From an uncultured bacterium (GTDB lineage: Bacteria > Oederibacteriota > PGYV01 > CAWJRG01): DNA of 64,000 bases. Position 1 is the first letter of the stretch. Each line of letters begins with the position of its first letter. The stretch is taken from contig CAWJRG010000001.1 of NCBI GenBank assembly GCA_963845185.1, positions 224,001 through 288,000 of the forward strand. Reading direction: 5' to 3'. Below the pieces are notes generated by a model. That model had not been told where the DNA came from, ran no database searches, and was given only the letters and a program-made list of their open reading frames with translations. The translations under genes were made by a program, and so were the position numbers. Below are positions 1 through 64,000 of this stretch, one piece after another.

Positions 1-341
1 CCCCTGTTCGCCGTGTGTATGGTCTCTGCCATTCCTATTGACGCTAAATCACCGTCGCCCTGGTAGCTGAAAACTATGTTGTCGGGTAAAACCCTTTTTA
101 TTGCAGTCGCGACAACAGGAGTCCTGCCGTGCGGCGCTTCTGTCACGTCAAAATCCCAGAAGTCATAGGCAAATACCGCGCAGCCAACAGGCGCCACGCC
201 GACCATCTTTTCCCTTATCCCGAGTTCGTCCACTACCTCTGCTATGAGTTTGTGCACAACGGAATGCCCGCATCCCGGGCAGTATGACATTGACACGTCC
301 CTCAGGGATTCGGGTTTTGAATATATTTTTTTCTCTTCCAT
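1..341 (-). CDS. 2-oxoacid:ferredoxin oxidoreductase beta subunit (TPP-binding), runs off window start
   Basis: Manual translation [26 protein letters not shown]...VAPVGC...HGR...[11 protein letters not shown] shows YCPGCGH and GDGD motifs; ATG overlaps the upstream stop (TAATG). Confidence 0.93.
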
Positions 342-1396
342 TATTTCACCTTGTTGATGAAATTATAAAGCTCGTCCGATGTCGGCACTCCGCCGCCCGG
401 CCTTCCGTAAAATTCTATTTTGGATGAGTCCTCAACCGCGATTTTCACGTCGTCAAGCATCTGGCCCATGTTCATCTCAAATACAAAAACTTTTTTTACA
501 TTTTTGGATGCTTTTTTTATTTCCGCGTAAGGAAAGGGCCATAAAGTAATCGGCCTTATCAACCCTATATTGCCCGATGATTTTTTTATGGCGCCCTTTG
601 CTATCCTCGCGACCGTGCCAAAAGCAACTATCAAATACTCGGTTTTTTCGCTTATGTTAAAAGCCTCGAACCTCAGCTCGTCTTTCTCTATATTTTTATA
701 TTTCTTGAACAGGTCAAAGTTATGCGCCTCAAGCGCGCCCGGCTGCATTAAAAGCGAAAGTATTTTTTGGCCATGCCTGCCTTTTGCTCCGGTCAATGCC
801 CACTTTTTTTCCACATTAAGGTATTTCGGCTTGTTGTCCCTTTTAAGCTCTATATTTTCCATCATCTGCCCGAGCAGGCCGTCTGCCAGAATCATGACCG
901 GGTTCCTGTATTTGTCCGCAAGATCAAATGCCTCGAATGTAAAATCATACATTTCCTGTATGTTATCCGGCGCCAGCACTATCAAACGGTAATCGCCGTG
1001 CCCCGGCTTTGTGGCCTGAAAATAATCAGACTGCGACGGAGCAATATTGCCGAGCCCCGGCCCGCCGCGCTCGATATTTACTATTACACCAGGCAGCTCG
1101 CAGCCGGCCATATACGATATGCCTTCCTGCATTAAAGATATCCCTGGCGAAGATGACGTCGTCATTGCCCTTGCGCCTGCGACTCCTGCGCCGAATACCA
1201 GGTTTATTGAAATAAGCTCGCTTTCAGCCTGCATGAATACGCCGCCTGCTTCCCTCATGCGCTTTGACATCATTTCCGGTATTTCATTCTGCGGGGTTAT
1301 GGGATATCCTGCGTAAAACCTGCAGCCCGCATCAAGCGCAGCTTCGATTATTGCCTGGTTGCCTTTTATGAATACCTTTTCGGTTTTTGCGCTCAT
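341..1396 (-). CDS. vorB: 2-oxoacid:ferredoxin oxidoreductase alpha subunit (VorB-like)
   Basis: GN.AI...[24 protein letters not shown] and RGGPGLG motifs. Confidence 0.9.
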
Positions 1397-1620
1397 TTTT
1401 TTGCCTCTACAAGCTCAAAAACTTCGATGGCTGCTTCAGGGCATACTATCGCGCACAGCATGCACGCGTTGCAGTTGCCTCCGCACACAAACTCAGGCAC
1501 AACATAGCCGTATTTATTGGCTTTTGTACCTGCTTTTATCTCCTTAAACCTGCACTCCTCTATGCATAAAAGGCATCCTTTGCATTTGTCAAAATCTATC
1601 TTTATCTTGCCTTTTCTCAT
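1393..1620 (-). CDS. 2x[4Fe-4S] ferredoxin (delta subunit of the oxidoreductase)
   Basis: CKGCLLCIEEC and CNACMLCAIVCP; start moved to ATG at 1620 after AAGGGTG. Confidence 0.9.
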   Translation of the reverse strand: MRKGKIKIDFDKCKGCLLCIEECRFKEIKAGTKANKYGYVVPEFVCGGNCNACMLCAIVCPEAAIEVFELVEAKK

Positions 1621-1633
1621 TTTGTTCACCCTT

Positions 1634-1735
1634 AGCAAGAGTTTATTTTTGCAAGCCGCCGACAGGCGCAGCAAAAATATTACTCTTGCTTAGTACCCGC
1701 TCAAGTCCGAGGCTTCAGCCGAGGACAAGTGGTAT
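1634..1735 (-). ncRNA. Candidate structured 5'-leader motif (copy 1) upstream of the oxidoreductase operon
   Basis: Two hairpins; homologous with compensatory changes to 48732-48830 and partly to 45910-45969. Confidence 0.55.
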
Positions 1736-1781
1736 TAGAAAGTTGGATAAAACAAAAAAACTTTTTAAATTTGTGGGATTT

Positions 1782-1810
1782 ATTATAATATAAATATAAT
1801 CATTTGACAA
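1782..1810 (-). promoter_or_regulatory. sigma70-type promoter for the oxidoreductase operon
   Basis: TTGTCA-17-TATAAT on the minus strand. Confidence 0.55.
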
Positions 1811-1840
1811 CGGATAATTATTGTATCCGGCTTTTCCACC

Positions 1841-1869
1841 TTGACAAAGCATAATATAGCGGATAATAT
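1841..1869 (+). promoter_or_regulatory. sigma70-type promoter, OMP gene 1
   Basis: TTGACA-17-TAATAT; homologous to the promoters at 3747 and 4726. Confidence 0.6.
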
Positions 1870-1962
1870 ATATATAATGATTAACAAAAACAGAACCAAG
1901 GAGGTGGTTTTAGTTTTATTCAATATTATTATAAAACAATATAATTCCAAAAGGAGAAAAAC

Positions 1963-2729
1963 ATGAAAAAACTCTTAATTGTACTTGCTTTAGTAACGGC
2001 TTTTGCAATCCCGTCTTTTGCGGATTTTTTCAATATCAATCTTTCAGGCGGATACACAACTCTTACAATGGCAAAAGCAAATACTTTCATACAATCAACT
2101 GCAGATAGTTTTGTGCTGAATCCCAGCGCAACCAAGCTCGGAAATGGTTTCTATGGCGCGCTCGACCTGAATTTTGCAATATTGCCCGTGCTTATGTTTG
2201 GCCCAAGGGTTGAATATATATATGCCCCGGAAGCAAAAGCCAGCGGCACGGGTTCCGAGACATTGCCGGTGCTTGGGACAGTATCAGGAACCATAACAGA
2301 TACTTTTGGCGCTTCATTAATCCCAATAATGCTTGGCATAAGCTACAAGTTGTCGCTTCCCGGCTTGCCTCTTTCACTTAAAGCAGGGGTATATGGCGGT
2401 TACGGCCTTGCGTACGCTTATCAAAATATTAATATGAGTGTTACCGGCGTTACGATACCGGGTGTAGATATCCCTTTTACCGGTTCCGGGTTCGTAGGCG
2501 AAGCGCTTTTAAGCGTTGATTTTTCCGTTGCTCCGTTTACTTCCTTCGGCCTTAATTTCGGTTACAGGACCGCGATATCTCTCAAATGAGCGTGGCAAAC
2601 GATGTTTCAATCAATGGCGTTCCAAAATCCATCACAAAAAATACTGTCCTGAAAGATTCAAGCGGCAGTGCTGTACCGTTTGATTACAGCGGTTTAATAG
2701 CGGGCTTGTCATTGACTTTTGGATTCTAA
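1963..2729 (+). pseudogene. Outer-membrane beta-barrel protein 1 (subfamily A), 1-nt frameshift near 2574
   Basis: Signal peptide and amphipathic strands. Adding one base after GYRTA gives ISQMSVAND...PFDYSGLIAGLSLTFGF*, matching paralog C-termini. May be a sequencing error. Confidence 0.8.
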
Positions 2730-2813
2730 TTATAAAGACCTCATGAAAAGGAGGTGGAATGGTTTAATTTTTATTCAATATTTATATATATTATAAACTA
2801 AAAAGGAGGAAAC

Positions 2814-3650
2814 ATGAAGAAATTTTTAATCACGGTTATTATTATTCTTTGCGCATGGTCTTTATCTTTTGCCGATGACATTGGTTTTGGAGGAGGTTTT
2901 AACTTTTTCATTGATTACACATCTGTTTCAATGGGAAAAGTAAACAGCGCGCTGGATTCTGCGAAGGGACTTCTTGAACAAGCAGGTTCATTTTTCGGTA
3001 TAACCCCGACTGAATCAAAATTAGGCAGCGGTATTCTTGGAGGCATAGCAGCGAATGTCGATCTTAAACTAATGGATACGTTCAGCGTTGGTCTCGGCTT
3101 TAGGGCCGGTTACCTTTCTGCATTTCCGGGTTCTGCAAAATTAAAGACTGATAATATCCTGGGAAGTGGTTACAGCCTTGATTTCGAGGATAATTATAGC
3201 GCATCTTTAATACCGCTTGAAGTGGGCCTTGAAGGCAAGTTTAATATTCCGGCGATTTCAGCTTCATTGGGCCTGGGCGGTTATTTAGGCTATGGCATGG
3301 CGTCAGTAAGCAACGAATGGAAACTAAACTCAACAGAGCCATTAAGCACAAATTTCGATGATACAATTCCCTACAGCGGAGGATGTCTGGTTGTGGACAT
3401 TATCGGGAATGCGTCTGTTAATATCAGTATAATATCAGTTGGCCTTGACCTTGGCTACAGGGTAGCAAATGTCAGCCATGTGACTGCCACAAAAGATTTC
3501 AGTGATACGAACTCGGGTATAACCGTTAAAAAAGGCGATACCATGAAAGACGGCAACGCAAACGGCACTTTCATGCCGGGCACCGGTAATACAGTGTCTG
3601 TTGATTTTGGCGGTTTAATTGTTGGTATAAAATTTGGAGTCGCGTTTTAA
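2814..3650 (+). CDS. Outer-membrane beta-barrel protein 2 (subfamily B)
   Basis: Signal peptide, alternating Gly/aromatic strands, GLDLGYR, terminal Phe. Confidence 0.85.
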   Translation: MKKFLITVIIILCAWSLSFADDIGFGGGFNFFIDYTSVSMGKVNSALDSAKGLLEQAGSFFGITPTESKLGSGILGGIAANVDLKLMDTFSVGLGFRAGYLSAFPGSAKLKTDNILGSGYSLDFEDNYSASLIPLEVGLEGKFNIPAISASLGLGGYLGYGMASVSNEWKLNSTEPLSTNFDDTIPYSGGCLVVDIIGNASVNISIISVGLDLGYRVANVSHVTATKDFSDTNSGITVKKGDTMKDGNANGTFMPGTGNTVSVDFGGLIVGIKFGVAF

Positions 3651-3661
3651 CTTTTGCATTC

Positions 3662-3701
3662 AATAAAAAAGGGGAGCGGTTAACGCTCCCCTTTTTTTAT
3701 T
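3662..3701 (+). terminator. Rho-independent (bidirectional-type) terminator
   Basis: AAAAAAGGGGAGCG-GTTAA-CGCTCCCCTTTTTTT. Confidence 0.9.
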
Positions 3702-3746
3702 TCAGCATTTCTTCAATCTATATCAGGCATGCTTTATAATTCATTC

Positions 3747-3775
3747 TTGACAAAACACATAAGAATAGATAACAT
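3747..3775 (+). promoter_or_regulatory. sigma70-type promoter, OMP gene 3
   Basis: TTGACA-17-TAACAT. Confidence 0.6.
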
Positions 3776-3811
3776 ATATTTAAGATAAAAAAAACTAAAA
3801 AAGGAGGAAAC

Positions 3812-4630
3812 ATGAAGAAATTTTTAATCGCGGTTATTATCATTCTTTGCGCATGGTCTTTATCTTTTGCTGATGAAATTGGTTTCGGAGGAGGCGTGAA
3901 CTTTTTTGCAGATTACACAACAGTTTCAATGGGAAAAATAAACAGCCAGGTCGATTACGTTCAAAATTACATTCAAACTATGGCTGCCGGCTTGGGTACC
4001 CCCACGGAAACAAAACTCGGCAGTGGTTTTCTTGGAGGCATAGCAGCGAATTTCGATCTTAAGCTAATGGATATGTTCAGCGTCGGCCTCGGCTTTAGGG
4101 GCGGTTATCTTTATGCGTTTCCCGGCTCTGTAAAATTAAATATTAGTAATATTTATGGATCCGGTTACAATGTGGATATCACTGATACATTTAGCGGGTC
4201 TTTGATTCCGCTTGAAATAGGTGTTTCCGGCAAAGTAAATATCCCCTCGACAGGCATATCCGCAGGACTTGGGTTATATGGAGGTATAGGCATAGCATCG
4301 GCAAGCACAGAACAGAAGTTTACCACAACCATTCCGAACATACAAAATGACGACGTTACAGTCCCATACAGCGGCACATGCGCGGTTTTTGATATTATTG
4401 GCAATGTATCTGTTACAATGAGCATAATATCGGTCGGTCTTGACCTCGGCTACAGGATAGCTGATGTTTCACAAATAAAAGCAACACAAACTATTACTGA
4501 TAATAACAGTATTTTTCCCACCAGCGTTAACAAAGGCGATGTTGCGAAAGATATAAACGGCGACGGCGGCATTATTGATGTCGATTTCGGCGGCTTGGTT
4601 GTTGGTATAAAAGTCGGCGTCGCGTTTTAA
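3812..4630 (+). CDS. Outer-membrane beta-barrel protein 3 (subfamily B)
   Basis: Paralog of 2814-3650 with a near-identical signal peptide; terminal Phe. Confidence 0.85.
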   Translation: MKKFLIAVIIILCAWSLSFADEIGFGGGVNFFADYTTVSMGKINSQVDYVQNYIQTMAAGLGTPTETKLGSGFLGGIAANFDLKLMDMFSVGLGFRGGYLYAFPGSVKLNISNIYGSGYNVDITDTFSGSLIPLEIGVSGKVNIPSTGISAGLGLYGGIGIASASTEQKFTTTIPNIQNDDVTVPYSGTCAVFDIIGNVSVTMSIISVGLDLGYRIADVSQIKATQTITDNNSIFPTSVNKGDVAKDINGDGGIIDVDFGGLVVGIKVGVAF

Positions 4631-4641
4631 CTTTTGCATTC

Positions 4642-4680
4642 AATAAAAAAAGGGAGCGTTAATCGCTCCCTTTTTTTATT
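4642..4680 (+). terminator. Rho-independent terminator
   Basis: AAAAAAAGGGAGCG-TTAAT-CGCTCCCTTTTTTT. Confidence 0.9.
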
Positions 4681-4725
4681 TCACTGGTTCTTTGATATAT
4701 ATAAGGCATGCTTTTCAATTCCTTC

Positions 4726-4754
4726 TTGACAAAGCATAAGATATTATTTAACAT
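4726..4754 (+). promoter_or_regulatory. sigma70-type promoter, OMP gene 4
   Basis: TTGACA-17-TAACAT. Confidence 0.6.
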
Positions 4755-4859
4755 GTATTTAAGGTGATAATAAAAAGAAAAACTTAAACAAGAGGAGGTG
4801 AAATAGTTTAGTTTTTATCCAATATTAATCAATATATTATAAACTTAAAAGGAGGAAAC

Positions 4860-5669
4860 ATGAGGAAATTATTAATCGCAGCGGTTCTTGTTCTTAGTTT
4901 ATCGTCTTTAACATTTGCTATTGGAGGAGGCGTGTACTTTTTTGCAGATTACACTTCAGTTTCAATGTCAAAAGCAAATAGCCAGATAGATTACATTGAG
5001 AATAATCTTAGCAACAATAACCCCTTTGGCGTTAACCCGACAGAAACAAAACTCGGCAGCGGTTTTCTCGGAGGTTTGGAAGCAAACATAGATGTTCCTA
5101 TTGTTGATATTTTTGCCATAGACGCCGGACTGCGCGGTGGTTATCTTTATGCGTTCCCGGGATCTATAAAATTGAATGCTACAAATATTATGGGCACCGG
5201 TTACAACCTGGATCTCAATGCAACATTTAACGGGTCTTTAATTCCAATTGAAATAGGCGTTGCAGGCAAATTAAATATTCCGGCAACAGGGATATCTGCA
5301 AGCCTCGGATTTTACGGAGGGTTAGGCATGGCATCTGTAAGCCAGGAAATGAAGTTGACCACAAATATTCCAGCAGGTATGGGGCCATCAAACGATGACG
5401 TTACGGTTCCATACAGCGGCACATGCCCGGTTTTTGAAATTATCGGTAATTTGTCCGCGACAATCAGCGTAATATCGATAGGCCTTGACCTCGGTTACAG
5501 GATGGCGGATGCTTCACAAATGAAGGCAACAAAGACTGTTAATGATTCCAATTTTAACATAGCTGTTAATAAAGGCGATGCTATGAAAGATGCGAACGGC
5601 GACGGCGGTAATGTAGACATTGATTTTAGCGGTTTGATTGTTGGTTTGAAAGTAGGAGTCTCGTTCTAA
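4860..5669 (+). CDS. Outer-membrane beta-barrel protein 4 (subfamily B)
   Basis: Paralog with signal peptide, GLDLGYR and terminal Phe. Confidence 0.85.
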   Translation: MRKLLIAAVLVLSLSSLTFAIGGGVYFFADYTSVSMSKANSQIDYIENNLSNNNPFGVNPTETKLGSGFLGGLEANIDVPIVDIFAIDAGLRGGYLYAFPGSIKLNATNIMGTGYNLDLNATFNGSLIPIEIGVAGKLNIPATGISASLGFYGGLGMASVSQEMKLTTNIPAGMGPSNDDVTVPYSGTCPVFEIIGNLSATISVISIGLDLGYRMADASQMKATKTVNDSNFNIAVNKGDAMKDANGDGGNVDIDFSGLIVGLKVGVSF

Positions 5670-5680
5670 TTTTATTATTC

Positions 5681-5718
5681 AATAAAAAAGGGAGCGGTTA
5701 ATGCTCCCTTTTTTTATT
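5681..5718 (+). terminator. Rho-independent terminator
   Basis: AAAAAAGGGAGCG-GTTAA-TGCTCCCTTTTTTT. Confidence 0.88.
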
Positions 5719-5748
5719 TCAACGTCTCCACAGTCTTATGGAGGGAAC

Positions 5749-6552
5749 ATGAAAAGATTTTTAATCACGCTTGTTTTGGCAACGGTTTTAGCCATTCCGT
5801 CATTTGCAAATAACTTTAATATTAGCCTTTCGGGCGGTTATACAACGCTTATAATGGCAAAAGTGAATGAATTCGTACAATCAATCCAAAATTCAGCCGG
5901 AGGGTGGGGCACTGTAACCAACCTCAACAGCGGTTATTATGCCGCGCTTGACGCAAATTTCACAGTACTTCCCTCACTCACGATAGGCCCAAGAATTGAA
6001 TTTGTCAATGCCATGGCAGGCGAATACAATTTTTCAGGTTATGTCCCGACTTTTGGGCAGTTGTCCTTTACAGATTCTTTTGGCGCTTCATTAATCCCAA
6101 TACTTTTAGGCATAAGCTATAGTACTTATTTCCCTCACATTTCCGTAAAATACGCAGTATATGGGGGTTATGGTTTTGCAGCCGCATACAACAACGCGAG
6201 TTTCTTTATGCCGGCTTCGGGACAGCTGACAGAAAACATTCCCCTTTCCGGCTCGGGCCTTGTCGGTGAAATACTGGTAAGCGGCGATTATTCTTTTGCC
6301 CGATTTTTTTCAATCGGCCTTAATCTGGGATTCAGGATGGCGAATATCCCGCAGATGAAAGCGGCAAAAGATGTTCCGCCTGTTTCCGGTATTTCCAATA
6401 TTCCGGGCGCTTCAGGTATTTACGGTATTTCCGGTTTTACAAGCGGAATAACAAAAGGCAGTGTGTTTAAAGACCAGGCAACAACCGGCAACGACCTGCC
6501 GTTTGATTACAGCGGCTTGATGACGGGTTTGGCATTTAATTTCAGTTTTTAA
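5749..6552 (+). CDS. Outer-membrane beta-barrel protein 5 (subfamily A)
   Basis: Start MKRFLITL after GGAGGG; paralog of gene 1 (FNI.LSGGYTTL.MAK, GPR.E, PFDYSGL); terminal Phe. Confidence 0.85.
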   Translation: MKRFLITLVLATVLAIPSFANNFNISLSGGYTTLIMAKVNEFVQSIQNSAGGWGTVTNLNSGYYAALDANFTVLPSLTIGPRIEFVNAMAGEYNFSGYVPTFGQLSFTDSFGASLIPILLGISYSTYFPHISVKYAVYGGYGFAAAYNNASFFMPASGQLTENIPLSGSGLVGEILVSGDYSFARFFSIGLNLGFRMANIPQMKAAKDVPPVSGISNIPGASGIYGISGFTSGITKGSVFKDQATTGNDLPFDYSGLMTGLAFNFSF

Positions 6553-6568
6553 TTTAATTCACTTTAAT

Positions 6569-6596
6569 GTAGAGACACGCCATGGCGTGTCTCTAC
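6569..6596. repeat. REP palindrome (GTAG type)
   Basis: Perfect palindrome GTAGAGACACGCCATGGCGTGTCTCTAC. Confidence 0.92.
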
Positions 6597-6630
6597 TGCT
6601 TTCAGATTTTTAGTTTTGCAGGAGGAAAAC

Positions 6631-7382
6631 ATGAAAAAATTTTTGATTACGCTCGCTTTATAATAACCCCTGCCATTGCCTTATTTTCAGAAACCCTTAA
6701 CTTTAATTTTTCGCTTGGATATGCAACAACAGCAATAAATGACATTGATAATGCCCTTCAAAATATCCCGAATGCCACAGGCTCAGTACCCGCGCCGAAC
6801 AGCGGTAATTACTTTGCTTTTGAAGCAAATTACAAATTACAAAACGGTTTTATGATAGGCCCCAGGATAGAGTTCATAAATACGGATATGTATACCTGGC
6901 AATTTGGTTATTATAACGACTATACTGCCGCTTTAATGCCAATACTTATTGGCGTAAGTAACAAGTATGATTATCATGAAATGACAGTTTTGGGTTATCC
7001 AGGAGTACCAATTTTTATAAAAGTTGGATTATATTTAGGTTATGCCCTTGGAAGTGCATATAATAACATTAAAAAGAATTATCCCGGTACGGAAATGTCG
7101 GTTTTCTATGGGTCCACAATACGGACTATTGAAACAGTATCAATGAATGGTTCAGGCTTTGTCGCCGAAGCACTTATAAGCTTTAATTGCGGTTTTCTCG
7201 CTCTCAACATTGGTTACAGGGAAGCCTATATTCACCAAATGACATATTCGAATAATCTTTCAGATTCCAATCTCGGGATATATGTCAATAAAGGGGCTGT
7301 GGTCAAGGATTTAAACAACAAAACTTTGGGGTTTGATTTCAGCGGTTTCATTTTCGGTCCGGCAATAAATATCGGGTTTTAA
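6631..7382 (+). pseudogene. Outer-membrane beta-barrel protein 6 (divergent subfamily A), 1-nt frameshift near 6660
   Basis: GGAGG-ATG gives MKKFLITLAL*; adding one base joins IITPAIALFSETLNFNF...GPAINIGF. May be a sequencing error. Confidence 0.78.
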
Positions 7383-7387
7383 TTTAA

Positions 7388-7413
7388 CAGACAGCCCGCC
7401 GGGTCGTCTCTAC
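7388..7413. repeat. Degenerate REP, variant type
   Basis: CAGACAGCCCGCCGGGTCGTCTCTAC resembles the reverse complement of the REP at 23031. Confidence 0.65.
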
Positions 7414-7452
7414 CTTTAATCTTATAAAAATTTTAATTCTACGGGAGGAAAC

Positions 7453-8307
7453 ATGAAGAAGATTTTAGTCGCAGCAGTTCTTTTTGCCGGTTTATCGCCT
7501 TTGACAAACGCAATGGATATAACACAGTCAACGGGAACGAATACAAATCCTTCTACTCTTGGATGGGGTGTGAACATTTTTGCCGATTACACTACAGTTT
7601 CAATGGGAAAAGCAAACAGCCAGATAGATTACGTAGAAAGCGGAACAAAGGCTGCATTCGGCGCCTTAGGTATCGGCCCGACAGAAATAAAATTCGGCGG
7701 CGCTTTTCTTGCAGGCTTAACCGCAAATATAGAAATCCCTTTTCTTGATATTTGGGCCTGTGATATTGGTTTAAGGGGCGGTTATCTTAATGCATTTCCG
7801 GGTTCTGTACAGTTGAATTCCAGCGATATTATGGGGTCCGGCTTGAACATAGATTTAGCCGACACATATAATGCGTCTTTGATTCCGCTTGAAATAGGTG
7901 TTGCCGGTAAAATAAATATCCCAAATACGGCAATTTCAGCAAGTCTTGGAATATACGGAGGTTATGGCATAGCATCAGGAAGCGAAGAAGTAATGGTTAA
8001 CACAAACATTCCAGCGGGTATGGGCGCCCCTGCAAACGACAGCGTTACAATTCCGTACGGCGGCTCATGCGCGGTTTTTGAAATTATCGGCAATGCGTCC
8101 ATAAAAATCAATATGTTATCTTTAGGCCTCGACCTCGGCTACAGGATAGCCGATGTTTCCCGGGTGAAGGCAACAAAAACCGTCACTGATTCCAATTTCG
8201 ATTTAAATGTGCAGAACGGTGCTGTTTTCAAAGACAAAAACGGCAATGCCGTGGATTTTGATTTCGGCGGCTTGATTGTCGGCTTGAAAACCGGCATCGA
8301 GTTCTAA
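7453..8307 (+). CDS. Outer-membrane beta-barrel protein 7 (subfamily B)
   Basis: Paralog with ADYTTVSMGK, GLDLGYR and terminal Phe. Confidence 0.85.
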   Translation: MKKILVAAVLFAGLSPLTNAMDITQSTGTNTNPSTLGWGVNIFADYTTVSMGKANSQIDYVESGTKAAFGALGIGPTEIKFGGAFLAGLTANIEIPFLDIWACDIGLRGGYLNAFPGSVQLNSSDIMGSGLNIDLADTYNASLIPLEIGVAGKINIPNTAISASLGIYGGYGIASGSEEVMVNTNIPAGMGAPANDSVTIPYGGSCAVFEIIGNASIKINMLSLGLDLGYRIADVSRVKATKTVTDSNFDLNVQNGAVFKDKNGNAVDFDFGGLIVGLKTGIEF

Positions 8308-8333
8308 TTTTATCATCGTAGAGACACGCCATG

Positions 8334-9947
8334 GAGTCTGTCTCAAAAGCCTCTTAATTCTTTGACATAAATGGTATAATGGTTTCAAAATTTAGCGAAG
8401 GAGAAACCAAATGCCAACGATAAGAGCCGATAGAAATCAAATGTATCTACTGCCACCGGCAATAGAAGATTGGGTTTCAAAAGATCATTTAGCTCGATTT
8501 GTCGTAGAATTCGTAGAAGAATTACCGCTTGAAGAGATGGGTTTTAAAATGGAAGAAGAAACCGGAAGACCGGGATATTTTGTAGATCTTTTACTTGGGG
8601 CATGGATGTACGGCATACTGGAAGGAAAAAAGAGCAGCAGAAAAGTTGAAAAAATGACTTACGATTCAATGGGGATGATATGGATAACCGGGAATAATCA
8701 TCCCGACCATAATACGCTATGGAGATTTTTTAAAGGAAATAAAGAGCAGATAAGGGTTTTACTGAAGGAGACGGTGCGTGTGGCAACAAACAACAATTTG
8801 GTTGGTTTTGAAATTCAAGCCGTGGACGGCACAAAAATACAGGCAGATGTAAATAAGGAAAAGACCAAAACAATAAAAGACATGAATAAAAAAATACAAG
8901 AATTAGACAGAGAAATAGACAAAATAATGGTGGAAATTGAGAAAAATGACGAACAAGACGATGAAGAGGGCAAAAGTAAGTGCGGAATGCCAAAAGAATT
9001 GCAGGAAAAGGAGAAACTGCGTCAGGTAATAAGAGAACATATAGAACGTATGAAAAGTGAAGGAAAAACAACTGAAAACCCCACAGATAGAGACAGCCGG
9101 TTCATGATGACAAGAGGTAAAGGACTGCAACAGGCATATAACTCACAGGTTGTTGTGGACGCAAAGAAACAGATAATTGTGGCAGAGAATGTGACAAACA
9201 AGGAATCGGATGCTCACATGCTGAATGATATGATAGAAAAAGCAGAGTCGAATACCGGACAAAAATCAGGAGTAACGCTTGCGGATGGAGGGTATTATTC
9301 ACCGGAAGAACTGGCAAAAGCCAAAGAAGAAAAAAGGAATATAATTGTTAACTTGCCGGAGGATGACAGCGATAGGCCGTATGGCAAAGCGCATTTTAAA
9401 TACGACAAAGAAAAAAACGAATATGTATGTCCTAAAAATGGCAGGCTTGAATATACCAGTATAAGGAAGAAGAAAAACGGAAAAGAGACAATGATATACC
9501 GATGCGGGGATCATAGGGATTGTATTTATAAATACGAATGCAGCAAGGTAAAATCCGGAAGGATAATAGAAGCAAATAAGCATGAGTATGAGGAGATAGT
9601 GTCAATATACAGAGAAGAAGCTAGGGTCAATAACTGGAAAGAACAGCTTCGAAAGAGAAAAACAATAGTTGAGCCATTATTGGGACGTATAAAAAACGTA
9701 CTTGGTTTTACAAGATTTAGTGTTAGAGGAATCGAAAGCGTAAAAACACAATGGTCTTTTATATGCGCCGCCCATAACATAAAGACAATGTATGCCTTGT
9801 GGAGGGAAGGTAAGGTTAAATTAAGGTTCGCAACCTGACAAGAAAAGAACCACAAATCGAAAAGAAGAGAAATAATAAAGATAGGGGCTAAAAAACGCGA
9901 TAAGTGTAGGCAATGCAAGGCGTTTAAAAGAGTTTTGAGACAGACTC
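8334..9947 (+). mobile_element. IS1182-family insertion sequence
   Basis: 15-bp perfect terminal IRs GAGTCTGTCTCAAAA / TTTTGAGACAGACTC, CATG target duplication, single transposase. Confidence 0.92.
8411..9838 (+). CDS. IS1182-family DDE transposase
   Basis: GRPGY, SSRK.E, PDHNTL..F, AVDGTKIQA, TD.DSRFM, YNSQ, ADGGY, CP..G, R..IVEP..G.IK motifs. Confidence 0.93.
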   Translation: MPTIRADRNQMYLLPPAIEDWVSKDHLARFVVEFVEELPLEEMGFKMEEETGRPGYFVDLLLGAWMYGILEGKKSSRKVEKMTYDSMGMIWITGNNHPDHNTLWRFFKGNKEQIRVLLKETVRVATNNNLVGFEIQAVDGTKIQADVNKEKTKTIKDMNKKIQELDREIDKIMVEIEKNDEQDDEEGKSKCGMPKELQEKEKLRQVIREHIERMKSEGKTTENPTDRDSRFMMTRGKGLQQAYNSQVVVDAKKQIIVAENVTNKESDAHMLNDMIEKAESNTGQKSGVTLADGGYYSPEELAKAKEEKRNIIVNLPEDDSDRPYGKAHFKYDKEKNEYVCPKNGRLEYTSIRKKKNGKETMIYRCGDHRDCIYKYECSKVKSGRIIEANKHEYEEIVSIYREEARVNNWKEQLRKRKTIVEPLLGRIKNVLGFTRFSVRGIESVKTQWSFICAAHNIKTMYALWREGKVKLRFAT

Positions 9948-10013
9948 CATGGCGTGTCTCTACATTATCGCAATGCATTAGCAATCCATAAACGATATGT
10001 CCAGCACCTCTGT

Positions 10014-10571
10014 TTAAAAATCCTTTTCCCGCATTTTTATTTTATCAGGATGGTATTCGTCTATATCCCATTTAATAACATTATTGGCAATATATTCCCT
10101 GATTTTGTTCAGCGAATTCTCGTTACGGATGATGTGGTCGTAATAAAGCCTTTGCCATCCAAAATTTTTGTAATTATTCTTTGCTGCCCAGCGTTTAACA
10201 GAAGATTTGAATTGCCCGATAATTGCCGCCAGCGAGCCTTTTACAGGCCTTAAAAAATCATTATTTAATTGTAGAGACACGCCATGGCGTGTCTCTACTT
10301 TATTTTTTATTTTAATAATTCCGTGCATATGGTTTGGCATTATAATAAATTTATCTATATCAACATTCCCAAAATGTACCGGTATTTCTTTCCAGTATTT
10401 TTCAGCCGTTTCCCCTATTACTGATAATTTTACTTTCCAATCTTCTACCTTTCCAAAATATTCCTTATGATTCCTGCAGCATATCGTCACAAAATAATAT
10501 CCAAAAGCAGAATAATCCCATGATTTTAACCGCGCTGTATCAATACGGAATTTATTTTTAAACAATTCCAT
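10014..10571 (-). CDS. REP-associated tyrosine transposase (RAYT, HUH/Y1)
   Basis: RLKSWDYS..GYYFVTIC, HUH motif MPNHMHGII, WQR.YYDHIIRN, EYIANN; flanked by and containing REPs. Confidence 0.9.
   Translation of the reverse strand: MELFKNKFRIDTARLKSWDYSAFGYYFVTICCRNHKEYFGKVEDWKVKLSVIGETAEKYWKEIPVHFGNVDIDKFIIMPNHMHGIIKIKNKVETRHGVSLQLNNDFLRPVKGSLAAIIGQFKSSVKRWAAKNNYKNFGWQRLYYDHIIRNENSLNKIREYIANNVIKWDIDEYHPDKIKMREKDF
10271..10298. repeat. REP inside the RAYT coding sequence
   Basis: Perfect copy, translated in frame as VETRHGVSLQ. Confidence 0.92.
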
Positions 10572-10598
10572 TGATATACCCCTGATTATAATATCATC

Positions 10599-10626
10599 GT
10601 AGAGACACGCCATGGCGTGTTTCTAC
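10599..10626. repeat. REP palindrome (1 mismatch)
   Basis: GTAGAGACACGCCATGGCGTGTTTCTAC. Confidence 0.9.
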
Positions 10627-10635
10627 CTTAAAAAC

Positions 10636-11913
10636 CTACTCCACCTTCAGCAATTTTACCAAAAACAAGCTTAAATCCGGCACATAGGTAATAATCATCA
10701 GGCCTATAATAAGCATCATTAAGAAAGGCAAAGCTGACTTGGCAAGCGTCAGCACAGGTTTCCTGAACCTGAAGCTCGCGATAAATAAATTGATGCCCGC
10801 AGGCGGCGCCGAATACCCTATTTCAAGGTTTGTCAAAAATATTATTGCCATATGCACAGGGTCTATGCCGAATTGTACGGCTATGGGCACTATAAGGGGA
10901 AGTACGACTACCATTGCTGAGAAAACGTCCAGAACCGCCCCTACTATTATTAAAAACACATTTAAAATCAGCAGGAACGCGACCTTGCTGTGGATAAAAT
11001 GTTTCATCCAGTCGAGTATTTTCATGGGTACCTGCGCATCCACGAGGTAATTGGTCAGGCCCATTGCCGAGCCGAGTATGACAAATATGCCTCCCACAAT
11101 TATCATGCTTGCCCTGATGATGCGGGGAACATCGTGCCTTATGTTCAGGTCCCTGTAAATGAAAACCTCTATTATAAAAGCATAAAGCGCGGTCAGTACA
11201 GCAGCCTCTGATGCGGTAAATTTCCCGCTGTAAATCCCAAATAAAACCACAAAAGGGAGCGGTATTTCCCATATTGCGCCCTTAAAAGCCTGCCATAATT
11301 TGCTCCAGGAAAATGCCTCGGTGTTTTGTATCCTGTTCCCTTCCCTAATGGAAAGTATTGACATAAGTATTATAAGCATGATGCCGGGCAAAATACCGGC
11401 GACAAATAATTTGGTTATGCTTACTTTTGCTATTACGCCGTATAAAATTATAAGGAGACTCGGCGCGAACAGCAGCCCCAGGCTTCCTGAAGTCGTCAGC
11501 AGGCCGAGTGAAAATTTCTCCGAGTACCTGTCCTTTAAAAGCATCGGGAATAAAATCCCTCCCATGGCTATAATGGTAACGCCGGAAGCGCCTGAAAAAG
11601 AAGTAAAGAACGCGCATACAATCAGCGCAACTATTGCAGTGCCGCCCTTAAACCATCCTGCAAGCGCCCTTATAAAGTTTATGAGCCTCCGGGGCGTGCC
11701 GCTGTCTGCCATCAAATACCCGGCAAAGGTAAAAAGCGGTATTGCTATCAGAACCGACGATGTCGCTATCCTGCTTATTTCTATGATTACCGCCGACATA
11801 TCTATCCCTGCAAGCATAAAAAGAATCAGGGCCAGCCCTCCAAATACCACAAACAATGGCGTGCCTATGACTGCCAGAGAGATTATTAGGATCCCCACAA
11901 TTATAGCTGTCAT
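10636..11913 (-). CDS. dctM: TRAP transporter large permease
   Basis: LIAIPLF..AG..M..SG, SGASG, GSLG.L..PS, GIDPVH, PP.GINLF. Confidence 0.92.
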   Translation of the reverse strand: MTAIIVGILIISLAVIGTPLFVVFGGLALILFMLAGIDMSAVIIEISRIATSSVLIAIPLFTFAGYLMADSGTPRRLINFIRALAGWFKGGTAIVALIVCAFFTSFSGASGVTIIAMGGILFPMLLKDRYSEKFSLGLLTTSGSLGLLFAPSLLIILYGVIAKVSITKLFVAGILPGIMLIILMSILSIREGNRIQNTEAFSWSKLWQAFKGAIWEIPLPFVVLFGIYSGKFTASEAAVLTALYAFIIEVFIYRDLNIRHDVPRIIRASMIIVGGIFVILGSAMGLTNYLVDAQVPMKILDWMKHFIHSKVAFLLILNVFLIIVGAVLDVFSAMVVVLPLIVPIAVQFGIDPVHMAIIFLTNLEIGYSAPPAGINLFIASFRFRKPVLTLAKSALPFLMMLIIGLMIITYVPDLSLFLVKLLKVE

Positions 11914-12401
11914 TTTCTGCGTCCCGCGGCCATGCAGGTAATTGCTTCAATCGCGCGCTGCAAAAACATCAGGCCCATGAAAATAAATGTCATTGGTATT
12001 ATTGATTCCATAATCCATATCGGCACAAAAAATACTTTTGTGGTATCGGAAATTTCATTGATTATAAAGCTTACCGCGGCCCACGACATAAAAACCATAA
12101 TTATAAAAGAGGCCGTGTTTATTATAAGGTTTACGAGGTTTTCATTGATTTTTTTCAGCTGTTTTGACACTACATCAAGGTTTATGTGCCTCTTCTTAAA
12201 CGTGGCCAGTGCCGCTCCCAGAAACGCCACCCACAAGACCATGTACCTGGTAAAAATATCTGCGCTGGTGAACCCGCTTTTAAAAAACAAGCGCAAAATA
12301 ACCTGGAGGGACGAAAAAAGGAACAGGGCTCCGAAGAGGATTACAATGAGGATTTTTTGAAACTTATATAATATATAGTTTAATCTTCTTAAAAATTTCA
12401 C
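11910..12401 (-). CDS. dctQ: TRAP transporter small permease
   Basis: Four TM segments; RYMVLWVAFLGA...HINLD. Confidence 0.9.
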   Translation of the reverse strand: MKFLRRLNYILYKFQKILIVILFGALFLFSSLQVILRLFFKSGFTSADIFTRYMVLWVAFLGAALATFKKRHINLDVVSKQLKKINENLVNLIINTASFIIMVFMSWAAVSFIINEISDTTKVFFVPIWIMESIIPMTFIFMGLMFLQRAIEAITCMAAGRRK

Positions 12402-13429
12402 TTTGTTGTTTTTTCCTTTTCGGCAGGTTTAATTTTCCTTGCCTCAGCCAGGTACTTAAGCATGTCGTCGAGCATTTTTTGAGTGTAAAACTTTCCCACG
12501 AGCTGCTGCGCCGTTTTAATGCTTACGTCCTCGAAAATTTTCGAGTCATCATTGCTGTTTATACGGGTAAAAACTACGCCGTTTTTCTTTTCCAGGGCAG
12601 TAAGCGCTTCCGCGTTTTCCTTCCTGGAAAGCTGTGTGAGTTTGTCTAAATACTTTTTCGCGCAATCCTTTATTATTTTCTGGTAATCCGCCGGTATTTT
12701 ATCCCAGTCCTGCTTGTTTATAAGCACTCCGCCCGGTACGTTTGCTATTTTCAGATCCAGCATATATTTAATCTTAGTGCTCCACTGCATAGCTATGGCT
12801 GACAGGGGCGAACAGTAAACACCCTCTATCAGGCCGGTCTGAAGCGACTGCATGACGTCTATAAGCGACAACGGTATCGGCGATATGTTTAAATTCTTAA
12901 AAAGCGTGTTCACGAGTATATCGTCTCCCCATATCCACATTTTAAGGTTCTGGAAGTCCTTTAAAGACTCTATTTTTTTTGTTGAAAAGACATATACAAA
13001 CCCCACTTCGGGCCATCCGAGCACTACAAAGCCCTTTTGCGTGAATTTTTCCTCCAGTATCGGCGTAATTTTTTTCATTACATAATCAATTTCGCTGTAG
13101 TTTTTAAAAAGCATGGGCAGGTTTAATATTCTCACTTCGCTTACTATATCTCCAAGTCCCTGCGAGGTAAACCCGGCCGCGTGTATCTGGTTTATCTTCA
13201 TTTTTCTTAGAACATCGTTTTCGTCCCCGCTAACCCCGCCAGGGTAAAACTGGAATTTTACGGCCCCGTTGGTTTTTTCAACAACTTCATTGTTCATGTC
13301 TTCCATCACGTTCATCCACGTTGACCCTTCAGGCGCGACAGACGCGAATTTTATTATATATTTCGCGTCAGCGTTAATAAATGCAGTCATAAATAATAAA
13401 CTCAATAAAATTATGGCCAATTTTTTCAT
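12398..13429 (-). CDS. dctP: TRAP substrate-binding protein (TatP-type)
   Basis: IKFASVAPEGSTW, YPGGVSGDE, SLQTGLIE. Confidence 0.9.
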   Translation of the reverse strand: MKKLAIILLSLLFMTAFINADAKYIIKFASVAPEGSTWMNVMEDMNNEVVEKTNGAVKFQFYPGGVSGDENDVLRKMKINQIHAAGFTSQGLGDIVSEVRILNLPMLFKNYSEIDYVMKKITPILEEKFTQKGFVVLGWPEVGFVYVFSTKKIESLKDFQNLKMWIWGDDILVNTLFKNLNISPIPLSLIDVMQSLQTGLIEGVYCSPLSAIAMQWSTKIKYMLDLKIANVPGGVLINKQDWDKIPADYQKIIKDCAKKYLDKLTQLSRKENAEALTALEKKNGVVFTRINSNDDSKIFEDVSIKTAQQLVGKFYTQKMLDDMLKYLAEARKIKPAEKEKTTK

Positions 13430-13470
13430 CTTGTCCTCCTGTTAAAATTGAAAATTGACAATTGTTAATT

Positions 13471-14373
13471 TTAAAAATAGTCCTTCATCTTTTGTTCCAG
13501 TATTTCCGCTTTCTTTTTTGCCATCAGGGTAAATAAATTTTCCGGGATTATATCGTCCCTCGTCGCCCTAATGGATGCTATTAAATCTTCAAATAATTTT
13601 TTGTCCTGCTGCCCTACGGCGTAATACTTCGCCATATAAAAGTCCGCCAGTATGAATTTACCGCCGGATATTTCCTTTTCCTTTTCATATTCCTTCCGGG
13701 CTTTGTCAAAGTCCCCACCGAACATTTTCGGCATGCTGTAGTACGCTATCATAAAGACATGAGGTATACCGTAAAAATATCTGTCGTCGAGCTCTATAAC
13801 CCTGTCTATAAGTGCCTTTGCCCTGGGAAGGTCAGCCACATCCTCCGGCGAATCCTTGCTTAAATTAATATAGCTGCTCCAGGCAAAAGCCGTCCAAAAA
13901 AGCGTTTCCACGTCATCTTTGTTAAAAGCAATCATCATTTTTTGAAACGACTCAAGGTCGCTGCCCTGCTCAATCATTTTTTTGAAATCGTTGTTCTTTT
14001 CAAGAACTGCCATGCCGTAATTTTTTGCCCTTTTATAAAAATTTTTTGCGCGGGCCGTATTTTCCCTGTCTTTCTTCATGTCCATTGTGGCGTCTTCCAG
14101 ATAACCCATGGCGTACATGGAGTAAAGTTTGCATCCTTTTAAAAGCAAGCCCTCGTTTTCATACCCGGATGCCTGTATAAGCCCGTCCAGCAGCTTAAGG
14201 TTCGCCGGTATTGCTTCGCCGGCAAAATCAAGGTCGTTTTCCTGAAAAAAAGAATTTGCAACGTCATCCATGAATAAACCGGTTGTGTTTACAACTGTCT
14301 TTTTTAGGGAGCAGCCCGAAAGCACTATAACCACTGCGCCGAAAACAGCCATTATTTTTTTATTTATAAGCAT
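13471..14373 (-). CDS. TPAT T-component lipoprotein (TatT-like)
   Basis: Lipobox LSGC, helical TPR-like body, P.MFGGD motif, position upstream of dctPQM. Confidence 0.8.
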   Translation of the reverse strand: MLINKKIMAVFGAVVIVLSGCSLKKTVVNTTGLFMDDVANSFFQENDLDFAGEAIPANLKLLDGLIQASGYENEGLLLKGCKLYSMYAMGYLEDATMDMKKDRENTARAKNFYKRAKNYGMAVLEKNNDFKKMIEQGSDLESFQKMMIAFNKDDVETLFWTAFAWSSYINLSKDSPEDVADLPRAKALIDRVIELDDRYFYGIPHVFMIAYYSMPKMFGGDFDKARKEYEKEKEISGGKFILADFYMAKYYAVGQQDKKLFEDLIASIRATRDDIIPENLFTLMAKKKAEILEQKMKDYF

Positions 14374-15091
14374 TTAATCCCTCCGGCGGTTCTTTTTCAT
14401 CCGCAGTTTCACTCAGTTCTTTCTCCTTATACAGCTTGTAGCCCACAAGCTCAGCGTGATGATTTTTCGTATCGCTGTAGGCATAACCTGTATTTTTACC
14501 GTACCAGTAATTTTCCTGGTAAAATCCTTTGCCGTCACCCTCGTCAATCATTACCGATATATGGCAGGTATCGATAGTTCCCGCGGCAGTTGTTATCTTT
14601 TCATACCCCACGCATTCAAACCTGGATTCTATGTTCCGCGTTATTTTAAAAAACTTAAAAATAAGCGCGTCTGCCTTGCCTTTTACATCCCACTTATCGC
14701 CTGCTTTCAAAGGGAATTTCATTATCTGCACTTCAGGCGTAAAATCGACATATACCGAAAAATTAAATATCGGGAATGGGTATTTCATCGACTTCATGTA
14801 CACTCCGGTCTCGTCTTTCCTCATAAGATACCTGATATCCACGCTGGGCGCGTAAAAATAATAGTATTCTTTGCCGTCCCTTTCTTCAATGCGTATTACC
14901 TGGGCTTTCACATTAAGGAGTTTGTCCTTATTGGATTGCTTATATGCCTTGAGGTACCATGTATTATTTAACTGCATAGGGTAATAAAGTCCGGACTCGT
15001 CTTGCAGCCCGGAATTTTTACTGCCTTTTTTCGCAGGCAAATATGCTGTTAACATTACAAAAATAATTACTAAAACAATAAATCTTTTCAA
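14360..15091 (-). CDS. Exported hypothetical protein
   Basis: Signal peptide; YYP...N.W and E.ITTAAGT motifs; operonic overlap. Confidence 0.65.
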   Translation of the reverse strand: MKRFIVLVIIFVMLTAYLPAKKGSKNSGLQDESGLYYPMQLNNTWYLKAYKQSNKDKLLNVKAQVIRIEERDGKEYYYFYAPSVDIRYLMRKDETGVYMKSMKYPFPIFNFSVYVDFTPEVQIMKFPLKAGDKWDVKGKADALIFKFFKITRNIESRFECVGYEKITTAAGTIDTCHISVMIDEGDGKGFYQENYWYGKNTGYAYSDTKNHHAELVGYKLYKEKELSETADEKEPPEGLNAYK

Positions 15092-15221
15092 AATTTCACC
15101 CTTTAATAAAGTTATTAATTGCTGTCTGAAACTTGCAATTTAAATCGCAATATAAGTAAGAATATCATATTAGGAATATTGTGTCAATGTGAGGATGGAC
15201 CAAGTTGATTCCCGGATATTT

Positions 15222-18200
15222 TTACAAAATGCTTTTCAGCTTATTATGTATCCTGTCCGCCTGCATCATAAAAATCTCAAGCCTGGATTGTATGACCGGG
15301 GGGTACGGATTGCCGTCGGTTTCAATGTGCAGGTAAGGAAGGTGTTTTATGCTGTTTTCGTATTTATGCCATCCATTGCCGTTGTCCGCGTTTTCAGCGC
15401 TTTTTAACTTGCCGCCCAGTGTCATTTCTTTGCTTAATATCGCCTCGCTAAGCCTGCTCGGCATGCAGTTAAAAGGCCCTATTGATATTACACCGCACGC
15501 CTCGTCAAGTATTTCGCGCATCGCAAGACCCGTGGTAAGTATGCCCTCTCCAAGCAGTTTTCTGGAAATCAAATGGCTCGAGTGCTCTATTGTTTTTTCT
15601 ATTTCAATTGTATTTTCCATGCTAAGCCCTGATTTAGCCATGATATTTTTTAATCTTTTCTCAAGCCAGCGCTCCACACTATCGGTAAAACCTGCCTTTA
15701 AACCTTGCAAAAACGTTTCTTTTCTTAATCCGTTTTTCGACAGGTAATTGCAGTAAAAAATGTATTCCGCCACGGGTGCAGTCCTGACGACAAAACCATT
15801 GTCCGCCAGGGTTTTTAAAAGTCCAAGTTTTGAAAATTCTTCCTTTCTTATATAAATCTCCCCTACAAGTGATATTGTTTTCGCATTTTTCAGTGTATGC
15901 GTTAATTCTATCTGCGAGAGCCTGGCCGCGCTCTTTTTTGCGCTGTTCATAACTCCGGTGATTTTGCCGTTCTCTATGCTTTTCAGTATTTGCTCCCATT
16001 CAATATTCAGGATGCGAATCGCGGACTCCCTGTCAACAGCCATGGCCATAAGGGCGTTTTCAATATCCTGAAAAACATCCGAAAGCACTATACCTGCCCA
16101 AGTCATAACAAAATATTTTTTCCCAAGCCCCCTGTATGAATTCTCATCGTTGAGCGAAAATATTCCTGTATTTTTCAGCCCCAGTTCCCTGATTAAATCC
16201 TTTATGGCGACATAATATTGCCCCTGCCTGCACGGGCCTGTGCTTTTCGGCATAAAAAAAAGGATTTTTTTGTCCGGATTTCTGTTTTCCTTCATATATT
16301 CTATCATGGACCCTGCCGTCAACATAAAAGGCAGGCATTCCTTGCACGAAGAATGCGCCCTGCCGTATTTCAGGGTCTTTTCCGTAGGCACAGGCATGGG
16401 CTTCGCGTTTATTCCTATTGCCCTGAAACTCGCGGCCAGCGCGCCGGTACCGAACCTGCCCATGGACGGTATTAAAAGCTCAACTTCTTGCGAATTTATC
16501 TTGTGTTCCATTGCCTCGTTACCAATTACATAAAGCCCGTCTTTGCGGCTTTTTACCTCGAGCGGAATGCAGTTTTTCTTTTCCAGCGCTCCTGATGCGC
16601 CGTGTTTTTGTATTTCCCTGTAATTTATTATTATATCCATTGCAGCCTCGACTCTTGTCTCAATACCCACGTCCGCTGAATGGCTGTCAAGCTCCAGCGT
16701 CAGCGACGGCTTTTCTCCCATAATCCGCCTGAAATAAGGCACAATAAAAGAATCCGGGCCGCAGGAAAAATTGGTGATATATGCCCCGAAAAGCTGCGGA
16801 TGCTTTTTTACAAAACGCGCGCTTTGCAGGATATGCTGCCCAGCATGCCAGTACATATGCTCATAAGATTCCCTACTGTCGTCTGTTGCCAGAAAATCAA
16901 ACGGAATAACAGTAAAACCTTTTGACGCGATTTTTTCAGGTATGCTTAAGTTCGTTTCCCTGGCAAAAGCGTTATAGGACCTGCCGAATAATACCACCGC
17001 AAACTTATTTTTATCAGCCTCGACATTTTTAATTGCCTGCCTGCCGTATTCTTTAAACTCTGCGAGCATCCGGTCGTACTGTAAATTCGCGAACTTGAAT
17101 GCCTGCCTTGCTTCCTCAACGCTCTTTCCAAGGCCTTTGGCAACATCTATAAATACTTTTTCTATTTCGACGCTATCCCGGGAAAAATCAATAACCGGCG
17201 TTATTATTTGCGGCATCTTTTCGTCTGAAAACGCCGATTTAAGCAAATAACTTTCTCCCTGAACAAAAACGCATGTGCGTTTGTATTTATTCTCCTTTTG
17301 GCCGTGCATCTCGGTTACGTGCGGCAGGAAAATATAGTCTGGCTTTTTGTCCAGCAGCCCCATAAAAAAACCGTGCGACACCTCTACAGGAAAACAAAAA
17401 GACGACTGCATGTTTTCTGCTGTGTCTTTCTTCATCACGTCCGGCAAAACGACTTTAAACCCCAGTTTTGCAAAAAAATTATAATAAAGGGGGTAAAAGG
17501 TATTAACCAGCAGGCTTTTGTTTATTCCTATGGTTTTTCCGTTGCCATTTGGATATGAAACGTATTTTTCAAAAACAAGATTTTGCCTGATTTTGACGTA
17601 ATCATTGTTTTCAGGCTCTTGCTTTGCTCTCATTCTCTGGTTGTAGTATTTGTCGCATGCTCCGCCGAAAGGATATTTCCTGCCGTCGATCCCTATCATG
17701 GCGACCGTGCATTTCCTGTCGCATGTTTTTTCAGCTCCGCCTGCGCATGTAAATTCCGATACGCGCTCAAATTTTCTTTGTATAAGCTCAGCGAGGCTGT
17801 AATCGGCCCTGCCCATAATGCCGTTTTTTATCCTGCCCTTGACCTCAAGCGCTGCGCCGAAAGCACCCATAAGCCCGGGTTCGGGCGGTACGATTATTTC
17901 CCTGTTGATTAGAATTGACATGGCTGCGGGTACTGCTTTGTTATAGCACACGCCGCCCTGCATAAAAATCTTCTTTCCCATTGGCCTCGCGCCCTTTACC
18001 CTGTTTATATAATTCATGCATATAGAATATACCAGTCCTGCAGTAATATCGTTTTTGCTTACGCCGGACTGGGCAGCGTTTTTAATGTCGCTTGAAATAA
18101 AGGCCGCGCACTGGTCGCTGAAATTCGGGGCTTTTTCCGCCAGCATCGCCGATTTGCCAATATCCCTGTAATCAATGTTAAGTGTCTCTTTTGCGGCTTC

Positions 18201-19502
18201 TTCCAGGAACGACCCCGTTCCTGCGGAGCAAGCCTCGTTCATGGCGTAATCGCCGGCTATGCCGCCTGTGAGGTGAGTGTATTTCGCGTCCTGTCCGCCT
18301 ATCTCGAATATTGTGTCAACGTCTTTGTCGAAATATGAAGCTGCCCTTGCATGCGCCACTATTTCATTCACTATGCCTTTGGTCAGGGCATGCAGCCCGG
18401 CTATGTGCCTGCCCGAGCCCGTTACGCCGAGGCCTGTTATTGTTATTTTTACCTTTCCTGCCTGCTTTTTTATCCTTTTATAGCATTCTAAAGCCGCCTC
18501 AACCGGGTTCCCGTTTGTCCGCAAATAGGCTGACGCAAGTATTGTATTGTCGTTTTCCCTTGTTAAAACAGCCTTTGTCGTCGTGGATCCGACATCAAGC
18601 CCGATCAGGCAAATGTCATTTTCTTTTGCCTGATCCTTTTTGATTGCTTTAAAAATAACCCTTGCCCGGCCCGCTGACAGCGGTTCCAGGAAAGTATATT
18701 GCGCAGATCCGGTCTTGAACAGCCTGTTTTTTAAAACTTTTTCTCCGTGCCTTAAGCCTGCAATGCTTGCGCCAAGCGCCTCCATATAAGCCGCTTCTTT
18801 AGGTACATATATATCCGGGTATGTTTCCCGTAAAAACCTCAGCACCCCAATGTTTTTCGAGACACCGCCGGCTATAATGATTTTTTTAGATTTTTGTTTT
18901 GATATTAGGCCGGTTATTTTATCCGCGGTCATTTTGCACAAGCCCGCTGCAACCCCGGCTTTTTCCACGCCTTTATTCAGCGCGTGTGTGCAGTCGCTTT
19001 TACAGAATACGCTGCACCTTCCTGAAAGTAAATACGGCTCGTTCTCTTTCGACAGTCTCGCTGCTCTGTCTACGCTTATGTCCATGCGCCTGGCCTGCTG
19101 GAAGAAAAATTCGCCTGTGCCTGACGCGCATTTATTGCCGGTGTATACGTTTATTATACCGCCGTCCGCGTCAAGGCAGTAAACAAAAAAATTCTCTGCC
19201 CCGAGGCTCGCGACAACTTCATATTTGCCGGCCAGCCCCAGGAATTTTATCGCTTCCTCCAGCGCGGCAGGCTCATGCATTGATTTTGTATTCAGCGTTT
19301 CCCTGAATTTCTTGCCGGTAGCCATTACCAATAAATTTCCGCAGTCATTTTTCTTGAAGTATGACGATATTATTTTTTTAGGGTTGCCGTCATGGCGCAG
19401 GGACTTTACTGACAGGATTTTTATTTTTCCATTATTTTTTTCAGCGCGCACAAAAGAAACAGTCGCCGCGCCTATGCAGATTCCGAGAGATTTTACAGAC
19501 AT
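15222..19502 (-). CDS. Acyl-CoA dehydratase activase-like multidomain protein (two BadF/BadG ATPase domains plus DUF2229/HgdD-like region)
   Basis: CASGTG, GLDVGSTTTK, IGGQDAK, NEACSAGTGSF, FSCGPD, GPCRQGQY, GPFNCMP. Confidence 0.88.
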   Translation of the reverse strand: MSVKSLGICIGAATVSFVRAEKNNGKIKILSVKSLRHDGNPKKIISSYFKKNDCGNLLVMATGKKFRETLNTKSMHEPAALEEAIKFLGLAGKYEVVASLGAENFFVYCLDADGGIINVYTGNKCASGTGEFFFQQARRMDISVDRAARLSKENEPYLLSGRCSVFCKSDCTHALNKGVEKAGVAAGLCKMTADKITGLISKQKSKKIIIAGGVSKNIGVLRFLRETYPDIYVPKEAAYMEALGASIAGLRHGEKVLKNRLFKTGSAQYTFLEPLSAGRARVIFKAIKKDQAKENDICLIGLDVGSTTTKAVLTRENDNTILASAYLRTNGNPVEAALECYKRIKKQAGKVKITITGLGVTGSGRHIAGLHALTKGIVNEIVAHARAASYFDKDVDTIFEIGGQDAKYTHLTGGIAGDYAMNEACSAGTGSFLEEAAKETLNIDYRDIGKSAMLAEKAPNFSDQCAAFISSDIKNAAQSGVSKNDITAGLVYSICMNYINRVKGARPMGKKIFMQGGVCYNKAVPAAMSILINREIIVPPEPGLMGAFGAALEVKGRIKNGIMGRADYSLAELIQRKFERVSEFTCAGGAEKTCDRKCTVAMIGIDGRKYPFGGACDKYYNQRMRAKQEPENNDYVKIRQNLVFEKYVSYPNGNGKTIGINKSLLVNTFYPLYYNFFAKLGFKVVLPDVMKKDTAENMQSSFCFPVEVSHGFFMGLLDKKPDYIFLPHVTEMHGQKENKYKRTCVFVQGESYLLKSAFSDEKMPQIITPVIDFSRDSVEIEKVFIDVAKGLGKSVEEARQAFKFANLQYDRMLAEFKEYGRQAIKNVEADKNKFAVVLFGRSYNAFARETNLSIPEKIASKGFTVIPFDFLATDDSRESYEHMYWHAGQHILQSARFVKKHPQLFGAYITNFSCGPDSFIVPYFRRIMGEKPSLTLELDSHSADVGIETRVEAAMDIIINYREIQKHGASGALEKKNCIPLEVKSRKDGLYVIGNEAMEHKINSQEVELLIPSMGRFGTGALAASFRAIGINAKPMPVPTEKTLKYGRAHSSCKECLPFMLTAGSMIEYMKENRNPDKKILFFMPKSTGPCRQGQYYVAIKDLIRELGLKNTGIFSLNDENSYRGLGKKYFVMTWAGIVLSDVFQDIENALMAMAVDRESAIRILNIEWEQILKSIENGKITGVMNSAKKSAARLSQIELTHTLKNAKTISLVGEIYIRKEEFSKLGLLKTLADNGFVVRTAPVAEYIFYCNYLSKNGLRKETFLQGLKAGFTDSVERWLEKRLKNIMAKSGLSMENTIEIEKTIEHSSHLISRKLLGEGILTTGLAMREILDEACGVISIGPFNCMPSRLSEAILSKEMTLGGKLKSAENADNGNGWHKYENSIKHLPYLHIETDGNPYPPVIQSRLEIFMMQADRIHNKLKSIL

Positions 19503-19532
19503 TTTACACCTTCAACCTGTGCCGGGGCCTGC

Positions 19533-19955
19533 TCAACGCCGTTTATCCGGGATTTTCATGCTTAAAGTCAGGCCGTAGAAAATACCGAGCACCATCATTT
19601 CCAGGAGCCCTGTGCACAGTATGTAAATCATAGTGCTTTGCTGTATGTTGATAATCATGGACTGTGAAACAACATACATCAGCACCCTGAAAAACCAGGC
19701 AAGCACGCCGAAGCTTATGCCCTTTAAAAACCCGCTCTTGCCCGGCAGGCTCTGGTACAGTATCATGAATATGGCTGCCATGATAAACCCGTAAATAACA
19801 TCTATGGCTATCCCCGCTATCATATTCGGGCTTGTTCTTGCAATGGACTGGTATATAAGAAAAAGCTGCTTTGCCGCCGGGTTTGAATTTATCAGCCCGT
19901 CCATAAAAACAAACAGGAACCCTGCTATAAGGCTTACGGTCAAATATTTGATCAT
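19533..19955 (-). CDS. Four-TM membrane protein
   Basis: Hydrophobic segments; GGAGGTG RBS. Confidence 0.7.
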   Translation of the reverse strand: MIKYLTVSLIAGFLFVFMDGLINSNPAAKQLFLIYQSIARTSPNMIAGIAIDVIYGFIMAAIFMILYQSLPGKSGFLKGISFGVLAWFFRVLMYVVSQSMIINIQQSTMIYILCTGLLEMMVLGIFYGLTLSMKIPDKRR

Positions 19956-20027
19956 TTCATCTCACCTCCTGCACTAGATTGTATTTCGTAAAATTATAAC
20001 TTATCCTATTTCCCATTTTCACAACGG

Positions 20028-21389
20028 CTATTTACTTCCTACCAGTATCTCAGGTATTCTTATTGTTGGCTGCGCATCGGAAACCGGCACTCCCTGCCCG
20101 TCCTTGCCGCATGTCCCAACGTCGAATCCCAAATCATTGCATACCGCGTCAATTGTATTCAATACATTCGCCCCGTTTCCCATTAAAGTGGCGCTGCGCA
20201 GCGGTTCTCCAACCTCGCCGTTTTCTATCATATATGCTTCCCCTACTTCAAAAATAAAATCCCCCGTGACCGTATTAACCTGCCCTCCACCCATCCTTTT
20301 TACAAATATGCCGTATTTTGTGTCTTTTATCAAGTCTTTTACCGAACCTGAACCGCTGGCTATCATTGTATTTGTCATCCTCGGTATTGGCTTGAATTTA
20401 TACGATTCCCTCCTGCCGTTTCCAGTTGGCATTGCCAGGTCTTTCAATGCCGTAAGCCTGTCATACATGTAACTCCGCAAAATCCCGTTTTCCACAAGTA
20501 TCTTTTTCTGCGACTGTATGCCTTCATCGTCAAATGAAAAAGAGCCCCTTTTATTTAGAATAGTCGCGTCATCCACTACGGTCACAATATCCGAAGCCAC
20601 TTTCTCGCCGACCCTGTCTTTTTTATAAGGCGACATCCCTTTCTGCACAATGTCTGCTTCAAGCGAATGCCCCACAGCCTCGTGTATCAAAGTGCCCCCT
20701 GCTTCCGAAGATATTATTGCCGGCATTTTTCCGGCTATTTTTTTATCCGTGGACAGCAGCCTCACGCTAAGTTCTGCCGCGTGCTTGACATAATCCATTA
20801 CTCTTTCTTCTCGCAAAAGCTCGTAGCCCTTGCGCCCCGACACCGCTTTATAAGCAGTCTCCATGGTCCCGTCTTTCGCCGCTATAATAAGCACGCTCAG
20901 CGTGGTATAAACCCTTTGCTCGGCTGCGTGCAGTCCCCTGTCGTTTATTATTTCAACGTCCTGGGTTTTCTCGGAATAAGTTATATTTACCTGTTTTATG
21001 AGCCCGCTGACCCCGCGCGCCAGTTCGTTTATTTTTTTCAAATAATCTATCTTTTCGGCAATATCCACCATTTGCGGGTATATTTTTACCCCATGTTTTA
21101 TTTCAGGTTCAACTTCGCTGAATACAAAATCCCCGGCCCGGTCTTTCATGCCGCCGCAAATAGAATTGATAATACCCTGCGTGTTTGCCGGGTTGTTAGT
21201 GTACCCGTAAAAAGTTTTATAATCCCTCACGCCCCTTATGCCCGTGCCGATGTCCACGCCTGAAGTTATCCTGTCTATATTGTTGTTTTCATAAGTGATT
21301 GTAGTTGTCTTTGATTCTTCTTCAAAGACATCCCATATCTGGAATCCCGCGCCTGCCAGTTTGTTCAATTCTTTTTTATCTAAATTCAT
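20028..21389 (-). CDS. tldD: TldD/PmbA family metalloprotease
   Basis: HEAVGHSLEAD, TGNGRRESY, PRMTNT, CGKDGQ.VPV. Confidence 0.93.
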   Translation of the reverse strand: MNLDKKELNKLAGAGFQIWDVFEEESKTTTITYENNNIDRITSGVDIGTGIRGVRDYKTFYGYTNNPANTQGIINSICGGMKDRAGDFVFSEVEPEIKHGVKIYPQMVDIAEKIDYLKKINELARGVSGLIKQVNITYSEKTQDVEIINDRGLHAAEQRVYTTLSVLIIAAKDGTMETAYKAVSGRKGYELLREERVMDYVKHAAELSVRLLSTDKKIAGKMPAIISSEAGGTLIHEAVGHSLEADIVQKGMSPYKKDRVGEKVASDIVTVVDDATILNKRGSFSFDDEGIQSQKKILVENGILRSYMYDRLTALKDLAMPTGNGRRESYKFKPIPRMTNTMIASGSGSVKDLIKDTKYGIFVKRMGGGQVNTVTGDFIFEVGEAYMIENGEVGEPLRSATLMGNGANVLNTIDAVCNDLGFDVGTCGKDGQGVPVSDAQPTIRIPEILVGSK

Positions 21390-21555
21390 CCCCTTTATTA
21401 CCTTTCTCGTGCTTTATGGCGGCCAGCGCCCAGACTATGAACGCGAGCGAAAAAAGGCCTATGTAAATAAATACTAAATTAAACCCGTATCTGATCATGC
21501 CGTAAACCGAAGATATAAATATTATTCCGAATGTTGCTGCCAGAATTGCATACAT
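21376..21555 (-). CDS. 59-aa two-TM small protein (absent from the ORF track)
   Basis: AAAGGAGGAG RBS then MYAILAATFGIIFISSVYGMIRYGFNLVFIYIGLFSLAFIVWALAAIKHEKGNKGDEFR*; fills the rnhA-tldD gap exactly. Confidence 0.7.
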   Translation of the reverse strand: MYAILAATFGIIFISSVYGMIRYGFNLVFIYIGLFSLAFIVWALAAIKHEKGNKGDEFR

Positions 21556-21966
21556 TTAAATTTCTCCTCCTTTTTTGCACGCGGCTTTGGCGAGTTTGTC
21601 CGCTTCCTTGTTTCTTTCGCGGGGCACGTGATCGACCGTAAAATTAATTTTGCTTTTATGCCTGAATATGGAAAACATAAACTTCTTCAGGTTTTCGTTC
21701 TTTACCTTGTATTCTCCGCTGAGCTGTTTTACGAGCAGCTCGCTGTCAGAATAAATCCTGATTTTTTTAATATTGTACTTTTGGCACAAATCCAGTAGAT
21801 GCGTCAGCGCTGTATATTCAGCCACATTATTGGTTGTTTCTCCTATATATTTCGACTCGGTGAGCAGCTCGTCTTTACCGTTGTATATTACAATCCCTAT
21901 CCCCGAGTGCCCGGGGTTCCCGCTTGATGCTCCGTCAATGAATGCTGTGTAATCCGCTTTAACCAT
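21556..21966 (-). CDS. rnhA: Ribonuclease HI family protein
   Basis: DGAS.GNPG, TNNVAEY, DSELLVKQ, HVPRERN..AD. Confidence 0.9.
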   Translation of the reverse strand: MVKADYTAFIDGASSGNPGHSGIGIVIYNGKDELLTESKYIGETTNNVAEYTALTHLLDLCQKYNIKKIRIYSDSELLVKQLSGEYKVKNENLKKFMFSIFRHKSKINFTVDHVPRERNKEADKLAKAACKKGGEI

Positions 21967-22001
21967 ATATGCCCGTTTCCTTTCAAAAGTCTAATGTATA
22001 T

Positions 22002-22841
22002 TTAAAAATTAACTGCCTCATGTATTTCTTTAAGCTGCGCCAGTATGCTTGAAACCTTATCCAGCGGATATTGCGTATCCCTGTCAGACAGTGCGTTTTT
22101 TATGTCATGATGCACTTCCAAAAATACGCCGTTCGCGCCCGCTGCAACCGCTCCTTTTGCTATTGTTTCAATAAATTCCCTGTCCCCGCCGGACCTGTCG
22201 CCTGCACCGCCCGGCCTCTGCACCGAATGCGTAGCATCAATTACAACCGGGTATCCCTTTGTTTTCATGTAAGCTATACTGCGTAAATCAACGACAAGGT
22301 TGTTATAGCCGAAGGTAAACCCGCGTTCGGTCAAAAGTATATTTTTGTTGCCTGCGCTTTCCACTTTTCTTAATATATTATCAATCTCAAACGGCGACAG
22401 GAACTCGCCTTTCTTAATATTAACGGCCTTGCCTGTTCTGGCGCTCGCAGTTAAAAGGTCGGTCTGCCTGCATAAAAATGCAGGTATCTGTATAACGTCA
22501 ACGACTTTTCCCGCCTTAATTGCCTGGCTGGTATCATGCACGTCAGTTAATATTGCCACGTTTAATTCCTTTTTTATTTTACTCAGTATTTTCAGGCCTT
22601 TATCAATGCCCGGTCCCCTGAAGCTTGCAATTGAGCTGCGGTTTGCCTTGTCATAGGACGCCTTGAAAATAAAAGGGATCCCGGAATATTCGCATACCTT
22701 TTTCAGCTCGCCGGCTATATGCATAGCCATTTTTTCGTTTTCAATTACACACGGCCCGGCGATTAAAAAGAAATCGCCCTGCGATATTGCCAGGTCTTTT
22801 GTTATTTTAATCTTTTTTAAAGCGTTTTTCTTTGTCTTCAT
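22002..22841 (-). CDS. kdsA: KDO-8-phosphate synthase
   Basis: AGPCVIE, KASYDKANRSS, QIPAFLCRQTD, DATHSVQ. Confidence 0.95.
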   Translation of the reverse strand: MKTKKNALKKIKITKDLAISQGDFFLIAGPCVIENEKMAMHIAGELKKVCEYSGIPFIFKASYDKANRSSIASFRGPGIDKGLKILSKIKKELNVAILTDVHDTSQAIKAGKVVDVIQIPAFLCRQTDLLTASARTGKAVNIKKGEFLSPFEIDNILRKVESAGNKNILLTERGFTFGYNNLVVDLRSIAYMKTKGYPVVIDATHSVQRPGGAGDRSGGDREFIETIAKGAVAAGANGVFLEVHHDIKNALSDRDTQYPLDKVSSILAQLKEIHEAVNF

Positions 22842-23007
22842 TGACCCACTCTGTTATTATGTTTTTCAACAGTTTCTCAAGCGGCATGTTGTATTTCTTC
22901 GCAAGCAGCTGCAGTGCGTCAAATTTCTCCTGCGCATTCATATGCTTTTTCTGCATGAATTCAAAAAGGTCCTGCTCTGCGGCTTTGTTTTTCTCATTTT
23001 CTTCCAT
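22807..23007 (-). CDS. Small hypothetical protein
   Basis: 66-aa ORF co-oriented within the operon. Confidence 0.5.
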   Translation of the reverse strand: MEENEKNKAAEQDLFEFMQKKHMNAQEKFDALQLLAKKYNMPLEKLLKNIITEWVNEDKEKRFKKD

Positions 23008-23030
23008 GATATTTTCCGTAACGATTATTT

Positions 23031-23059
23031 GTAGAGACGACCCGGCGGGTCGTCTCTAC
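23031..23059. repeat. REP variant palindrome
   Basis: GTAGAGACGACCCG-G-CGGGTCGTCTCTAC just downstream of pyrG. Confidence 0.85.
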
Positions 23060-23065
23060 TTCTTT

Positions 23066-24703
23066 TTATTTCTTCCCGTTCTTGCTTTTTGAATATTTCA
23101 GGGCTGCCTTCACAAATTCCCTGAACAAAGGATGCGCCTCAGTCGGTTTTGACTTGAATTCGGGATGGAACTGAACAGCGATAAACCACGGGTGCTTCGT
23201 GTATTCTACCATCTCCACGAGCACGCCGTCGGGCGATAACCCGCTTACAACAAATCCCTTTTCTTCGAATTTTTCCCTGTACTGGTTGTTAAACTCGTAC
23301 CTGTGCCTGTGCCTTTCAAAAATAACTTTTTCCTTGTAAGCGTCAAAAGATTTTGTTCCTTCTTTTATTTTGCACGGGTAGGCGCCGAGCCTCATTGAGC
23401 CGCCCATGTTTTTTACGCTTTTCTGCTCTTCAAGCATTGATATTACAGGATAACATGTTTCATTGTCAAATTCAGTGGAATTCGCGGATTTCATGGACAG
23501 CACGTTCCTTGCGAATTCAATTGTCGCGGACTGCATTCCAAGGCATATCCCCAGGAAAGGTATTTTCTTTTCCCTCGCATATTTTATCGCTTCCACTTTC
23601 CCTTCTATGCCCCTCGTGCCGAAACCTCCCGGCACCAGAATCCCATCCACACCGTTTAGTATTTTTCCCACCATGCCTTTCTTTTTTGCCGGCTCGATTT
23701 CCTTTTCAGAATCAACCCATTTTATATTAACTTTGCTGTTGTTCGCAATGCCGCCGTGTATTATGGCTTCTCTTATGCTTTTATACGCATCCTGCACGTC
23801 TATGTATTTACCAACTACCGCTATGTTCACCTCGTACGCCGGGTTTTTTATTTTCTTTAAAATTCCATCCCATACGCGAAGGTCGGACTTTTTGGCCTTA
23901 AGCCCGAGCTTTTCGATTATTATGTCATCCAGGCATTGGGCATGGAACATCTTTGGAACCTCATAAACCGACGGCACGTCGAGAGCCTGTATTACTGCCC
24001 TTTCCTCCACGTTGCAGAAAAGTGAAATTTTTTCCTTGTCGGCTTTCGATATCTTATGCTCAGTCCTGCATAAAAGTATATCCGGCTGGATACCAATGGA
24101 CCTCAAAGTGCTTACCGAATGCTGGGTCGGCTTTGTCTTTATCTCGCCCGCGGCGTGTATATACGGTATCAGCGTCAGATGTATATAAAGCACGTTTTGC
24201 CTGCCAAGGTCTTTCTGCATCTGCCTTATTGACTCCAGAAACGGCAGGCCTTCTATGTCTCCCACCGTACCGCCTACTTCTATTATCGCTACGTCAACAT
24301 TCTTTCCTTTTGCCACCTGCCTTATCCTGCTTTTTATCTCATTTGTCACGTGCGGCACTACCTGCACCGTCTTCCCGAGGTAATCACCTCGCCTTTCCTT
24401 TTCTATAATAGTGCTGTATATTTTGCCTGTTGTGACGTTGTTTAAAGCAGTTAGTTTCGCCGACGTATACCGCTCGTAATGCCCCAGGTCAAGGTCCGTT
24501 TCAGCCCCGTCCTCGGTCACGTAAACCTCACCGTGCTGAAAAGGGCTCATGGTTCCCGGGTCTACGTTTATGTAAGGGTCAAGCTTCTGCATGGTTATCT
24601 TTAACCCTCTTGCCTCCAGAAGCGCGCCTATGGAAGCCGAAGCTATGCCTTTACCCAGCGATGAAACAACTCCTCCAGTTACAAATATAAATTTTGTTTC
24701 CAT
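23066..24703 (-). CDS. pyrG: CTP synthase
   Basis: [44 protein letters not shown]. Confidence 0.98.
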
Positions 24704-24713
24704 GTTTTTCGCC

Positions 24714-25445
24714 TCATCGAATCGATTTTTTAAATTTCTTCAGGTCTTCTTTGGTATCTATGCCTATGCTCCTGCTTTTTGCCACTACTACCTTAATCAA
24801 ACAGCCGTTTTCTATAGCCCTTAACTGCTCGAGTTTTTCTATTTTTTCGTAATTGCTTTTCATGCCCGACCACTTGTCCAGCACGCCTTTCCTGTAAGCG
24901 TATATGCCTATATGCTTTAATCCCTGCCTGGCAGCGCCCGGCCTGTCACGGTCAAAAGGCACCGCCGCCCTGGAAAAATAAAGGGCGTTTCCTTCTGCCC
25001 CGGTTACCACCTTTACCACTCCCGGGTCGTTCATATCCACGGTGCTTGTAATAGGCGAGGCAAGTGTGGCCATATCGTATTTTTTTTCCTTTATAAGCGC
25101 GTCAATTACTTTGTCTATAAGCCTCGGCTCCAGGCTGGGCTCGTCGCCCTGGATATTTACTATTATATCATTTATGTTTGCTTTTATCGAGCGCAGCGCT
25201 TCTCTTATCCTTTCCGTGCCGGATTTGCATTTCTTCGATGTCATTATCACGCTGCAGCCGTTTTTTTCAAGAATTTTTTTTATCCTGATGTTATCAGTTG
25301 CGACATAAAGCTTTCTTATGAGTTTTGCGCGGCTCGCGTTTTCACACACGTACTGTATTATGGTTTTGCCTTTTACTTTTATCAGCATCTTTTCAGCCAG
25401 CCGGGTTGATTTCAGACGCGCCGGGATGACACCTATTATGTTCAC
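24714..25445 (-). CDS. kdsB: CMP-KDO synthetase
   Basis: IPAR..STRL..K, SGTER, NIQGDEP, ALYFSR, EKLEQLR. Confidence 0.95.
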
Positions 25446-25945
25446 TTAGCTCTCCTGTTTCCGTAATTTTCCAGCACTTTCTTGATAATATTGGTCGTAG
25501 AAAAGCCTTTTTCGTATTTTATGTTTTTCACAACTCCGCCTGCTGCTTTTACTATATCGGCGCCTATTATTTTATCTATTTTCCAGTCGCCGCCCTTCAC
25601 TAGCACATTCGGCACAATATCCTTTATTATATTATACGGGTCAGATTCGTAAAATACCGTCACTATATCTACACATGAAAGTGCCGAGAGTACTTCTGCC
25701 CTTTCCCTTTGCGTTACTATTGGCCTGTTCATGCCCTTAATGCACCTGACCGACGAATCGCTGTTTAATGCCACTATAAGTATGTCTCCGAATGCTTTTG
25801 CTTTTTTCAGGAGCCTTACATGGCCGCTATGCAGGATGTCATAACAGCCGTTTGTAAATACTACCTTTTTCCCGGCTTTCTTGAGTCTTTTTACTTTATT
25901 TACCAGCTTTTTCCTGCTGAATATTATTTTATCCTGAAGCTTCAT
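25442..25945 (-). CDS. rfaE2: Heptose-1-phosphate adenylyltransferase
   Basis: FTNGCYDILHSGH, NSDSSV, KGGDW, STT. Confidence 0.9.
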   Translation of the reverse strand: MKLQDKIIFSRKKLVNKVKRLKKAGKKVVFTNGCYDILHSGHVRLLKKAKAFGDILIVALNSDSSVRCIKGMNRPIVTQRERAEVLSALSCVDIVTVFYESDPYNIIKDIVPNVLVKGGDWKIDKIIGADIVKAAGGVVKNIKYEKGFSTTNIIKKVLENYGNRRAK

Positions 25946-26918
25946 TAACCGCAGCCTTTAATTCCATCGGCGTCAAAACCGCTACTCCTACCTCGGCCAC
26001 AACCCTGCCAGCCGCTATGTTTGCCAGTTTTGCCGCTTCTTTGAAATTCGCGCCCGCGCATAAAGCAAGCGTCGCCACGCTTATTGCAGTATCGCCTGCG
26101 CCCGTGACATCGTATACTTCCTTTGCTTCTGTCGGTATGGTATGCAATACGGCGCCTTTTTCATAAATTGACAGGCCTTCCTCGCCCCTTGTAATCATTA
26201 TGGCCTCGGAATCCGTCAGTTCTTTTAATTTTTTAGCAACGGCAAGCACGTCTTTCTCGTTCTTTATGCTAATGCCCGCTGCTTCGGATGCTTCTTTTTT
26301 ATTTGGCGATATAAGAGTAACACCCTTAAATATCTTTATATTATCCGGTTTCGGGTCCACTGTTATAATTTTCCCTTTTGCCATGGCTACAACCGAGGAT
26401 ACGAGTTCTTTTGTTATCATGCCTTTTTCGTAATCCGAGAAAATCACAGCGTCAATCTTGCCTATGAATACCGATATGCTTTTCACCACGTCTTTTATGG
26501 TTTTTGCCTGCACATCCATTTTATATTCTTTATCAATCCTCACTACCTGCTGGCTGTGGGCAAAAACCCTGGTTTTCACCGTTGTCGGCCTGTTTTTATC
26601 CCAGGCAATTGCCTCAGTGTTTACATTATGCTTTTTTAAATAGTCGAGGAGCTTGTGCGCGTTTAAGTCCGAGCCGACCACTCCGGCCGCGTAAACCTTG
26701 GCGCCCAGCGAAATCAGGTTAAGTATTACATTTGCAGCGCCGCCAGGTTTGGTTTCTTCTTTTTTTACCTCAACCACGGGTATCGGGGCTTCAGGCGATA
26801 TTCTTGTTACGCTGCCCCATATATATTCGTCAAGCATAAGGTCGCCTATGACAAGTACTTTCTTGTTTTTAAATTTTCCTATCATCAGGGCCATGGATTT
26901 TTTGTTTATTCCCTGCAT
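25929..26918 (-). CDS. rfaE1: Heptose-7-phosphate kinase
   Basis: GDLMLD, RISPEAP, GGAANV, DVTGAGDT. Confidence 0.9.
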   Translation of the reverse strand: MQGINKKSMALMIGKFKNKKVLVIGDLMLDEYIWGSVTRISPEAPIPVVEVKKEETKPGGAANVILNLISLGAKVYAAGVVGSDLNAHKLLDYLKKHNVNTEAIAWDKNRPTTVKTRVFAHSQQVVRIDKEYKMDVQAKTIKDVVKSISVFIGKIDAVIFSDYEKGMITKELVSSVVAMAKGKIITVDPKPDNIKIFKGVTLISPNKKEASEAAGISIKNEKDVLAVAKKLKELTDSEAIMITRGEEGLSIYEKGAVLHTIPTEAKEVYDVTGAGDTAISVATLALCAGANFKEAAKLANIAAGRVVAEVGVAVLTPMELKAAVNEASG

Positions 26919-27493
26919 TATTTTTTACCTACAAGCTTTTGCTCGACTATGTCGCATATTATATGCAAAAAAGTAATGTGCGTTTCCTGTATGCGCATGG
27001 TGTTTTTTGACTGCACGTCAATCAGTATGTCGCACTCGTTTTTCATCTTGCCCCCGCCCTCGCCGGTAAAACCGATAATTTTCAACTTTTGTTTTTTCGC
27101 CTGTTTTATTGCCAAAAGGACATTTTTAGAATTCCCTGATGTTGACAATGCAACCGCGCAGTCCCCAGGCTTGCCAAGCGCTTCTATTTGGCGTTCGAAT
27201 ACCATGTCAAAACCGAAATCATTTCCGCAGGAAGTAAGTATTGAGGTGTCGGTCGTAAGGGCAATTGCGGGGTATGCCTTCCTGTTTTCCTTAAGCCTCA
27301 CAACCAATTCAGTTGCGATGTGCTGGGAATCCGCTGCAGACCCGCCGTTTCCAAAGATAAGGATTTTATTGCCGTTTTTCAGGGTTTCGTAGATTATATT
27401 AACTGCTTTTTCAAGGCTGGCTTTGTGCTTTTCAAAGGTTTTTTCCTTTACTTCCATGCTTTCTTTCACGCAATCATAAAAATATTCCTGCAT
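26918..27493 (-). CDS. gmhA: Sedoheptulose-7-phosphate isomerase
   Basis: GNGGSAADSQH, STSGNS, IQE.H. Confidence 0.95.
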   Translation of the reverse strand: MQEYFYDCVKESMEVKEKTFEKHKASLEKAVNIIYETLKNGNKILIFGNGGSAADSQHIATELVVRLKENRKAYPAIALTTDTSILTSCGNDFGFDMVFERQIEALGKPGDCAVALSTSGNSKNVLLAIKQAKKQKLKIIGFTGEGGGKMKNECDILIDVQSKNTMRIQETHITFLHIICDIVEQKLVGKK

Positions 27494-27527
27494 TCGCTTC
27501 TCCCGTGTGATTTTTTATCCGCATGTG

Positions 27528-27644
27528 GTGGAACCCCGCCGCAGCAGTCGGCGGATCCTTTAATAACCACCGGAGGTTATCATAAGTTCCCTCCGGAAAG
27601 GTATAATATATTCCCCAACCAAAGTTGGGGAATTTCTTTCTGGA
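27528..27644 (-). mobile_element. Non-autonomous multi-hairpin element, copy 1 (117 bp)
   Basis: Homologous to 35080-35199 and 46177-46395; conserved ends GTGGAACC...CTTTC(C/T)GGA. Confidence 0.75.
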
Positions 27645-27741
27645 TTAATTATAAGACAGTTTTATATTTTTAGTCAATGGTAAAAGCATGCAGTCGTCAG
27701 TAGTAGTTCAAACCTTATCACTGCTATATAATTGACTTTTT

Positions 27742-27924
27742 CTATACATAACCATGGCATTTAAATTCACTTTCACCGTGCTGGTCTATGCGCATAAGAT
27801 TGCACAGGACTTCTTCGGATAGTTTCCCGTCATTAACACAGGTTACGCACAGGCCGGGTTTGGGAATCAAATTTTGATTTATGCGCGTGCCATCATCGAG
27901 AAAATAGCCTTCATCGTCAAGCAT
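27742..27924 (-). CDS. Small Cys-containing hypothetical protein
   Basis: DDGT.IN..LIPKP.LCVTC...LC...F.C; AGGTG RBS. Confidence 0.6.
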   Translation of the reverse strand: MLDDEGYFLDDGTRINQNLIPKPGLCVTCVNDGKLSEEVLCNLMRIDQHGESEFKCHGYV

Positions 27925-27963
27925 ATATCACCTATCATTTTTTTGAAACATATGCAAGTGCCC

Positions 27964-29031
27964 TCACTCCGCTTCCACGAGGGTTGCGCTCTGGAGAACC
28001 GCATCAACGCTTCCTATGGCTATATGGCTTTTCAGGAGCACCGGTACCCTGTTTGCGTCGTCGGTAACCCAAATATCAAGCTCTCCTTTTTGCTTGAAAA
28101 TACCTTCGAATTTCAAATATGGCCTGATAATAATGCAGTCAAAGGTTCCGGCGTCAACAGTGACCTTTTCCTTCCCGACTTTTTTTACGAGCACCTGGTA
28201 CGGCTTGCCCTCATCAGAGCAAACATCTATATAAACCTCGTCTTTTCCTGTCATGTCTATGTTCCTGAAAAAATACAGTTCAGACAGTACGTCCTGCACA
28301 AATGAAGGGACTTTATACTGCTCTTTTGTATATTTTATAGCAAGCTGCTTCTCGGGAAAAAACTCTATTCCGCTGTATGCCTTATACGTGCCTTCCTCCA
28401 GGTTTTTGCTGTATTTCAGGGAAAATAGCCCCAGGACATCCATGTATGATTCGATTTTATCATTAACCCTGTAAAATGTCTCAAAAACCGGCGCGGTCCT
28501 TGCCGTTGCCACTATATGATAAGCCTGCCTGTTATGTATTTCATCCATTTCCTTTATTTCAAGTATGCCTACACCTGCGGTTATGTTGAAATACTTGACT
28601 GAGTACACCAGTTTTTCGCCGACACCGAAACATTTATTTACGACTGTCCTGTATTCAAATGCCTTTTCAGCCGGTTTTATCTGCTGTCGCGGGTCATCCT
28701 TGAAATCATTCGGGTCTAGTACAGGCAGGAAAAATTTCTGGCCTTTATGTACATAGTAAGGCGGCTTAATTTTATTCGCGCTTGCTATGGCTTTCCAGCA
28801 CAGGGGATTGTTGTAATTTTTCCTCGCTATGCTCCACATTGTATCATCTTCCAGCGCGTAATAATATTCAGCCCGCTTTGGTTGTTCTTTTATAACAGCG
28901 GCTTCGGCTTGTTTCTTAAGTTTTGCTTCCTGCTTTTGTATTTTAATTTTTGCGATTTTTTGTACCTGGACACCGGCGCAGGAACAAAATATAAATGCCG
29001 CTGCGGCAAAAAAAATCACTGCATTTTTCAT
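27964..29031 (-). CDS. LysM plus DUF3108-like lipoprotein
   Basis: Lipobox FCSC; LysM DTMWSIA...W..IASANKI; GEKL.Y, V.AGTFDC and W..DD..RVP motifs. Confidence 0.78.
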   Translation of the reverse strand: MKNAVIFFAAAAFIFCSCAGVQVQKIAKIKIQKQEAKLKKQAEAAVIKEQPKRAEYYYALEDDTMWSIARKNYNNPLCWKAIASANKIKPPYYVHKGQKFFLPVLDPNDFKDDPRQQIKPAEKAFEYRTVVNKCFGVGEKLVYSVKYFNITAGVGILEIKEMDEIHNRQAYHIVATARTAPVFETFYRVNDKIESYMDVLGLFSLKYSKNLEEGTYKAYSGIEFFPEKQLAIKYTKEQYKVPSFVQDVLSELYFFRNIDMTGKDEVYIDVCSDEGKPYQVLVKKVGKEKVTVDAGTFDCIIIRPYLKFEGIFKQKGELDIWVTDDANRVPVLLKSHIAIGSVDAVLQSATLVEAE

Positions 29032-30002
29032 GGCGCCGCCTTCCTTAAAAGCAACGCGGCTTTCTGCGCCACGTAATCGGCGCTTATGGCATCCATGGGG
29101 CTTCCCTCGGCCGGCATTATTATTTCAGCCATATTGCCGATCGGCCTCCACCTTGTGGGCTTTATCCCGGAAAAAGGAAAAAAGGAAATTGTTCTTACCC
29201 CCAACGCAGCCGCTATGTGCATTGGGCCTGTGCTGGCGCTTATAAAAAGCTTTGAATGCCTGATTACCGATGCCAGCTGCCTTATCGAAAGATGCTCATT
29301 CATGATTGCCACATTCTTCCTGTTTTTCAGGCAGCCGTATATTTCCCTGGCTTTAAACTGCTCGCCTTTGCCGCTGGCAATCAGGATTTTTGTTTTTGTC
29401 ATTCCCGCCAGCTTTTCGATGATTTCAGAATACCGCATTACGCTCAGGTTTTCAGCCTGGCCCCTCCCGCCCGGATATACTATGACAAATCCCGGCTTTA
29501 TGCCCTTTTTCCCGAGGTATTTCTTGGCCTCCAGTATTTCAATTTTCTCAAGGTATAAATAAAGCTTCTCTGCTTTTTTCTCGCCTATTATATCCCTCGC
29601 CTGCATGAGGTTATAGTCGGCTTCGTGCATCAGGGAATATTTCCTGTGCATTTTTATCCTTTTGTTGAAAAATAAAAACGAATACCACCTGTATGCTGTC
29701 CCTATCCTCTCAGGTATGCCTGCCTTCTTGATAAGCCGGGCAACGCCAAAGCGCGGGAATAAAATTATTGCCGTATCAAATCCGTAACCCCTTAGTTTTG
29801 CAGCCAGTCCCCCTGTACTTCCTTTTTTGTAAATTATTATTTCGTCGACTTCTGGGTTGTTTTCAATGACGCCTTTCGCGTAGTCGCTGGCAAGCACCGC
29901 AAGGAAGCAGCCTTTTATCCTTTTCTTTATTTCATGTATAAGTGGCGTGGCGAGAAGCAGGTCGCCTACGGCGTCCGTGCGGGAAATCAGGATTTTTTTC
30001 AT
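29028..30002 (-). CDS. GT9 LPS heptosyltransferase
   Basis: RTDAVGD...TP, STGPMHIAAALG, RWRP. Confidence 0.88.
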   Translation of the reverse strand: MKKILISRTDAVGDLLLATPLIHEIKKRIKGCFLAVLASDYAKGVIENNPEVDEIIIYKKGSTGGLAAKLRGYGFDTAIILFPRFGVARLIKKAGIPERIGTAYRWYSFLFFNKRIKMHRKYSLMHEADYNLMQARDIIGEKKAEKLYLYLEKIEILEAKKYLGKKGIKPGFVIVYPGGRGQAENLSVMRYSEIIEKLAGMTKTKILIASGKGEQFKAREIYGCLKNRKNVAIMNEHLSIRQLASVIRHSKLFISASTGPMHIAAALGVRTISFFPFSGIKPTRWRPIGNMAEIIMPAEGSPMDAISADYVAQKAALLLRKAAP

Positions 30003-30475
30003 TTGTATTTGTCCACTATTGTCTTTATCAGGTCTTTTGTGGAATGCCTTTTCCTGTCGCCGACAATAGCTATTTTTATACCCAGTCTTTTCGCAATATC
30101 CCTTTCAGGCACGGTGTTTTTCGTATAATCGGTCCCTTTTGCGTGGAAATCCGGCCTCAAAACCTCAAGCGTCCTGTCCACGGTAAGCTCATTAAATACC
30201 GTTATATAATCCACAAACTCAAACTCGGACAGGATTTCAGCGCGTTCTTTTGCCCCCACAAGCGGCCGCCCCTTGCCTTTAAGTTTCCGGACTGAATTGT
30301 CCGAGTTAAGCCCGACAATCAGCACGTCTCCTTTTGCGCGCGCGCCTTTTAAAAACCTTATATGCCCCACATGCAGAATGTCAAAACACCCGTTCGCGAA
30401 CACGACTTTTTTCCCGCGCTTTTTTATTTTCCTTATTATGCCTGCAAGCTGTTCCCTGCTTTTAAGCTTTGACAT
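29999..30475 (-). CDS. Second RfaE2-like adenylyl/cytidylyltransferase
   Basis: ANGCFDILHVGH, NSD.SV, KGTDY. Confidence 0.88.
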   Translation of the reverse strand: MSKLKSREQLAGIIRKIKKRGKKVVFANGCFDILHVGHIRFLKGARAKGDVLIVGLNSDNSVRKLKGKGRPLVGAKERAEILSEFEFVDYITVFNELTVDRTLEVLRPDFHAKGTDYTKNTVPERDIAKRLGIKIAIVGDRKRHSTKDLIKTIVDKYK

Positions 30476-31451
30476 TCTTCAACGCCTCTTTTAATTCGTC
30501 AGGCGAGACAGTGGCGACGCCCCTCTTCATTACTACAATCCCCCCGCCGATATTTGCAATAAAAGCCGAGTCATATAGCGAGGCCCCGCATGCAAGGCCC
30601 GCGGCTATAATTGAAGAAACCGTGTCGCCCGCGCCTGACACATCAACTATTTCGTCGCTTCCGAAAGCCTGTATTTTCTCAACATTCTTTTTTTCAAATA
30701 CAAGCATGCCCTTGCTGCCCCTTGTTATTATCATGCCTTTGGATTTTACCAGTTTCATAAGTTCGAAACCTATTTTTTTGACATTCTCCTCCTCGTATTC
30801 CTCTATATTGACCAGCGGGCCCGCCTCGGTTTCGTTCGGGGTTCCTGTTGTTATGTACTGAAATTTAAAAAGGTTGTGCCGGGAATCGACGACTATATTC
30901 TTGCCTTTCTTGCCGAGCCCGTTGATAACTTCAATCATGGCATCGGTTATGATCCCGCCGCCGTAATCGGAAACAAGTATCGCGTCTGTTTCCTCTGCCA
31001 GTTTTTTAATGTATGCAATGATTTGTTTTTCTATATCACCGGACAGCTGCCTTATATGGTATTTATCAACCCTCACTACCTGCTGTTTTGCCGTATGCAC
31101 GCTGCCTGCCATTATTCTTGTCTTTACGGGAAGCATGTATTTCTCGTCCCTCAGGATATACCTTATATCCACTTTTTTCCGGTTGATTATATCCAGCAGT
31201 ATATCTGAAAAACCGTCGTCTCCGACCAGGGACACCGGCACGGGCTCTGCTCCTATGTCTTTTATGTTTAAGATGGGGTTTGCCCCGCCTCCGGCCAGGT
31301 ATGTGCTCTGCCTGTATTTTAAAATAAGCACCGGCGCCTCGCGCGAAATTCTTTCTGTCTCCCCGTAAATGTACTCGTCGAGAATAAAATCCCCGAGCAC
31401 AAGTATTCTTTTGCCTTTGAACTGGTCAATAAGATTCAGATATTTATCCAT
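30462..31451 (-). CDS. Second RfaE1-like PfkB kinase
   Basis: GDFILDEY, RISREAP, DVSGAGDT; start at MDKYL after AGGAG. Confidence 0.88.
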   Translation of the reverse strand: MDKYLNLIDQFKGKRILVLGDFILDEYIYGETERISREAPVLILKYRQSTYLAGGGANPILNIKDIGAEPVPVSLVGDDGFSDILLDIINRKKVDIRYILRDEKYMLPVKTRIMAGSVHTAKQQVVRVDKYHIRQLSGDIEKQIIAYIKKLAEETDAILVSDYGGGIITDAMIEVINGLGKKGKNIVVDSRHNLFKFQYITTGTPNETEAGPLVNIEEYEEENVKKIGFELMKLVKSKGMIITRGSKGMLVFEKKNVEKIQAFGSDEIVDVSGAGDTVSSIIAAGLACGASLYDSAFIANIGGGIVVMKRGVATVSPDELKEALKNVKA

Positions 31452-31569
31452 GTCTTTCACTCCTGTAATTTTAGAATTTTTCAAGTTTCTTAGTTTCTTG
31501 GTCTCTGTGTCTCTAGTTTCCAATTAAACTAAGAAACCCAGAGACTGAGAAACTCAGAAACATGCTGTA

Positions 31570-32142
31570 TCAAGTTTTATTAATAATCCACTCCGCCGCA
31601 TCCAGCATATCATCCGCTGTATAATCCGGTTTTACCTTCTGCTTTTTAATGAGCTTTCTTTCTTCTTTTCCAAACCCGGTTAATACAAGTATGCCTTTCA
31701 TTCCGCTGTTTTTGGCAAGCTGTATATCAGTAAGCTTGTCGCCTATCACAAAGCTTTTTTTTAGGTCAATATTAAACCTGTTTTTCGCCTTCATAACCAT
31801 GCCTGTTTTCGGTTTCCTGCAATCACAGTTTTTATAATACCTTTTAACCACTACATTCCTAATATGATGCGGGCAGTAATAAAAAGCTTTTATTTTAACT
31901 CCGTATTTTTTCAATAAGCCGCTGATATATTTATGCGTTTTTTTAACAAAATCCTCGATAAAATAACCCCTTGCCACGCCGGATTGGTTTGAAATAACAA
32001 CCGGGATATATCTGTTTTTTTCAAGCAATTCAAGGGCTTTTATGCTTTTGCTGTATATATGTACCCTTTTCAATGAACTCAAATACCCTGCTTCTTTTAT
32101 AAGCGTCCCGTCCCTGTCTATAAAAACTGCCTTATTTTTCAT
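31570..32142 (-). CDS. gmhB: Heptose 1,7-bisphosphate phosphatase
   Basis: DRDGT, SNQSG, CPHH, CDCRKP, GDK..D. Confidence 0.92.
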   Translation of the reverse strand: MKNKAVFIDRDGTLIKEAGYLSSLKRVHIYSKSIKALELLEKNRYIPVVISNQSGVARGYFIEDFVKKTHKYISGLLKKYGVKIKAFYYCPHHIRNVVVKRYYKNCDCRKPKTGMVMKAKNRFNIDLKKSFVIGDKLTDIQLAKNSGMKGILVLTGFGKEERKLIKKQKVKPDYTADDMLDAAEWIINKT

Positions 32143-32281
32143 GCATTCCTCATCTAATATTATACAAAAATTTATTCTGCTTTACTCTTATATTGTGGCA
32201 AGTGGTAAGTGGTATGAGATATTTAATAAATAAAATTTTAAATTTCCCATACCATATAGCACCTATCACATATCACAGTTT

Positions 32282-34027
32282 TCACTCATTCTTCGTCATA
32301 TTAAACTGCATATCATAAAGTTTTTTATAAAGCCCTTTCTTCCTCATCAGCGACTTATGATTTCCACGCTGGACTATTTTTCCTTTCTCAACGACTATTA
32401 TCTGGTCCGCGTGCCTTATTGTGGACAGCCTGTGCGCTATTACAAAAGTAGTCCTGTTTTTCATAAGGTTGTTTATTGCTTTCTGTACAAGTATCTCGGA
32501 ATGGCTGTCGAGCGACGACGTGGCCTCGTCAAGTATAAGTATTGGAGGGTTTTTAAGAATAGCCCTTGCTATCGCCAGCCTCTGCCTCTGACCTCCGGAA
32601 AGCCTCACTCCCCTATCGCCTATTAAAGTGTTGTATTTTTCCGGCATTTTTTTTATAAACTCGTGGGCATTTGCCGCCTTAGCCGCCTCTAACACATGGT
32701 CTTCGTCCATGTCTTCATGCCCATAAGCAATATTGTTTTTTATCGTGTCGTTAAAAAGTATGGTCTCCTGTGTCACTATGCCTATCAGTTTGCGCAAAAA
32801 CTCTATCTTTATTTTTTTTACATCATGCCCGTCTATTGTTATGCTGCCCGAATCAACATCGTAAAACCTAGGCAAAAGGTCTGCAATTGTGCTCTTGCCT
32901 GCGCCTGACGGCCCTACAACCGCAAACACCTCTCCTTTTTTGATTTTAAAATTGATTTTGCCGAGCACCTCTATGCCTTTGATATACGAGTAACTGACGT
33001 TCTTAAAATCCACTTCTTTTTTGAATTCATCCATTGACACTGCGTGCGGGTCATCCTTTATATCCGGTCTTTTATCCAGTACTGAAAATATCCTCTCGGA
33101 TGCCGCAAGCGCCTGCATGATGGTGTTGTTCATATCGTTTATTTTTTTTATCTGCGGGTACAGCAATATCAGCCCGCCTATGAAAGCTAAAAATGTGCCG
33201 GCTGTCATATGCCCGTTCATGACCAGTCCGCCCACGTACCATACAATGACCGCTATTCCGACCGCGCCTATTGTTTCCATAACAGGCGACGACAGCGACG
33301 AATATCTAACTCCCCTCATTGTATAGTCAAAATATTTGCGGAGCTCAATAAGGAATCTGGAAGACTCATATTTTTCCATGCCAAATGCCTTCACAACCCT
33401 TATGCCGTTGAATGTCTCGTTCAGGACCGATGTAACTTCTCCCATCTTTTCCTGGGACAGCCTTGCTGACGATTTCATTTTTTTGGCGAATTGTGTTATG
33501 GGCAGAACCGCTATCGGGAAAACTATGATCGCTATAAGCGCGTGTCTCCAGTCCAGATAAAAAATAAGCCCGACAAGTCCTATAATATTCAACACACTGC
33601 CTATAAGGTTGCTCATCACATCAGATATCGCGCCCTGTACGTTTGTCACGTCGTTTGTAATGCGTGACTGCAGGACACCCATTCTCTCGTTGTTAAAAAA
33701 ACTCATGGAAAGCGATGTTATATGCCTGTAAAGCTGGTCCCTCATATCGACTATTATGCGGTTACCAACATACCTGACAAGGTAAATCTGGATGTAGGTG
33801 CAAATGCCTTTTGCAAAATATATTATAATTATGGCAAAAGGCAGGATCGCAAGCCAGTGGGCGGCTTCGGCCTTATTCGGGTTCGTAAAGATTTTATCAA
33901 AAACCGGCTTGACAATGTACATGGAAAGAGGCGTCAAAATAGCAGTAAAAAGCAGGAATATAAGCGCCAGAATGACCCTTTTCATATAAGGCTTTGTGTA
34001 TCTTAAAAGGCGGAAATATGTGTTCAT
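32282..34027 (-). CDS. msbA: Lipid A/LPS flippase-like ABC transporter
   Basis: Six-TM domain plus GPSGAGKS, LSGGQRQR and DEATS; LPS context. Confidence 0.82.
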   Translation of the reverse strand: MNTYFRLLRYTKPYMKRVILALIFLLFTAILTPLSMYIVKPVFDKIFTNPNKAEAAHWLAILPFAIIIIYFAKGICTYIQIYLVRYVGNRIIVDMRDQLYRHITSLSMSFFNNERMGVLQSRITNDVTNVQGAISDVMSNLIGSVLNIIGLVGLIFYLDWRHALIAIIVFPIAVLPITQFAKKMKSSARLSQEKMGEVTSVLNETFNGIRVVKAFGMEKYESSRFLIELRKYFDYTMRGVRYSSLSSPVMETIGAVGIAVIVWYVGGLVMNGHMTAGTFLAFIGGLILLYPQIKKINDMNNTIMQALAASERIFSVLDKRPDIKDDPHAVSMDEFKKEVDFKNVSYSYIKGIEVLGKINFKIKKGEVFAVVGPSGAGKSTIADLLPRFYDVDSGSITIDGHDVKKIKIEFLRKLIGIVTQETILFNDTIKNNIAYGHEDMDEDHVLEAAKAANAHEFIKKMPEKYNTLIGDRGVRLSGGQRQRLAIARAILKNPPILILDEATSSLDSHSEILVQKAINNLMKNRTTFVIAHRLSTIRHADQIIVVEKGKIVQRGNHKSLMRKKGLYKKLYDMQFNMTKNE

Positions 34028-34162
34028 AATGAGAGTATTTTAAATGATTTTTGCAGGCAGGTCAAGGACAATAAGGATTTTAGGTAAAAGCTTAAAATTT
34101 GCCAACACCATATCATTATTGTAATGGTTTGCTAATTCCCCTAAAACCGTTCCTGTTATGCT

Positions 34163-35068
34163 TTACCTAATAAATTGAGCGATAATAAGTGCAAGCCCTG
34201 TTATCAAATGCGCAACAATAGTCATAACGCATGCAGGAGCAAGCTGCAAAGGATTGTCAAAATTTTTGTCGAGCAATGTTATTGCTTTTAAAGAAGGCAA
34301 AAGCCCCAGCAAACTCAAAAGCGACCAGACCGGGATAGCACGCAGGATTACCGCTGTCACGATTATTGCGTACGCAATAAAAACAATTACAGCATGAAAA
34401 ATGCTGCCGTTTTTCCTGCCAAGCCTGACCACCAAATTCCTTTTTCCGGTTTCTTTGTCAGCCTCATAATCAGGAAACTGGTTTATGTCCACTATCGCAG
34501 AGGCAAGCAGCCCTACGGGGATTGACGCAAGCAGCGAGCCAAAGCTTGCATTGCCAGCGAATGCATAATACGCGCCTGTAACCATTATGGGCCCAAACCC
34601 CAGGAAAATAAAAAACTCCCCAAGCCCCCTGTGCGCCAATTTAAGTGGCGGAGCCGTATAAAATACCCCGGCAAACAAAGACAAGCCGAGCAAAAACAAA
34701 AGATACATGCCCTTAAAATATGAAACAATGCATAGTAAAACGCTCCCGAGCAAAAAAAGTACGACTGCTTCGCCAAGCACAGCCTTTGGTGCCAGGACGC
34801 CTGACTGTATGAGCCGCGACCCGCCGGTAAAAGGAAAAATAAACTGCTTGTTTATCCTGTCTGTGCCGTTGATATCGTCAAAGTAATCATTAAGAACATT
34901 TGTAGCCAGGTGCAGGAAAATAAAACCTGCGAGCACAGCCGAAAATATTGCTCCGTTAAATTTAGCGCCGGTTTTAATTGCCATTTCACTCCCCAGCAGC
35001 ACCGGTATTATTGTAACAGTCAAAAAAGGCGCCCTTGTTTCAAGCATCAAAGCCTTAATCTTGTTCAT
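34163..35068 (-). CDS. menA: UbiA-family prenyltransferase (MenA-like)
   Basis: NDYFD...GTD, GGSR, YTAPP, NQFPDYEAD...GK..LVVR; start MNKIK after AGGAG. Confidence 0.75.
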   Translation of the reverse strand: MNKIKALMLETRAPFLTVTIIPVLLGSEMAIKTGAKFNGAIFSAVLAGFIFLHLATNVLNDYFDDINGTDRINKQFIFPFTGGSRLIQSGVLAPKAVLGEAVVLFLLGSVLLCIVSYFKGMYLLFLLGLSLFAGVFYTAPPLKLAHRGLGEFFIFLGFGPIMVTGAYYAFAGNASFGSLLASIPVGLLASAIVDINQFPDYEADKETGKRNLVVRLGRKNGSIFHAVIVFIAYAIIVTAVILRAIPVWSLLSLLGLLPSLKAITLLDKNFDNPLQLAPACVMTIVAHLITGLALIIAQFIR

Positions 35069-35079
35069 CGTAATCTCCT

Positions 35080-35199
35080 GTGGAACCTCGCCGGCAGGAA
35101 TCGGCGGCTCCTTTAAAAACCACCGGAGGTTTATTGTAAGTTCCCTCCGGAAAGGTATAATGCATCCCTCCAACCAGAGTTGGGGGATTTCTTTCCGGA
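35080..35199 (-). mobile_element. Non-autonomous multi-hairpin element, copy 2 (120 bp)
   Basis: Same ends as copies 1 and 3; abuts the menA RBS. Confidence 0.75.
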
Positions 35200-35266
35200 T
35201 TAATTTTCATTCGTTGATTGCTCCCACTATCGGATTTTGTATGTGAAAACTTTAAACTTAACGCAG

Positions 35267-35953
35267 TCAGTTTGCGCTCTTTTCTATCCTGCCGTCGCTT
35301 AAAACAACCGTTCTTTTCGCCTGCTCCATTACCCGCTGGTCGTGGGTAGAGAATATAAAAGTCGCGCCGTGCTCCTCGCTCATGCGCTTCATAATTTTTA
35401 AAATATTCATGCCGTTTGCCTTGTCCAGATTCGCAGTAGGCTCGTCAGCGAGTACGAGCTTCGGGTTTGTGACAAGCGCCCTTGCTACAGCTATCCTCTG
35501 CCTCTGCCCGCCTGAAAGCTCGTCAGGTTTGTGCTTTATGAATTCCTCCAGCGCCACATCTGTTATTAACTCATTAACCCTTTCTTCCCTTTCAGCTTTT
35601 GGAACCCCTTGTATGATAAGCGGGAATTCAATGTTTTCATAAACGTTCAGTACGGGTATCAGGTTAAATGTCTGGAAAATGAACCCTATGTTGTCCCTGC
35701 GCATCAGCGTGGCGTCCCTGTCGGATATATGTGAAATATTGTATTTTTCAAACAGGGTTATTTCACCTGATGTAGGCGAATCAAGGCATCCAATGAGGTT
35801 CAGGAACGTGGTCTTACCTGACCCTGACGGCCCTACTACGCATAAAAACTCGCCCTGTTTCACATCAAGATCCACACCTTTAAGCGCCTCAACTTTTGTC
35901 TTGCCCAGTATATAGTCTTTCTTTACATTCCTTGCTGAAATAATATTTTCCAT
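35267..35953 (-). CDS. ABC ATP-binding protein (LolD/MacB-type)
   Basis: GPSGSGKT, LSGGQRQR, ADEPTANLD. Confidence 0.92.
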   Translation of the reverse strand: MENIISARNVKKDYILGKTKVEALKGVDLDVKQGEFLCVVGPSGSGKTTFLNLIGCLDSPTSGEITLFEKYNISHISDRDATLMRRDNIGFIFQTFNLIPVLNVYENIEFPLIIQGVPKAEREERVNELITDVALEEFIKHKPDELSGGQRQRIAVARALVTNPKLVLADEPTANLDKANGMNILKIMKRMSEEHGATFIFSTHDQRVMEQAKRTVVLSDGRIEKSAN

Positions 35954-36057
35954 TAGCGTTCTCCTTTATTAATGATTTCTAATTTCTAGTTGCATTATCT
36001 GTCACCTATCACCAATCATCTTTCTCTTACTCTTACCCCTTACCACTTTCCCCTGTC

Positions 36058-37245
36058 TTAAAGGTACGCCCTTAATCTTAACTCCAGATAATTATATATT
36101 GGTATTCCTGTCTGCCCTTCGCCGCTGCGGCTGGTCGTGCAGTTCTGCAGATAACCCAGCAGGATGTCAAATCCCTGATTCTCAAGCCAAATAATTTGAG
36201 GATAGACCAATGCCATGCCATCGTCCATACCATATATGCCTGTGATTGCAAGGGTCAGCTTGTCGTTCCAGTTATATGAAAAGCTCATCATCCCGTAATC
36301 TTTTTTTATTACGAGCTGCGAAAGCCCGAGTATCGAAGGCGTCGTCTGTGCCATACTGTACATCCTGTCATATTCAGTATTATCCACCCCCCAGTTGTTC
36401 CTGAAGTACTCGATGTATAAAAACGTATCCTGGGTAATCTGTTTCTGTACCCCTGCAAGCCAGTTGTACTGTATAGTTGCCCCGTTATCCAGTCCCATAT
36501 TTGTCCTTATGTTGTCGGCAGTGTTTATATACCGCACAGCTGCACCCTCGAGGTTAAGTATTGCCGGCCCGAAATCCCATGATATTGCGCTGCCTATTGT
36601 CTGCAGGGTCTGGTACTGGTATATGGAATTCAGGAAAAAGTCGGCTGTGCCGATGAGCTTATAAAGCTGCAACGCAAAGCGATAGTTCTGCGCAACAGGC
36701 GTGTTTAAAGCCTGTGTGTCCGGGGATATAATCAGCGAAGGCGTTATAAAGTCATTTGAATACTCGGCGCGGAGGGCGTAAATCCCTTCCAGGTACCTGC
36801 CCGGCTCTAAAAGGTCTTTTGTTGGCTGCAGAAGGTCGGTTGGGTTCCATGAGTACCCTGTGCCCCATTTTATTCTCTGCTTACCGGTATAAAGCACAAA
36901 GCTGTCGTTAGTATAAGAAAAATAAGCATTATCAATGACATAACCTATACTTTCCACTCCCGGGCTTATATAAAACCTGCTGTCAAAAACGAATTTTACG
37001 TTTGATAATTCCTGGTTCAGTTTCAAGGTTATTTGTTCAAAAGCCTGCGTGCTTGACTGGCTCAACTGCAATGCCTGCGGCACTGATGCCGGGGCAGACT
37101 GCATCAGTGACAGTTCCTCTGACAGCGCCTGATTTTTTATGTAGTTGTAGTACAGCGCGTCCGTCTCAAGGTCTACGTTATAGTCAAGGGCAAGCGCTAA
37201 ACTCGAGAGCAAAACTGTTGCAGTTATAATTAAAATTTTTTTCAT
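36058..37245 (-). CDS. Putative outer-membrane beta-barrel protein
   Basis: Signal peptide, GKQRIKWG.G..WNPTD, C-terminal strand ELRLRAYL. Confidence 0.7.
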   Translation of the reverse strand: MKKILIITATVLLSSLALALDYNVDLETDALYYNYIKNQALSEELSLMQSAPASVPQALQLSQSSTQAFEQITLKLNQELSNVKFVFDSRFYISPGVESIGYVIDNAYFSYTNDSFVLYTGKQRIKWGTGYSWNPTDLLQPTKDLLEPGRYLEGIYALRAEYSNDFITPSLIISPDTQALNTPVAQNYRFALQLYKLIGTADFFLNSIYQYQTLQTIGSAISWDFGPAILNLEGAAVRYINTADNIRTNMGLDNGATIQYNWLAGVQKQITQDTFLYIEYFRNNWGVDNTEYDRMYSMAQTTPSILGLSQLVIKKDYGMMSFSYNWNDKLTLAITGIYGMDDGMALVYPQIIWLENQGFDILLGYLQNCTTSRSGEGQTGIPIYNYLELRLRAYL

Positions 37246-37350
37246 ATTTTAGCCTCTTCCTTTATTTGTGTTGAGTGCTGCGTACTGCGTGCCACGGAAT
37301 AACAAAAACGTTCTTCCATCGCACATCGCACGTCACACTTAGCACGCTGC

Positions 37351-38166
37351 TCATCTTCCCATCTGGCTCTGGTCAAAAAGATAATCCGGCAGGCTATCCT
37401 GCTTTACAAGCGTTTCCATTATAACTTCGGTATACGACCCCTTTTCAAGCAGGTCTTCCATTTTCATATGTGAGGGCCTCATGACGCCGTTAAACTCCTT
37501 CAGTTCGGTAAAGTACATTTTTTTTATCGCCTTGCCCGAAAGCCCGTAGTAAGTCGCCTCCGTAGGTATCATTTTTTCCTTATCGACCCAGAAATCAATG
37601 AAAGCATAAGCCACGTCTTCCCTTTTAGCGCTCAGCCTGAGCAGCACAAGGTTCCCTTTCTCGTCAATAATATCCGGGTCATAGTCGTCCACCATTTTTG
37701 AGCTCATAAGGTCCTCGTTTGAGAATGTCGTGCCCATGAAGCTCTGCTTTCTCGTAAGCCTTATCGGCCTAGACACTTCCGGCATGTACATCCATAAATT
37801 ATCCTTTGTCATGAGTATTTTTTTGCCTTTTTCCCTCGGCGGCCCGGCAATCTTTAACAACGCCGTTGTGTTGTTTTTCGAATATATCTCATAATCGTAT
37901 TCCAGCGGCTCCCTGCCGTTCCTGTATGTCGTCATTTTCAGCGTGCCCTTGAAAATCGGCGGGTACATGGACTCGTCTGTCTTTTTCAATATCTTGTCCG
38001 CAAGCTCCTTTGCCTCTGCCTTGGTCATCTTTGTCTTCTTGACTGCCGCAGGCGCCGGCTTAGCCGTGGCTGTCGTTGTGACCTCCACAGCCGTTATTGT
38101 TGTGTCTTCTGCAAATAAAACTGCCGCAGCCATAATTATAAAAGCCAGCATTATTAATCTTTTCAT
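37351..38166 (-). CDS. LolA-like outer-membrane lipoprotein-sorting protein
   Basis: P.REKG..IL...NLWMYMP, SFMGTTFSNEDL. Confidence 0.82.
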   Translation of the reverse strand: MKRLIMLAFIIMAAAVLFAEDTTITAVEVTTTATAKPAPAAVKKTKMTKAEAKELADKILKKTDESMYPPIFKGTLKMTTYRNGREPLEYDYEIYSKNNTTALLKIAGPPREKGKKILMTKDNLWMYMPEVSRPIRLTRKQSFMGTTFSNEDLMSSKMVDDYDPDIIDEKGNLVLLRLSAKREDVAYAFIDFWVDKEKMIPTEATYYGLSGKAIKKMYFTELKEFNGVMRPSHMKMEDLLEKGSYTEVIMETLVKQDSLPDYLFDQSQMGR

Positions 38167-38229
38167 TTTAGTTCTCCTTTTCTTTTGTCATTTAATATCT
38201 GCTATCTCATATCCAATATCTAATATGCC

Positions 38230-39471
38230 TTATTTAACTCCACGCTTCAGCGCGTCCACTATCTTTGTCTCTGCCGCCATATTCGCTGGAAAATATGCGC
38301 CGAATATTCCGGCGATTATGCATATTACCCCTGCCATTATCCATATTATAGGGCTATTTGCCGCTTTCATATGAAAATCCATGGGCACGCTCAGGGCCGC
38401 TGTTATCTTCGGGTCTATGTAAATGCCGTGCGTTACCATGTAATACATCATCGGAGCGGAAACAATATACCCGATTATCACGCCGAATATGCCCAGCAAA
38501 ATGCCCTCGGTTATGAATATGCCCCGTATCTGCCCCTTTTCCAGTCCCATGGCGCGCAGCGTGCCTATTTCAGGAATGCGCTCATATACGGTCATGGTTA
38601 TGGTATTGGTAATAATAAAGAAAGCCAGAAACAGCAGCACTGCGGCAAATACAGCAAAAGTCGTGTATTTCATCCTGACAGTATCTATGATCTCAGGCGC
38701 TTCTTCTTTCCAGTCAAGCGCCTCAAGCCCAGGGAACTGGCTCGCAAGGACGCCCTTAATATATTTTGTTGCCTGCGGCACGCTTCCCATATCTTTCAAT
38801 TTTATTATTATCTCTGTCGCATGACCTTTCATGTCAAAAAACCTTTGGGCAAAAGCATAAGGGATAAACACATTCATTTTTTCCATATTGTCGAAACCCA
38901 CGCTGTATATGCCTTTTACATCTACGTCTTCCAGGTTGTTGGCGTTATACACGGTCTGGGAATAAAGCAGCAGGTTTTCATTTCCCGACAGCTTCATTAT
39001 CTCCGCGAGTTTTTTTCCTACAAGCACTTCTGCGCCGCTTCCAAGCCCGGAACCGTTTATCCTGTCATACGCTGTAAGTATTTTTTTTTCCATGTCCATG
39101 TCAATGCCGTTTATTATCACGTTCATTTTCCTATTCGTATCGCTTATTATCCCCGGGTGTATTATACGCGGGCTTGCGGCCACAAAACCCGGAGCTCCCT
39201 TTATAGCTTCTATCACTTTTTTCGGGTCAGCGATATTTATATCAAGCGGCAGGGTGCGCTTCTCGTCCGTATAGCCTTTCGCGTATATTTTTATGTGGCC
39301 TATGCGCAGGTCTATCATCTTGTTTATCATGCTGTCGAGCTGGCCCTGCTGCATACCGAATCCTACGAGTATCACGAGTACATTCAGCGCGAAGGTGAGT
39401 ATGTTCAGCGTGGAGCGCCTTTTATTCTTGAATACGTTCCTCAAAGCGATAAAAAATACTTTATTGTTCAT
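38230..39471 (-). CDS. FtsX/LolE-like ABC permease
   Basis: RNV.KNKRRS, ER..EIGTLRAMG, YFPA. Confidence 0.9.
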   Translation of the reverse strand: MNNKVFFIALRNVFKNKRRSTLNILTFALNVLVILVGFGMQQGQLDSMINKMIDLRIGHIKIYAKGYTDEKRTLPLDINIADPKKVIEAIKGAPGFVAASPRIIHPGIISDTNRKMNVIINGIDMDMEKKILTAYDRINGSGLGSGAEVLVGKKLAEIMKLSGNENLLLYSQTVYNANNLEDVDVKGIYSVGFDNMEKMNVFIPYAFAQRFFDMKGHATEIIIKLKDMGSVPQATKYIKGVLASQFPGLEALDWKEEAPEIIDTVRMKYTTFAVFAAVLLFLAFFIITNTITMTVYERIPEIGTLRAMGLEKGQIRGIFITEGILLGIFGVIIGYIVSAPMMYYMVTHGIYIDPKITAALSVPMDFHMKAANSPIIWIMAGVICIIAGIFGAYFPANMAAETKIVDALKRGVK

Positions 39472-40706
39472 TCCAGTACCCTCATTATGTCCGACGGCTT
39501 TTTGACCGCAGCCAGCACCGCTGGATAGAGTGAAGCGACGACCGATATGAGTACGCCGGTAAATAGTATTACAACAAGCGAGGCAGGCACCAGTATGAAC
39601 CCCAGTGTGGCATCCATCGCGCCCATGCCCGAGCCCTCCATAAGCTTCATTATATTCTGGAAGTTAAAGGGATTTGCTTCCAGGTATTTCACCACCATTG
39701 TGCCGGGTATTATTCCGGCTATTGTCCCTGTTACGCCGAGCATGAAGGACTCGGTTAAAATCATTCCGAATATCTGCCATTTTCCGACGCCCATTGCCCT
39801 GAGCACGCCGAACTCCTGCATCCTGTTCATGATGTTCATCAGGAAAGAGTTCAATATTCCCAGCGACGCGGCGAATATAATTATTATTGAAAGTATCAAT
39901 ATTGCCACATCTACTATTTTCAAATAAGAAACTACGAAAGCCTGCCCCACCTGCCATGGCACTGCTATGGCGTCTGTTGGGAGCATTTTCTGGATTATAC
40001 CGGCTTTTATATGCGCTTCTACAGGGTCTTCTATGTTTACGGTTATCTCGGTCACTTTTCCCTCGAGCGCGAGCAGCTTTTGCGCCAGCGGCAGGCTGCA
40101 TACCACGAGGCTCTCGTCCTCAATGGAGCTGTTTGTTTTTGACAGGCCTACGAGCCTTCCCTCGGCCGCGTTTATCCCGCCATACTGGTCCACGCTGAGT
40201 AAAATGATGCTGTCGCCCAGCTTCACATGCAGGGATTTTGCCGCCTTGTACCCCAGCACTATGTCCTTTTCGCTTTGTATAAAATGCCCCTCGACCATCA
40301 TTTTTTCCCTGTGCTCATAGTTTTTTTCCACGTCGTGCGGGTCAACAGCCTTTACTATACACTCGATATTTTCCGTGACAGAGTTCGCGATAGCCCCGAA
40401 ATTCATTTCCGGTATGACATTCTCCACGCTTGGCACAGCCTTAAGCTTATCAAGCATTTTGGTGTCATAAAGCATATTGAACTCGGTCCTGGAAAAATCG
40501 AGTTCCTTGTAATAATTGGCATTGTAAATCTTGATATGCCCCGCTGCCTTCAGAAAGTCATTGATGATTTTCGACTTAAACCCGTCAATGAACCCGACCC
40601 CGAACTCCATCAGGAACACGCAGACAAAAACTACAATAAGTATGGTTAACGACGTCCGCCTGTTCTTTATCAAATTTCCGAAAGCTATCTTTAAAAATAT
40701 TGGCAT
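39468..40706 (-). CDS. FtsX/LolE-like ABC permease
   Basis: NL.KNRR, R..EFGVLRAMG, SLYPA. Confidence 0.9.
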   Translation of the reverse strand: MPIFLKIAFGNLIKNRRTSLTILIVVFVCVFLMEFGVGFIDGFKSKIINDFLKAAGHIKIYNANYYKELDFSRTEFNMLYDTKMLDKLKAVPSVENVIPEMNFGAIANSVTENIECIVKAVDPHDVEKNYEHREKMMVEGHFIQSEKDIVLGYKAAKSLHVKLGDSIILLSVDQYGGINAAEGRLVGLSKTNSSIEDESLVVCSLPLAQKLLALEGKVTEITVNIEDPVEAHIKAGIIQKMLPTDAIAVPWQVGQAFVVSYLKIVDVAILILSIIIIFAASLGILNSFLMNIMNRMQEFGVLRAMGVGKWQIFGMILTESFMLGVTGTIAGIIPGTMVVKYLEANPFNFQNIMKLMEGSGMGAMDATLGFILVPASLVVILFTGVLISVVASLYPAVLAAVKKPSDIMRVLE

Positions 40707-40773
40707 GTCTTTTCACCTCATCAATTCTGCATCTCTTTTCCTTAGCACATCCCACATAGCGCGCAGTACGTTT

Positions 40774-41427
40774 TTATTTATATATTCCGTTCTTAAGTAT
40801 TTTCTTAACAAGTACCAGATTTGTGTTGTACATTTTCTTTATTTCCTTTGCTGTAGTTTCGCTGTTTATTTTTGACATCACTTCTGTATCCAGCGCCGTG
40901 TCTATCCACATGAATAGTTTTACAAGTTCCCGCTTGCTCAGCGAGTATTTTGACATGTCAACGCCTTTCGAAATCGTTAGCAGCAGAGGCATCATGTACG
41001 GCTCCCACTCTTTCCTCAACTTCATAAGTATGTCCCCGCCGCGATCCGAAAGCATTGTTTTAAAAAGTTTAAACATCTGCAAATCCTCGCCAAAATGGTC
41101 ATACATATGCTCTATCATATGCAGGTAAAGGTCAACGGCATCTTCTGTTTTGCCCGGCAGGTTTTCAATTATATGCTGTATAAAGCTTCCAAACATTTTT
41201 TCTGCAAGAGCGAGGAACAGTTTTTCTTTCGTGCCGAAATATTTAAAGATGGCGCCCTTTGACACGCCTGCTTTTTTGGCTATACGGTTGGTTGACGCCA
41301 TTTCATATCCGGTATCGGCAAATTCGTCAACAGCTGCCTTAATTATTTTTTCCCGTTTTTTTGGCTTTATGCGGTCAAAAGCGTTCTTTTTATTAAGTAC
41401 TTTATTAATATCGAGTTTTCCGCTCAT
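40774..41427 (-). CDS. TetR/AcrR family regulator
   Basis: EFA..GYE.AST..IAKKAGVSKG.IFKYFGTKEKLF. Confidence 0.92.
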   Translation of the reverse strand: MSGKLDINKVLNKKNAFDRIKPKKREKIIKAAVDEFADTGYEMASTNRIAKKAGVSKGAIFKYFGTKEKLFLALAEKMFGSFIQHIIENLPGKTEDAVDLYLHMIEHMYDHFGEDLQMFKLFKTMLSDRGGDILMKLRKEWEPYMMPLLLTISKGVDMSKYSLSKRELVKLFMWIDTALDTEVMSKINSETTAKEIKKMYNTNLVLVKKILKNGIYK

Positions 41428-41852
41428 TTATTTTTCGTCCTTTGTCCGGCAAAATACTCCATTTTTACGGACACTAAAAGCAGCCATAAAAATATTAGGG
41501 TAACTAATACTCCCGTAATTCCGTTGAATAATTCCTCTTTAAACATCCTGATTGCATCGGCTGCCCCGTTTAAAACGAAAAAAACCATTGCAGTATATAT
41601 TGCCCACTTTTGCCTTTTTATCATGCCTACTCCAACAACAAATAACGCGGCCGAAAGCGTCAATAAAATCGGTGCTACCATCTGTCCGTAATAGTGTATT
41701 TTTGCGGCCGCACCCTTTCTCAGCTTCCATATTGCGTCAAGTGGTGTCCCTGGAACATATATAGTGAAACTCACGAGCAGACACATTGCTACCGCAAAAA
41801 ATAAAAATACTGTAACAATCAGGCTTTCGTAAGGCATTTTTTGCTTTTCCAT
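41424..41852 (-). CDS. Four-TM membrane protein
   Basis: Hydrophobic segments; ATGA-type coupling to tetR. Confidence 0.65.
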   Translation of the reverse strand: MEKQKMPYESLIVTVFLFFAVAMCLLVSFTIYVPGTPLDAIWKLRKGAAAKIHYYGQMVAPILLTLSAALFVVGVGMIKRQKWAIYTAMVFFVLNGAADAIRMFKEELFNGITGVLVTLIFLWLLLVSVKMEYFAGQRTKNK

Positions 41853-41935
41853 TATTTACCTTTCTCCCCCTTTAACAAAGGGGGCCAGGGGGTTTTTACT
41901 TTTCTACGTTAATTCCAAATCCAAAATCCGTAATC

Positions 41936-42017
41936 AAAAATGACCTACTGGTCATTTTTGTAGATTTATACACAATTGAATTGTATTTGTCAAGCAAATA
42001 ATGACCGCATGGTCATT
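41936..42017 (-). promoter_or_regulatory. Promoter flanked by two palindromic operators (likely TetR sites)
   Basis: AATGACC-N4-GGTCATT at 41939-41956 and 42000-42017; TTGACA(41993-41988)-17-TATAAA(41970-41965). Confidence 0.75.
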
Positions 42018-42084
42018 TTTTTAAAAAAATTATAGTATTTCAATACAAGCCAAGGTCGGAGCACTATAGTCGAAGGAATATAGA

Positions 42085-42831
42085 TTAGTTGGAATTTAAT
42101 ATTTCTTTTAAGCGAGTTTTAACATCTCTTAAATCGACTTTCCTAAATTTTCCTTTATTATTATCAAAAATAAGCACTTTACCTTTTGTTTCTTTTTCCT
42201 TTTTTTTATTGTATATTTTAATATATATAGCCAATATTTTTATACCAAACTCAGGATTTTTTTTACTTGATTTTGTATTTTGATTTACAATTTCACCAAA
42301 CCACTCTTTCAATTTGTTAATAGAATTCTTAGTGTCGCCAGAGTCTTCCGCTCGATGAATATGTATTAAGTGACCACGCTTTTTCGAATGAGATACTTTA
42401 TTATAATCTCTTAAAATATGGTCTCGATTATTTGTGTTTTCAGTCCCAAATTCAATTATATAAGCAGGCTCTACATATCCTTTGGACGATGAATCTATTT
42501 TTAGTTTCTTATTTTTAATCTCTCCTATCGTTCCTTTATCTAAAATAACTATATCACTTCTTTCATAATCTTTTTGGTTGTTACCATATTCTGTGTGTAC
42601 TAACATTGTTTTATATAACCCCTTTGAGGGTTTTCCATTTTTCCAACCAAGATGCAATCCTGTTTTGCTTAAATTGTTTTTATTATCCGGATTGAGAACA
42701 TTAATTTTCATTAATTCGCGTGAAACTAACACATGTATATCGATTTCAGATAAAAAAATTAATGGCTCATTACAAATTTTATTCAAAATATTAATTATTT
42801 TTTCCTCTATTTTTATACATATTTTCTCCAT
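42085..42831 (-). CDS. AT-rich hypothetical protein, possibly nuclease-fold
   Basis: 248-aa ORF with E.D...VHTEY...RSDIVILD...IIEFG spacing. Confidence 0.6.
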   Translation of the reverse strand: MEKICIKIEEKIINILNKICNEPLIFLSEIDIHVLVSRELMKINVLNPDNKNNLSKTGLHLGWKNGKPSKGLYKTMLVHTEYGNNQKDYERSDIVILDKGTIGEIKNKKLKIDSSSKGYVEPAYIIEFGTENTNNRDHILRDYNKVSHSKKRGHLIHIHRAEDSGDTKNSINKLKEWFGEIVNQNTKSSKKNPEFGIKILAIYIKIYNKKKEKETKGKVLIFDNNKGKFRKVDLRDVKTRLKEILNSN

Positions 42832-43027
42832 TTTTCGTCCTTAAATTTTTATCGTTGTTTTTGAAAGCAGAAACATAGTATACTACCTCGTCCCCCCGCG
42901 TTTTTCAGCGATAGTGTCCTCAAACTCAAAAAGAATTGACTACTTGTATCAGTTAATTAATTGTACCAAACGTAAGGGTTTGCATAAAGCAAATTTTTAT
43001 GTATACTTTCATCGAGGAGAGTGACAA

Positions 43028-43360
43028 ATGACTGACAACCAACAGAATAACGGATTGAAGAAACCAAAGTTAACCCCAGAACAACTTTTTGATATTTATC
43101 AGGAATGTTCCTTACCCAACGCGCCAGTAAAAGCCATCCTGGAACGGTGCGGGCTTAAACCGTGGCATCTTATTGCCTTGCGTAAGAGAATCAAGCAAGC
43201 TGCCCTGTCAGAACTATCGAATCCGGCAAAATCCGGCAGAAAGAAGTCCATGGTTCCCGTAGAAAGCCTTGCTCAAGTGGATAAGGAACTTTCTCAAACA
43301 AAGGACGCGCTGGCTGCTGTCGGGCATGAGCTTGCGTTGTTAAAAAAAAAGATGAGTTGA
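43028..43360 (+). CDS. IS3-family OrfA
   Basis: HTH-like N-terminus and coiled coil; ends in LLKKK with an A9G slippery site at 43342-43351. Confidence 0.78.
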   Translation: MTDNQQNNGLKKPKLTPEQLFDIYQECSLPNAPVKAILERCGLKPWHLIALRKRIKQAALSELSNPAKSGRKKSMVPVESLAQVDKELSQTKDALAAVGHELALLKKKMS

Positions 43361-44358
43361 GTCTCAAGGGTCCTTTGAAGGGGCACTATCCGGCCCAAGT
43401 TAGGCAGATAGTTGTTATCACTATAAACGAAGCCGTACTATCCGGTTTCACGCAGAAAAGAGCTTGTTTGATCTTTGACATAGACGCCAGAAAATTCAGA
43501 CGCTGGGCTAAACTAAAAAAGAGAACGCCAAGAACGGCATGTAACAAACTGTTGCCGTTTGAAAAGACATCGATTATTGACTCTGCCTTTAGACCTGAAA
43601 ATATAGGCAAGCCATTGAGCCATATTTACGTATATGGCCATAATTCAGGCGCTTTTCATGCTTCTCTATCGACTGTATACAGGTATCTAAAAGCCGAAGA
43701 TCTCGTAAAACCATTCGAACCCAAAAAACGGAAATCTAATCATGTTTCGGCTCACGATCTTTTGGATGCTGGATTTTCCCTTTTGACCTATGACGGTTCA
43801 TGCTTCAAAACCGAGTCCGGCGTAACTGTTTGGTCCATACCGGTTCTGCTTCTGCCTTACAGGTATCTGCTGCATATCGGACACAGTTTACGCGGCGTCA
43901 GTTCAGCGGATTTACGGGATGCCGTTGCTCAAGCCATACTTGAACTGCCGGATGACTTTCCTGACAACATAGTGGCTTTTTCAGACCGCGGATCTGCTAT
44001 GAAAGCCAAAAAGACTGTTGCCTTCCTGGAAGATGTGCTAAAAATTCCTGTACGCTACGGACGCCCAAACACGCCGGATGACGAACCATGGATTGAGGCC
44101 CTGAATAAAAACTCGAAGTATCACAGGGATGTGCCGGCTGTCTTTCCAACGGTTTCAGATGTACTGGACTGGTTAGAAAAATTTAAACCACTGCATAACA
44201 ACGATCCTCATAGCTCGCTACATTATGTTACACCGGCTGAGGCGTTCGCGGGAAAAATGGAGGTGATTTTAAGCCAGAGAAAGAACAACCTGATCACTGC
44301 AAACATTATAAGGTTGGAGGCTTTCAGGGCTTCCAAGCTTCAAGTAGTGATTGGGTGA
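43357..44358 (+). CDS. IS3-family OrfB, DDE integrase core
   Basis: S.STVYRYL, TYDGS, SDRGSAM, D.PWIEA, HSSL.YVTP; -1 frame relative to orfA. Confidence 0.82.
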   Translation: MSLKGPLKGHYPAQVRQIVVITINEAVLSGFTQKRACLIFDIDARKFRRWAKLKKRTPRTACNKLLPFEKTSIIDSAFRPENIGKPLSHIYVYGHNSGAFHASLSTVYRYLKAEDLVKPFEPKKRKSNHVSAHDLLDAGFSLLTYDGSCFKTESGVTVWSIPVLLLPYRYLLHIGHSLRGVSSADLRDAVAQAILELPDDFPDNIVAFSDRGSAMKAKKTVAFLEDVLKIPVRYGRPNTPDDEPWIEALNKNSKYHRDVPAVFPTVSDVLDWLEKFKPLHNNDPHSSLHYVTPAEAFAGKMEVILSQRKNNLITANIIRLEAFRASKLQVVIG

Positions 44359-44368
44359 CGGTTTGAGG

Positions 44369-45121
44369 TCAATTAAGCTGAAAAACTCCGGTCCAGTTAG
44401 TACTCTCATTTATAATTACCTTTACTAACGTTTCTGATGCATCGTACCATTCCTGTTTAAAATCATTGCCTTTACCGTCATAGAAGGACTTATCCGCCAT
44501 AGTCAACTTTCCTGATGCATCGTAATATTCCCATTTAACATTATTGCCTTTACCATCATAAAAAAACCTACTAATTGCAATCAATTCTCCTGACGCATTG
44601 TACCTTTCACATTTAATTTTGTTATTCTTATCATCATATAAGAATTTATCCGCTTCAGTCAACTCCCCCGATGCATCATACGCATTATCCTTAAAATCAT
44701 TGCCTTTCTTATCATAAAAGTGGTTTATCACATCCGTCAACTCCCCTGATGCATTATATATTTTACCTTTAAGCGGCTTTCCTTTATTATCATAGAAAAC
44801 TTTAGTAATTTCTTTCAATTCTCCCGAAGCATCGTAAAATTTCTCCTTAATCTTGTTGCCTTTACCGTCATAGAAGGACTTAATCGCCATAGTCAACTCT
44901 CCCGATTCATTGTACACTTCACATTTAACTTCATTACCTTTATCATCGTAAAATTGTTTCTCCATACCAATTAACTTACTTTTATCTATCTTTCCAAAGC
45001 TAACACCATACGCTGAAGAAGTTACTACTTGGTTCACATACTTAGCTTCCAAACTCATAAATAAACTCATAAACAAAACTACAAACGACACACAAACAAT
45101 TAATTTTTTGTGAGTAGACAC
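44369..45121 (-). CDS. Exported repeat protein (7 x 26-aa YD/MORN-like repeats)
   Basis: Signal peptide; repeats FYDxKGN...YDASGEL; 5' end lies in the intron, 3' end runs into the IS end. Confidence 0.8.
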   Translation of the reverse strand: MSTHKKLIVCVSFVVLFMSLFMSLEAKYVNQVVTSSAYGVSFGKIDKSKLIGMEKQFYDDKGNEVKCEVYNESGELTMAIKSFYDGKGNKIKEKFYDASGELKEITKVFYDNKGKPLKGKIYNASGELTDVINHFYDKKGNDFKDNAYDASGELTEADKFLYDDKNNKIKCERYNASGELIAISRFFYDGKGNNVKWEYYDASGKLTMADKSFYDGKGNDFKQEWYDASETLVKVIINESTNWTGVFQLN

Positions 45122-45894
45122 CTTTTATAACCTCCTTTGGTTACTTAATGCCCCTCTCAGAACCGAACGTGACCGTTTCGGTCATTCGGCTCCACGGGAA
45201 TACTTCCTAATACGATGACAGCGCATAGGTTAGATGATATACCATTATACTCCGTAATTGCCCAGGGCTTTATCTTTCTTTAGCTCTCCAGGACATTCCA
45301 AAAGAGAACCCTCATTGAGCAGGTGTATATGTGTCTCTTAACTCAACTTTGGATTTTCCTTTGCACGCATAGTCAGGGTCTTAAGTTTCGTTGCCATTCC
45401 ATCTCCACCTCTGTGTGTGGCGGATGTATCCCTTACGACCCCACGCTTTTCCCTCTATCCCCTTTTCTCCATCTACTTTCATAGACTTCATCGATACTAT
45501 GGGATAGTCAGACTGCCGGGACATCTTTTACGGCTCCTCATCTTTTGGAATTTGTCGCCGCATACTCTCCTTTTGAGGATGTCTCGGCTCTCCCGAGTTC
45601 ATATCTGTTCCTTGACATCTTGACACGGCCTTAGACCCCGTCGGGTTCCCACTCTCTCGCCTTTTATGATTGTGGGACTGCTGCCTGCTTCGTTATGAAC
45701 AGTGTCGGCCTCCGACACGATGGCGATTTCGGGGCTCAATACCTTCACTTGCGTTGTATCCCGATGTCTCCCGCCTTCCAGCTTCATTTAGTTCGTTGCC
45801 TCCCTAAATGTGGAATTTGGTATTGGGCTGGTGGCTGACCTTTGCCCAAGCTGGATTTTCACCAGCGCGAACCGATACGCTTTTCTCGGCGCAC
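45110..45894 (-). ncRNA. Group II intron, ORF-less (internally deleted IEP)
   Basis: 5' GUGCG; domain V GAGCCGAAUGACCGAAACGGUCACGUUCGGUUC (45192-45160); domain VI with bulged A ending CUACUCAC. Confidence 0.88.
45245..45397 (-). pseudogene. Remnant N-terminus of group II intron reverse transcriptase
   Basis: MATKLKTLTMRAKENPKLS*ETHIHLLNEGSLLECPGELKKDKALGNYGV* resembles the IEP N-terminus/RT0 (HLL...L.K.KAPGIDGV). Confidence 0.75.
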
Positions 45895-45909
45895 TCATTT
45901 ACGCCTCCC

Positions 45910-45969
45910 TTGATGATGTTTATTTTGTCGAACCGTCAACAGGCGAAAACAAAATATTACAGCACTCAA
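45910..45969 (-). ncRNA. Candidate leader hairpin motif (copy 3, RBS-proximal stem only)
   Basis: AUUUUGU...CGCCUGUUGACGGUU...ACAAAAU followed by AAGGGAGG-N5-AUG. Confidence 0.5.
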
Positions 45970-46015
45970 TTCCAGCAAAACGTTAGTGAAGCTGGATTCA
46001 TCTTATCCATATATA

Positions 46016-46043
46016 ATTATACCCCTTCTTTTCACGCTGTCAA
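46016..46043 (-). promoter_or_regulatory. Consensus sigma70 promoter driving the intron-containing gene
   Basis: TTGACA-16-TATAAT. Confidence 0.7.
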
Positions 46044-46073
46044 TTAATATGCATCTTCTCAGCCCATTTTTCC

Positions 46074-46430
46074 CTATCTTTTCTTCATCCACTTTTCACC
46101 CACTTCACAACCTGCTTGAATATCGCATGCCCTATCTTGCCGAAAAGCGGCTTCGGCACATGGTTCTCCGCCTGCGGTGGAACCCCGCCGACAGGAATCG
46201 GTGGTCCCTTAATAACCACCGGAGGTTACTGGAGCTACCGCTTCCAGTCCAAATAGCTAATATGCGACGTCCGCCGAAGCAGAACTTTCTGCGTAGGCGG
46301 ATAATGAGTTCCCTCCGAAAAGGCCATAGTCCCGAGCGAAGTCGAGCGGATATAATTTCATCACCAACTGGAGTTGGGGGGAATTTCTTTCCGGATTATT
46401 ATATTGTGCACCAGCTCAAAGCCGGGGTTT
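46074..46430 (-). pseudogene. Duplicated 3' end of the ParB-like gene, interrupted by element copy 3
   Basis: GFELVHNII|TQAENHVPKPLFGKIGHAIFKQVVKWVK versus GFELAHNIITQAENHVPKSLLGKIGHAVFKQVVKWVK at 47453-47586. Confidence 0.8.
46177..46395 (-). mobile_element. Non-autonomous multi-hairpin element, copy 3 (219 bp, two internal insertions)
   Basis: Same ends as copies 1 and 2; empty site visible at 47556/47557. Confidence 0.8.
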
Positions 46431-46594
46431 GAAGTACTTACAGTTTCTAGTTTATGATTTCTAGTTTCTAGTGCAGTTGAGCTTTACTTGTCATTACTTA
46501 CCACTTTCCCATTACAACTTACAACGTCCTTTTCCTTTTCTTTGCCTGGAAACTTGAAACTAGAAACTAGAGACTTGCCTGAGATTTCCCCGGC

Positions 46595-46948
46595 TTACCT
46601 GCGCGCGGCGGCCCGTCTGTGTCCCGGGGAATTAACAAGTTCCAGCCTTAAGCTTTTACCAAGGCCATTCGCTATTTTTTTTAAGGTCTGATATTTCGCG
46701 TCGTCAATATTTTCCATCGCGCGTGATAAAACAAAAGGATTTATCCCCGCATTTTTGGCAAGGGCGTATTTGGTCATATGCTTTTTTTTCAGTTCTTTAT
46801 TTACCTTTTCCATGAAATAAAAAAGCTCCATTTCATCGGCATAGGCTTTGCGCCCTTCTTCGCTTTTACCGGCTTCGTCAAAAATCTTTTGAACCTCATC
46901 CTTTGGCGCGATTTTTAAGTCCGCTTCAGTAATTTTGATTTTTTTCAT
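46595..46948 (-). CDS. XRE/HTH antitoxin (HigA-like)
   Basis: MTKYALAKNAGI....LSR...TLKKIANGLG; follows the toxin with overlap. Confidence 0.8.
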   Translation of the reverse strand: MKKIKITEADLKIAPKDEVQKIFDEAGKSEEGRKAYADEMELFYFMEKVNKELKKKHMTKYALAKNAGINPFVLSRAMENIDDAKYQTLKKIANGLGKSLRLELVNSPGHRRAAARR

Positions 46949-47289
46949 GTTGTTTTTCTCCTTTCCAGCATAATGTTTTTTATTATATTCCCTTTCTCAT
47001 ACTCCCGCCTGTTTTTCTTCTTCTGGTTTTTCTCCACAAAAGAATTGACAAACTGCGCGTGATTGCCCGACCAGAAATAAATCAGCCTGTATTCGATATT
47101 GTTAAAGCCCGGCCTCAATTCGTAAAGATTTGTAAAACCCTCGATTTTATCGGAATAAGGCTTTCTGATGTCGTGCCCTTTAATCAGCAGTATGTCTATA
47201 TACGCCTGAATTTTCTTTTTCAAACCGTCCGATAAATCCATAATTTGCTGTTTTACTGTTTCATTCAAACTGTATGTCACGGGCTCCAC
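46945..47289 (-). CDS. RelE/ParE (HigB/Gp49-like) toxin
   Basis: PYSDKIEG..NLYELR...YRLIYF...F.EK; GTG start after AAAGGAG. Confidence 0.8.
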   Translation of the reverse strand: MEPVTYSLNETVKQQIMDLSDGLKKKIQAYIDILLIKGHDIRKPYSDKIEGFTNLYELRPGFNNIEYRLIYFWSGNHAQFVNSFVEKNQKKKNRREYEKGNIIKNIMLERRKTT

Positions 47290-47313
47290 GCGTTCATCTC
47301 CTTTATCAATAAG

Positions 47314-47342
47314 ATTATACACATTTATGTGTACATTATCAA
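47314..47342 (-). promoter_or_regulatory. TA promoter with palindromic operator
   Basis: TTGATA-17-TATAAT; TACACAT-N2-ATGTGTA at 47318-47333. Confidence 0.72.
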
Positions 47343-47388
47343 GCGTTATTTATGATCCTCAATTTCTTTTATTACATATATTTCCATT

Positions 47389-47452
47389 ACGAGCATCCTT
47401 TATGAACATCTCTTACGAACATTTTTATAGAACATTTCTTCGAACATCTTTC
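47389..47452. repeat. Five tandem 12-13-bp degenerate repeats (core GAACAT)
   Basis: acgagcatccttt/atgaacatctctt/acgaacattttt/atagaacatttct/tcgaacatcttt. Confidence 0.65.
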
Positions 47453-48715
47453 CTATCTTTTCTTCATCCACTTTTTCACCCACTTCACGACCTGCTTGAA
47501 CACCGCATGCCCTATTTTGCCTAAAAGCGACTTCGGCACGTGGTTTTCCGCCTGCGTTATAATATTGTGCGCCAGCTCAAAGCCAGAATTCAATTTGGGA
47601 TTTTCAGAGTTTGGAATTTGTGATTCACTTACCATACCCTCACCCTGAACATCTTGAGCTTTTGAACCTTGAACTTTTCCTACCTCTTGCCCCCCTTGAA
47701 CATTGAGCCTTGAACCTTGAACTTCTTTTATGATCGCCGGCAAGTCTGCCCAATACGGGTTATCCTCCAGTTTGCTATCCTTGTGTCCCAGCCACCATAT
47801 TGCTCCTGCTGCGCCAAGCGCTGCCAATACGCCGCTATCCTCGTCCGCTATTATAATATGAACACCACCCTTTGCCGGACTTTTTATCTGAAAATATCCA
47901 GTCTCCCTCATCTCCTGTAACAGCTTGGCATACCGCCCGTCTTGCCCATCGCCCGCCGAATGTTCCCCCTCACCCAGACCCTCTCCCGCAAGGGGCGAGG
48001 GGTGTGTTTTGCCGCCCTCCCCGAAGGATTCCGGTGTATTGCCTGCTTTTATCCATGCAGCTATCTTTTTGGCTTGTTTTTCAGTCATTTTCCGCTCAAT
48101 AAGCACTTTTATGGTCTTTTCCATCTTATCCACGTCATCTGGATAGCCATTCGCAAGCCCAGTAAGGGCAATAACAGCAGATTCAGGTATCTTCCAGCCT
48201 GTGGATAACTCCGGATTCCGGAGTTGTCCACATATTTGCTCCCTTGCCGCTGTATTCAACAGCCCCATTACCTTTGCCACATTCCCTACATATTGAAACC
48301 TTAACTGGAGCCTGTCCGCGACTTCCTGATTGTTGAGATCAGGGCATAAAGCCATGTATTTTTCAATACCCAGGTAGTTGTCAAACCAGTTCGGCGGCTC
48401 CGCTTTATTGCCCATAATCAACTCCAGCATCTCATCCGCCGGGCTGAGGCCCTTCACAACAACCGCCTCTATCTCGGTCCAGCCGTTCTGCTTAGCGCCT
48501 GCGTACCTGTAGTGCCCGCATAGGATGTAATAATTGATTCCCTGACCCAGTAGGCCATCGCCGGCCTTTCTATCGTCAGTCAAAAGCGCCAGCTTGACAG
48601 GGTTCAGCAGCCCGTCCTTATCCATGGACTTCGCGACAGCATCCGTAATGTCCTGCTGCAGGAAGCTCCTCGGGTTGTTTGGATGCGGCTTAATCTCGGA
48701 AATAGGTATCTTCAT
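47453..48715 (-). CDS. ParB/Srx N-terminal domain protein with HTH
   Basis: IKPHPNNPR, GLLNPV, ILCGHYRY.....GW.EI; HTH NQEVADRL. Confidence 0.8.
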   Translation of the reverse strand: MKIPISEIKPHPNNPRSFLQQDITDAVAKSMDKDGLLNPVKLALLTDDRKAGDGLLGQGINYYILCGHYRYAGAKQNGWTEIEAVVVKGLSPADEMLELIMGNKAEPPNWFDNYLGIEKYMALCPDLNNQEVADRLQLRFQYVGNVAKVMGLLNTAAREQICGQLRNPELSTGWKIPESAVIALTGLANGYPDDVDKMEKTIKVLIERKMTEKQAKKIAAWIKAGNTPESFGEGGKTHPSPLAGEGLGEGEHSAGDGQDGRYAKLLQEMRETGYFQIKSPAKGGVHIIIADEDSGVLAALGAAGAIWWLGHKDSKLEDNPYWADLPAIIKEVQGSRLNVQGGQEVGKVQGSKAQDVQGEGMVSESQIPNSENPKLNSGFELAHNIITQAENHVPKSLLGKIGHAVFKQVVKWVKKWMKKR

Positions 48716-48731
48716 ATTATAACCTCCCCTT

Positions 48732-48890
48732 AGATAGCGTTTGTTTTGTCAAGCCGTCAACAGGCGCTGACAAAACACTACGCTATCTTAGTACCCGCTC
48801 CAGTCATGGTTTTACCCTGACAAGCGGTATCAATTTGTTTTGCCAAGCCGATCAAGTCCGAGGCTACTGCCAAGGACAAGCGGCGCTTGA
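48732..48890 (-). ncRNA. Candidate leader motif (copy 2) plus a nested variant
   Basis: Covarying stems relative to 1634-1735; promoter TTGAAC-17-TATAAT at 48948-48920. Confidence 0.55.
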
Positions 48891-49052
48891 ATTTTTAGCG
48901 TACTGCCAATCGTGGATACATTATAATACTACGAAATGAAGGGTTCAAGAAATATTTTGATGGAAATTTTTGGAATTAATAATTGGAATTGCCCTTTTGT
49001 TGCCTACACATCCCCCTTACCACTTACCCCGTCTTTTGTCTGTTTTATGCTT

Positions 49053-49433
49053 TTATTTCAGGTTATTTTTTACCATGGCAATAATTTCTTTTGCCTTGGC
49101 AGTACAGCTTTCAGCCTGTTTAAATGTCGGCTCTATAAATTCATCAGGGTAACGCACCTGCACCGCGTAAAAATTCAATTCAGCCGCTTCAATTTTATTA
49201 AAAGACCCGTCATATTCCGCACAAAGCTTTAAAAGCATCGCAATATCATGTGTTTTGCCCGTTGTTTTCCCCTTATCGGCGAGAAATGCTTTCAGGTATT
49301 TTTCGGCGGCCTGCTGCGCATGGAAACAGACGGCGCCTTTTGCGCATTCAGTTTTCCCAAGCTTCAATTCGTGCCCGACGACTTTCATATCTTCGTCCGC
49401 TTTTTGAATCCATCGGGCCGAAATATCTTTCAT
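49053..49433 (-). CDS. HEPN domain protein (toxin)
   Basis: CFHAQQAAEKYLKA, KTHD, Y.V..RYP. Confidence 0.9.
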   Translation of the reverse strand: MKDISARWIQKADEDMKVVGHELKLGKTECAKGAVCFHAQQAAEKYLKAFLADKGKTTGKTHDIAMLLKLCAEYDGSFNKIEAAELNFYAVQVRYPDEFIEPTFKQAESCTAKAKEIIAMVKNNLK

Positions 49434-49765
49434 ATCGCGACGCCTTCTTTTTCCGCTTCATAGGATATTGTCCCTGCCTGCCTGGAAAGGACGGAAAATT
49501 CACTTTCTGTTTTTATTATTATATCGGAAGGTATGAGTTCCCCCGCAAGCGCGTTGTTTATTTCCTTAAAAAGGGCGATTTTTTCTTCAAAGCCAATATC
49601 CTGCCCGACCACCAGCAGGATATCAAAATCGCTGTCATTGTCATTATCCATTCTCGCCCTCGATCCGAAAAGTATTATTTTTTCTATAGCAAGATTTTTG
49701 GCTTCAGCGCGGGATTCGATAATCTGTCTTATTTTTTCAATATTTTTATCCGTCTCATTTTTCAT
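49430..49765 (-). CDS. Minimal nucleotidyltransferase (MNT) antitoxin
   Basis: ILFGSRAR...DSDFDILLV. Confidence 0.9.
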   Translation of the reverse strand: MKNETDKNIEKIRQIIESRAEAKNLAIEKIILFGSRARMDNDNDSDFDILLVVGQDIGFEEKIALFKEINNALAGELIPSDIIIKTESEFSVLSRQAGTISYEAEKEGVAI

Positions 49766-49839
49766 ATTTTACGCCTTCCTTTGATTGATATTATACGCCG
49801 CTGCATTTGCTCCGTCAACTCCGCATTTAAAGCTTGAAT

Positions 49840-50028
49840 TTATAGTTTCTTAAAGAAATCATTCCCGTTGTCAACGCGTATAAACCTGCCGCTGAGTGCG
49901 TCTTCCAGCCCTTTGCGTATCGCGCCTATAACCATGGGGTTCCTGTATACCCACGCTTCCCTGTCGGGAATCTCGGCAGTCGGCGAAGTCGCTTCTTTTG
50001 CCTTTTTTGGCTTTTTATATGTTTTCAT
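49840..50028 (-). CDS. Small antitoxin-like hypothetical protein
   Basis: IP..EAW.Y.NP....I.KGL.D...GR resembles the C-terminal half of AbrB-type antitoxins. Confidence 0.5.
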   Translation of the reverse strand: MKTYKKPKKAKEATSPTAEIPDREAWVYRNPMVIGAIRKGLEDALSGRFIRVDNGNDFFKKL

Positions 50029-50170
50029 TTTTTCACCTTCCTACCTAAAGTATAGCCGAAAGCGGGAAAGGTCTCAAGTGGAAAAATGGATAAAATATTC
50101 CCTAAATACATATATTTCTTGCTTTTAATTTCAAAAGCAGTTAAAATTTCTTGTATTTAATTCCAAAATA

Positions 50171-51097
50171 GTGGAGATAAGATTGGAAAACAAAAGCATT
50201 ATTGATACAGCAACAAAAGTTGCGCATGGTATCAGGAAGCGGGTTCTTGAGCACACCATCAAAAACGGCGGCGGGTACTTGAGCCAGGCTTGCTCATCTG
50301 CAGAAATATTTGCATGCCTTTATTCGGGGATCATGAATCTCGAAAAAGTAAAAACCCCTATTATGCCAAGGCTTTTTGCGGGAGTACCATCTGCATCCAA
50401 TAAGGATTATACACTGGGTTATTTCTTTAACGGCCCTCATACACGCATCTCAGACAGGTTTATTCTCTCCCCCACTCATTATTCGCTTGTATTATACGCC
50501 GCGCTCATAGAATCAGGCAGGATGGACAAGACCGGCCTTGACCTGTTCAATAAGGACGGCTCGTCTGTCGAAATGATAGGCGCCGAGCACTCTCCCGGTA
50601 TGGAGGTCATGACAGGCTCACTTGGTCAGGGACTGAGCCAGGCAATAGGCATGGCTCTTGGCCGCCGCATGAAAGGTGAAACGGGAAAAACCTTTGTTTT
50701 CATGTCTGACGGCGAATTCCAGATAGGCATGGTATGGGAAGCTTTCCAGTTCATGAACCATCATAAACTTGATAATGTCTTAATATTCGTCGACGTCAAC
50801 AAACAGCAGTGTGACGGCGCTATTAATTCAGTAATGAAAATAGACCCGTTTTCAGACAGGCTCAAAGCCTTCGGCGCCGAGGTTTTATCAATAGACGGCC
50901 ATGATGTCAATGCTTTGTTTGAGGCTGCAAAAAATCTGCATAAAGACAAACCACTGGTCGTGCTGTGCAATACCGACCCGTGCAGGTGTATCAGCGAGTT
51001 AAGGACTAACGCAGGCAAGCTGCATTATTTGAGGATAAAAAGCGATGAAGAAAGAAAGAAATACGAAGAAATTTTAAAGGAAATGGAAGGTCTGTAA
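50171..51097 (+). CDS. Transketolase-like N-terminal (TPP-binding) subunit
   Basis: DRFILS..HY, GSLGQG, SDGEFQ.G..WEA...N motif. Confidence 0.88.
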   Translation: MEIRLENKSIIDTATKVAHGIRKRVLEHTIKNGGGYLSQACSSAEIFACLYSGIMNLEKVKTPIMPRLFAGVPSASNKDYTLGYFFNGPHTRISDRFILSPTHYSLVLYAALIESGRMDKTGLDLFNKDGSSVEMIGAEHSPGMEVMTGSLGQGLSQAIGMALGRRMKGETGKTFVFMSDGEFQIGMVWEAFQFMNHHKLDNVLIFVDVNKQQCDGAINSVMKIDPFSDRLKAFGAEVLSIDGHDVNALFEAAKNLHKDKPLVVLCNTDPCRCISELRTNAGKLHYLRIKSDEERKKYEEILKEMEGL

Positions 51098-52104
51098 TGG
51101 AAATCCTTTCACAGGTCCACAACAGGAATTTAAAAGAATTCGGCAAGGATAAAAAAGAAGTGCTTGTCCTCACCGCCGACCTGACTTCTTCATGCGAAGC
51201 TGATTATTTTAAAAGCACCTATCCCGACAGGTTCATCTCCTGCGGCATCTCTGAGCAAAACATGCTATCTGTCGCAGGCGGGCTTGCGCGCGAGGGTTTC
51301 ATGCCATTTGTGCATACTTTTGCCGTATTTATATACCGCAGGGCGTTTGACCAGATAGCCATGTCAGTCGCCTATCCCAACCTGCCTGTTAAGATGTTCG
51401 GGTTCCTTCCAGGCATTATGAGCCCTGGCGGCCCAACGCATCAGGCAATTGAGGATATAGCAATAATGCGCTCCCTGCCCAATATGACCGTGCTGGAGGT
51501 TGGCGACGCTACAGAAGTGGAAAGCGTGCTTGAGCTGGCTTATGAAATCAAAGGGCCAGTATATATAAGGATGCTGCGTGGGGAAATCCCGCGGCTTTTT
51601 GATAAAAGAGAGCCAATAAAACTCGATACTCCCAGGATTATTTCAAGCGGGACTGATGTCCTTATAATATCCAGCGGCATCTGCACCGAGGAATGCATGC
51701 GTGCCGTAAATGCCTTGAAGGCAAAGGGCGTGTCAGTCGCGCACGTGCATATATCAACTCTAAAACCTTTTAACAGCAAGGAAATTGCGGACATACTCGC
51801 CATGCCAAAACACGGGATAATAACAGTCGAGAACCACACAACAACAGGCGGGCTCGGCTCTATAATCGCGGAAAAAATGGTTGAAAAAGGAATAAATAAA
51901 AAACTTTCAATGCTCGGCTTAAAAGATACTTTTGCCCATGGTGCGAGTAAACGCTACCTTATGAAGGAATATGGTTTTGACGCCTTTGCAGTTACTGCCG
52001 AAACTGAAAAGCTTATTGGGTTTAAACTCGGCATCACCGAAAAAGATCTGACAGATGCACGAATCGAAGCAGTGCATTCTGCTGCAAAGCCAGAGGCCAT
52101 GTAA
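51097..52104 (+). CDS. Transketolase-like C-terminal subunit
   Basis: ADL..S, GISEQNM, RAFDQI, GPTHQAIED, GPVYIR, ENH...GGLG. Confidence 0.9.
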   Translation: MEILSQVHNRNLKEFGKDKKEVLVLTADLTSSCEADYFKSTYPDRFISCGISEQNMLSVAGGLAREGFMPFVHTFAVFIYRRAFDQIAMSVAYPNLPVKMFGFLPGIMSPGGPTHQAIEDIAIMRSLPNMTVLEVGDATEVESVLELAYEIKGPVYIRMLRGEIPRLFDKREPIKLDTPRIISSGTDVLIISSGICTEECMRAVNALKAKGVSVAHVHISTLKPFNSKEIADILAMPKHGIITVENHTTTGGLGSIIAEKMVEKGINKKLSMLGLKDTFAHGASKRYLMKEYGFDAFAVTAETEKLIGFKLGITEKDLTDARIEAVHSAAKPEAM

Positions 52105-52135
52105 TATTGTTGATTGTCAAAAAAACGGAGGAAAA

Positions 52136-53245
52136 ATGAGGTTTTCAGTAATCTATTCTATCTCAGGGTCAATAGCAGAGGTTAAAAAGCGGGCTTTTAA
52201 TGTATGCATAGAACAAACCATAGAATTTCCTTTTCATTTAGTTAAAGATAAGTATATTAGAAATGAGATTGTCGGCAAAATAAAATCACTCAAGCCTGTT
52301 TCAAAAAATCGCTTTCTTGCTGAAATTACTTATTCCGAAGCCTCTGCAGGAAACGAGCTCACGCAGTTTTTAAATGTTGTTTTTGGCAACACCAGCATTA
52401 ATCCAGGTATAAGGATCGAGTCTATCAAATTATCCCCGGGGTTGCTGGAAAAATTCAAAGGCCCGCGTTTTGGTGTAAAAGGCATAAGAAAACTTCTAAA
52501 GGCTTATAACAGGCCACTGATTTGCTCTGCAATAAAACCAATGGGCTTGACCCCAAAAGAACTTGCCGACTTGGCCTATAAGTTTGCCCTTGGCGGAGTT
52601 GATTTTATAAAAGATGACCACGGTCTTGCGAACCAGCTGTTTTCCCCATATGAACAGAGGGTAAAACTTGTAGCGCAGGCAGTAAAAAAAGCTAATAAAA
52701 TAACAAAAAAGACTTGTCTTTATGCGCCAAATATCACTGCTGACGGAGATGATGAGATAATCAGGCGCGCAAAATATGCTAAAAAAGCAGGCGCAGGTGC
52801 TCTTGTAATATCCCCGGGTCTTGCCGGTTTTAATATTGTCAAAAAGATATCTTCTATCAAGTCAATAAATCTTCCTATTCTTTTACATCCTGCCCTTCTC
52901 GGCAGTTTTACAGTGGATAAATACTCCGGCTTTTCCCATTTTTTCCTTTATGGCCAGCTAGCGCGCATGTGCGGGGCAGACATATCAATATTCCCGAATT
53001 ACGGCGGCAGATTTTCTTTTTCAAAAGAGGATTGCAAAAATATAGCTTTTGGCTGTAAGGCCAAAATGGGCAATATTAAAAATATATTTCCCGGCCCCGG
53101 CGGCGGCATGACATTGGCAAACGTAAAGCAGATGAAGGAGTTTTACGGTAACGACGTGGTATTTTTAATGGGCGGCGGCCTTCACGAAGCAGGCCCGGAT
53201 ATTGTAGAAAACGTTAAAAAATTCAGGAAATTAATTTCAGGTTAA
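52136..53245 (+). CDS. RuBisCO-like protein (form IV)
   Basis: EQT.E, FGN.S, GPRFG, KPMG, GGVDFIKDDHGL, HPA, GGG; start at ATG 52136 after GGAGG. Confidence 0.9.
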   Translation: MRFSVIYSISGSIAEVKKRAFNVCIEQTIEFPFHLVKDKYIRNEIVGKIKSLKPVSKNRFLAEITYSEASAGNELTQFLNVVFGNTSINPGIRIESIKLSPGLLEKFKGPRFGVKGIRKLLKAYNRPLICSAIKPMGLTPKELADLAYKFALGGVDFIKDDHGLANQLFSPYEQRVKLVAQAVKKANKITKKTCLYAPNITADGDDEIIRRAKYAKKAGAGALVISPGLAGFNIVKKISSIKSINLPILLHPALLGSFTVDKYSGFSHFFLYGQLARMCGADISIFPNYGGRFSFSKEDCKNIAFGCKAKMGNIKNIFPGPGGGMTLANVKQMKEFYGNDVVFLMGGGLHEAGPDIVENVKKFRKLISG

Positions 53246-54040
53246 ATTCAGCAGTTTTTGCGCGTTCTTATAATATATTTTATCCTTTATCTCTTTATCG
53301 TTTATAACCTGCTCTATTTTTTTCTTTATATTTGCAGCCCTCTCCCACGGAAAGTCGGTGCCGAAAAGTATTTTTTCCGGGCCATGGGCTTTTATCATTT
53401 GCCTGTATAAATCGTCATTGATTTCATCTGTATATGCAGTATCAAAATAAACATCTTTACCGATAAGGTATTTCATTACATCATCCCACTGCCTGTATCC
53501 ACCCATATGCGCGAGTATAAGTTTTAAACCCTTGATTTTTAAAACTTCGGCAAATCTTTGTGGGGTGCTGTGCACATCATCATAAGCCAGGTCCACACCG
53601 GCATGAAATAAAATTACAAGGTTGTTTTTCCTGCAGGCATCGTATATTTTATTCACCCTTTCTTCATCCGGGTAAAAACCCATGTAATCAGGGTGAAGTT
53701 TGATCCCTTTTATACCGGATTTTGCTATAAACTCCAGTTCTTCATGAATATTGCCTATTTTATCAAAATCAGGATGCATTGCGCCAAAGCATATGATTCT
53801 TCCGTCAGATTGCTGGTTATTCTCAATCATTTTCCTGTTTATGCCTGTTACTTGCTCGGGTTTAGTAGCTACAGGTTGGTTTATGGAAATAGACACGCCG
53901 TCTTCGTCCATTTCTTTCCTTAACGTCGCCATATTATAGCCATATGACTTTACTTCTTCTTTTGCATTATGTATCAACAATTCCACTGCTTTTTCCGCAA
54001 TACTATCCGGGAAAAAGTGCGCATGCACGTCAATCAGCAT
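53237..54040 (-). CDS. Amidohydrolase family protein
   Basis: IDVHAH, GIKLHP, FHAG, AHMGG, LFGTDFPW. Confidence 0.88.
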   Translation of the reverse strand: MLIDVHAHFFPDSIAEKAVELLIHNAKEEVKSYGYNMATLRKEMDEDGVSISINQPVATKPEQVTGINRKMIENNQQSDGRIICFGAMHPDFDKIGNIHEELEFIAKSGIKGIKLHPDYMGFYPDEERVNKIYDACRKNNLVILFHAGVDLAYDDVHSTPQRFAEVLKIKGLKLILAHMGGYRQWDDVMKYLIGKDVYFDTAYTDEINDDLYRQMIKAHGPEKILFGTDFPWERAANIKKKIEQVINDKEIKDKIYYKNAQKLLNLT

Positions 54041-54048
54041 AAAGCCTC

Positions 54049-55131
54049 CTAGTAGTTTTTTCCAAAAACAGCCAGTCTTTTAAAAATCTTGCCTTTTTCA
54101 GAAAGTTCAATTTTTGAAGTATTGACGATTTCTTTCAAAAAGTCAATATTTCTATCGTAAAGTTGCCTGTTTACAGGATACGGTATACCGTCTTTGCCGC
54201 CATGGGCAAAGCTATATGTTATTGGATCCTTATAAGATGGCTCCTTTTTATAAATCAGCTCTGATATTAAAACGAGTGAACGCATTGACTTTGGTCCGAA
54301 GCCTTTTGTCAAAAGCAGGCTTTCGAAATCTCCGGGTTGCGTCTCGTAGGTTTTTAGCAGTATTTTTTCCATGTTTTTCGGGTTTATATCTTCCCTTATT
54401 ATCTCGTGCCTTGCAGGAAGGTCATAATTTGATATTATCCTGACCTCGCCCAGTACTTTCTCCGGGTTCTCTTTTGAAATACCAAGTGTGACATCGCGCG
54501 CGTCTTTGCTTTCATTTGCGGTCATATTCAGGACTTCATCCTCTTTTTTCTCTCCGCATATTGCCTTATGCGGCTCAATGATAAAACTTTTTATATCATC
54601 CGAAAGCCAGTGATAGCGCCTTGCGTATTTTGTCGTCCCGTTCATTCCCTGCTGGATTACGGCCCATTTGCCTGATTTTGTAAAAAGTATATGGTGAAGG
54701 TAAAGCTGGTATCCGTCCTGTATTGCGACTGAGTCGACTTTTGCCGTAAGTTTGCTTATTCTCACGTAATTTGAAGTATCTGCTCCCAGTGCTTTTGCAT
54801 GCGCAAGCAGTTCGTCCGGTGTGTTTCTTGATTTCCCGCCTTTGCCGCCTGCAACAAACACGCCTGTGTCTTTTTCCGTGCCTGCAAGAGCTTCTTTTAC
54901 CGCAGCGTTTACAGTCGTCGTAAGCCCGCTTGAGTGCCAGTCAAAGCCGAGCACGCAACCGAATGCCTGGAACCATAAAGGGTCAGACAGCCTGGATAAA
55001 ACTTCATCGGGCCCGTATTCTTTGATTATTAAAAAAAGCATTTCACGGGCAAGTTTTTTCATACGGTTAAAAAGCCAGGCAGGTGCTTTTCCTCCGTGCA
55101 AAGGTAGGTTTGCAATAGATTTTGTTATCAT
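54049..55131 (-). CDS. DUF763 family protein
   Basis: LPLHGGKAPAWL, GFDWHSSG, ARRYHW, AHGGKDG. Confidence 0.88.
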   Translation of the reverse strand: MITKSIANLPLHGGKAPAWLFNRMKKLAREMLFLIIKEYGPDEVLSRLSDPLWFQAFGCVLGFDWHSSGLTTTVNAAVKEALAGTEKDTGVFVAGGKGGKSRNTPDELLAHAKALGADTSNYVRISKLTAKVDSVAIQDGYQLYLHHILFTKSGKWAVIQQGMNGTTKYARRYHWLSDDIKSFIIEPHKAICGEKKEDEVLNMTANESKDARDVTLGISKENPEKVLGEVRIISNYDLPARHEIIREDINPKNMEKILLKTYETQPGDFESLLLTKGFGPKSMRSLVLISELIYKKEPSYKDPITYSFAHGGKDGIPYPVNRQLYDRNIDFLKEIVNTSKIELSEKGKIFKRLAVFGKNY

Positions 55132-55155
55132 CTTATTTCGTGCTCCAATCCAAAT

Positions 55156-56019
55156 CTATCTTATCTCTTTTAATCTGGATTCGTAATAAATCCTCTTGTT
55201 CTGCTCAATTTTATTCATAGTGTAAAGGTGTATGCCTTTTACGTTATTTTTTATCAGGTGGTTTATCTGGCCGACAGTGTATTGCACCGTGTCCTCGCAT
55301 ACATGCGCGTTTATGTCGCAGGAAGCTGTTGCTTTCCTGAACCTCTCAGGTATTTCAATGCTGCACAGGTTTGCCATTCTTTCCAAATTTGCTATCTTTG
55401 TAGCGGTCATAATACCCGGCAAAACAGGCACTTTAATCCCTGTTTTTACAAGCATTTCGAAATATCTGTAAAAATGATCGTTGTCAAGGAAAAGCTGAGT
55501 GGTGATAAAATCCGCGCCTGCATCTGTTTTTTCTTTCAAATGTTTTATATCTTCATCAATATTTTTTGCTTCCGGGTGTTTTTCCGGATAGCCAGCCACG
55601 CCAACACAAAAATCCCAGCCTTTTTTTATGAATTTCACAAGGTCAACTGCATACCTGAAATCCAGGAACGGTTTTTTTTCGTTTTCCGGCAAATCCCCTC
55701 TCAAAGCAAGTATATTCTGGATATTTTTATTTTTAAGCTCGTCAAGGATTTTGGCGATTGAATCTTTTGTCGCGCCTATACACGTGAGGTGGGCAAGTGC
55801 TGGAATACGATAGCTATTTTCTATTTTGTCCGCTATTTCGACTGTCCTGCCTTTTGTCGAACCTCCCGCGCCGTATGTGACACTGATAAAATCAGGCTTT
55901 AATTCCTTCAGCTGCTCGATTGTATTGTATATTACGGATATGTCATCATCGCGCTTTGGCGGGAAAACTTCGAGCGAGAAAATGAATTTTTTATTATTTA
56001 ATATGTCTTTTATTTTCAA
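55156..56019 (-). CDS. metF: Methylenetetrahydrofolate reductase
   Basis: SLEVFPPK, SVTYGAGGS, AHLTC, LALRGD, AGYPEKH, TQLF, HLYTMN. Confidence 0.95.
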   Translation of the reverse strand: MKIKDILNNKKFIFSLEVFPPKRDDDISVIYNTIEQLKELKPDFISVTYGAGGSTKGRTVEIADKIENSYRIPALAHLTCIGATKDSIAKILDELKNKNIQNILALRGDLPENEKKPFLDFRYAVDLVKFIKKGWDFCVGVAGYPEKHPEAKNIDEDIKHLKEKTDAGADFITTQLFLDNDHFYRYFEMLVKTGIKVPVLPGIMTATKIANLERMANLCSIEIPERFRKATASCDINAHVCEDTVQYTVGQINHLIKNNVKGIHLYTMNKIEQNKRIYYESRLKEIR

Positions 56020-56032
56020 TTTTACTGCCTTT

Positions 56033-56785
56033 TTATCGTCTGCTTCTTAATTTGGCAAGCAGGTTCAAAATCTCTATGTAAAGCCATACCAGGGTGACTA
56101 TTATGCCAAACGCAGCATACCATTCCATATATTTCGGCGCGCCTGCCTCTGCCCCTGACTCAATAAAATCAAAATCAAGAACCAGGTTCAATGACGCTAT
56201 TATAACGACAAAAACCGAAAACCCGATTCCTATCCATCCGCTCTGGTGTATATAAGGGATTCCTATATTGAAAAATCCGAGTATTAAATCAATCAAATAA
56301 ACCAGGGCAATTCCGGCTGTGGCGGCAAATACACCCAGCTTGAATTTTTCCGTAACTTTTATTATCCGCGACTTATATGCAAATAAAAGCATAAGGAGCA
56401 CTCCAAGCGTAAGCGACACTGCCTGTATGACAATACCCGGGTATTGCTTTTCAAATATGGCCGAAATGCCGCCAAGCACCAAACCTTCGCACAAAGCGTA
56501 TAAAGAGCCTGTAATTGCAGCTATTTTTTTGATGAATATTGTAAGTAAAGCAAAAACAAGCCCTCCAATAATCCCTGCCCACAGACAAGCCATTACTGTT
56601 TGAATATCTCCCTTATAAAACTCCCTCCATGTCCATAAAGCCGTGCATAAAAGCAATACAGAAAAGAAAAATGTTTTATTTGTGGCACCATCTATTGTCA
56701 TTTTCTGCCCGCCCGCGGCACTTTCAACTGCCTTAAAAGTGTTCTGCCCCAGAGCTGGGTTTGATGTCCTAAAAAGTCCCGGCAT
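56033..56785 (-). CDS. Bax inhibitor-1/YccA family membrane protein
   Basis: SNP, MT..G, LDFD.IE, P..MEWY.AFG...TLVWLYIEIL. Confidence 0.88.
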   Translation of the reverse strand: MPGLFRTSNPALGQNTFKAVESAAGGQKMTIDGATNKTFFFSVLLLCTALWTWREFYKGDIQTVMACLWAGIIGGLVFALLTIFIKKIAAITGSLYALCEGLVLGGISAIFEKQYPGIVIQAVSLTLGVLLMLLFAYKSRIIKVTEKFKLGVFAATAGIALVYLIDLILGFFNIGIPYIHQSGWIGIGFSVFVVIIASLNLVLDFDFIESGAEAGAPKYMEWYAAFGIIVTLVWLYIEILNLLAKLRSRR

Positions 56786-56895
56786 ATTAGTCTCCTTATG
56801 TTTGGTTTGCTTTTATAATCGTATAATCTTTATATAAAAACATCTTAATGTTTTTATATCCTGATGTCAATATTAAACAAATTCTTGATAAATAA

Positions 56896-56922
56896 AAAAG
56901 GCAACCTGTCAGGTTGCCTTTT
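56896..56922 (-). terminator. Rho-independent terminator after GH94
   Basis: AAAAGGCAACCTG-A-CAGGTTGCCTTTTTT. Confidence 0.85.
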
Positions 56923-56944
56923 ATCTTTTTAATCAAATTACAGC

Positions 56945-59293
56945 TTACCCCATTATAACTTCTATAGAATGCTCCTTGTTGTCTTTAAATATCGGCACTA
57001 AATTGCCCTTTATTATCTTGCCATCGGCCGTGACTTTTTTTACGCCTTTATTTACACCATCGGGGTTTTTTACTGTGATATTGTAAGTCGCGCCCCTGAA
57101 TACCCTTTTTACCTTGAACCCCTTCCACTTTTTTGGTATACAGGGATCAATTATAAGCCCGTTAAAATCAGTCCTTACTCCAAGTATATATTGTGATATT
57201 GCCACAAAGTTCCATGCGGCTGTGCCTGTGAGCCATGAATTTTTTGCCTGCCCAAAGTCCTTGTGTTCTTTTCCGGCTATCATCTGCGAATAAACATAAG
57301 GCTCGGTCCAGTGTACATCGGCTATGTCGTTAAGTGCTGCTGGAAGTATGGTCTTATAGTACAGCATTGCTTCCTCTCCCCTGCCCGCCATGGCTTCGGA
57401 GCACATTGCCCATGGGTTTGTATGGCAGAATATTGCCGCGTTTTCCTTTAAGCCCTTGGGAAATACCGAAACATATCCAAGTTCCTCGTGGTGTTCCGAA
57501 TATGCCGGCCAGAAAAGGACTATGCCGTATTTTGTATATAAATTTTTCTTTATGCTGTTTAAAGTGGTTATCATTCTTTCGCCTTCGGCCACTCCGGATA
57601 AAACCGCCCATGTGTTCGACTCAATCCATATTTTACCCTCCTTATTATTGGAAGAACCTACCGGTGTGCCGTCGTCTTCAAAAGCCCTTAAATACCATTC
57701 CCCGTCCCATGCTTTTTCATTTATCCTTTTCTTCATCTCTATTGCCATTTCCCTGTATTTTTCCACGTCAAGAACCCTGCCGGATTTCTCGGCAAGTTCG
57801 GCAAGAAGGTTTGCGCCAAGAACGAACTGACAGGCTATCATTACCGAAGACCCCATGCCTTTCGGCCCTGCTAAATTCAGACAGTCGTTCCAATCTGCTT
57901 TACCCGCTTTCGGCAGGCCTTGCCAGCCTGTATTATTCCATGAATATTCAATCGCCCTCTGAACATGCTCGTACATTTTTCCTTTGCTTTCATCGTTATA
58001 AGGCACTATCTCATTTAAAAAATTGATGTCCCCAGATTCTCTTATGTAATTATGTACAGCCTGAACAAGCCATAAATGATCATCGCCAAATCCATCGCCC
58101 CTGCCCTTTTTGGTAAGCGGCGAGTAACCGTGCATGGCGCAGCCTTCGGGAAACTGAACCGAAGCTAATTCAATAAGTCTCGCCCTTACTTTATCCGGTA
58201 TCTGGTGGGCAAATCCCAGCGTGTCCTGGTTTGAATCCCTGAAACCCATTCCGCGCTCCCCGCCCGCCTCGTAATATGATGCCGACCTCGACCAATTGAA
58301 TGTTGTCTTGCACTGATATTGGTTCCATATATTTACCATGGAATTAATTGCCGGATCCGGGGTTTCCGCGGAATATTTGCTTAAATTATCGTCCCAGTGG
58401 CTGCGTAAATCCGCAAATTCCTTGTCAACCGAGCCTGGCTTTTTATATTTTGCAAATACTTTTTTTTCCTCGCCCATCTTTTCCTCATAACCAAGTATAA
58501 AAGTCACCTGCTTTTCCTGCCCTGCTTTGAGGCTTACGTTAATATTAAGCCCTGCAAAAGGTGCCCATCCTACTGCGAGAGAGTTTGAGCATTTGCCTTT
58601 TTCTACGGCTATTGGGTTTGCTTCACCCCTGTACGGCCCGGTAAAAGACTGTCTAACGCCGTCATATGAGGCTACTTTTTTATCCGCCCAGAAATAGGAA
58701 AAACAATTCTGGTGCGCGTGATAGTTAGTTACATGGTATATTGCGTTATTTAAAAATTTTGTCTGGCCTATATTAAGGTTGTACTGAAAATCGGTTGCGT
58801 CATTTTGTGCGTCCCACATGCAGAATTCCACATAAGTAAAAAGGCTTAAACTTTTCACTTTTTTCGAATTATTTTTGATTTTAATACGCCATATTTCATG
58901 GCTTTCTCCGATAGGAACAAAGTAAGTTGTCTCGGATGCTATACCTGCGTATTCGGCCCTAATCTTGGTATAACTTAACCCGTGCCTGCATTCGTATTTA
59001 TATTTTTTTAAATCCTTGTTTGTAGGTTGCCAAGACGCAGACCAGTAATCTTTTGATTTATTATCCCTGATATAAATATACCTTCCGGGCCTGTCGCTGG
59101 GAACATTATTATAACGGTATCTAAGTATTCTCCTGTGGGCCGCATCGCGGTAAAAACTGTACCCTCCCGCGGTATTTGACATAAGACCGCAGTAAACATC
59201 CACTCCAAGATAATTAATCCATGGCAGCGGCGTATCCGGCCTTGTTATGACATATTCCCTGTTTTCGTCGTCAAAATACCCATATCGCATCAT
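56945..59293 (-). CDS. GH94 glycoside phosphorylase (cellobiose/chitobiose phosphorylase-like)
   Basis: YGYFDD..REYVI, PWINYLG, GFRDSNQD, ADWNDCL, KENAAIFCH, WLTGTA. Confidence 0.92.
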   Translation of the reverse strand: MMRYGYFDDENREYVITRPDTPLPWINYLGVDVYCGLMSNTAGGYSFYRDAAHRRILRYRYNNVPSDRPGRYIYIRDNKSKDYWSASWQPTNKDLKKYKYECRHGLSYTKIRAEYAGIASETTYFVPIGESHEIWRIKIKNNSKKVKSLSLFTYVEFCMWDAQNDATDFQYNLNIGQTKFLNNAIYHVTNYHAHQNCFSYFWADKKVASYDGVRQSFTGPYRGEANPIAVEKGKCSNSLAVGWAPFAGLNINVSLKAGQEKQVTFILGYEEKMGEEKKVFAKYKKPGSVDKEFADLRSHWDDNLSKYSAETPDPAINSMVNIWNQYQCKTTFNWSRSASYYEAGGERGMGFRDSNQDTLGFAHQIPDKVRARLIELASVQFPEGCAMHGYSPLTKKGRGDGFGDDHLWLVQAVHNYIRESGDINFLNEIVPYNDESKGKMYEHVQRAIEYSWNNTGWQGLPKAGKADWNDCLNLAGPKGMGSSVMIACQFVLGANLLAELAEKSGRVLDVEKYREMAIEMKKRINEKAWDGEWYLRAFEDDGTPVGSSNNKEGKIWIESNTWAVLSGVAEGERMITTLNSIKKNLYTKYGIVLFWPAYSEHHEELGYVSVFPKGLKENAAIFCHTNPWAMCSEAMAGRGEEAMLYYKTILPAALNDIADVHWTEPYVYSQMIAGKEHKDFGQAKNSWLTGTAAWNFVAISQYILGVRTDFNGLIIDPCIPKKWKGFKVKRVFRGATYNITVKNPDGVNKGVKKVTADGKIIKGNLVPIFKDNKEHSIEVIMG

Positions 59294-59402
59294 TTTTCTC
59301 CCGATAACTGTCTTTGTTTTATTCCTGATGATTTTTTTTGGCGGGAACTATATATAAACTCCCTCACCAAACAATCACTTCCAAGATTATTTCACAAGAA
59401 TA

Positions 59403-59453
59403 ATACAGATAAAAATAAGGGGAAATTTATTTTCCCCTTATTTTTATCTGTAT
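59403..59453. terminator. 23-bp perfect inverted repeat / terminator
   Basis: ATACAGATAAAAATAAGGGGAAA-TTTAT-TTTCCCCTTATTTTTATCTGTAT. Confidence 0.8.
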
Positions 59454-59472
59454 ATTGTAATAACTTTTATTT

Positions 59473-60501
59473 TTAAAATTTACCTATTACTGACAGATAT
59501 TGCAAAGGAGTTAATTCATTATTAACCCATGCGTAATCCAATCCGATAAAATACCATCTTAAACTCGCTCCTAGCGTCCATGTAGGTTGCTGCTGCAGCC
59601 CCTGAGATATTTCGCTATAACCCTGTAATCCGCCTCTAATTCCTATCATCCTGTTCCACCAGTACTCGGCTCCAACATGGTATATAAGCTGGTATTTTGT
59701 GTCAATATCAGCCGCAATGATAAACTCGCTTTTCATTTGTTTTAAAAAATCCATTGGCAGATTATACGCAAGCCCTGTCTTTACATTTATAGCAACCTGT
59801 TCCATTCCGCCTAGAAAGGCGTTGATGCCAGTGCCTACTGAACCCCAGTCCATTGCACTATATATATCCTGAAAATTTACGCCGAGCGATAATCCCTGTA
59901 ACCCACTTGAAAGCGTGGCCATATTCAGATAAAGCCCTGCGTCAACACCACCACCGCTGTAATTTACTGTAGACAGGCTATAGCCCGATGGAGCAGAAGC
60001 ATTTGCTATTGTCGCCGGATAATTTCCAAGCAACAGTTTACCCGATACTCCGATTGAAAAACCCTCAATAAGATTTCTTGCATATGAAACATAAATAGTG
60101 TTATCAGCATTTTCCTCCGTACCTAGAAGAGTGCCGCTACTATCCGTTATTTGTATGCCTCCAATTCCCTGCCTCAACCATGCCACGCCGAATGCGCCAA
60201 TATCATTACTTACGTTATAAACAAGATTAACGTAAGTATACTTGGTGTCAATCTGGTTATTGAAGCTCTGCGTCAATTTCACGTCCGATACTTCCACACC
60301 TTTAACATTCACGAGTCCCGCAGGGTTCCAGTATGAGGTAGAAGCATCGTCTGCCACAGCCGCAAACGCACCTCCCATGCCAAGCGCCCTCGCGCCAACG
60401 CCAATTGCCATCGATTCACCCGCATAGTCATCCGCATATAAACTGATTGCAAAAAACGTAAACACAACCGCCACTAAAACCATCTTCATCATTAACTTCA
60501 T
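59473..60501 (-). CDS. PorV/PorQ-like (FadL-superfamily) outer-membrane barrel
   Basis: GVGARALGMGGAF.AVADD....YWNPAGL; terminal Phe. Confidence 0.82.
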   Translation of the reverse strand: MKLMMKMVLVAVVFTFFAISLYADDYAGESMAIGVGARALGMGGAFAAVADDASTSYWNPAGLVNVKGVEVSDVKLTQSFNNQIDTKYTYVNLVYNVSNDIGAFGVAWLRQGIGGIQITDSSGTLLGTEENADNTIYVSYARNLIEGFSIGVSGKLLLGNYPATIANASAPSGYSLSTVNYSGGGVDAGLYLNMATLSSGLQGLSLGVNFQDIYSAMDWGSVGTGINAFLGGMEQVAINVKTGLAYNLPMDFLKQMKSEFIIAADIDTKYQLIYHVGAEYWWNRMIGIRGGLQGYSEISQGLQQQPTWTLGASLRWYFIGLDYAWVNNELTPLQYLSVIGKF

Positions 60502-60524
60502 AATCTTCTTACCTCCTTCAAAAG

Positions 60525-61625
60525 TTATATTATTGCCGTTTCGTTTGACGCGTCAAAAAAATGCGCCTTGTTCATGTCAAATACCAGCTCGAGTTCCTGG
60601 TTTATGTCTATCTCCGCGTCGGAGTCCATCTTCGCTATGAACGGCGTCTTCCCTGTCGTCAAATACACCAGGTTTTCGCTTCCAAGCGGTTCCACTACCT
60701 CAACCGTTGCCACCACCGTATTGTCCGCGCTCGCGTTCGGAGCGTACACCTTGTCGTATATGTCTTCCGGCCTTATTCCCATTATTATCGGCTGCCCTGC
60801 CTTGCCCTTCAGCAGCGCTCCCATCGACTCCGGCACCTTTACCTCGAAATTCTCTTCGTTGAAAAATAATCCCCCTTTCTTTTCCTCCAGTATTCCGTCT
60901 ATGAAATTCATTGACGGGCTCCCTATAAATCCTGCACAGAATTTGTTCACTGGCTTATCATACAGTGTCTTCGGGTCCGCTATCTGCTGTATCTCTCCGT
61001 CCTTCATTACCACTATCTTCTCCCCCATTGTCATTGCTTCCACCTGGTCGTGCGTTACGTATATCATTGTCGCCTGCAGCCTCGTGTGCAGCTTTGAAAG
61101 CTCTGCCCTCATCTGCACCCTTAGTTTTGCGTCCAGGTTCGACAACGGCTCGTCAAACAAGAATACCTTCGGCTTCCTTACTATCGCCCTTCCTACCGCT
61201 ACCCTCTGTCTCTCTCCTCCGGACAGCTCTTTCGGCCTCCTCTTCAGCAGTTTCTGTATCCCGAGTATATCAGCCGCCTCGTCTACCCTCTGCTTTATCT
61301 CTGCCTTCGGGTATTTCCTAAGTTTTAACCCAAATGCCATATTTTCCTCTACTGTCATGTGCGGGTATAACGCGTAGTTCTGGAATACCATTGCTATATC
61401 CCTGTCTTTCGGCGGCACGTCATTTACCATCATGTCGTCTATAAATATCTCTCCTGCCGTGGCTTCCTCCAGTCCTGCCACCATCCTCAATGTCGTTGTC
61501 TTTCCGCATCCGGATGGCCCTACCAGTATTAAAAATTCTTTATCTTCGCATACTATATTTGCACCTTTTACTGCAAGTACGTTTCCGTATTTCTTCATTA
61601 CATTTTTCATTACTACTCTCGCCAT
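60525..61625 (-). CDS. Sugar ABC transporter ATPase (MsmX/UgpC/MalK family)
   Basis: GPSGCGKT, VFQNYALYPHM, LSGGERQR, DEPLSNLDAKLR, TOBE domain. Confidence 0.95.
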   Translation of the reverse strand: MARVVMKNVMKKYGNVLAVKGANIVCEDKEFLILVGPSGCGKTTTLRMVAGLEEATAGEIFIDDMMVNDVPPKDRDIAMVFQNYALYPHMTVEENMAFGLKLRKYPKAEIKQRVDEAADILGIQKLLKRRPKELSGGERQRVAVGRAIVRKPKVFLFDEPLSNLDAKLRVQMRAELSKLHTRLQATMIYVTHDQVEAMTMGEKIVVMKDGEIQQIADPKTLYDKPVNKFCAGFIGSPSMNFIDGILEEKKGGLFFNEENFEVKVPESMGALLKGKAGQPIIMGIRPEDIYDKVYAPNASADNTVVATVEVVEPLGSENLVYLTTGKTPFIAKMDSDAEIDINQELELVFDMNKAHFFDASNETAII

Positions 61626-61641
61626 TTTGTCCTCCGCTATT

Positions 61642-62030
61642 TTACAAAATTTTTAAATATAATTCCCTGCTCCTGGGACCGTCAAATTCGCAAAAATAAA
61701 TTCCCTGCCATCTGCCGAGTACCATTTGCCCGCTTTTTATAAAAAAAACAATTCATTCCCAAATACCGATGATTTTATATGAGAATCCGCATTTCCTTCT
61801 CCGTGCGTATATCCGTCGCCTTCTGGTACGATTTCGCTAATTTTTCTCATTATATCATTTCTTACAGCAGGATCCGCGTTCTCATTTATAGTAAGTCCCG
61901 CAGTTGTATGCGGTACATATAAAAAAACCATGCCTTCTTTTATCTTTTCCGCAGCAACTAATTTACGCACTTCATCAGTTATTTCTATAAACTCCATTCT
62001 TTTCCTGGTGTTTATATTAATAACTTTCAT
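61642..62030 (-). pseudogene. yjbQ: YjbQ (UPF0047) protein with a 1-nt frameshift in a T8 run
   Basis: PHTTAG.TINENADP and GNADSHIKS; adding one T gives [28 protein letters not shown]...*. Confidence 0.85.
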
Positions 62031-62971
62031 TTAAATTTTAATGTTAATCCTATTCTGTGCGTGCTGCCAAGAACGCCGTAATCTTGAAACGCGTAATCAA
62101 GTTCATAAATATCAAATTTTATACCTGCCCCTATTACAAATCCTGCCATAATTTGAGGCGTAGCTACGCCTTCTGTAACGTGATTCATATCAAACATACC
62201 CTGATATTGATAGCCTGTTCTAACAACAAGCAGGTCTCTGTACCAGTATTCAAAACCCGCAGCCAGAATCCCGTTTGTTTCAATTGGTTGAATATAGTCA
62301 AGCGTTAAAACCATATTGTAGAACCCCTTGTATGCCGCTCCTAGCTTAACCGTTACCGGTGGCAAAAAAGATTCTCCAAACCCAAATTTCGGCCCAAGAT
62401 TCTGCAGGCAAGCCCCAAATTGAAGTCCCGGTACTTCTTGAATTTTATATATACCTCCAATATCGGCAACAAAACCAAAAGAACCTTGGTTGGCAATGGT
62501 TTCATTAAAAAGTTTTATTGATATACCTAAAGACAATTGTTTATTGATCTGTGTGCCGTAGCCGAGATCTATGCCCAGATCTCCCGCAGAAAAAGCCGCT
62601 TGCGGATTGCCGTTAATATCCCATCCCGGAATGTCGCCGGAATTAACGTAAACGATTGCAAGTCCAAGCGTACCAATATCACCAAAAGGATATGCGCCGG
62701 CAAGGTAATCATAAAAAATACTCTGCAGCCATATACTATGCATAAATGTGGCTTCGAAGCTTGGAAGTAACGCAAGTCCAGCTGGATTCCAGAGAGTTGC
62801 GTTTACATCGTCGGCTAAAGCCGTAAAAGCGCCTCCCATTGCAATAGGTCTGGCACCCTCTTCCAGCTTTAAAAATGCCGCTGCTGTAGTTCCCTGATCG
62901 GCCAATACAGTAAGCCCTGATGACAATATTATTGCTACTGTAATAACGATCAAAACCACTTTTTTACCCAT
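62027..62971 (-). CDS. PorV/PorQ-like outer-membrane barrel
   Basis: FLKL..GARPIAMGGAFTALADD....WNPAGL; DYAF...G.LG.THR. Confidence 0.85.
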   Translation of the reverse strand: MGKKVVLIVITVAIILSSGLTVLADQGTTAAAFLKLEEGARPIAMGGAFTALADDVNATLWNPAGLALLPSFEATFMHSIWLQSIFYDYLAGAYPFGDIGTLGLAIVYVNSGDIPGWDINGNPQAAFSAGDLGIDLGYGTQINKQLSLGISIKLFNETIANQGSFGFVADIGGIYKIQEVPGLQFGACLQNLGPKFGFGESFLPPVTVKLGAAYKGFYNMVLTLDYIQPIETNGILAAGFEYWYRDLLVVRTGYQYQGMFDMNHVTEGVATPQIMAGFVIGAGIKFDIYELDYAFQDYGVLGSTHRIGLTLKFK

Positions 62972-63183
62972 AAAAACACTTCCTCTCGGTATTTTTTAAA
63001 ATATTAGCATTTCTTTTTATAAGTGTCAAGTTTAAACTATTCATAGTTAAACCTTACTTTACTTCTTAATCTTTTTAGACAAATTATAAAATCAAAAGTT
63101 CCGTTTATTTTATAGTATATTTATATAGTACCATCAACGGCGTCCACGTTATGAAACATTTGTGCTAAAAACTTACATTTTCT

Positions 63184-64000
63184 CTATTTTATAGCGGCAT
63201 TGCCCTTATAAATAACTTTGCCACCACGTTTTATTATATACAAATATAGGCCGCTGCTGACTTGGCTCTTGCCTGTATTTGTCCTCCCGTCCCAACAACA
63301 GGAATAACCGTTATCATCCCAATTCATGGGTATCTTTTTTATCAACTCAGCCGCAATATTATAGATATACATATACATTAATGTGTTTGATGGCTGTTCG
63401 CCCAAAACCGTGACACAAAAATTCTCTCCTTTTTCCGGATGAAATAAGTTATTTTTTATTATCACTTTAACGCCTGCAGGCGTGGCAGTTGGCACTGGAG
63501 TATTCATATAAAATCCCATGTTTTCAACAGCTACACATGCGCTTGCATGAACAGTGCTTGATGGCTGGAAAGAAATTGCTAGTATATTTTGCCTGGTGAA
63601 AGGCGTTCCGGTTATTCCCCACGAAGCTTGGGTCATATTCGCGAACGGGAACATGTAATAAGCCCAAAAGGTGTTTGAATTAAAGTCCATTCCATAGTAA
63701 TCATAATTTGGAATATTGTTCTGATTTAAAAACACCCTTGCCTGCAATCCGTCACCTTTATATAAAAACATTATGCCATCATAACTGCTTACATCCGTCG
63801 GCGACCATGAAGGACTCAATGGCGCGCTCAACCCAAATCCCCATGCGCCTGAATTCGAAGACACAGTACCGGTAACTATTGCGTAATAACACATTGAGCC
63901 ATTTACGTTTCCATATGCCTTTGCGTTAAAGGGGTTTGGCGACCACACGCTTCCCAGCGTGTCGCCGTAACTGTCCCATATCCCTCCCCAAAGATCTATA
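63184..64000 (-). CDS. CBM11/CIA30-like protein with P/T linker and FlgD-Ig/T9SS-like C-terminal domain (5' part outside window)
   Basis: Frame open to the window edge (DLWGG.W..Y.D); DVSSYDGI.F..KG, Q.SWG; TPVPTATP; IYN...ELIK...WDG......VSSGLY. Confidence 0.75.
   Translation of the reverse strand, partial: IDLWGGIWDSYGDTLGSVWSPNPFNAKAYGNVNGSMCYYAIVTGTVSSNSGAWGFGLSAPLSPSWSPTDVSSYDGIMFLYKGDGLQARVFLNQNNIPNYDYYGMDFNSNTFWAYYMFPFANMTQASWGITGTPFTRQNILAISFQPSSTVHASACVAVENMGFYMNTPVPTATPAGVKVIIKNNLFHPEKGENFCVTVLGEQPSNTLMYMYIYNIAAELIKKIPMNWDDNGYSCCWDGRTNTGKSQVSSGLYLYIIKRGGKVIYKGNAAIK

Follow-up and report, generated by a model that had tools for sequence, protein, structure and literature searches.

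REP/BIME, ERIC/IRU, BOX and Correia elements stabilise upstream mRNA segments or alter the expression of neighbouring genes; REPs are 20-40 nt long and linked to RAYT genes, and Correia and ERIC elements have terminal inverted repeats. The left and right ends of IS200/IS605 elements are alike; RNase III processing hairpins of phage T7, like the 5' stabiliser stem-loops of Gram-positive mRNAs, are single, gene-specific signals. To our knowledge, REP/BIME, ERIC/IRU, BOX and Correia elements keep no fixed SD register and occur in both orientations, in which the repeat described here differs from them. The Delihas 2011 review (PMC3184786) also tabulates these four groups, and it attributes to Neisseria REP2 and the Borrelia plasmid repeats IR-A and IR-B their own promoter, RBS and ATG, and about 26 copies.

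In the 64-kb window (the whole stretch of DNA analysed), the first-pass annotation had pointed to three minus-strand hairpin leaders abutting the RBS of unrelated genes. These leaders are real, and they are members of one lineage-restricted, dispersed repeat of ~100 nt rather than private leaders; the two-hairpin family to which they belong is undescribed. All three match a single covariance model (R1), which had four matches in the whole window and no others, namely copies 1-3 (Table 1) and a hairpin-A-only piece absent from the first-pass list (48848-48882, minus strand; 23.9 bits, E 0.002, model positions 7-40). Copy 3 was aligned by nhmmer over model positions 61-123 only. As claimed earlier, a sigma70-like promoter was found upstream of all three copies, each copy is adjoined by an RBS followed by ATG (1620, 48715 and 45898), and the downstream genes differ in domain content: a 4Fe-4S subunit gene plus POR_N/PFOR_II after copy 1, a ParB_N protein gene after copy 2, and an RHS-repeat gene after copy 3 that is split by a group II intron beginning about 4 nt into the ORF (ATG 45898-45896).

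Table 1. Repeat copies and neighbouring features in the 64-kb window
Feature	Position	Strand	Details
Copy 1: full unit, hairpin A + hairpin B	1632..1737	-	R1 106.7 bits; 5' leader of 2-oxoacid:ferredoxin oxidoreductase operon; orthologous copy in relative L159
SD-like tract AAGGGUG + ATG (1620-1618), 75-aa 4Fe-4S subunit gene	1618..1633	-	Directly after copy 1
Sigma70-like promoter upstream of copy 1, TTGTCA-17-TATAAT	1782..1810	-	11/12 matches
Copy 2: full unit	48730..48832	-	R1 99.7 bits; leader of ParB_N-domain gene (Pfam), SD GGGGAGG, ATG at 48715
Older stacked-copy remnant	48833..48895	-	Hairpin-A-like module 48848-48882, then hairpin-B 3'-arm-like stretch
Sigma70-like promoter upstream of copy 2, TTGAAC-17-TATAAT	48920..48948	-	10/12 matches
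Copy 3: 5'-truncated, divergent, hairpin B only (about 45913-45972)	45909..45999	-	R1 47.7 bits; ends at AGGGAGG
Sigma70-like promoter upstream of copy 3, TTGACA-16-TATAAT	46016..46043	-	12/12 matches
ORF-less group II intron (context)	45108..45894	-	Rfam RF02005 106.3 bits, RF00029 49 bits; further genome copies

The repeat unit consists of two subterminal hairpins that are dissimilar to each other, and it has no terminal inverted repeats. Hairpin A has a 6-bp helix in which a G is bulged, an internal loop (UU/UUGA) and a distal stem that varies; hairpin B, about 20 bp in all, has two 8-10 bp helices around an AAU/AA loop and a variable apex. The stem pairs quoted by the first-pass annotation were recovered (AGCAAGAGU/ACUCUUGCU versus AGAUAGCGU/ACGCUAUCU, plus three versions of the second helix), as was its small conserved internal loop, which is AAU/AA and is conserved together with the hairpin A core. 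Its conserved apex, CGCCUGUYGRCGGYU, belongs to one subfamily only, and copies elsewhere in the genome carry CGCCUUCGGCU, CGCUGUUGACGCU, CGCUGGAAGCU and others. Stable folds that agree with those given by the first-pass annotation were predicted for copy 1 (-45.5 kcal/mol, z -3.7) and copy 2 (-51.9 kcal/mol, z -5.7), and a weak fold for copy 3 (z -1.4). For all three, the centroid fold leaves the SD core single-stranded. The minimum-energy fold does so in copies 1 and 3 and pairs the core weakly with downstream coding sequence in copy 2.

The covariation noticed in the window proved strong in the larger alignment. Compensatory pairs were found at 17 of 26 positions among 61 copies, and 21 of the 26 pairs change on both sides among 108 matches, in which 94.5% of cells are paired versus 74.1% in shuffles; the covariation score was 0.484, against 0.133 for shuffled alignments and 0.04-0.08 for slid partners. 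G-U pairs showed no enrichment over A-C (22 versus 39 among 2578 cells) and the two strands fold equally well (antisense z about -8), so the covariation does not single out the sense RNA as the selected molecule, nor does it prove selection at the RNA level.

Across the 3.5-Mb genome, nhmmer returned 183 matches and R1 at least 149 at E <= 0.01. A sense ORF starts within 45 nt downstream of 80 of the 108 near-full copies (22/108 on the antisense strand; 728 of 2000 random positions), and in 65 of these 80 the start lies 12-16 nt past model position 110; among the 28 near-full copies without an adjoining sense ORF start, another repeat copy comes next in 10. The last helix of terminal copies stops 3-4 nt short of the next gene's GGAGG, in sense orientation. 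Copies occupy 5' UTRs or intercistronic spacers, about one third being intercistronic. Among the 74 SD-abutting copies, 34 (against about 19% in shuffles) have a promoter-like site in sense no more than 150 nt away, at distances ranging from 2 to 102 nt where a promoter is present at all, and 26 follow a same-strand ORF ending within 80 nt upstream, 12 of these within 12 nt. Forty downstream genes were tested against NCBIfam cut-offs, above which we found argG, metK, gatC, L3 (rplC), murC, gcvH, fabD, glpK, pyrB, purQ and pstB; lipoprotein genes also lie downstream of copies.

As described in PMC3184786, REP2 and Borrelia IR-A/IR-B resemble the repeat in length (100-150 bp), in having no terminal inverted repeats, in two internal stem-loops predicted in RNA and in lying directly before unrelated ORFs, within the 5' UTR. 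The same descriptions set the repeat apart, since the unit here stops before GGAGG, its promoters are separate or missing, a third of copies are intercistronic, there are at least 149 of them and the module precedes terminators in relatives. With REP/BIME, ERIC/IRU, BOX and Correia elements it shares a dispersed, structured, intergenic and modular or mosaic character and, probably, co-transcription. It has neither the terminal inverted repeats of Correia and ERIC nor, unlike REPs, any RAYT genes in the genome. Portable repeated modules upstream of many unrelated genes are likewise described for T4-type phage mobile regulatory cassettes (PMC2839356) and the Beggiatoaceae intergenic TAACTGA repeats (PMC4679880), whose sequence and architecture appear to be different.

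Copies also stack and truncate. One tandem array comprises 6.6 x 100 nt, and a hairpin-B 3'-arm remnant precedes the start of hairpin A in 49 of 156 cases (18 in the control). The forms seen run from the 3' half of B through B only, A plus B, and remnant plus A plus B to arrays, with the 3' end fixed at the SD; several copies reduced to the 3' half of hairpin B still adjoin it. Orphan copies and tandem units terminate at ...AUC(A/U)A(A/G), before any GGAGG. Of the 55 copies of a second two-hairpin element, 65 nt long, 30 are inserted within the hairpin A and hairpin B loops, which marks hairpin loops as insertion targets in this genome.

Comparison with relatives bears on the suggestion that the element supplies an RBS. 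Between 1 and 18 matches were present in 11 of 23 genomes of the same order, and none in the 17 genomes that represent the phylum's other orders; the largest expansion among the genomes compared is the present one. In the rpsJ-rplC spacer of this genome the element sits between TAA and GGAG. It is absent from this spacer in all 23 relatives, in which no more than about 45 nt separate the two genes and (A)CGGAGG is present in 23/23. At the oxidoreductase leader, L159 (90% aa identity) carries the element, whereas in L160-L162 (74-79% aa identity) it is missing and the promoter runs straight to AGGAG; another L159 copy is unmatched at the syntenic position in this genome. Because element-free relatives already have GGAGG, at equal spacing in both empty-site comparisons, and because orphan and tandem units end before GGAGG, the element does not supply the RBS. 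By these comparisons, it is an insertion beside a pre-existing SD that is not part of it. Target-site duplications give a weak, ambiguous signal: 11/74 copies show 3-nt identity, where 5.2 would be expected.

How such an insertion would arise can be weighed against the enzymes encoded. In a DNA-level hairpin element of the REP/REPIN type, the IS200/IS605-type PATE kind (ssDNA, Y1/HUH transposase) or an attC-like site, the RNA fold would be a by-product. The equal folding of both strands, A-C mismatches (39) no rarer than G-U (22), the stacked and truncated copies and the 65-nt insertions in loops would all suit this account; so would features shared with IS200/IS605 ends, PATEs and REPIN-RAYT systems, namely subterminal hairpins without terminal inverted repeats or clear target duplication, and orientation-specific placement beside a short constant flank. 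On the bottom strand that flank, CCTCCTT or a CC-T-run, would lie just 5' of the element, as in elements inserting 3' of a short target. However, this 99.4% complete genome gave 0 matches to Y1_Tnp and 0 of TnpB type, a search of it for a long gene-carrying version of the element found none, Y1_Tnp in 27 of 40 relatives does not track the element, hairpin A does not resemble hairpin B, and copies are scattered before housekeeping genes with no cassette array. We consider this origin rather unlikely. Copying via RNA or a nascent strand anchored at the 3' end, by a group II intron RT or by template switching at SD microhomology to give a SINE-like leader, is highly doubtful. The fixed 3' end with variable 5' extent, the negative transposase search and the coincidence of the largest expansion with at least six RT-encoding group II introns at GGAGG-N7-8-ATG homing sites in the same genome speak for it, but copies carry neither a source-transcript terminator nor a poly-U tail, and deletion at hairpins could equally give 5' truncations.

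As to function, we see an appreciable minority chance that the host selects the repeat as a structured RNA and that a dedicated partner acts on it, either an RNA-binding protein or an endoribonuclease of the RNase III kind. The leader would then mark about 100 mRNAs for processing just upstream of the SD or for common translational control, and sister families would provide a stand-alone small RNA acting in trans or as a decoy. Unpaired nucleotides (the UU/UUGA loop, the bulged G, GUAAU/AAAC) are conserved while stems vary, and hairpin B is about 20 bp long and has an internal loop. Much of the evidence comes from the sister family f10, whose copies are antisense to both flanking genes and lie ahead of bidirectional terminators (A-run/hairpin/T-run), away from any RBS; the earlier claim of sense placement directly before an RBS thus stands for this genome, where it is non-random, and fails for f10. 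In about 11-14 of 20 f10 copies, as read from the sequences, the element is followed by a hairpin and T-run, and many have a TATTAT(A) box upstream, ending 0-1 nt from it. At orthologous f10 loci in four genomes from two genera, compensatory changes have left the stems perfect, which suggests a host-level function beyond that of a passive passenger; the f10 flanking genes (RadC, FtsK, PheS, RF3, DEAD-box helicase, MTHFR, GH9) are unrelated. Against this account, no sense-strand sigma70-like site lies directly upstream in 3/3 f10 loci scanned, the A-run (which forms the U-tract in the terminator of the convergent gene) varies less than the T-run on the sense strand, G-U pairs show no enrichment, the f10 neighbours include no linked partner gene, and an essential RNA-protein system would not usually range from 0 to at least 149 copies among related genomes. 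A sensor that controls downstream translation, be it a riboswitch, an RNA thermometer or another kind, is hardly credible: the compact conserved fold adjoins the SD, and an Rfam search gave no match to the motif, so a sensor could be a new class, but the downstream genes share no pathway, the SD core is not sequestered in centroid folds, the apex and stems are freely replaceable, copies occur in tandem and, in relatives, before terminators, and orthologous leaders of relatives lack the element. A gene-specific cis-regulator is likewise not supported, given unrelated downstream genes and an SD core free in centroid folds. Of the earlier alternatives, a selfish element fits best (at least 149 copies, stacking and tandem arrays, presence or absence between relatives).

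We favour, at about even odds (probability roughly 0.5), a non-autonomous, insertion-type palindromic module that would be transcribed with its gene and serve as a passive RNA cap or insulator. Against this reading count the lack of G-U enrichment, the antisense placement of the f10 copies and the upkeep of their stems, the negative search for a mobilising enzyme or a long gene-carrying version, and the weak target-duplication signal. Its copying would be anchored on a 3'-side purine tract, AAGGAGG here and an A-run then GG before terminators in the sister family. A transcript of element plus gene would form two very stable hairpins and leave the SD core free; at cistron borders these could block exonucleolytic decay from either side and shield the RBS from upstream sequence, and the element would be no ligand-specific or gene-specific sensor. 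T7 RNase III hairpins and 5' stabilisers, which share the about 20-bp hairpin with internal loop and its placement either in an intercistronic spacer or a short way ahead of an SD, are proposed as a functional analogy for the cap or processing role, although here the hairpins form a repeat family of about 150 copies. A protein-binding or processing RNA is possible. For this lineage, the repeat is best read as a spreading structural module rather than a gene-specific RNA switch.

A first-pass annotation had described related hairpin leaders on the minus strand before three genes of the window, and the sequence at these sites proved to be as written. Copies 1 and 2, located before an oxidoreductase operon and a ParB_N gene, share a 5' hairpin A (ACCRCUUGUC...GACUKGAGCGGGUAC) followed by a long 3' hairpin B, whose two helices differ between the two copies through paired changes. 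Copy 3, before an RHS-repeat gene, is hairpin B alone. R1, a covariance model of the element built from an alignment of 61 genomic copies, matched the 64-kb window at exactly four places, each on the minus strand. As the annotation had claimed, each of the three copies is preceded by a sigma70-like promoter (11, 10, and 12 of 12 matches, respectively) and followed by a purine-rich Shine-Dalgarno (SD) sequence and an ATG, and the genes downstream share no relationship: a 4Fe-4S subunit gene and then a POR_N/PFOR_II subunit gene for copy 1, a ParB_N protein gene for copy 2, and, for copy 3, an RHS-repeat gene that a group II intron interrupts. The interval between copies 2 and 3 contains a Gp49-like (DUF891) and an HTH_3 gene in a toxin-antitoxin-like arrangement (window 46595-47322, minus strand), and an rve_3 integrase-core ORF (window 43357-44358, plus strand) adjoins the intron-bearing gene. 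The stretch holding the ParB-like gene, the DUF891/HTH_3 pair, and the rve_3 ORF looks like a mobile island.

Element copies and group II introns in the window and elsewhere in this genome (G000; C9, C10, and C11 are contigs)
Feature	Location	Strand	Remarks
Copy 1	window 1632-1737	minus	R1 106.7 bits
Copy 2	window 48730-48832	minus	R1 99.7 bits
Copy 3	window 45909-45999	minus	R1 47.7 bits
Hairpin-A-only piece	window 48848-48882	minus	R1 23.9 bits, E 0.002
Tandem array, 6.6 element units	C9:916520-917176 (locus L091, 3021-3676)	minus	period exactly 100 nt, 95% matches
Group II intron, window copy	window 45108-45894	minus	ORF-less 0.79-kb derivative in RHS-repeat gene
Group II intron	C11:61535-63445		
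Group II intron	C10:383307-385219		
Group II intron	C10:831396-833307		
Group II intron	C9:699944-701857		
Group II intron	C9:811164-813075		
Group II intron	C9:845003-846915		

Across the 3.5-Mb genome, nhmmer returned 183 matches to the element and R1 at least 149 at E <= 0.01. Two parts are constant across subfamilies: in hairpin A the core, which has a bulged G and a UU/UUGA loop, and in hairpin B the internal loop AAU/AA. The apex that had been taken as conserved is only one of several versions genome-wide. The unit ends at ...AUC(A/U)A(A/G), which is both the unit boundary in the tandem array and the end of orphan copies without GGAGG. The array itself lies ~190-250 nt upstream of an ORF of >944 codons. 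Several orphans without an SD precede a common AAGUUUUCAAUUUUCAAU-type motif instead, possibly another repeat module (C9:676573, C5:35499, C9:671467, C9:656619, C1:208477, and C5:32826). In chimeric copies (C5:740340, C5:749287, C9:654089, and C10:122607) a different hairpin module, CAUGUCCAUGCNAAGCAUGGAG, has taken the place of hairpin A and of hairpin B's 5' arm, while the apex and 3' arm of hairpin B are retained; given this exchange of a hairpin module, the family is modular.

The position of the element relative to genes is non-random in this genome. Among 108 near-full copies, 80 are followed within 45 nt by a sense start codon opening at least 50 codons, compared with 22/108 on the antisense strand and 728/2000 random positions, which bears out the sense orientation noted at the three window sites. 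In 65 of these 80 the start lies 12-16 nt past model position 110, and 71 of the 108 carry an SD motif; in 10 of the 28 copies lacking a sense start, another copy comes next. Downstream genes above NCBIfam cut-offs (40 scanned) include argG, metK, gatC, rplC, murC, gcvH, fabD, glpK, pyrB, purQ, and pstB, and others encode ABC ATPases, a hydrogenase subunit, a response regulator, and lipoproteins. A sense promoter-like site falls within 150 nt of 34/74 SD-abutting copies, at a distance of 2-102 nt (shuffles, ~19%; opposite strand, 21/74), and 26/74 are intercistronic, with a same-strand ORF ending at most 80 nt upstream and, in 12 of them, at most 12 nt upstream. The module is thus placed both as the end of a 5' UTR and as a whole intercistronic spacer.

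RNAalifold on 61 copies yielded 26 pairs, and compensatory changes occur in 17 of these. Among 108 matches aligned to the model (this genome plus five relatives), complementary bases filled 94.5% of paired cells versus 74.1% in shuffles, a value reached by 0/500 shuffles, and 21/26 pairs showed changes on both sides. The covariation seen in the few window copies was strong in this larger alignment (score 0.484; shuffled, 0.133; slid partners, 0.04-0.08), which is fitted to the model and in which many copies descend from few subfamilies. Covariation proves that the hairpins are constrained. It does not indicate which strand or molecule is constrained, because G-U is not enriched (22 G-U vs 39 A-C) and the antisense strand folds equally well. 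Within hairpin A, base 4 of ACCNCU and base 3 of GANCGGGU co-vary in non-Watson-Crick fashion in the alignment of genomic copies, G occurring with G, and A or U mostly with A (e.g. loci L016, L028, L036, and L054 vs L001), which hints at a non-canonical contact or subfamily linkage.

Comparison with relatives addresses the origin of this register. From the rpsJ stop to the rplC start the distance is at most about 45 nt in 23/23 relatives, usually reading TAA(A)CGGAGG; here TAA and GGAG are separated by the element, and the SD-to-start distance is the same as in relatives. Copy 1 has an orthologue of ~90% nucleotide identity in L159, the closest metagenomic relative (90% protein identity), and in three further relatives (74-79% protein identity) the promoter at this site leads directly to AGGAG without the element; a fourth locus, L163, begins within the gene and is uninformative. 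L159 also carries a second copy, 1.9 kb downstream, with no counterpart in this genome across the 6 kb of L159 compared. These comparisons show that the element was inserted beside a pre-existing SD. In the pre-SD slot where L159 holds this second copy (5425-5526), the orthologous gene of this genome, just outside the window, has (C1:222307-222416) an unrelated 110-nt double hairpin made of a CCCUCUCCCGUCAAGGGAGAGGG-type repeat with ~20 partial copies genome-wide. Both occupants end exactly at UAGGAGA; different repeats can therefore fill one pre-SD slot. Within the order, 11/23 genomes have 1-18 matches, and 0/17 from the phylum's other orders contain one, so that among the genomes searched the family is confined to one order. 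No match was found in the plasmid and phage collections searched, and a strict-pattern scan of a genome collection hit one locus, in an uncultured bacterium, a result uninformative on range.

The flanks of the copies give hints of how they accumulated. A hairpin-B 3'-arm remnant precedes 49/156 hairpin-A starts (control, 18), the 5' flank ends like the element's own 3' end in 28/156 (control, 1), and several copies consist of only the 3' half of hairpin B yet still abut an SD. Hence the 3' end is fixed and the 5' extent variable, a pattern expected if new copies repeatedly inserted at the element/SD junction and the older ones upstream decayed, or alternatively if copying began at the 3' end. 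Pairing of the upstream remnants with hairpin B was rejected, as they belong to other stem subfamilies than the copy that follows. A long, gene-carrying autonomous version was likewise sought without success: 5' and 3' parts lie 0.3-2.5 kb apart at a single locus, which holds ordinary TPR and membrane-protein genes. The genome also contains 55 copies of a second, ~65-nt repeat with two hairpins, GGGUAGUUU...AAACUACCC and GUCAAAUAGUCC-ACA-GGACUAUUUGAC (e.g. C10:372021, C10:573223, C5:574708, and C10:306378; none in the window). Twenty of these lie within the hairpin B apex of the element and ten within its hairpin A loop, which makes hairpin loops insertion targets in this genome.

The 24 copies examined in relatives include a different arrangement. 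In one genome (G001), both copies with a following ORF abut an SD. In a sister family, f10 (four genomes: G014, G019, G020, and G023), the copies are antisense to both flanking genes, which are unrelated housekeeping genes, and within a few bases come an A-run, then a GC hairpin, and in most cases a T-run: the bidirectional terminator of the convergent gene. The expectation of a sense-oriented leader directly before an SD therefore holds for this genome and fails for f10. Orthologous f10 copies from four genomes and two genera share the terminator, and their hairpin B differs by fully compensated changes. This dual habit, a leader here and there a stand-alone unit beside terminators that keeps its fold at orthologous loci, suggests a function of the RNA or the DNA. 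In f10 the element often directly follows a TATTAT(A) box, and the copies may be stand-alone small-RNA genes; a promoter scan, however, found no sense-strand site directly upstream in 3/3 loci tested. Insertion beside a purine tract also fits, because the A-run followed by GG resembles AAGGAGG.

We compared the element with known classes. In agreement with the earlier failure to recognise a known riboswitch, no Rfam 15 family reached its gathering threshold on the element; over the whole window only two group II intron models did so, both off the element, and scans at permissive E-values found nothing around copy 2 and, around copy 1, only chance miRNA/snoRNA matches of at most 16 bits. An intrinsic terminator was rejected: no terminator-like site overlaps the three window copies, and hairpin B is followed by AAGGAGG, where a terminator has a U-tract. 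As for a promoter within the element, the apex TTGAC and the hairpin A TTGAGC lack a properly spaced -10 box, judging from the sequence alone. Enhancement of translation through 16S rRNA was rejected as well, as the apex and loops pair with the genome's 16S gene no better than shuffles (longest runs of 10, 9, 6, and 7 nt, equalled by 57-98% of shuffles). The ends, (U/C)ACCGC... and ...AUCAAG, form no terminal inverted repeats of the kind expected of a DDE-type MITE such as Correia, the element's inverted repeats being internal; 3-nt flank identity in 11/74 copies (5.2 +/- 1.9 by permutation) is too weak to call target duplication and can be explained by stacking on older copies. Dispersal before core genes (rplC, argG, murC) argues against an integron attC cassette array. 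No account of the family turned up in the literature searched on the lineage, which includes community surveys and a main genome paper that is silent on repeats, hairpins, introns, and small RNAs; a search on repeats, SDs, and stem-loops yielded analogues only. The nearest described things, as portrayed in PMC3184786, are Neisseria REP2 and the Borrelia IR, which like our element comprise two stem-loops directly upstream of ORFs. They are reported there to carry their own promoter, RBS, and ATG; in contrast, the unit described here stops before GGAGG, the SD is present in empty sites, and promoter-like sites lie outside the element in 34/74 copies, while 26/74 are intercistronic.

The element is thus a two-hairpin repeat of the insertion type that is restricted to one lineage, stands in a fixed register 5' of SDs, and to judge by its position lies within mRNAs. 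We propose that it may serve as a passive RNA cap or an insulator where cistrons meet, and that it would spread by a process anchored on purine tracts. A rival account keeps the RNA and gives it a dedicated protein or RNase partner. Least likely is a sensor RNA such as a riboswitch: the scanned downstream genes are mixed and share no pathway, and centroid folds leave the SD core unpaired in each of the three window copies, as do the minimum-energy folds of copies 1 and 3; for copy 2 the minimum-energy fold pairs it weakly with coding sequence downstream. A purely DNA-level hairpin element would account for the equal folding of the antisense strand and the lack of G-U enrichment. Mobilization of such an element by a Y1 transposase is at odds with the gene content: PF01797 (Y1 HUH) and PF07282 (TnpB) have 0 matches in this genome, which is 99.4% complete, while PF01797 matched 6/14 genomes used as positive controls, and Y1 genes occur in 27/40 relatives irrespective of the element. 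The same searches led us to reject a REP/REPIN-RAYT system and an IS200/IS605 PATE with a resident partner. Of the traits expected of such a PATE, the element has hairpins and a constant 3' flank (GGAGG, or an A-run then GG); its two hairpins are unlike each other, and its target rule is putative.

A last rival is a retro-copied, SINE-like leader, a small structured transcript whose copying would begin at its 3' end and whose copies would land at purine tracts, here exactly before SDs, possibly by group II intron reverse transcriptases. We consider this improbable, despite the resident introns homing to GGAGG-N7-8-ATG. The source transcript would be a stand-alone small-RNA gene in sister families. 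Seven copies of this intron family (Rfam RF02005 and RF00029) are present in the genome, all inserted directly after GGAGG-N7-8-ATG(A) and before an A-run, in genes starting MKK...; six contain a ~1.1-kb insert, and in the one checked (locus L245) a 512-codon open frame matches RVT_1. Homing to a translation-initiation region is unusual. Were the SINE-like account true, this region would be a landing pad shared by two retro-elements and would offer a general route to uniform structured 5' leaders in uncultured bacteria.

If our main reading holds, about one gene start in 25-30 (assuming ~3000-3500 genes per 3.5 Mb) carries a 100-nt folded module in single-nucleotide register with the ribosome-binding site, even inside the conserved S10 ribosomal-protein operon. 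This raises the question of how a repeat without a transposase finds the base just upstream of GGAGG. Where only a few copies are seen, the element looks like a riboswitch or a private leader and would seed false calls of novel cis-regulatory RNAs. As a cap or insulator, it would parallel, in nature, the synthetic "insulator" parts with which translation is standardised.

Follow-up and report, generated by a model that had tools for sequence, protein, structure and literature searches.

A short gene-less repeat with IS200/IS605-like ends in an uncultured Goldbacteria genome

Introduction

On insertion, members of the IS200/IS605 family place their active strand on the lagging-strand template (PMC5027513). 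In IS608, a member of this family from Helicobacter pylori, the guide consists of the four nucleotides 5′ of the hairpin foot; the first and second bases of the cleavage site pair with the second and first bases of the guide, the third is an unpaired A, and two bases 3′ of the hairpin foot form triplets (PMC3201880). In our own reading of the motifs TTAC and AAAG, base 4 of the IS608 cleavage site also pairs with base 4 of the guide. PATEs, which have been described in Geobacillus stearothermophilus and haloarchaea, are gene-less IS200/IS605 derivatives that are moved in trans (PMC10055086). The element considered here is a gene-less repeat of about 118 bases in an uncultured Goldbacteria genome (G000), noticed in a window of 64,000 nucleotides (C1:224001-288000), which is the whole stretch of DNA that was analysed.

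Results

Copies and fixed ends

Three copies lie on the minus strand of the window, which is the top strand of the element. The features discussed in this and the following sections are as follows.

27528..27644, minus strand: copy 1, 117 nt, 34 nt upstream of a gmhA-like start codon
27610..27633, minus strand: left subterminal hairpin of copy 1; on the plus strand a T-rich run follows, and it was scored as terminator-like
27645..27648, minus strand: TTAA flank of copy 1, the proposed left cleavage/target motif, overlapping the last base of a −10-like TATAAT
27648..27677, minus strand: sigma-70-like promoter match (TTGACT, 18 nt, TATAAT; 11/12), a match to the consensus only
35080..35199, minus strand: copy 2, 120 nt, its last base abutting the AGGAG ribosome-binding site of a menA-like gene (ATG at 35062)
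35200..35203, minus strand: TTAA flank of copy 2
46177..46395, minus strand: copy 3, 219 nt, with two nested inserts
46396..46399, minus strand: ATAA flank of copy 3
47553..47560, minus strand: empty site in the intact twin of the copy 3 host sequence, its join falling between 47556 and 47557, within the coding sequence at the 3′ end of a ParB-N-domain gene (47453-48715)

The window copies begin with TCC(A/G)GAAAG and end with GGTTCCAC. A covariance model (R1) built from 12 full copies recovered all three places at which a preliminary description had seen copies with conserved ends, and extended the observation to the whole genome: at a cut-off of E ≤ 0.01 it gave 24 matches in G000, namely the window copies (C1:251528, 259080 and 270177) and 21 others, and the first and last bases are identical among the intact ones. 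Four further copies, found in 4 of the 80 metagenome loci fetched, have the same ends as the G000 copies. Several copies are 98-99% alike, which suggests recent movement and fits poorly with the missing enzyme described below. Mini-derivatives that retain only the two end hairpins occur in G000 (C10:513122-513163) and in a second genome of the order, G002 (L271).

The window copies are not the best-preserved members. In copy 1 the right guide is mutated to GGAT and 1 nt is missing from the right hairpin, and in copy 2 the right hairpin is decayed. Copy 3 carries an insert of about 27 nt between the left and central hairpins, which it has in common with several other copies, and another of about 72 nt within the central-hairpin loop; the four bases ahead of its right hairpin are GGGA.

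An empty twin site and the flanking motif

Copy 3 lies in a duplicate, now dead, of the ParB-N-domain gene's 3′ end, and its surroundings match 47451-47593, where the element is absent. The left flank agrees with the twin at 97 identical positions of a 108-column alignment, up to ...CCGCCTGCG (46176 and 47556), and the right flank at 25 of the first 27 bases, starting from TTAT (46396 and 47557). The join is exact and zero bases are duplicated; moreover, TCCAGAAAG at the 5′ end is not the reverse complement of GGTTCCAC at the 3′ end. The flank alignment thus bears out the earlier proposal that copy 3 interrupts a duplicated fragment, with neither a target-site duplication nor terminal inverted repeats, the two traits by which a classical DDE-transposon MITE would be known. 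At this one filled/empty pair the insertion is precise, lies 3′ of a short conserved motif and is without duplication, and the boundaries rest on this single empty site.

The bases WTAA, said to precede every window copy on the minus strand, are indeed TTAA, TTAA and ATAA. When the 5′ flanks on the top strand were tabulated for 27 copies (23 from G000, with the degenerate match C11:116096 excluded, and four from the metagenomes), TTAA was found in 17, base −1 was A in all 27, and base −2 was A in 25.

Hairpins and guide/cleavage-site complementarity

On the top strand, the left part of the element reads TTAA, the boundary, TCCAGAAAG, AAAT, an 8-bp left hairpin (CCCCCAAC, a 4-nt loop, GTTGGGGG), AT and a spacer. 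Next come the central hairpin (7 bp), a T-rich spacer and GGAG, and the right part consists of an 8-bp right hairpin (CCGCCGAC, a 4-nt loop, GTCGGCGG), GG, TTCCAC and the boundary. Across the three genomes that carry the element, 93.4% of the alignment cells of the right hairpin are paired and three of its eight pairs have changed on both sides, against 23-52% for slid controls, and for the left hairpin the values are 94.7% and four of eight. One strand therefore bears a subterminal hairpin near each end, and compensating changes have preserved both. The centroid fold of the top strand as single-stranded DNA consists of exactly the three hairpins and leaves GGAG and GGTTCCAC unpaired (z = −4.8); folded as RNA, the element gives z = −4.9. 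The central hairpin is the most conserved part and is nearly invariant, and a further helix, formed around the left hairpin, shows covariation between G002 and a third genome, G012 (two pairs). Neither of these two structures is required by a transposase model.

At the right end, the guide GGAG faces the site CCAC, with GG after the hairpin foot; at the left end, AAAT faces TTAA, with AT after the foot. Both ends accordingly conform, which the preliminary description had not noted, to the complementarity between guide and cleavage site in IS608, pairing at position 4 being read from the motifs in that paper, and the fit is lost at both ends when the guide window is slid by 1-3 bases along the consensus (read by eye). 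A script with a rigid 8-4-8 hairpin geometry, applied to the 27 copies, recorded GGAG in 12, CCAC in 20, AAAT in 19 and TTAA in 17. The left match is less telling than the right, because the left guide is A-rich, and the left foot is ambiguous, because AT/AT can lengthen the stem. In the G002 and G012 subfamilies the left guide is AAAA and the flank TTAT (20/21 copies), so that position 4 is altered on both sides relative to G000; the left boundary of these subfamilies was placed where conservation stops, and TTAT could therefore be part of the element.

Strand bias

The top (folded) strand is on the G-rich strand, assumed to be the leading strand, in 23 of the 24 copies, as are 1841 of 2395 long ORFs (77%). 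Against this baseline the bias is modest (P about 0.015, by our own arithmetic) and confounded with gene orientation; its direction is that expected when the lagging-strand template receives the insertion. The target motif itself cannot fix the orientation, since TTAA is palindromic.

Distribution among genomes

A model of the right end (R2), run on 24 genomes of the order, matched in five, of which three are real: G000 and two genomes with diverged subfamilies, G002 (about 50 copies) and G012 (4-8 copies). The single matches in G007 and G013 were rejected on reading. The congeners G010, G015 and G005 gave zero R2 matches, and at each of the three orthologous spacers compared a congener was without the element.

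Search for the moving enzyme

Longer copies with the same ends enclosing tnpA, tnpB or iscB, which would connect the element to an autonomous relative, were found neither in G000, G002 or G012, nor in the 80 metagenome loci, nor in viral contigs, where three patterns gave zero matches; 15 extra right-end matches in G002 were also inspected and yielded no gene-carrying copy. No IS200-type tnpA and no tnpB were found in G000. G002 has only a decayed IS200-like tnpA, whose ends differ from those of the element, and G012 has no match to PF01797 and a single short tnpB zinc-ribbon fragment. The sequence of a circle junction, with the right end joined to the left end, had zero matches in the assembly. 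In this sense the element is an orphan, since these searches turned up neither a gene-carrying copy nor, in G000, an IS200-type tnpA. With no cognate tnpA found there, the copies may be fossils, or the enzyme on which they depend may have gone unrecognised or unassembled. One transposase search of G000 was weak and missed two RAYT-like genes that were later found by hmmscan and a protein search, so that a divergent enzyme could be missed too. One of the two lies in the window.

10014..10613, minus strand: RAYT-like Y1 HUH gene containing H-M-H and YYDHIIRN motifs; only its family makes it a candidate for acting in trans

This gene matches Pfam Y1_Tnp with 24.8 bits and the NCBIfam REP-associated tyrosine transposase with 52.9 bits (below the cut-off of 80). 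The second gene lies at C5:416791-417447, and these two are the sole HUH genes found in G000. Both are flanked and interrupted by a palindromic repeat of their own, which begins GTAGAGAC and interrupts gene 10014-10613 in frame; it has five sites in the window and 54 strand matches genome-wide, corresponding to about 27 palindromic sites. The window contains a true REP-RAYT pair. Among the 24 genomes of the order, 15 have RAYT-like genes; G012 shows none and G002 only a fragment. The RAYT at 10 kb that had been suggested as a possible mover of the element therefore exists, but the repeat that belongs to this gene is a different one, and nothing ties the gene to the element.

Genomic setting and downstream genes

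The genes directly downstream of copies 1 and 2 had been named rightly as gmhA and menA: the former matches TIGR00441 with 205 bits, just below the cut-off of 209, and the latter matches TIGR00751 with 105.8 bits, above the cut-off. Since the promoter-like match ends 3 nt ahead of copy 1, the gmhA-like mRNA would have this copy as its 5′ leader. The copies lie mostly just in front of genes that are mutually unrelated; at least 13 of the 24 end within 40 nt of a start codon, and about 21 of the 24 are co-oriented with neighbouring genes (ORF table, by eye). The element carries an SD-like GGAG, and in two copies an ATG follows with no other SD. On the reverse strand, the hairpin and T-run of the element look like a terminator, and the preferred orientation keeps this terminator-like combination out of the transcript. 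The position ahead of ribosome-binding sites probably reflects insertion tolerance plus selection.

Discussion

The element is probably a non-autonomous, PATE-like derivative of an IS200/IS605-type single-strand DNA transposon. Its fixed ends, one exact filled/empty pair, compensated hairpins, guide/cleavage-site complementarity, strand bias and patchy distribution are counted in support, and from these we infer the enzyme and the single-strand chemistry. A plausible model is that a Y1 HUH transposase provided in trans attaches, on single-stranded DNA, to both hairpins and recognises the cleavage sites, 3′ of TTAA and 3′ of CCAC, via their pairing with the four bases 5′ of each hairpin; the top strand would then be excised as a circle and pasted 3′ of another TTAA on the lagging-strand template. 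The earlier proposal of a PATE-like element moved by a Y1 transposase therefore stands as far as a mobile, gene-less repeat with IS200/IS605-like ends is concerned, but not for the RAYT at 10 kb as its mover; its alternative, a new structured mobile RNA, might hold. Its claim of novelty holds for Rfam, in which no family matched (best 21 bits against a gathering score of 56), but it is reduced because PATE-like elements are already a known kind (PMC10055086).

A different explanation, which we regard as unlikely, is that the repeat is a portable structured RNA module, kept as a 5′ leader for its effect on the transcript of the downstream gene (mRNA stability, translation tuning or a processing site) and spread by another route, the transposon-like ends being secondary. 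Its co-orientation with genes and closeness to start codons agree with this, as do the start of copy 1 just past a −10-like box, the contact of copy 2 with AGGAG, the SD-like GGAG, besides which two copies have no SD before the ATG, the RNA fold, the nearly invariant central hairpin and the covarying helix around the left hairpin. However, copy 3 is inserted precisely into a dead gene fragment, where there is no gene that it could serve; mini-derivatives hold the ends and drop the centre; an extended stem, GGAGCC:GGUUCC, shows no covariation and has one pair broken in 10 of 19 rows; and the fixed DNA boundaries and conserved flank would be left unexplained. The unrelated downstream genes, the congeners without the element at orthologous spacers and the lack of an Rfam match also argue against such a module, and a riboswitch or cis-regulatory RNA family was rejected on the same three grounds. 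A role in RNA could nevertheless hold alongside descent from a single-strand transposon, as domestication.

The resident RAYT-like Y1 enzymes, rather than an IS200-type TnpA, might service the element as a REP/REPIN-like repeat. RAYT enzymes and TnpA have their catalytic fold in common, the two RAYT-like genes are the only HUH genes found in G000, and hairpins with a guide-like tetranucleotide are the kind of substrate that such enzymes read. Yet the GTAGAGAC palindromes carried by these genes are unlike the element, which has no GTAG; no copy flanks a RAYT gene; and the distribution of the genes does not follow that of the element, which occurs in only three genomes, one of them without any RAYT-like gene. 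We therefore consider this decidedly unlikely. Descent from another class without inverted ends, be it an IS110-type element that carries a bridge RNA, one of IS91 type or a cassette site of the integron kind, is highly improbable. IS110-family elements likewise lack classical inverted ends, and G000 has eight IS110-family transposase matches, including four identical copies of a 1288-bp IS, but the ends of the latter have no significant similarity to the element (best short match E = 0.12), and at the filled/empty pair no base is common to the target and both ends. The lack of a Y2 transposase match carries little weight because the control of that search gave no match either.

Starting again from a derivative of an IS200/IS605-type transposon, it is tempting to speculate, though we hold it to be rather unlikely, that a hairpin-ended cassette is still moving in three Goldbacteria lineages without an intact IS200-type transposase, that it owes this movement to an unrecognised enzyme or to RAYT-like proteins for which it is a second substrate besides REP, and that its conserved central domain and the covarying left-hairpin helix work in the RNA, as a portable 5′ leader brought ahead of ribosome-binding sites.

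If the transposon reading holds, the element would be a clean natural case, in a distant uncultured phylum, of the IS608 rule by which a guide reads the cleavage site, in which guide and target have changed in step from one lineage to another. It would, moreover, illustrate how relics of single-strand transposons become 5′ leaders of housekeeping genes, such as those for heptose and menaquinone synthesis, whose expression these leaders may alter. A question of wider interest is how such a family is mobilised in hosts that lack the expected transposase. Annotators who know the family will not mislabel its copies as riboswitches, integron sites or terminators.

Comparison with known systems

PATEs resemble the element in being short, gene-less and multi-copy, in consisting only of left and right ends with subterminal hairpins, in being presumed to move in trans and in inserting beside a short motif without duplication. 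By contrast, searches of the host and its relatives found no relative of the element that shares its ends and is autonomous or bears tnpB, the element has a conserved central hairpin, and its copies accumulate before ribosome-binding sites.

IS608 likewise has a cleavage and target tetranucleotide 5′ of its left end, in which the A at position 3 is unpaired, a 4-nt guide complementary to the cleavage site and located 5′ of each hairpin foot, and matching bases directly 3′ of the hairpins, purines (GG) on the right and AT on the left (PMC3201880). The active strand of IS608 is on the lagging-strand template (PMC5027513), and the top strand of the element shows a bias in the direction expected from this, though one confounded with gene orientation. 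The left cleavage site is 13 nt from the hairpin foot in G000 and 19 nt in both G002 and IS608; the right site follows the foot by 8 nt in the element and by 10 nt in IS608. Unlike IS608, the element has no tnpA or tnpB, uses the motifs TTAA and CCAC instead, and has left and right hairpins that share only six of eight stem positions.

REP/BIME (REPIN) sequences with their RAYT are similar in being short palindromic intergenic repeats in a genome with a single-copy Y1 HUH gene. The element differs from them in its 118 nt, three hairpins and sharply fixed asymmetric ends, in having no GTAG and in not flanking the RAYT gene. Neisseria REP2, pneumococcal BOX and enterobacterial ERIC are co-transcribed intergenic repeats; like the element, they are small structured repeats inside transcription units near ribosome-binding sites, modular and with optional inserts. 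By description, the element is set apart from them by its single-strand-transposon-like ends, its flanking tetranucleotide and its strand bias.

Copies, Boundaries and the Empty Site

The element, a gene-less repeat of 118 nt whose top strand is the minus strand of the window, is present at the three positions at which the preliminary description had placed it:

27528-27644, minus strand: copy 1
35080-35199, minus strand: copy 2
46177-46395, minus strand: copy 3

A blastn comparison of these copies with the whole genome (G000; 3.5 Mb in 11 contigs, 99.4% complete), in which the window spans C1:224001-288000, yielded 27 clusters, four of which are short matches to inserts within longer copies (three of 28 nt to an insert of copy 3, and one of 30 nt to an insert common to several copies). 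A covariance model of the whole element (R1), built on an alignment of 12 full copies, finds 24 places in this genome at E<=0.01. Intact copies are 117–120 nt long, start with TCC(A/G)GAAAG at the 5′ end and terminate in GGTTCCAC at the 3′ end. Pairwise identity among the 12 aligned copies is 84–99% (median 89%), and three copies are 98–99% alike. Inserts in the longer copies occupy two fixed positions, one 3′ of the left hairpin and one within the central hairpin's loop. Part of the central-loop insert of copy 3 (28 nt, window 46228-46255) recurs at C1:80974, C10:62363 and C11:43144 of the same genome, in each case adjoining a copy of a ~1.35-kb IS (~12 copies) that encodes a 486-aa DDE transposase; this recurrence suggests that another small repeat family is nested in copy 3.

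The host sequence of copy 3 is a dead fragment that duplicates the 3′ end of the gene at 47453-48715, which encodes a ParB N domain. As had been described, the intact gene is uninterrupted at the insertion point, and the join is exact, with no duplication. The left flanks of the filled and empty sites share 97 identical positions per 108 alignment columns, and the right flanks share 25 of the first 27 bases; the TAA that precedes copy 3 is target sequence and not part of the element. This pair is the sole empty site found; in one DNA sequencing run (5% of words), no clean empty-site joint was found, and relatives' fragments and extra depth over repeats were encountered instead. The surroundings of copy 3 contain several further features:

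42899-44393: ~1.5-kb repeat, five copies in the genome, one at a contig end; regarded as an assembly-breaking IS because it encodes an rve_3 integrase-core ORF (43357-44358)
45108-45859, minus strand: ORF-less group II intron of ~750 nt (Rfam group-II-D1D4-6, 106 bits; Intron_gpII, 49 bits), 318 nt downstream of copy 3; an RHS-repeat ORF (44369-45121) follows it directly
46595-47322, minus strand: Gp49-like (HigB-type) ORF and HTH ORF, likely a toxin-antitoxin pair, between copy 3 and the ParB-N-domain gene

Anatomy and Fold of the Element

Consensus anatomy of the element (top strand)
Left boundary: after TTAA
Left end: TCCAGAAAG, AAAT, left hairpin CCCCCAAC / 4-nt loop / GTTGGGGG
Centre: AT, spacer, central hairpin CCGGAGG / loop / CCTCCGG
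Right end: T-rich spacer, GGAG, right hairpin CCGCCGAC / 4-nt loop / GTCGGCGG
Right boundary: after GG, TTCCAC

The three hairpins are given alike by RNAalifold, RNA folding and DNA folding (fold z-scores of -4.9 for RNA and -4.8 for DNA), and both GGAG and GGTTCCAC are free of pairing in the DNA centroid. Across three genomes, 93.4% of the cells of the right hairpin are paired, compared with 23–52% in slid controls, and three of its eight pairs show changes on both sides; the corresponding values for the left hairpin are 94.7% and four of eight, although independent covariation events are few because just three lineages are involved. The downward extension of the right hairpin proposed by RNAalifold (GGAGCC paired to GGUUCC) brings no further covariation, and one of its pairs fails to form in 10 of the 19 rows.

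An Rfam scan of the window at gathering thresholds reported the group II intron only, and the best match of copy 1 in a permissive scan was STnc490, which at 21 bits versus a gathering score of 56 is noise. The element matches no Rfam family. The right hairpin is similar to domain V of group II introns (GAGCC...GGUUC, 2-nt bulge); this identity was ruled out, as the bulge position and the loop differ, domain VI is absent, the 5′ end does not fit and no score is given by Rfam. Hairpin and other self-cleaving ribozymes were likewise considered and have no Rfam match.

Strand Bias and Genomic Position

For 23 of 24 copies, the top strand of the element coincides with the G-rich strand (50 kb each side). 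This strand carries 77% of long ORFs (1841/2395), and the excess of the copy bias over this baseline has a P of ~0.015 by our arithmetic. The target cannot fix the orientation of the element, because TTAA is palindromic. In IS200/IS605 insertion, the active strand lies on the lagging-strand template (PMC5027513). This template carries leading-strand sequence, and the G-rich strand was assumed to be the leading strand in this genome. Selection could contribute to the bias, since the left hairpin, on the opposite strand, precedes a T-rich run and was scored terminator-like.

By our reading of the ORF table, ~21 of the 24 copies point the same way as their neighboring genes, and for at least 13 of the 24 a start codon lies no more than 40 nt from the end of the copy; three times, the upstream ORF uses the flanking TAA as its stop codon. 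Copy 1 starts 3 nt 3′ of a TTGACT-18-TATAAT match, and copy 2 directly adjoins AGGAG. Insertion does not depend on a place ahead of a ribosome site, as copy 3, in a dead fragment, shows. A promoter search within the element gave no match on the sense strand, the sole match being antisense, on the plus strand, in copy 2. At the copies C1:301642 and C5:521589, an ATG follows 0–2 nt past the right end without a separate ribosome-binding site, and the nearest purine-rich runs are internal to the element (GGAG 5′ and GGGG 3′ of the right hairpin).

Search for a Transposase

Searched genome-wide for the families Y1_Tnp, TnpB zinc ribbon and OrfB_IS605, G000 gave no match. For divergent Y1 genes the Y1_Tnp result is a false negative and calls for caution, because the ORF at 10014-10613 (minus) scores 24.8 bits with Y1_Tnp when scanned directly; it also scores 52.9 bits, under the cut-off, with the NCBIfam model of REP-associated tyrosine transposases (RAYTs), and its translation contains H-M-H and YYDHIIRN motifs. 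A RAYT at 10 kb had been proposed as the possible mover; a RAYT-like Y1 gene is indeed located there, but its own flanking repeats are unlike the element. This gene and a second one (C5:416791-417447) each have palindromes of their own, beginning GTAGAGAC, in their flanks and, in frame, within the coding sequence; the first type occupies five sites in the window and gives 54 strand matches (~27 sites) genome-wide. The following features accompany the first gene:

6572-6593, 8321-8342 and 9935-10625: classic REP-RAYT pair; the 28-nt palindrome GTAGAGAC...GTCTCTAC lies just upstream and just downstream of the gene, and in frame after the HUH motif
8411-9838, plus strand: DDE transposase (DDE_Tnp_1_6 / DUF772), adjoining the RAYT-like gene

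The C5 gene is located between type I restriction-modification genes. A second palindrome of the GTAGAGAC type, with only five matches in the genome, is present in it twice, in frame and at the corresponding position 3′ of the HUH motif.

The longer copies enclosing tnpA, tnpB or iscB that had been envisaged did not materialize, as no copy with an ORF between its ends was found in G000, G002, G012, the metagenome loci or viral contigs. In G002, a genome of the same order, only the left end was matched at 4 places and only the right end at 15; these proved to be truncated or ordinary copies, and the contig ends of G000 inspected for an autonomous copy carry other IS types. A decayed IS200-like tnpA in G002 has a right end that obeys the guide rule with different motifs; a search for its relatives returned only the gene itself. 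Elsewhere in the order, Y1 genes (321–341-aa proteins) have no flanking GGAG-hairpin motifs, and a DnaA-C-like domain is also present in two of the three Y1 proteins scanned.

Distribution among Related Genomes

G000 is the sole member of its genus and family among the genomes compared. R1 is positive in 3 of 41 related genomes, G000 included; its weak matches in G002 and G012, which belong to other families of the same order, represent ~200-nt subfamilies built on the same plan. When one G002 copy was used for blastn, 54 pieces matched in G002 and 8 in G012, and none in their congeners G010 and G005. With a model restricted to the right end (R2), there were 50 matches in G002, 12 in G000 and 4 in G012; the remaining 19 genomes of the order had none, and single matches in G007 and G013 proved to be unrelated hairpins when read. 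A congener lacks the element at three orthologous spacers whose flanking genes are 73–84% identical; these spacers are unalignable, and absence was scored with no exact empty site. One G012 copy (L081, contig C81, 1293-1803) contains a ~340-nt central insert with CTTTACC repeated on either side. A metagenome scan with an 18-letter left-end pattern gave at least 119 stretches, and 4 of the 80 loci fetched are true copies, all with the ends described above; three patterns had no matches in viral contigs.

Origin of the Element and Comparison with IS608

Judged by its anatomy, its empty site, its strand bias and its patchy distribution, the element is probably a PATE-like, i.e., gene-less, derivative of the IS200/IS605 family. 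The missing partner, the conserved center and the extra covarying helix leave three other explanations some probability. That the element acts at the RNA level is rather unlikely. Service by RAYT-like enzymes, which are encoded in 15 of 24 genomes of the order (only as a fragment in G002, and not in G012), is unlikely, since the palindromes of these genes do not resemble the element. Derivation from another transposon class is very improbable; the resident IS110-family element was rejected as a source because its ends are unrelated. This 1288-bp element has four identical copies (C1:323041, C5:335702, C9:330368 and C10:445859), three of which are inserted directly after C-rich, CCCTCACCCT-like sequence.

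PATE-like elements are already known (PMC10055086); a literature search on Goldbacteria with repeat and transposase found no paper. The proposed derivation from IS200/IS605 can be compared with IS608, in which each cleavage site is recognized by base pairing to a guide, the tetranucleotide 5′ of the hairpin foot (PMC3201880). At the right end, the first two bases of the cleavage site pair with guide bases 2 and 1, respectively, and the two bases 3′ of the foot join them in triplets; base 3 is an unpaired A (PMC3201880). The left motifs are TTAC and AAAG (PMC3201880), from which we read that the fourth bases of cleavage site and guide also pair. The right end of the element follows these rules, with GGAG, CCAC and a GG 3′ of the foot, as does the left end, with AAAT, TTAA and an AT 3′ of the foot, bearing in mind that the left motifs are A/T-rich and that the foot of the left stem is ambiguous, two further A-T pairs being possible. 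Under rigid geometry, a script recovered GGAG in 12, CCAC in 20, AAAT in 19 and TTAA in 17 of 27 copies, a count that excludes a degenerate C11 match. By our own reading of the consensus, guide windows shifted by 1–3 bases would give no fit. In the G002 and G012 subfamilies, the left guide is AAAA and TTAT precedes the conserved body in 20 of 21 copies, the left boundary in G002 being placed where conservation stops; therefore, relative to AAAT and TTAA, the fourth position is altered on both sides.

Follow-up and report, generated by a model that had tools for sequence, protein, structure and literature searches.

A 786-nt element on the minus strand of the window (the whole 64-kb stretch of DNA analysed here) is, judged by its ribozyme domains and by its sibling copies, a genuine group II intron: an ORF-deleted copy of a mobile lineage that homes to start codons. 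Domain VI of this RT-less copy contains an SD followed by a start codon in phase with the downstream exon, and we consider it probable that the two act as a start cassette, which would make the insertion nearly harmless whether the RNA is spliced or unspliced. The evidence comes from the ribozyme and exon boundaries of the window copy, six full-length siblings in the same genome and a family of relatives in genomes and metagenomes.

An ORF-deleted group II intron in codon 2 of its host gene

[quoted passage not shown] The RF02005 match spans the full model (1-225) and begins 35 nt into the intron, and the single RF00029 match in the whole window indicates one D5/6 unit. Because the two scores of the window copy match those of a full-length sibling (L002; 101.5 bits for RF02005 and 49.3 bits for RF00029), its ribozyme appears to be without decay; it also retains the 5´ GUGCG, domain V, the branch A and the beginning of domain IV. 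With ribozyme scores equal to those of mobile siblings, the suggestion that the intron has been domesticated is unsupported. Outside the ORF the ribozyme comprises ~650 nt, with inserts of 30-60 nt near the 5´ end of domain I in a few relatives.

The surroundings of the intron were largely as predicted. The consensus promoter claimed for the host gene was recovered at all 12 positions, in a region with 10 promoter-like sites compared to 4.5 ± 2.2 in shuffled sequences. The claimed leader hairpin, by contrast, did not hold up, with a fold z of -0.40 and 62/200 shuffles folding equally well or better. At the end of the 5´ exon, the SD is followed after five nt by ATG and one further A, which is the first base of codon 2, and the intron GUGCG adjoins directly from 45894, as had been described. 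A uORF starting at the exon-1 ATG stops inside the intron after 5-47 codons, and the position of this stop is not conserved. The spliced ATG and the domain VI GUG both read into the open frame of the 3´ exon. The encoded protein matches PF05593 at E 5.9e-6 with no single stretch passing alone (weak RHS/YD-type); a search of the genome with this protein gave only a distant paralogue (28% identity), which is uninformative on the intron boundary.

Table 1. Features of the intron and its host gene, in window coordinates
Feature	Position	Strand	Basis
Sigma-70-type promoter of host gene, TTGACA-16-TATAAT	46016..46043	minus	12/12 consensus matches; predicted
5´ exon end: SD AAGGGAGG (45911-45904), ATG (45898-45896), A (45895)	45895..45911	minus	sequence
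Group II intron, 786 nt, GUGCG...CUCACA	45109..45894	minus	Rfam, sibling and relative comparison
Domain I core, Rfam group-II-D1D4-6 (RF02005)	45626..45859	minus	106.3 bits, gathering score 49
EBS1 (UCAUAA), loop of first DId hairpin	45693..45698	minus	covariation with exon
Remnant of IEP codons 1-50, stop at codon 20, in start of domain IV	45248..45397	minus	tblastn, 34/50 identical to sibling IEP
Remnant of last 11 IEP codons (426-436)	45210..45242	minus	sibling comparison
Domains V-VI, RF00029 match	45108..45194	minus	49.0 bits, gathering score 40
Domain V	45160..45192	minus	RF00029 alignment, coordinates from sequence
Domain VI	45112..45156	minus	consensus fold of 53 DVI sequences, and sequence
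3´ exon: secreted repeat protein	44369..45108	minus	weak RHS/YD-type repeat matches

The 3´ boundary and the frame of the spliced mRNA

The intron was initially taken to end at 45110, which gave a length of ~785 nt and a one-base frameshift on canonical splicing. Comparison with related introns moves this boundary by one nt: the clade to which the window copy belongs ends in CUCACA, the intron thus extends to 45109, and the apparent frameshift arises solely from a boundary set 1 nt too early. On these comparisons splicing is in frame, and the predicted junction ATG-A|AA-AAA-TTA would encode MKKLIV.

Several lines of evidence bear on the additional base. The flanks of all seven copies in the genome read GGAGG-N5-6-ATGA | GUGCG ... 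CUCAC | AAA..., and in all seven host genes the sole open frame starts at the first A after CUCAC and gives a hydrophobic, signal- or lipoprotein-like N-terminus. An intron ending in CUCAC would put all seven genes out of frame before insertion, and the unit therefore holds one more A. In the IEP tree, the copies of this genome fall within a 19-row clade with support of 100 (FastTree, local support only; rows L039 and L109 derive from a wrongly extracted ORF and are to be disregarded). The known 3´ ends in this clade are all CUCACA, apart from one CUCAAA, and most other family members end in CUCGAC. When exon 2 of members of the 19-row clade was read in the CUCACA| frame, native N-termini were obtained for P-II, Response_reg, NifU, AIRS (PurM-type) and ExoVII_S proteins; for P-II, residue 5 aligned to profile position 2. 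Given a CUCACA end, the branch A also occupies the 7th position counted back from the 3´ terminus, which is its place in outgroup introns and in the CUCGAC clade too.

A CA end departs from the AY with which group II introns usually terminate, and candidate gamma positions in J2/3 showed no covariation with the last intron base. An alternative unit, AGUGCG...CUCAC at 45110-45895, would leave identical ligated exons and is inseparable from GUGCG...CUCACA by genomic comparison. We favour the latter description on the basis of the EBS1 pairing and the near-universal 5´ G.

Sibling copies and the IEP remnant

A DNA search of the assembly for a full-length sibling with an intact RT returned 13 matches, corresponding to the window copy and six full-length copies, each of which was split in two. 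The six siblings are 1905-1908 nt long and nearly identical to one another. Five carry an intact IEP of 436 aa, while in the sixth (copy D) the IEP is frameshifted near the C-terminus. The sibling IEP matches RVT_1 (E 9.4e-41) and is without an endonuclease domain; a second Pfam match, to RdRP_1 (E 1.4e-06), falls inside the RVT_1 stretch. Against PDB, the IEP matched IIC and IIA RTs (1.8e-45) better than the T. elongatus maturase (2.5e-33).

The siblings are the nearest relatives of the window copy among all sequences fetched, with identities of 89.5% for its first 647 nt and 97.7% for its last 133 nt. The RT of the window copy had been described as a ~50-codon remnant with stops, and this agrees with what we found: codons 1-50 are present with one stop, the last 11 codons are also retained, and codons 51-425 are deleted between the two remnants, and domain IV keeps ~150 nt at its 5´ end. 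A sibling IEP could serve the window copy in trans as a maturase. By DNA search, the intron was detected in 0/23 other genomes of the class and thus in its own genome only; the GTDB family of the source organism has no second genome for a comparison of kin. A screen of sequencing runs gave five DNA runs, each with a mere 0.04-0.07 of the words sampled from the locus and none with its flanks, and no run from RNA.

A probable start cassette in domain VI

Domain VI had been predicted to contain an SD and an in-frame GUG, and both are present. The SD, AAAGGAGG, occupies the apical loop at 45138-45131 (minus strand), and the GUG at 45121-45119 opens a 250-codon frame (45121..44369, minus strand). 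This GUG, which is AUG in the siblings, pairs with CAU in the lower stem and is followed by the bulged branch A at 45115 and the ACA linker at 45111-45109. A consensus fold of 53 DVI sequences has 14 pairs, seven of them with compensatory changes, and likewise places the SD apically and an AUG-CAU pairing in the lower stem. Across these sequences the distal stem covaries while the SD remains apical, and the interval between SD and start codon is confined to 5-10 nt even though the distal stem differs in sequence. Initiation on folded RNA could be restricted by the pairing of the start codon in the stem. For a given insertion point, being in phase amounts largely to a single inherited character, and branch-site structure places its own constraint on the 13-nt tail.

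The arrangement is common in the family. Among 65 distinct DVI sequences, 55 combine an SD with AUG or GUG at a distance of 13 nt from the intron end, and in two more (L087 and L107) the AUG that accompanies the SD is 16 nt away, which is one codon further and in phase. Another four have AUG at -13 without a strict SD, and the last four have neither feature in phase or lack the SD. For introns with both flanks known, the SD and in-phase AUG or GUG were found in 55/56 at start sites (53 at -13, two at -16), compared to only 1/8 at other sites. The cassette was found in none of eight outgroup introns of other ribozyme type (RF02001/RF01998). The predicted N-terminus of the read-through product is MSTRQ... 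in the CUCGAC clade, with Lys2 replaced, and MSTHK... in the CUCACA clade, with the native Lys codon restored. We take the cassette to be a probable translation bypass for unspliced RNA.

The family is found at translation starts

Relatives were collected by means of the sibling IEP, giving 54 loci from species-representative genomes together with the best 80 of 330 matching metagenome stretches. With the seven copies of this genome, 141 sequences were scanned with family-consensus regular expressions for both ends, a procedure that under-samples divergent ends. 5´ flanks of at least 20 nt were available for 81 sequences, 77 of them distinct. In 66 of these 77, the flank ends in NTG plus one nt (57 ATGA, seven ATGG, one GTGG and one GTGA), with an SD core upstream in 62; one other flank ends exactly at ATG, and 10 end elsewhere. 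All seven copies of this genome lie at GGAGG-N5-6-ATGA|. The specialisation of the family on translation starts that had been proposed is strongly supported by these flanks.

The 3´ flanks give a corresponding picture. In 75 distinct flanks of at least 92 nt, the first base of exon 2 is A in 66 and the first two are AA in 50. The expected frame is open for 30 codons in 61/75, compared to 10 and 16 for the other two frames, and seven of the 14 closed flanks come from introns with a non-start 5´ flank. Metagenome contigs are possibly chimeric across the 1.9-kb repeat, as for L073 and L074, which have a common 5´ flank and different 3´ flanks. The invaded genes encode lipoproteins, P-II, a PurM-type enzyme, a sulfatase and an IS110 transposase.

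Within the source genome, TTATGAA occurs at 1099 sites, and GGAGG lies 2-5 nt upstream of just 36 of them, while four of five GGAGGCGG-N0-1-WTATGA sites are occupied by the intron. This preferential occupation of rare SD-bearing sites goes beyond what selection among ATGA sites after insertion would give. The MAGs in which relatives were found carry the labels of a dozen or so phyla or candidate phyla, including one archaeon, and the family is therefore common in uncultivated anaerobes.

EBS1 pairs with the start codon

Two positions had been suggested for EBS1. The one near 45697 was confirmed (45698-45693), while the one near 45670 is not EBS1. The IBS1 consists of the last six nt of exon 1, AAATGA in the window copy, and across the family the EBS1 loop covaries with exon positions -6..-1 (GAGUGG/CCACUC, CUUAUG/CAUAAG, CACGGA/UCCGUG and GCGGCA/UGCCGC). 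Over 77 introns, the mean was 5.52/6 pairs compared to 4.83 after permutation, and 0/1000 permutations reached the observed value; all six pairs form in 43/77 introns and five in 31/77. In the source genome, the siblings have five or six of six pairs and the window copy only four, so the latter possibly splices poorly. The pairing of EBS1 with the start codon plus one base explains why the intron interrupts codon 2 after its first base. Given that IBS1 includes the start codon, EBS1 and an initiating ribosome may well compete for the same bases.

A scan of domain I columns for complementarity to exon positions -22..-1 recovered EBS1 and gave no EBS2 or other reader of the SD; apart from EBS1, it picked up nothing but a generic run of pyrimidines facing the purine-rich SD. 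CCGCC (nt 61-65) and AUCGCC (in an internal loop) were considered as EBS2 candidates and rejected, as they fit the six sibling sites and not those of relatives.

A model for insertion at start codons and its alternatives

In the explanation that we consider probable, the lineage would retrohome into translation starts through pairing of EBS1 with the last six exon bases, which take in the start codon and one further base, the usual host genes reading ATG-A|AA (Met-Lys). Splicing of GUGCG...CUCACA would rejoin ATG-A with AA-AAA-TTA; for the window copy, this would require the maturase of one of the five intact siblings. In unspliced RNA, the SD in the domain VI loop would direct ribosomes to the start codon nine bases downstream, whose distance of precisely 13 nt from the end of the intron puts it in the frame of exon 2. 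Translation from this codon would yield the host protein with MSTH replacing the initiator Met, such that an insertion at a start codon would do next to no harm with or without splicing.

The reading originally proposed is that the intron ends in CUCAC and joins ATGA to six A's out of frame, protein being made only from unspliced RNA or through an alternative splice site, with splicing as an OFF or ON switch. CUCAC| is the usual A-pyrimidine end, and the arithmetic is correct for that boundary; candidate J2/3 bases that are unchanged between the ACA and GAC clades also suit a conserved terminal C. However, the same "frameshift" is common to all seven copies of this genome, whose genes would all have been out of frame prior to insertion, whereas within the same IEP clade a CUCACA| end recovers the native N-termini for five conserved families of proteins. 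A CUCAC end would also reduce the distance from start codon to intron end to 12 nt, compared to 13 or 16 nt in 57/65 distinct DVI sequences, and make the branch A the 6th base from the end. Since splicing is predicted to give MKKLIV in frame, the switch idea is without basis, and we regard this reading as highly improbable.

Two further readings question the role of the cassette or the state of the window copy. The SD-like loop and AUG might serve the intron itself, as a tertiary contact, as a site for an RNA-stabilising protein or a ribosome, or as structure, with the phase an inherited accident. The fixing of phase by the insertion point fits this idea, as does the presence of AUG in a conserved DVI helix that is kept by sublineages off start codons (L104, L137, L034 and L045), and an association of group II intron RNA with ribosomes has been reported (PMC3851717). 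It is nevertheless unlikely, in our judgement, in view of the loss of the SD in 7/8 non-start introns and its retention in 55/56 at start sites, the constant range of SD-to-start spacing despite the changing distal stem, and the shift of the AUG by exactly 3 nt where it has moved (L087 and L107). In addition, the read-through product regains its native AAA Lys codon through the last intron base of the ACA clade, and no CCUCC-type complementary partner stands out in domain I. Alternatively, the window copy could be a dead relic that no longer splices and is kept only because the DVI SD and GUG now form a real translation start. Its Rfam scores are at the level of a sibling, the 5´ end, branch A and domains noted above are retained, and five intact IEPs are encoded in the genome, all of which argue against a relic, even with the loss of its own IEP, the 4/6 EBS1-IBS1 pairing and ~10% divergence from the siblings. 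We consider this reading quite unlikely, and retain the RT-less, start-homing intron with a domain VI cassette as the probable explanation of the locus.

Relation to known group II introns

Bacterial group II introns have been assigned three target specificities, namely homing sites, terminators and attC sites (2015 review, PMC4424553). A close counterpart is a specialised IIB1 lineage at initiation and termination codons (Avi.groEL, EcKTE56.groEL) from Michel et al. (2007, Biochimie), as described in PMC12584367. Like that lineage, the present introns insert within or next to start or stop codons of protein genes. [quoted passage not shown] Compared to this description, the present family is without the domain I insertion, has an IEP of 436 aa without endonuclease, accepts any Met-Lys-type start and carries an SD and start codon in domain VI.

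C.te.I1 of Clostridium tetani, a class B, ORF-less intron without EBS2 in a genome that has no IEP, lies behind a stop codon and contains D5/6 as four repeat units, whose use in alternative 3´ splicing fuses exons; its downstream ORFs are annotated as starting in D5/6 (PMC3919590). In contrast to C.te.I1 as described there, the present intron has one D5/6, a start-codon site, mobile siblings and an SD conserved across the family. IIC-attC introns target integron attC sites and contain internal outward-oriented promoters (PMC3001079). They resemble the present introns in combining a specialised target with expression signals for the downstream gene, although the signal here is translational, an SD and in-phase start at a start codon, rather than a promoter at attC. 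The terminator-hairpin insertion of the IIC type was not seen either, with 5´ exons ending in SD-N-ATG-N and no terminator-like site upstream on the minus strand. [quoted passage not shown] As in TeI3, ORF-deleted copies occur beside ORF-carrying relatives whose IEPs can act in trans, but the present family is on start codons, and a DVI start cassette was not found in the description of TeI3 given by PMC2882425.

A full-text literature search, in which Michel et al. 2007 was covered through PMC12584367, turned up no paper that describes introns at start codons with an SD plus start codon in their domain VI. The window element is apparently a member of an undescribed variant of group II introns that home to start codons with a domain VI start cassette, the comparison with Michel 2007 having been made via PMC12584367 only.

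Implications

Invaded genes will be assigned a start at the intron AUG (MSTH..., MSTR...) by gene callers, such that both the intron and the true N-terminus are hidden. Bacterial group II introns are believed to persist chiefly by keeping clear of genes. We see about an even chance that a portable start cassette opens almost any Met-Lys gene to the family, including essential P-II, PurM-type and NifU-type genes, that ribosome and ribozyme compete, and that two N-terminal isoforms (MKK... and MSTHKK...) are made in a ratio set by splicing. If our explanation is true, the targeting of translation starts together with a replacement RBS and start codon would constitute a fourth target strategy, and the family would offer a clear case of a selfish element that pays for its own damage at the level of translation.

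Genomic context of the intron-bearing gene

Upstream of the intron-bearing gene, which encodes a secreted repeat protein, the C-terminal 30-odd residues of a ParB_N-domain protein (...HVPK.L.GKIGHA.FKQVVKWVK...) are repeated in a short ORF, and a piece of the 3´ end of the ParB_N gene has therefore been duplicated beside the intron-bearing gene. Between the two lies a pair of small genes, the first of which matches Gp49-like/DUF891 (PF05973, E 9.6e-12). A Gp49-like/DUF891 gene overlapping an HTH_3 gene is a layout typical of toxin-antitoxin pairs. On the other side, a transposase-like element, the second ORF of which gave an rve_3 integrase-core match under Pfam's cut-off, is convergent with the intron-bearing gene at its 3´ side and ends 11 nt from the stop codon of that gene.

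Features flanking the intron-bearing gene (window coordinates)
Feature	Position	Strand	Remark
Transposase-like element, two ORFs	43028-44358	+	weak rve_3 match
Short ORF	46085-46219	-	directly upstream of host-gene promoter
Overlapping small gene pair, Gp49-like/DUF891 then HTH_3 protein	46595-47322	-	
ParB_N-domain protein gene	47453-48715		matching 3´ part 47453-47560 (-)

Elsewhere in the same genome, the target site GGAGGTAATTATGAAAAAAA is unoccupied at C9:703849 (+), near the full-length sibling D (C9:699945-701852), 2 kb away from an occupied site. Between the unoccupied and occupied sites lies a distant paralogue (28% identity) of the window's host protein.

Structural variants and altered targeting among related introns

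Six related intron loci (L025, L026, L028, L030, L032 and L036) carry inserts of 30-60 nt close to where domain I begins at its 5´ side, at a distance of ~38 nt from the intron start. This is approximately the position of the large insertion in the lineage of Michel 2007. The inserts of L028, L032 and L036 contain an SD-N-ATGA-like string, similar to the family's own target site.

In L041 and L042, the match to the intron-encoded protein ends at residue 251, in the YADD region, and is followed by a second GUGCGCC... start and then a second RT ORF; from this arrangement each looks like a twintron, in which a second group II intron sits inside the RT gene of the first. L073 and L074 have identical 5´ flanks but different 3´ exons. 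Either two intron copies have recombined, or the metagenome assembly is chimeric across the 1.9-kb repeat; this is a warning not to pair 5´ and 3´ flanks from such contigs.

Domain VI also varies. A sublineage comprising L019, L026, L034, L045, L100, L110, L111 and L120 has ~70 extra nt within this domain, placed 5´ of the usual SD-AUG-UCUACUCGAC tail and containing a conserved CUCCUC...GAGGAG hairpin. In L034 and L045, the members of this sublineage at non-start sites, the SD is degraded.

In L030, L104, L135 and L137, domain VI retains the AUG while the SD is lost. In their 5´ flanks these four share the target GGGGUCAG..CU(U/G)(U/C/G)A, which EBS1, the domain I loop that pairs with the 5´ exon, matches. 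They form a sublineage that has re-targeted to this common non-start site.
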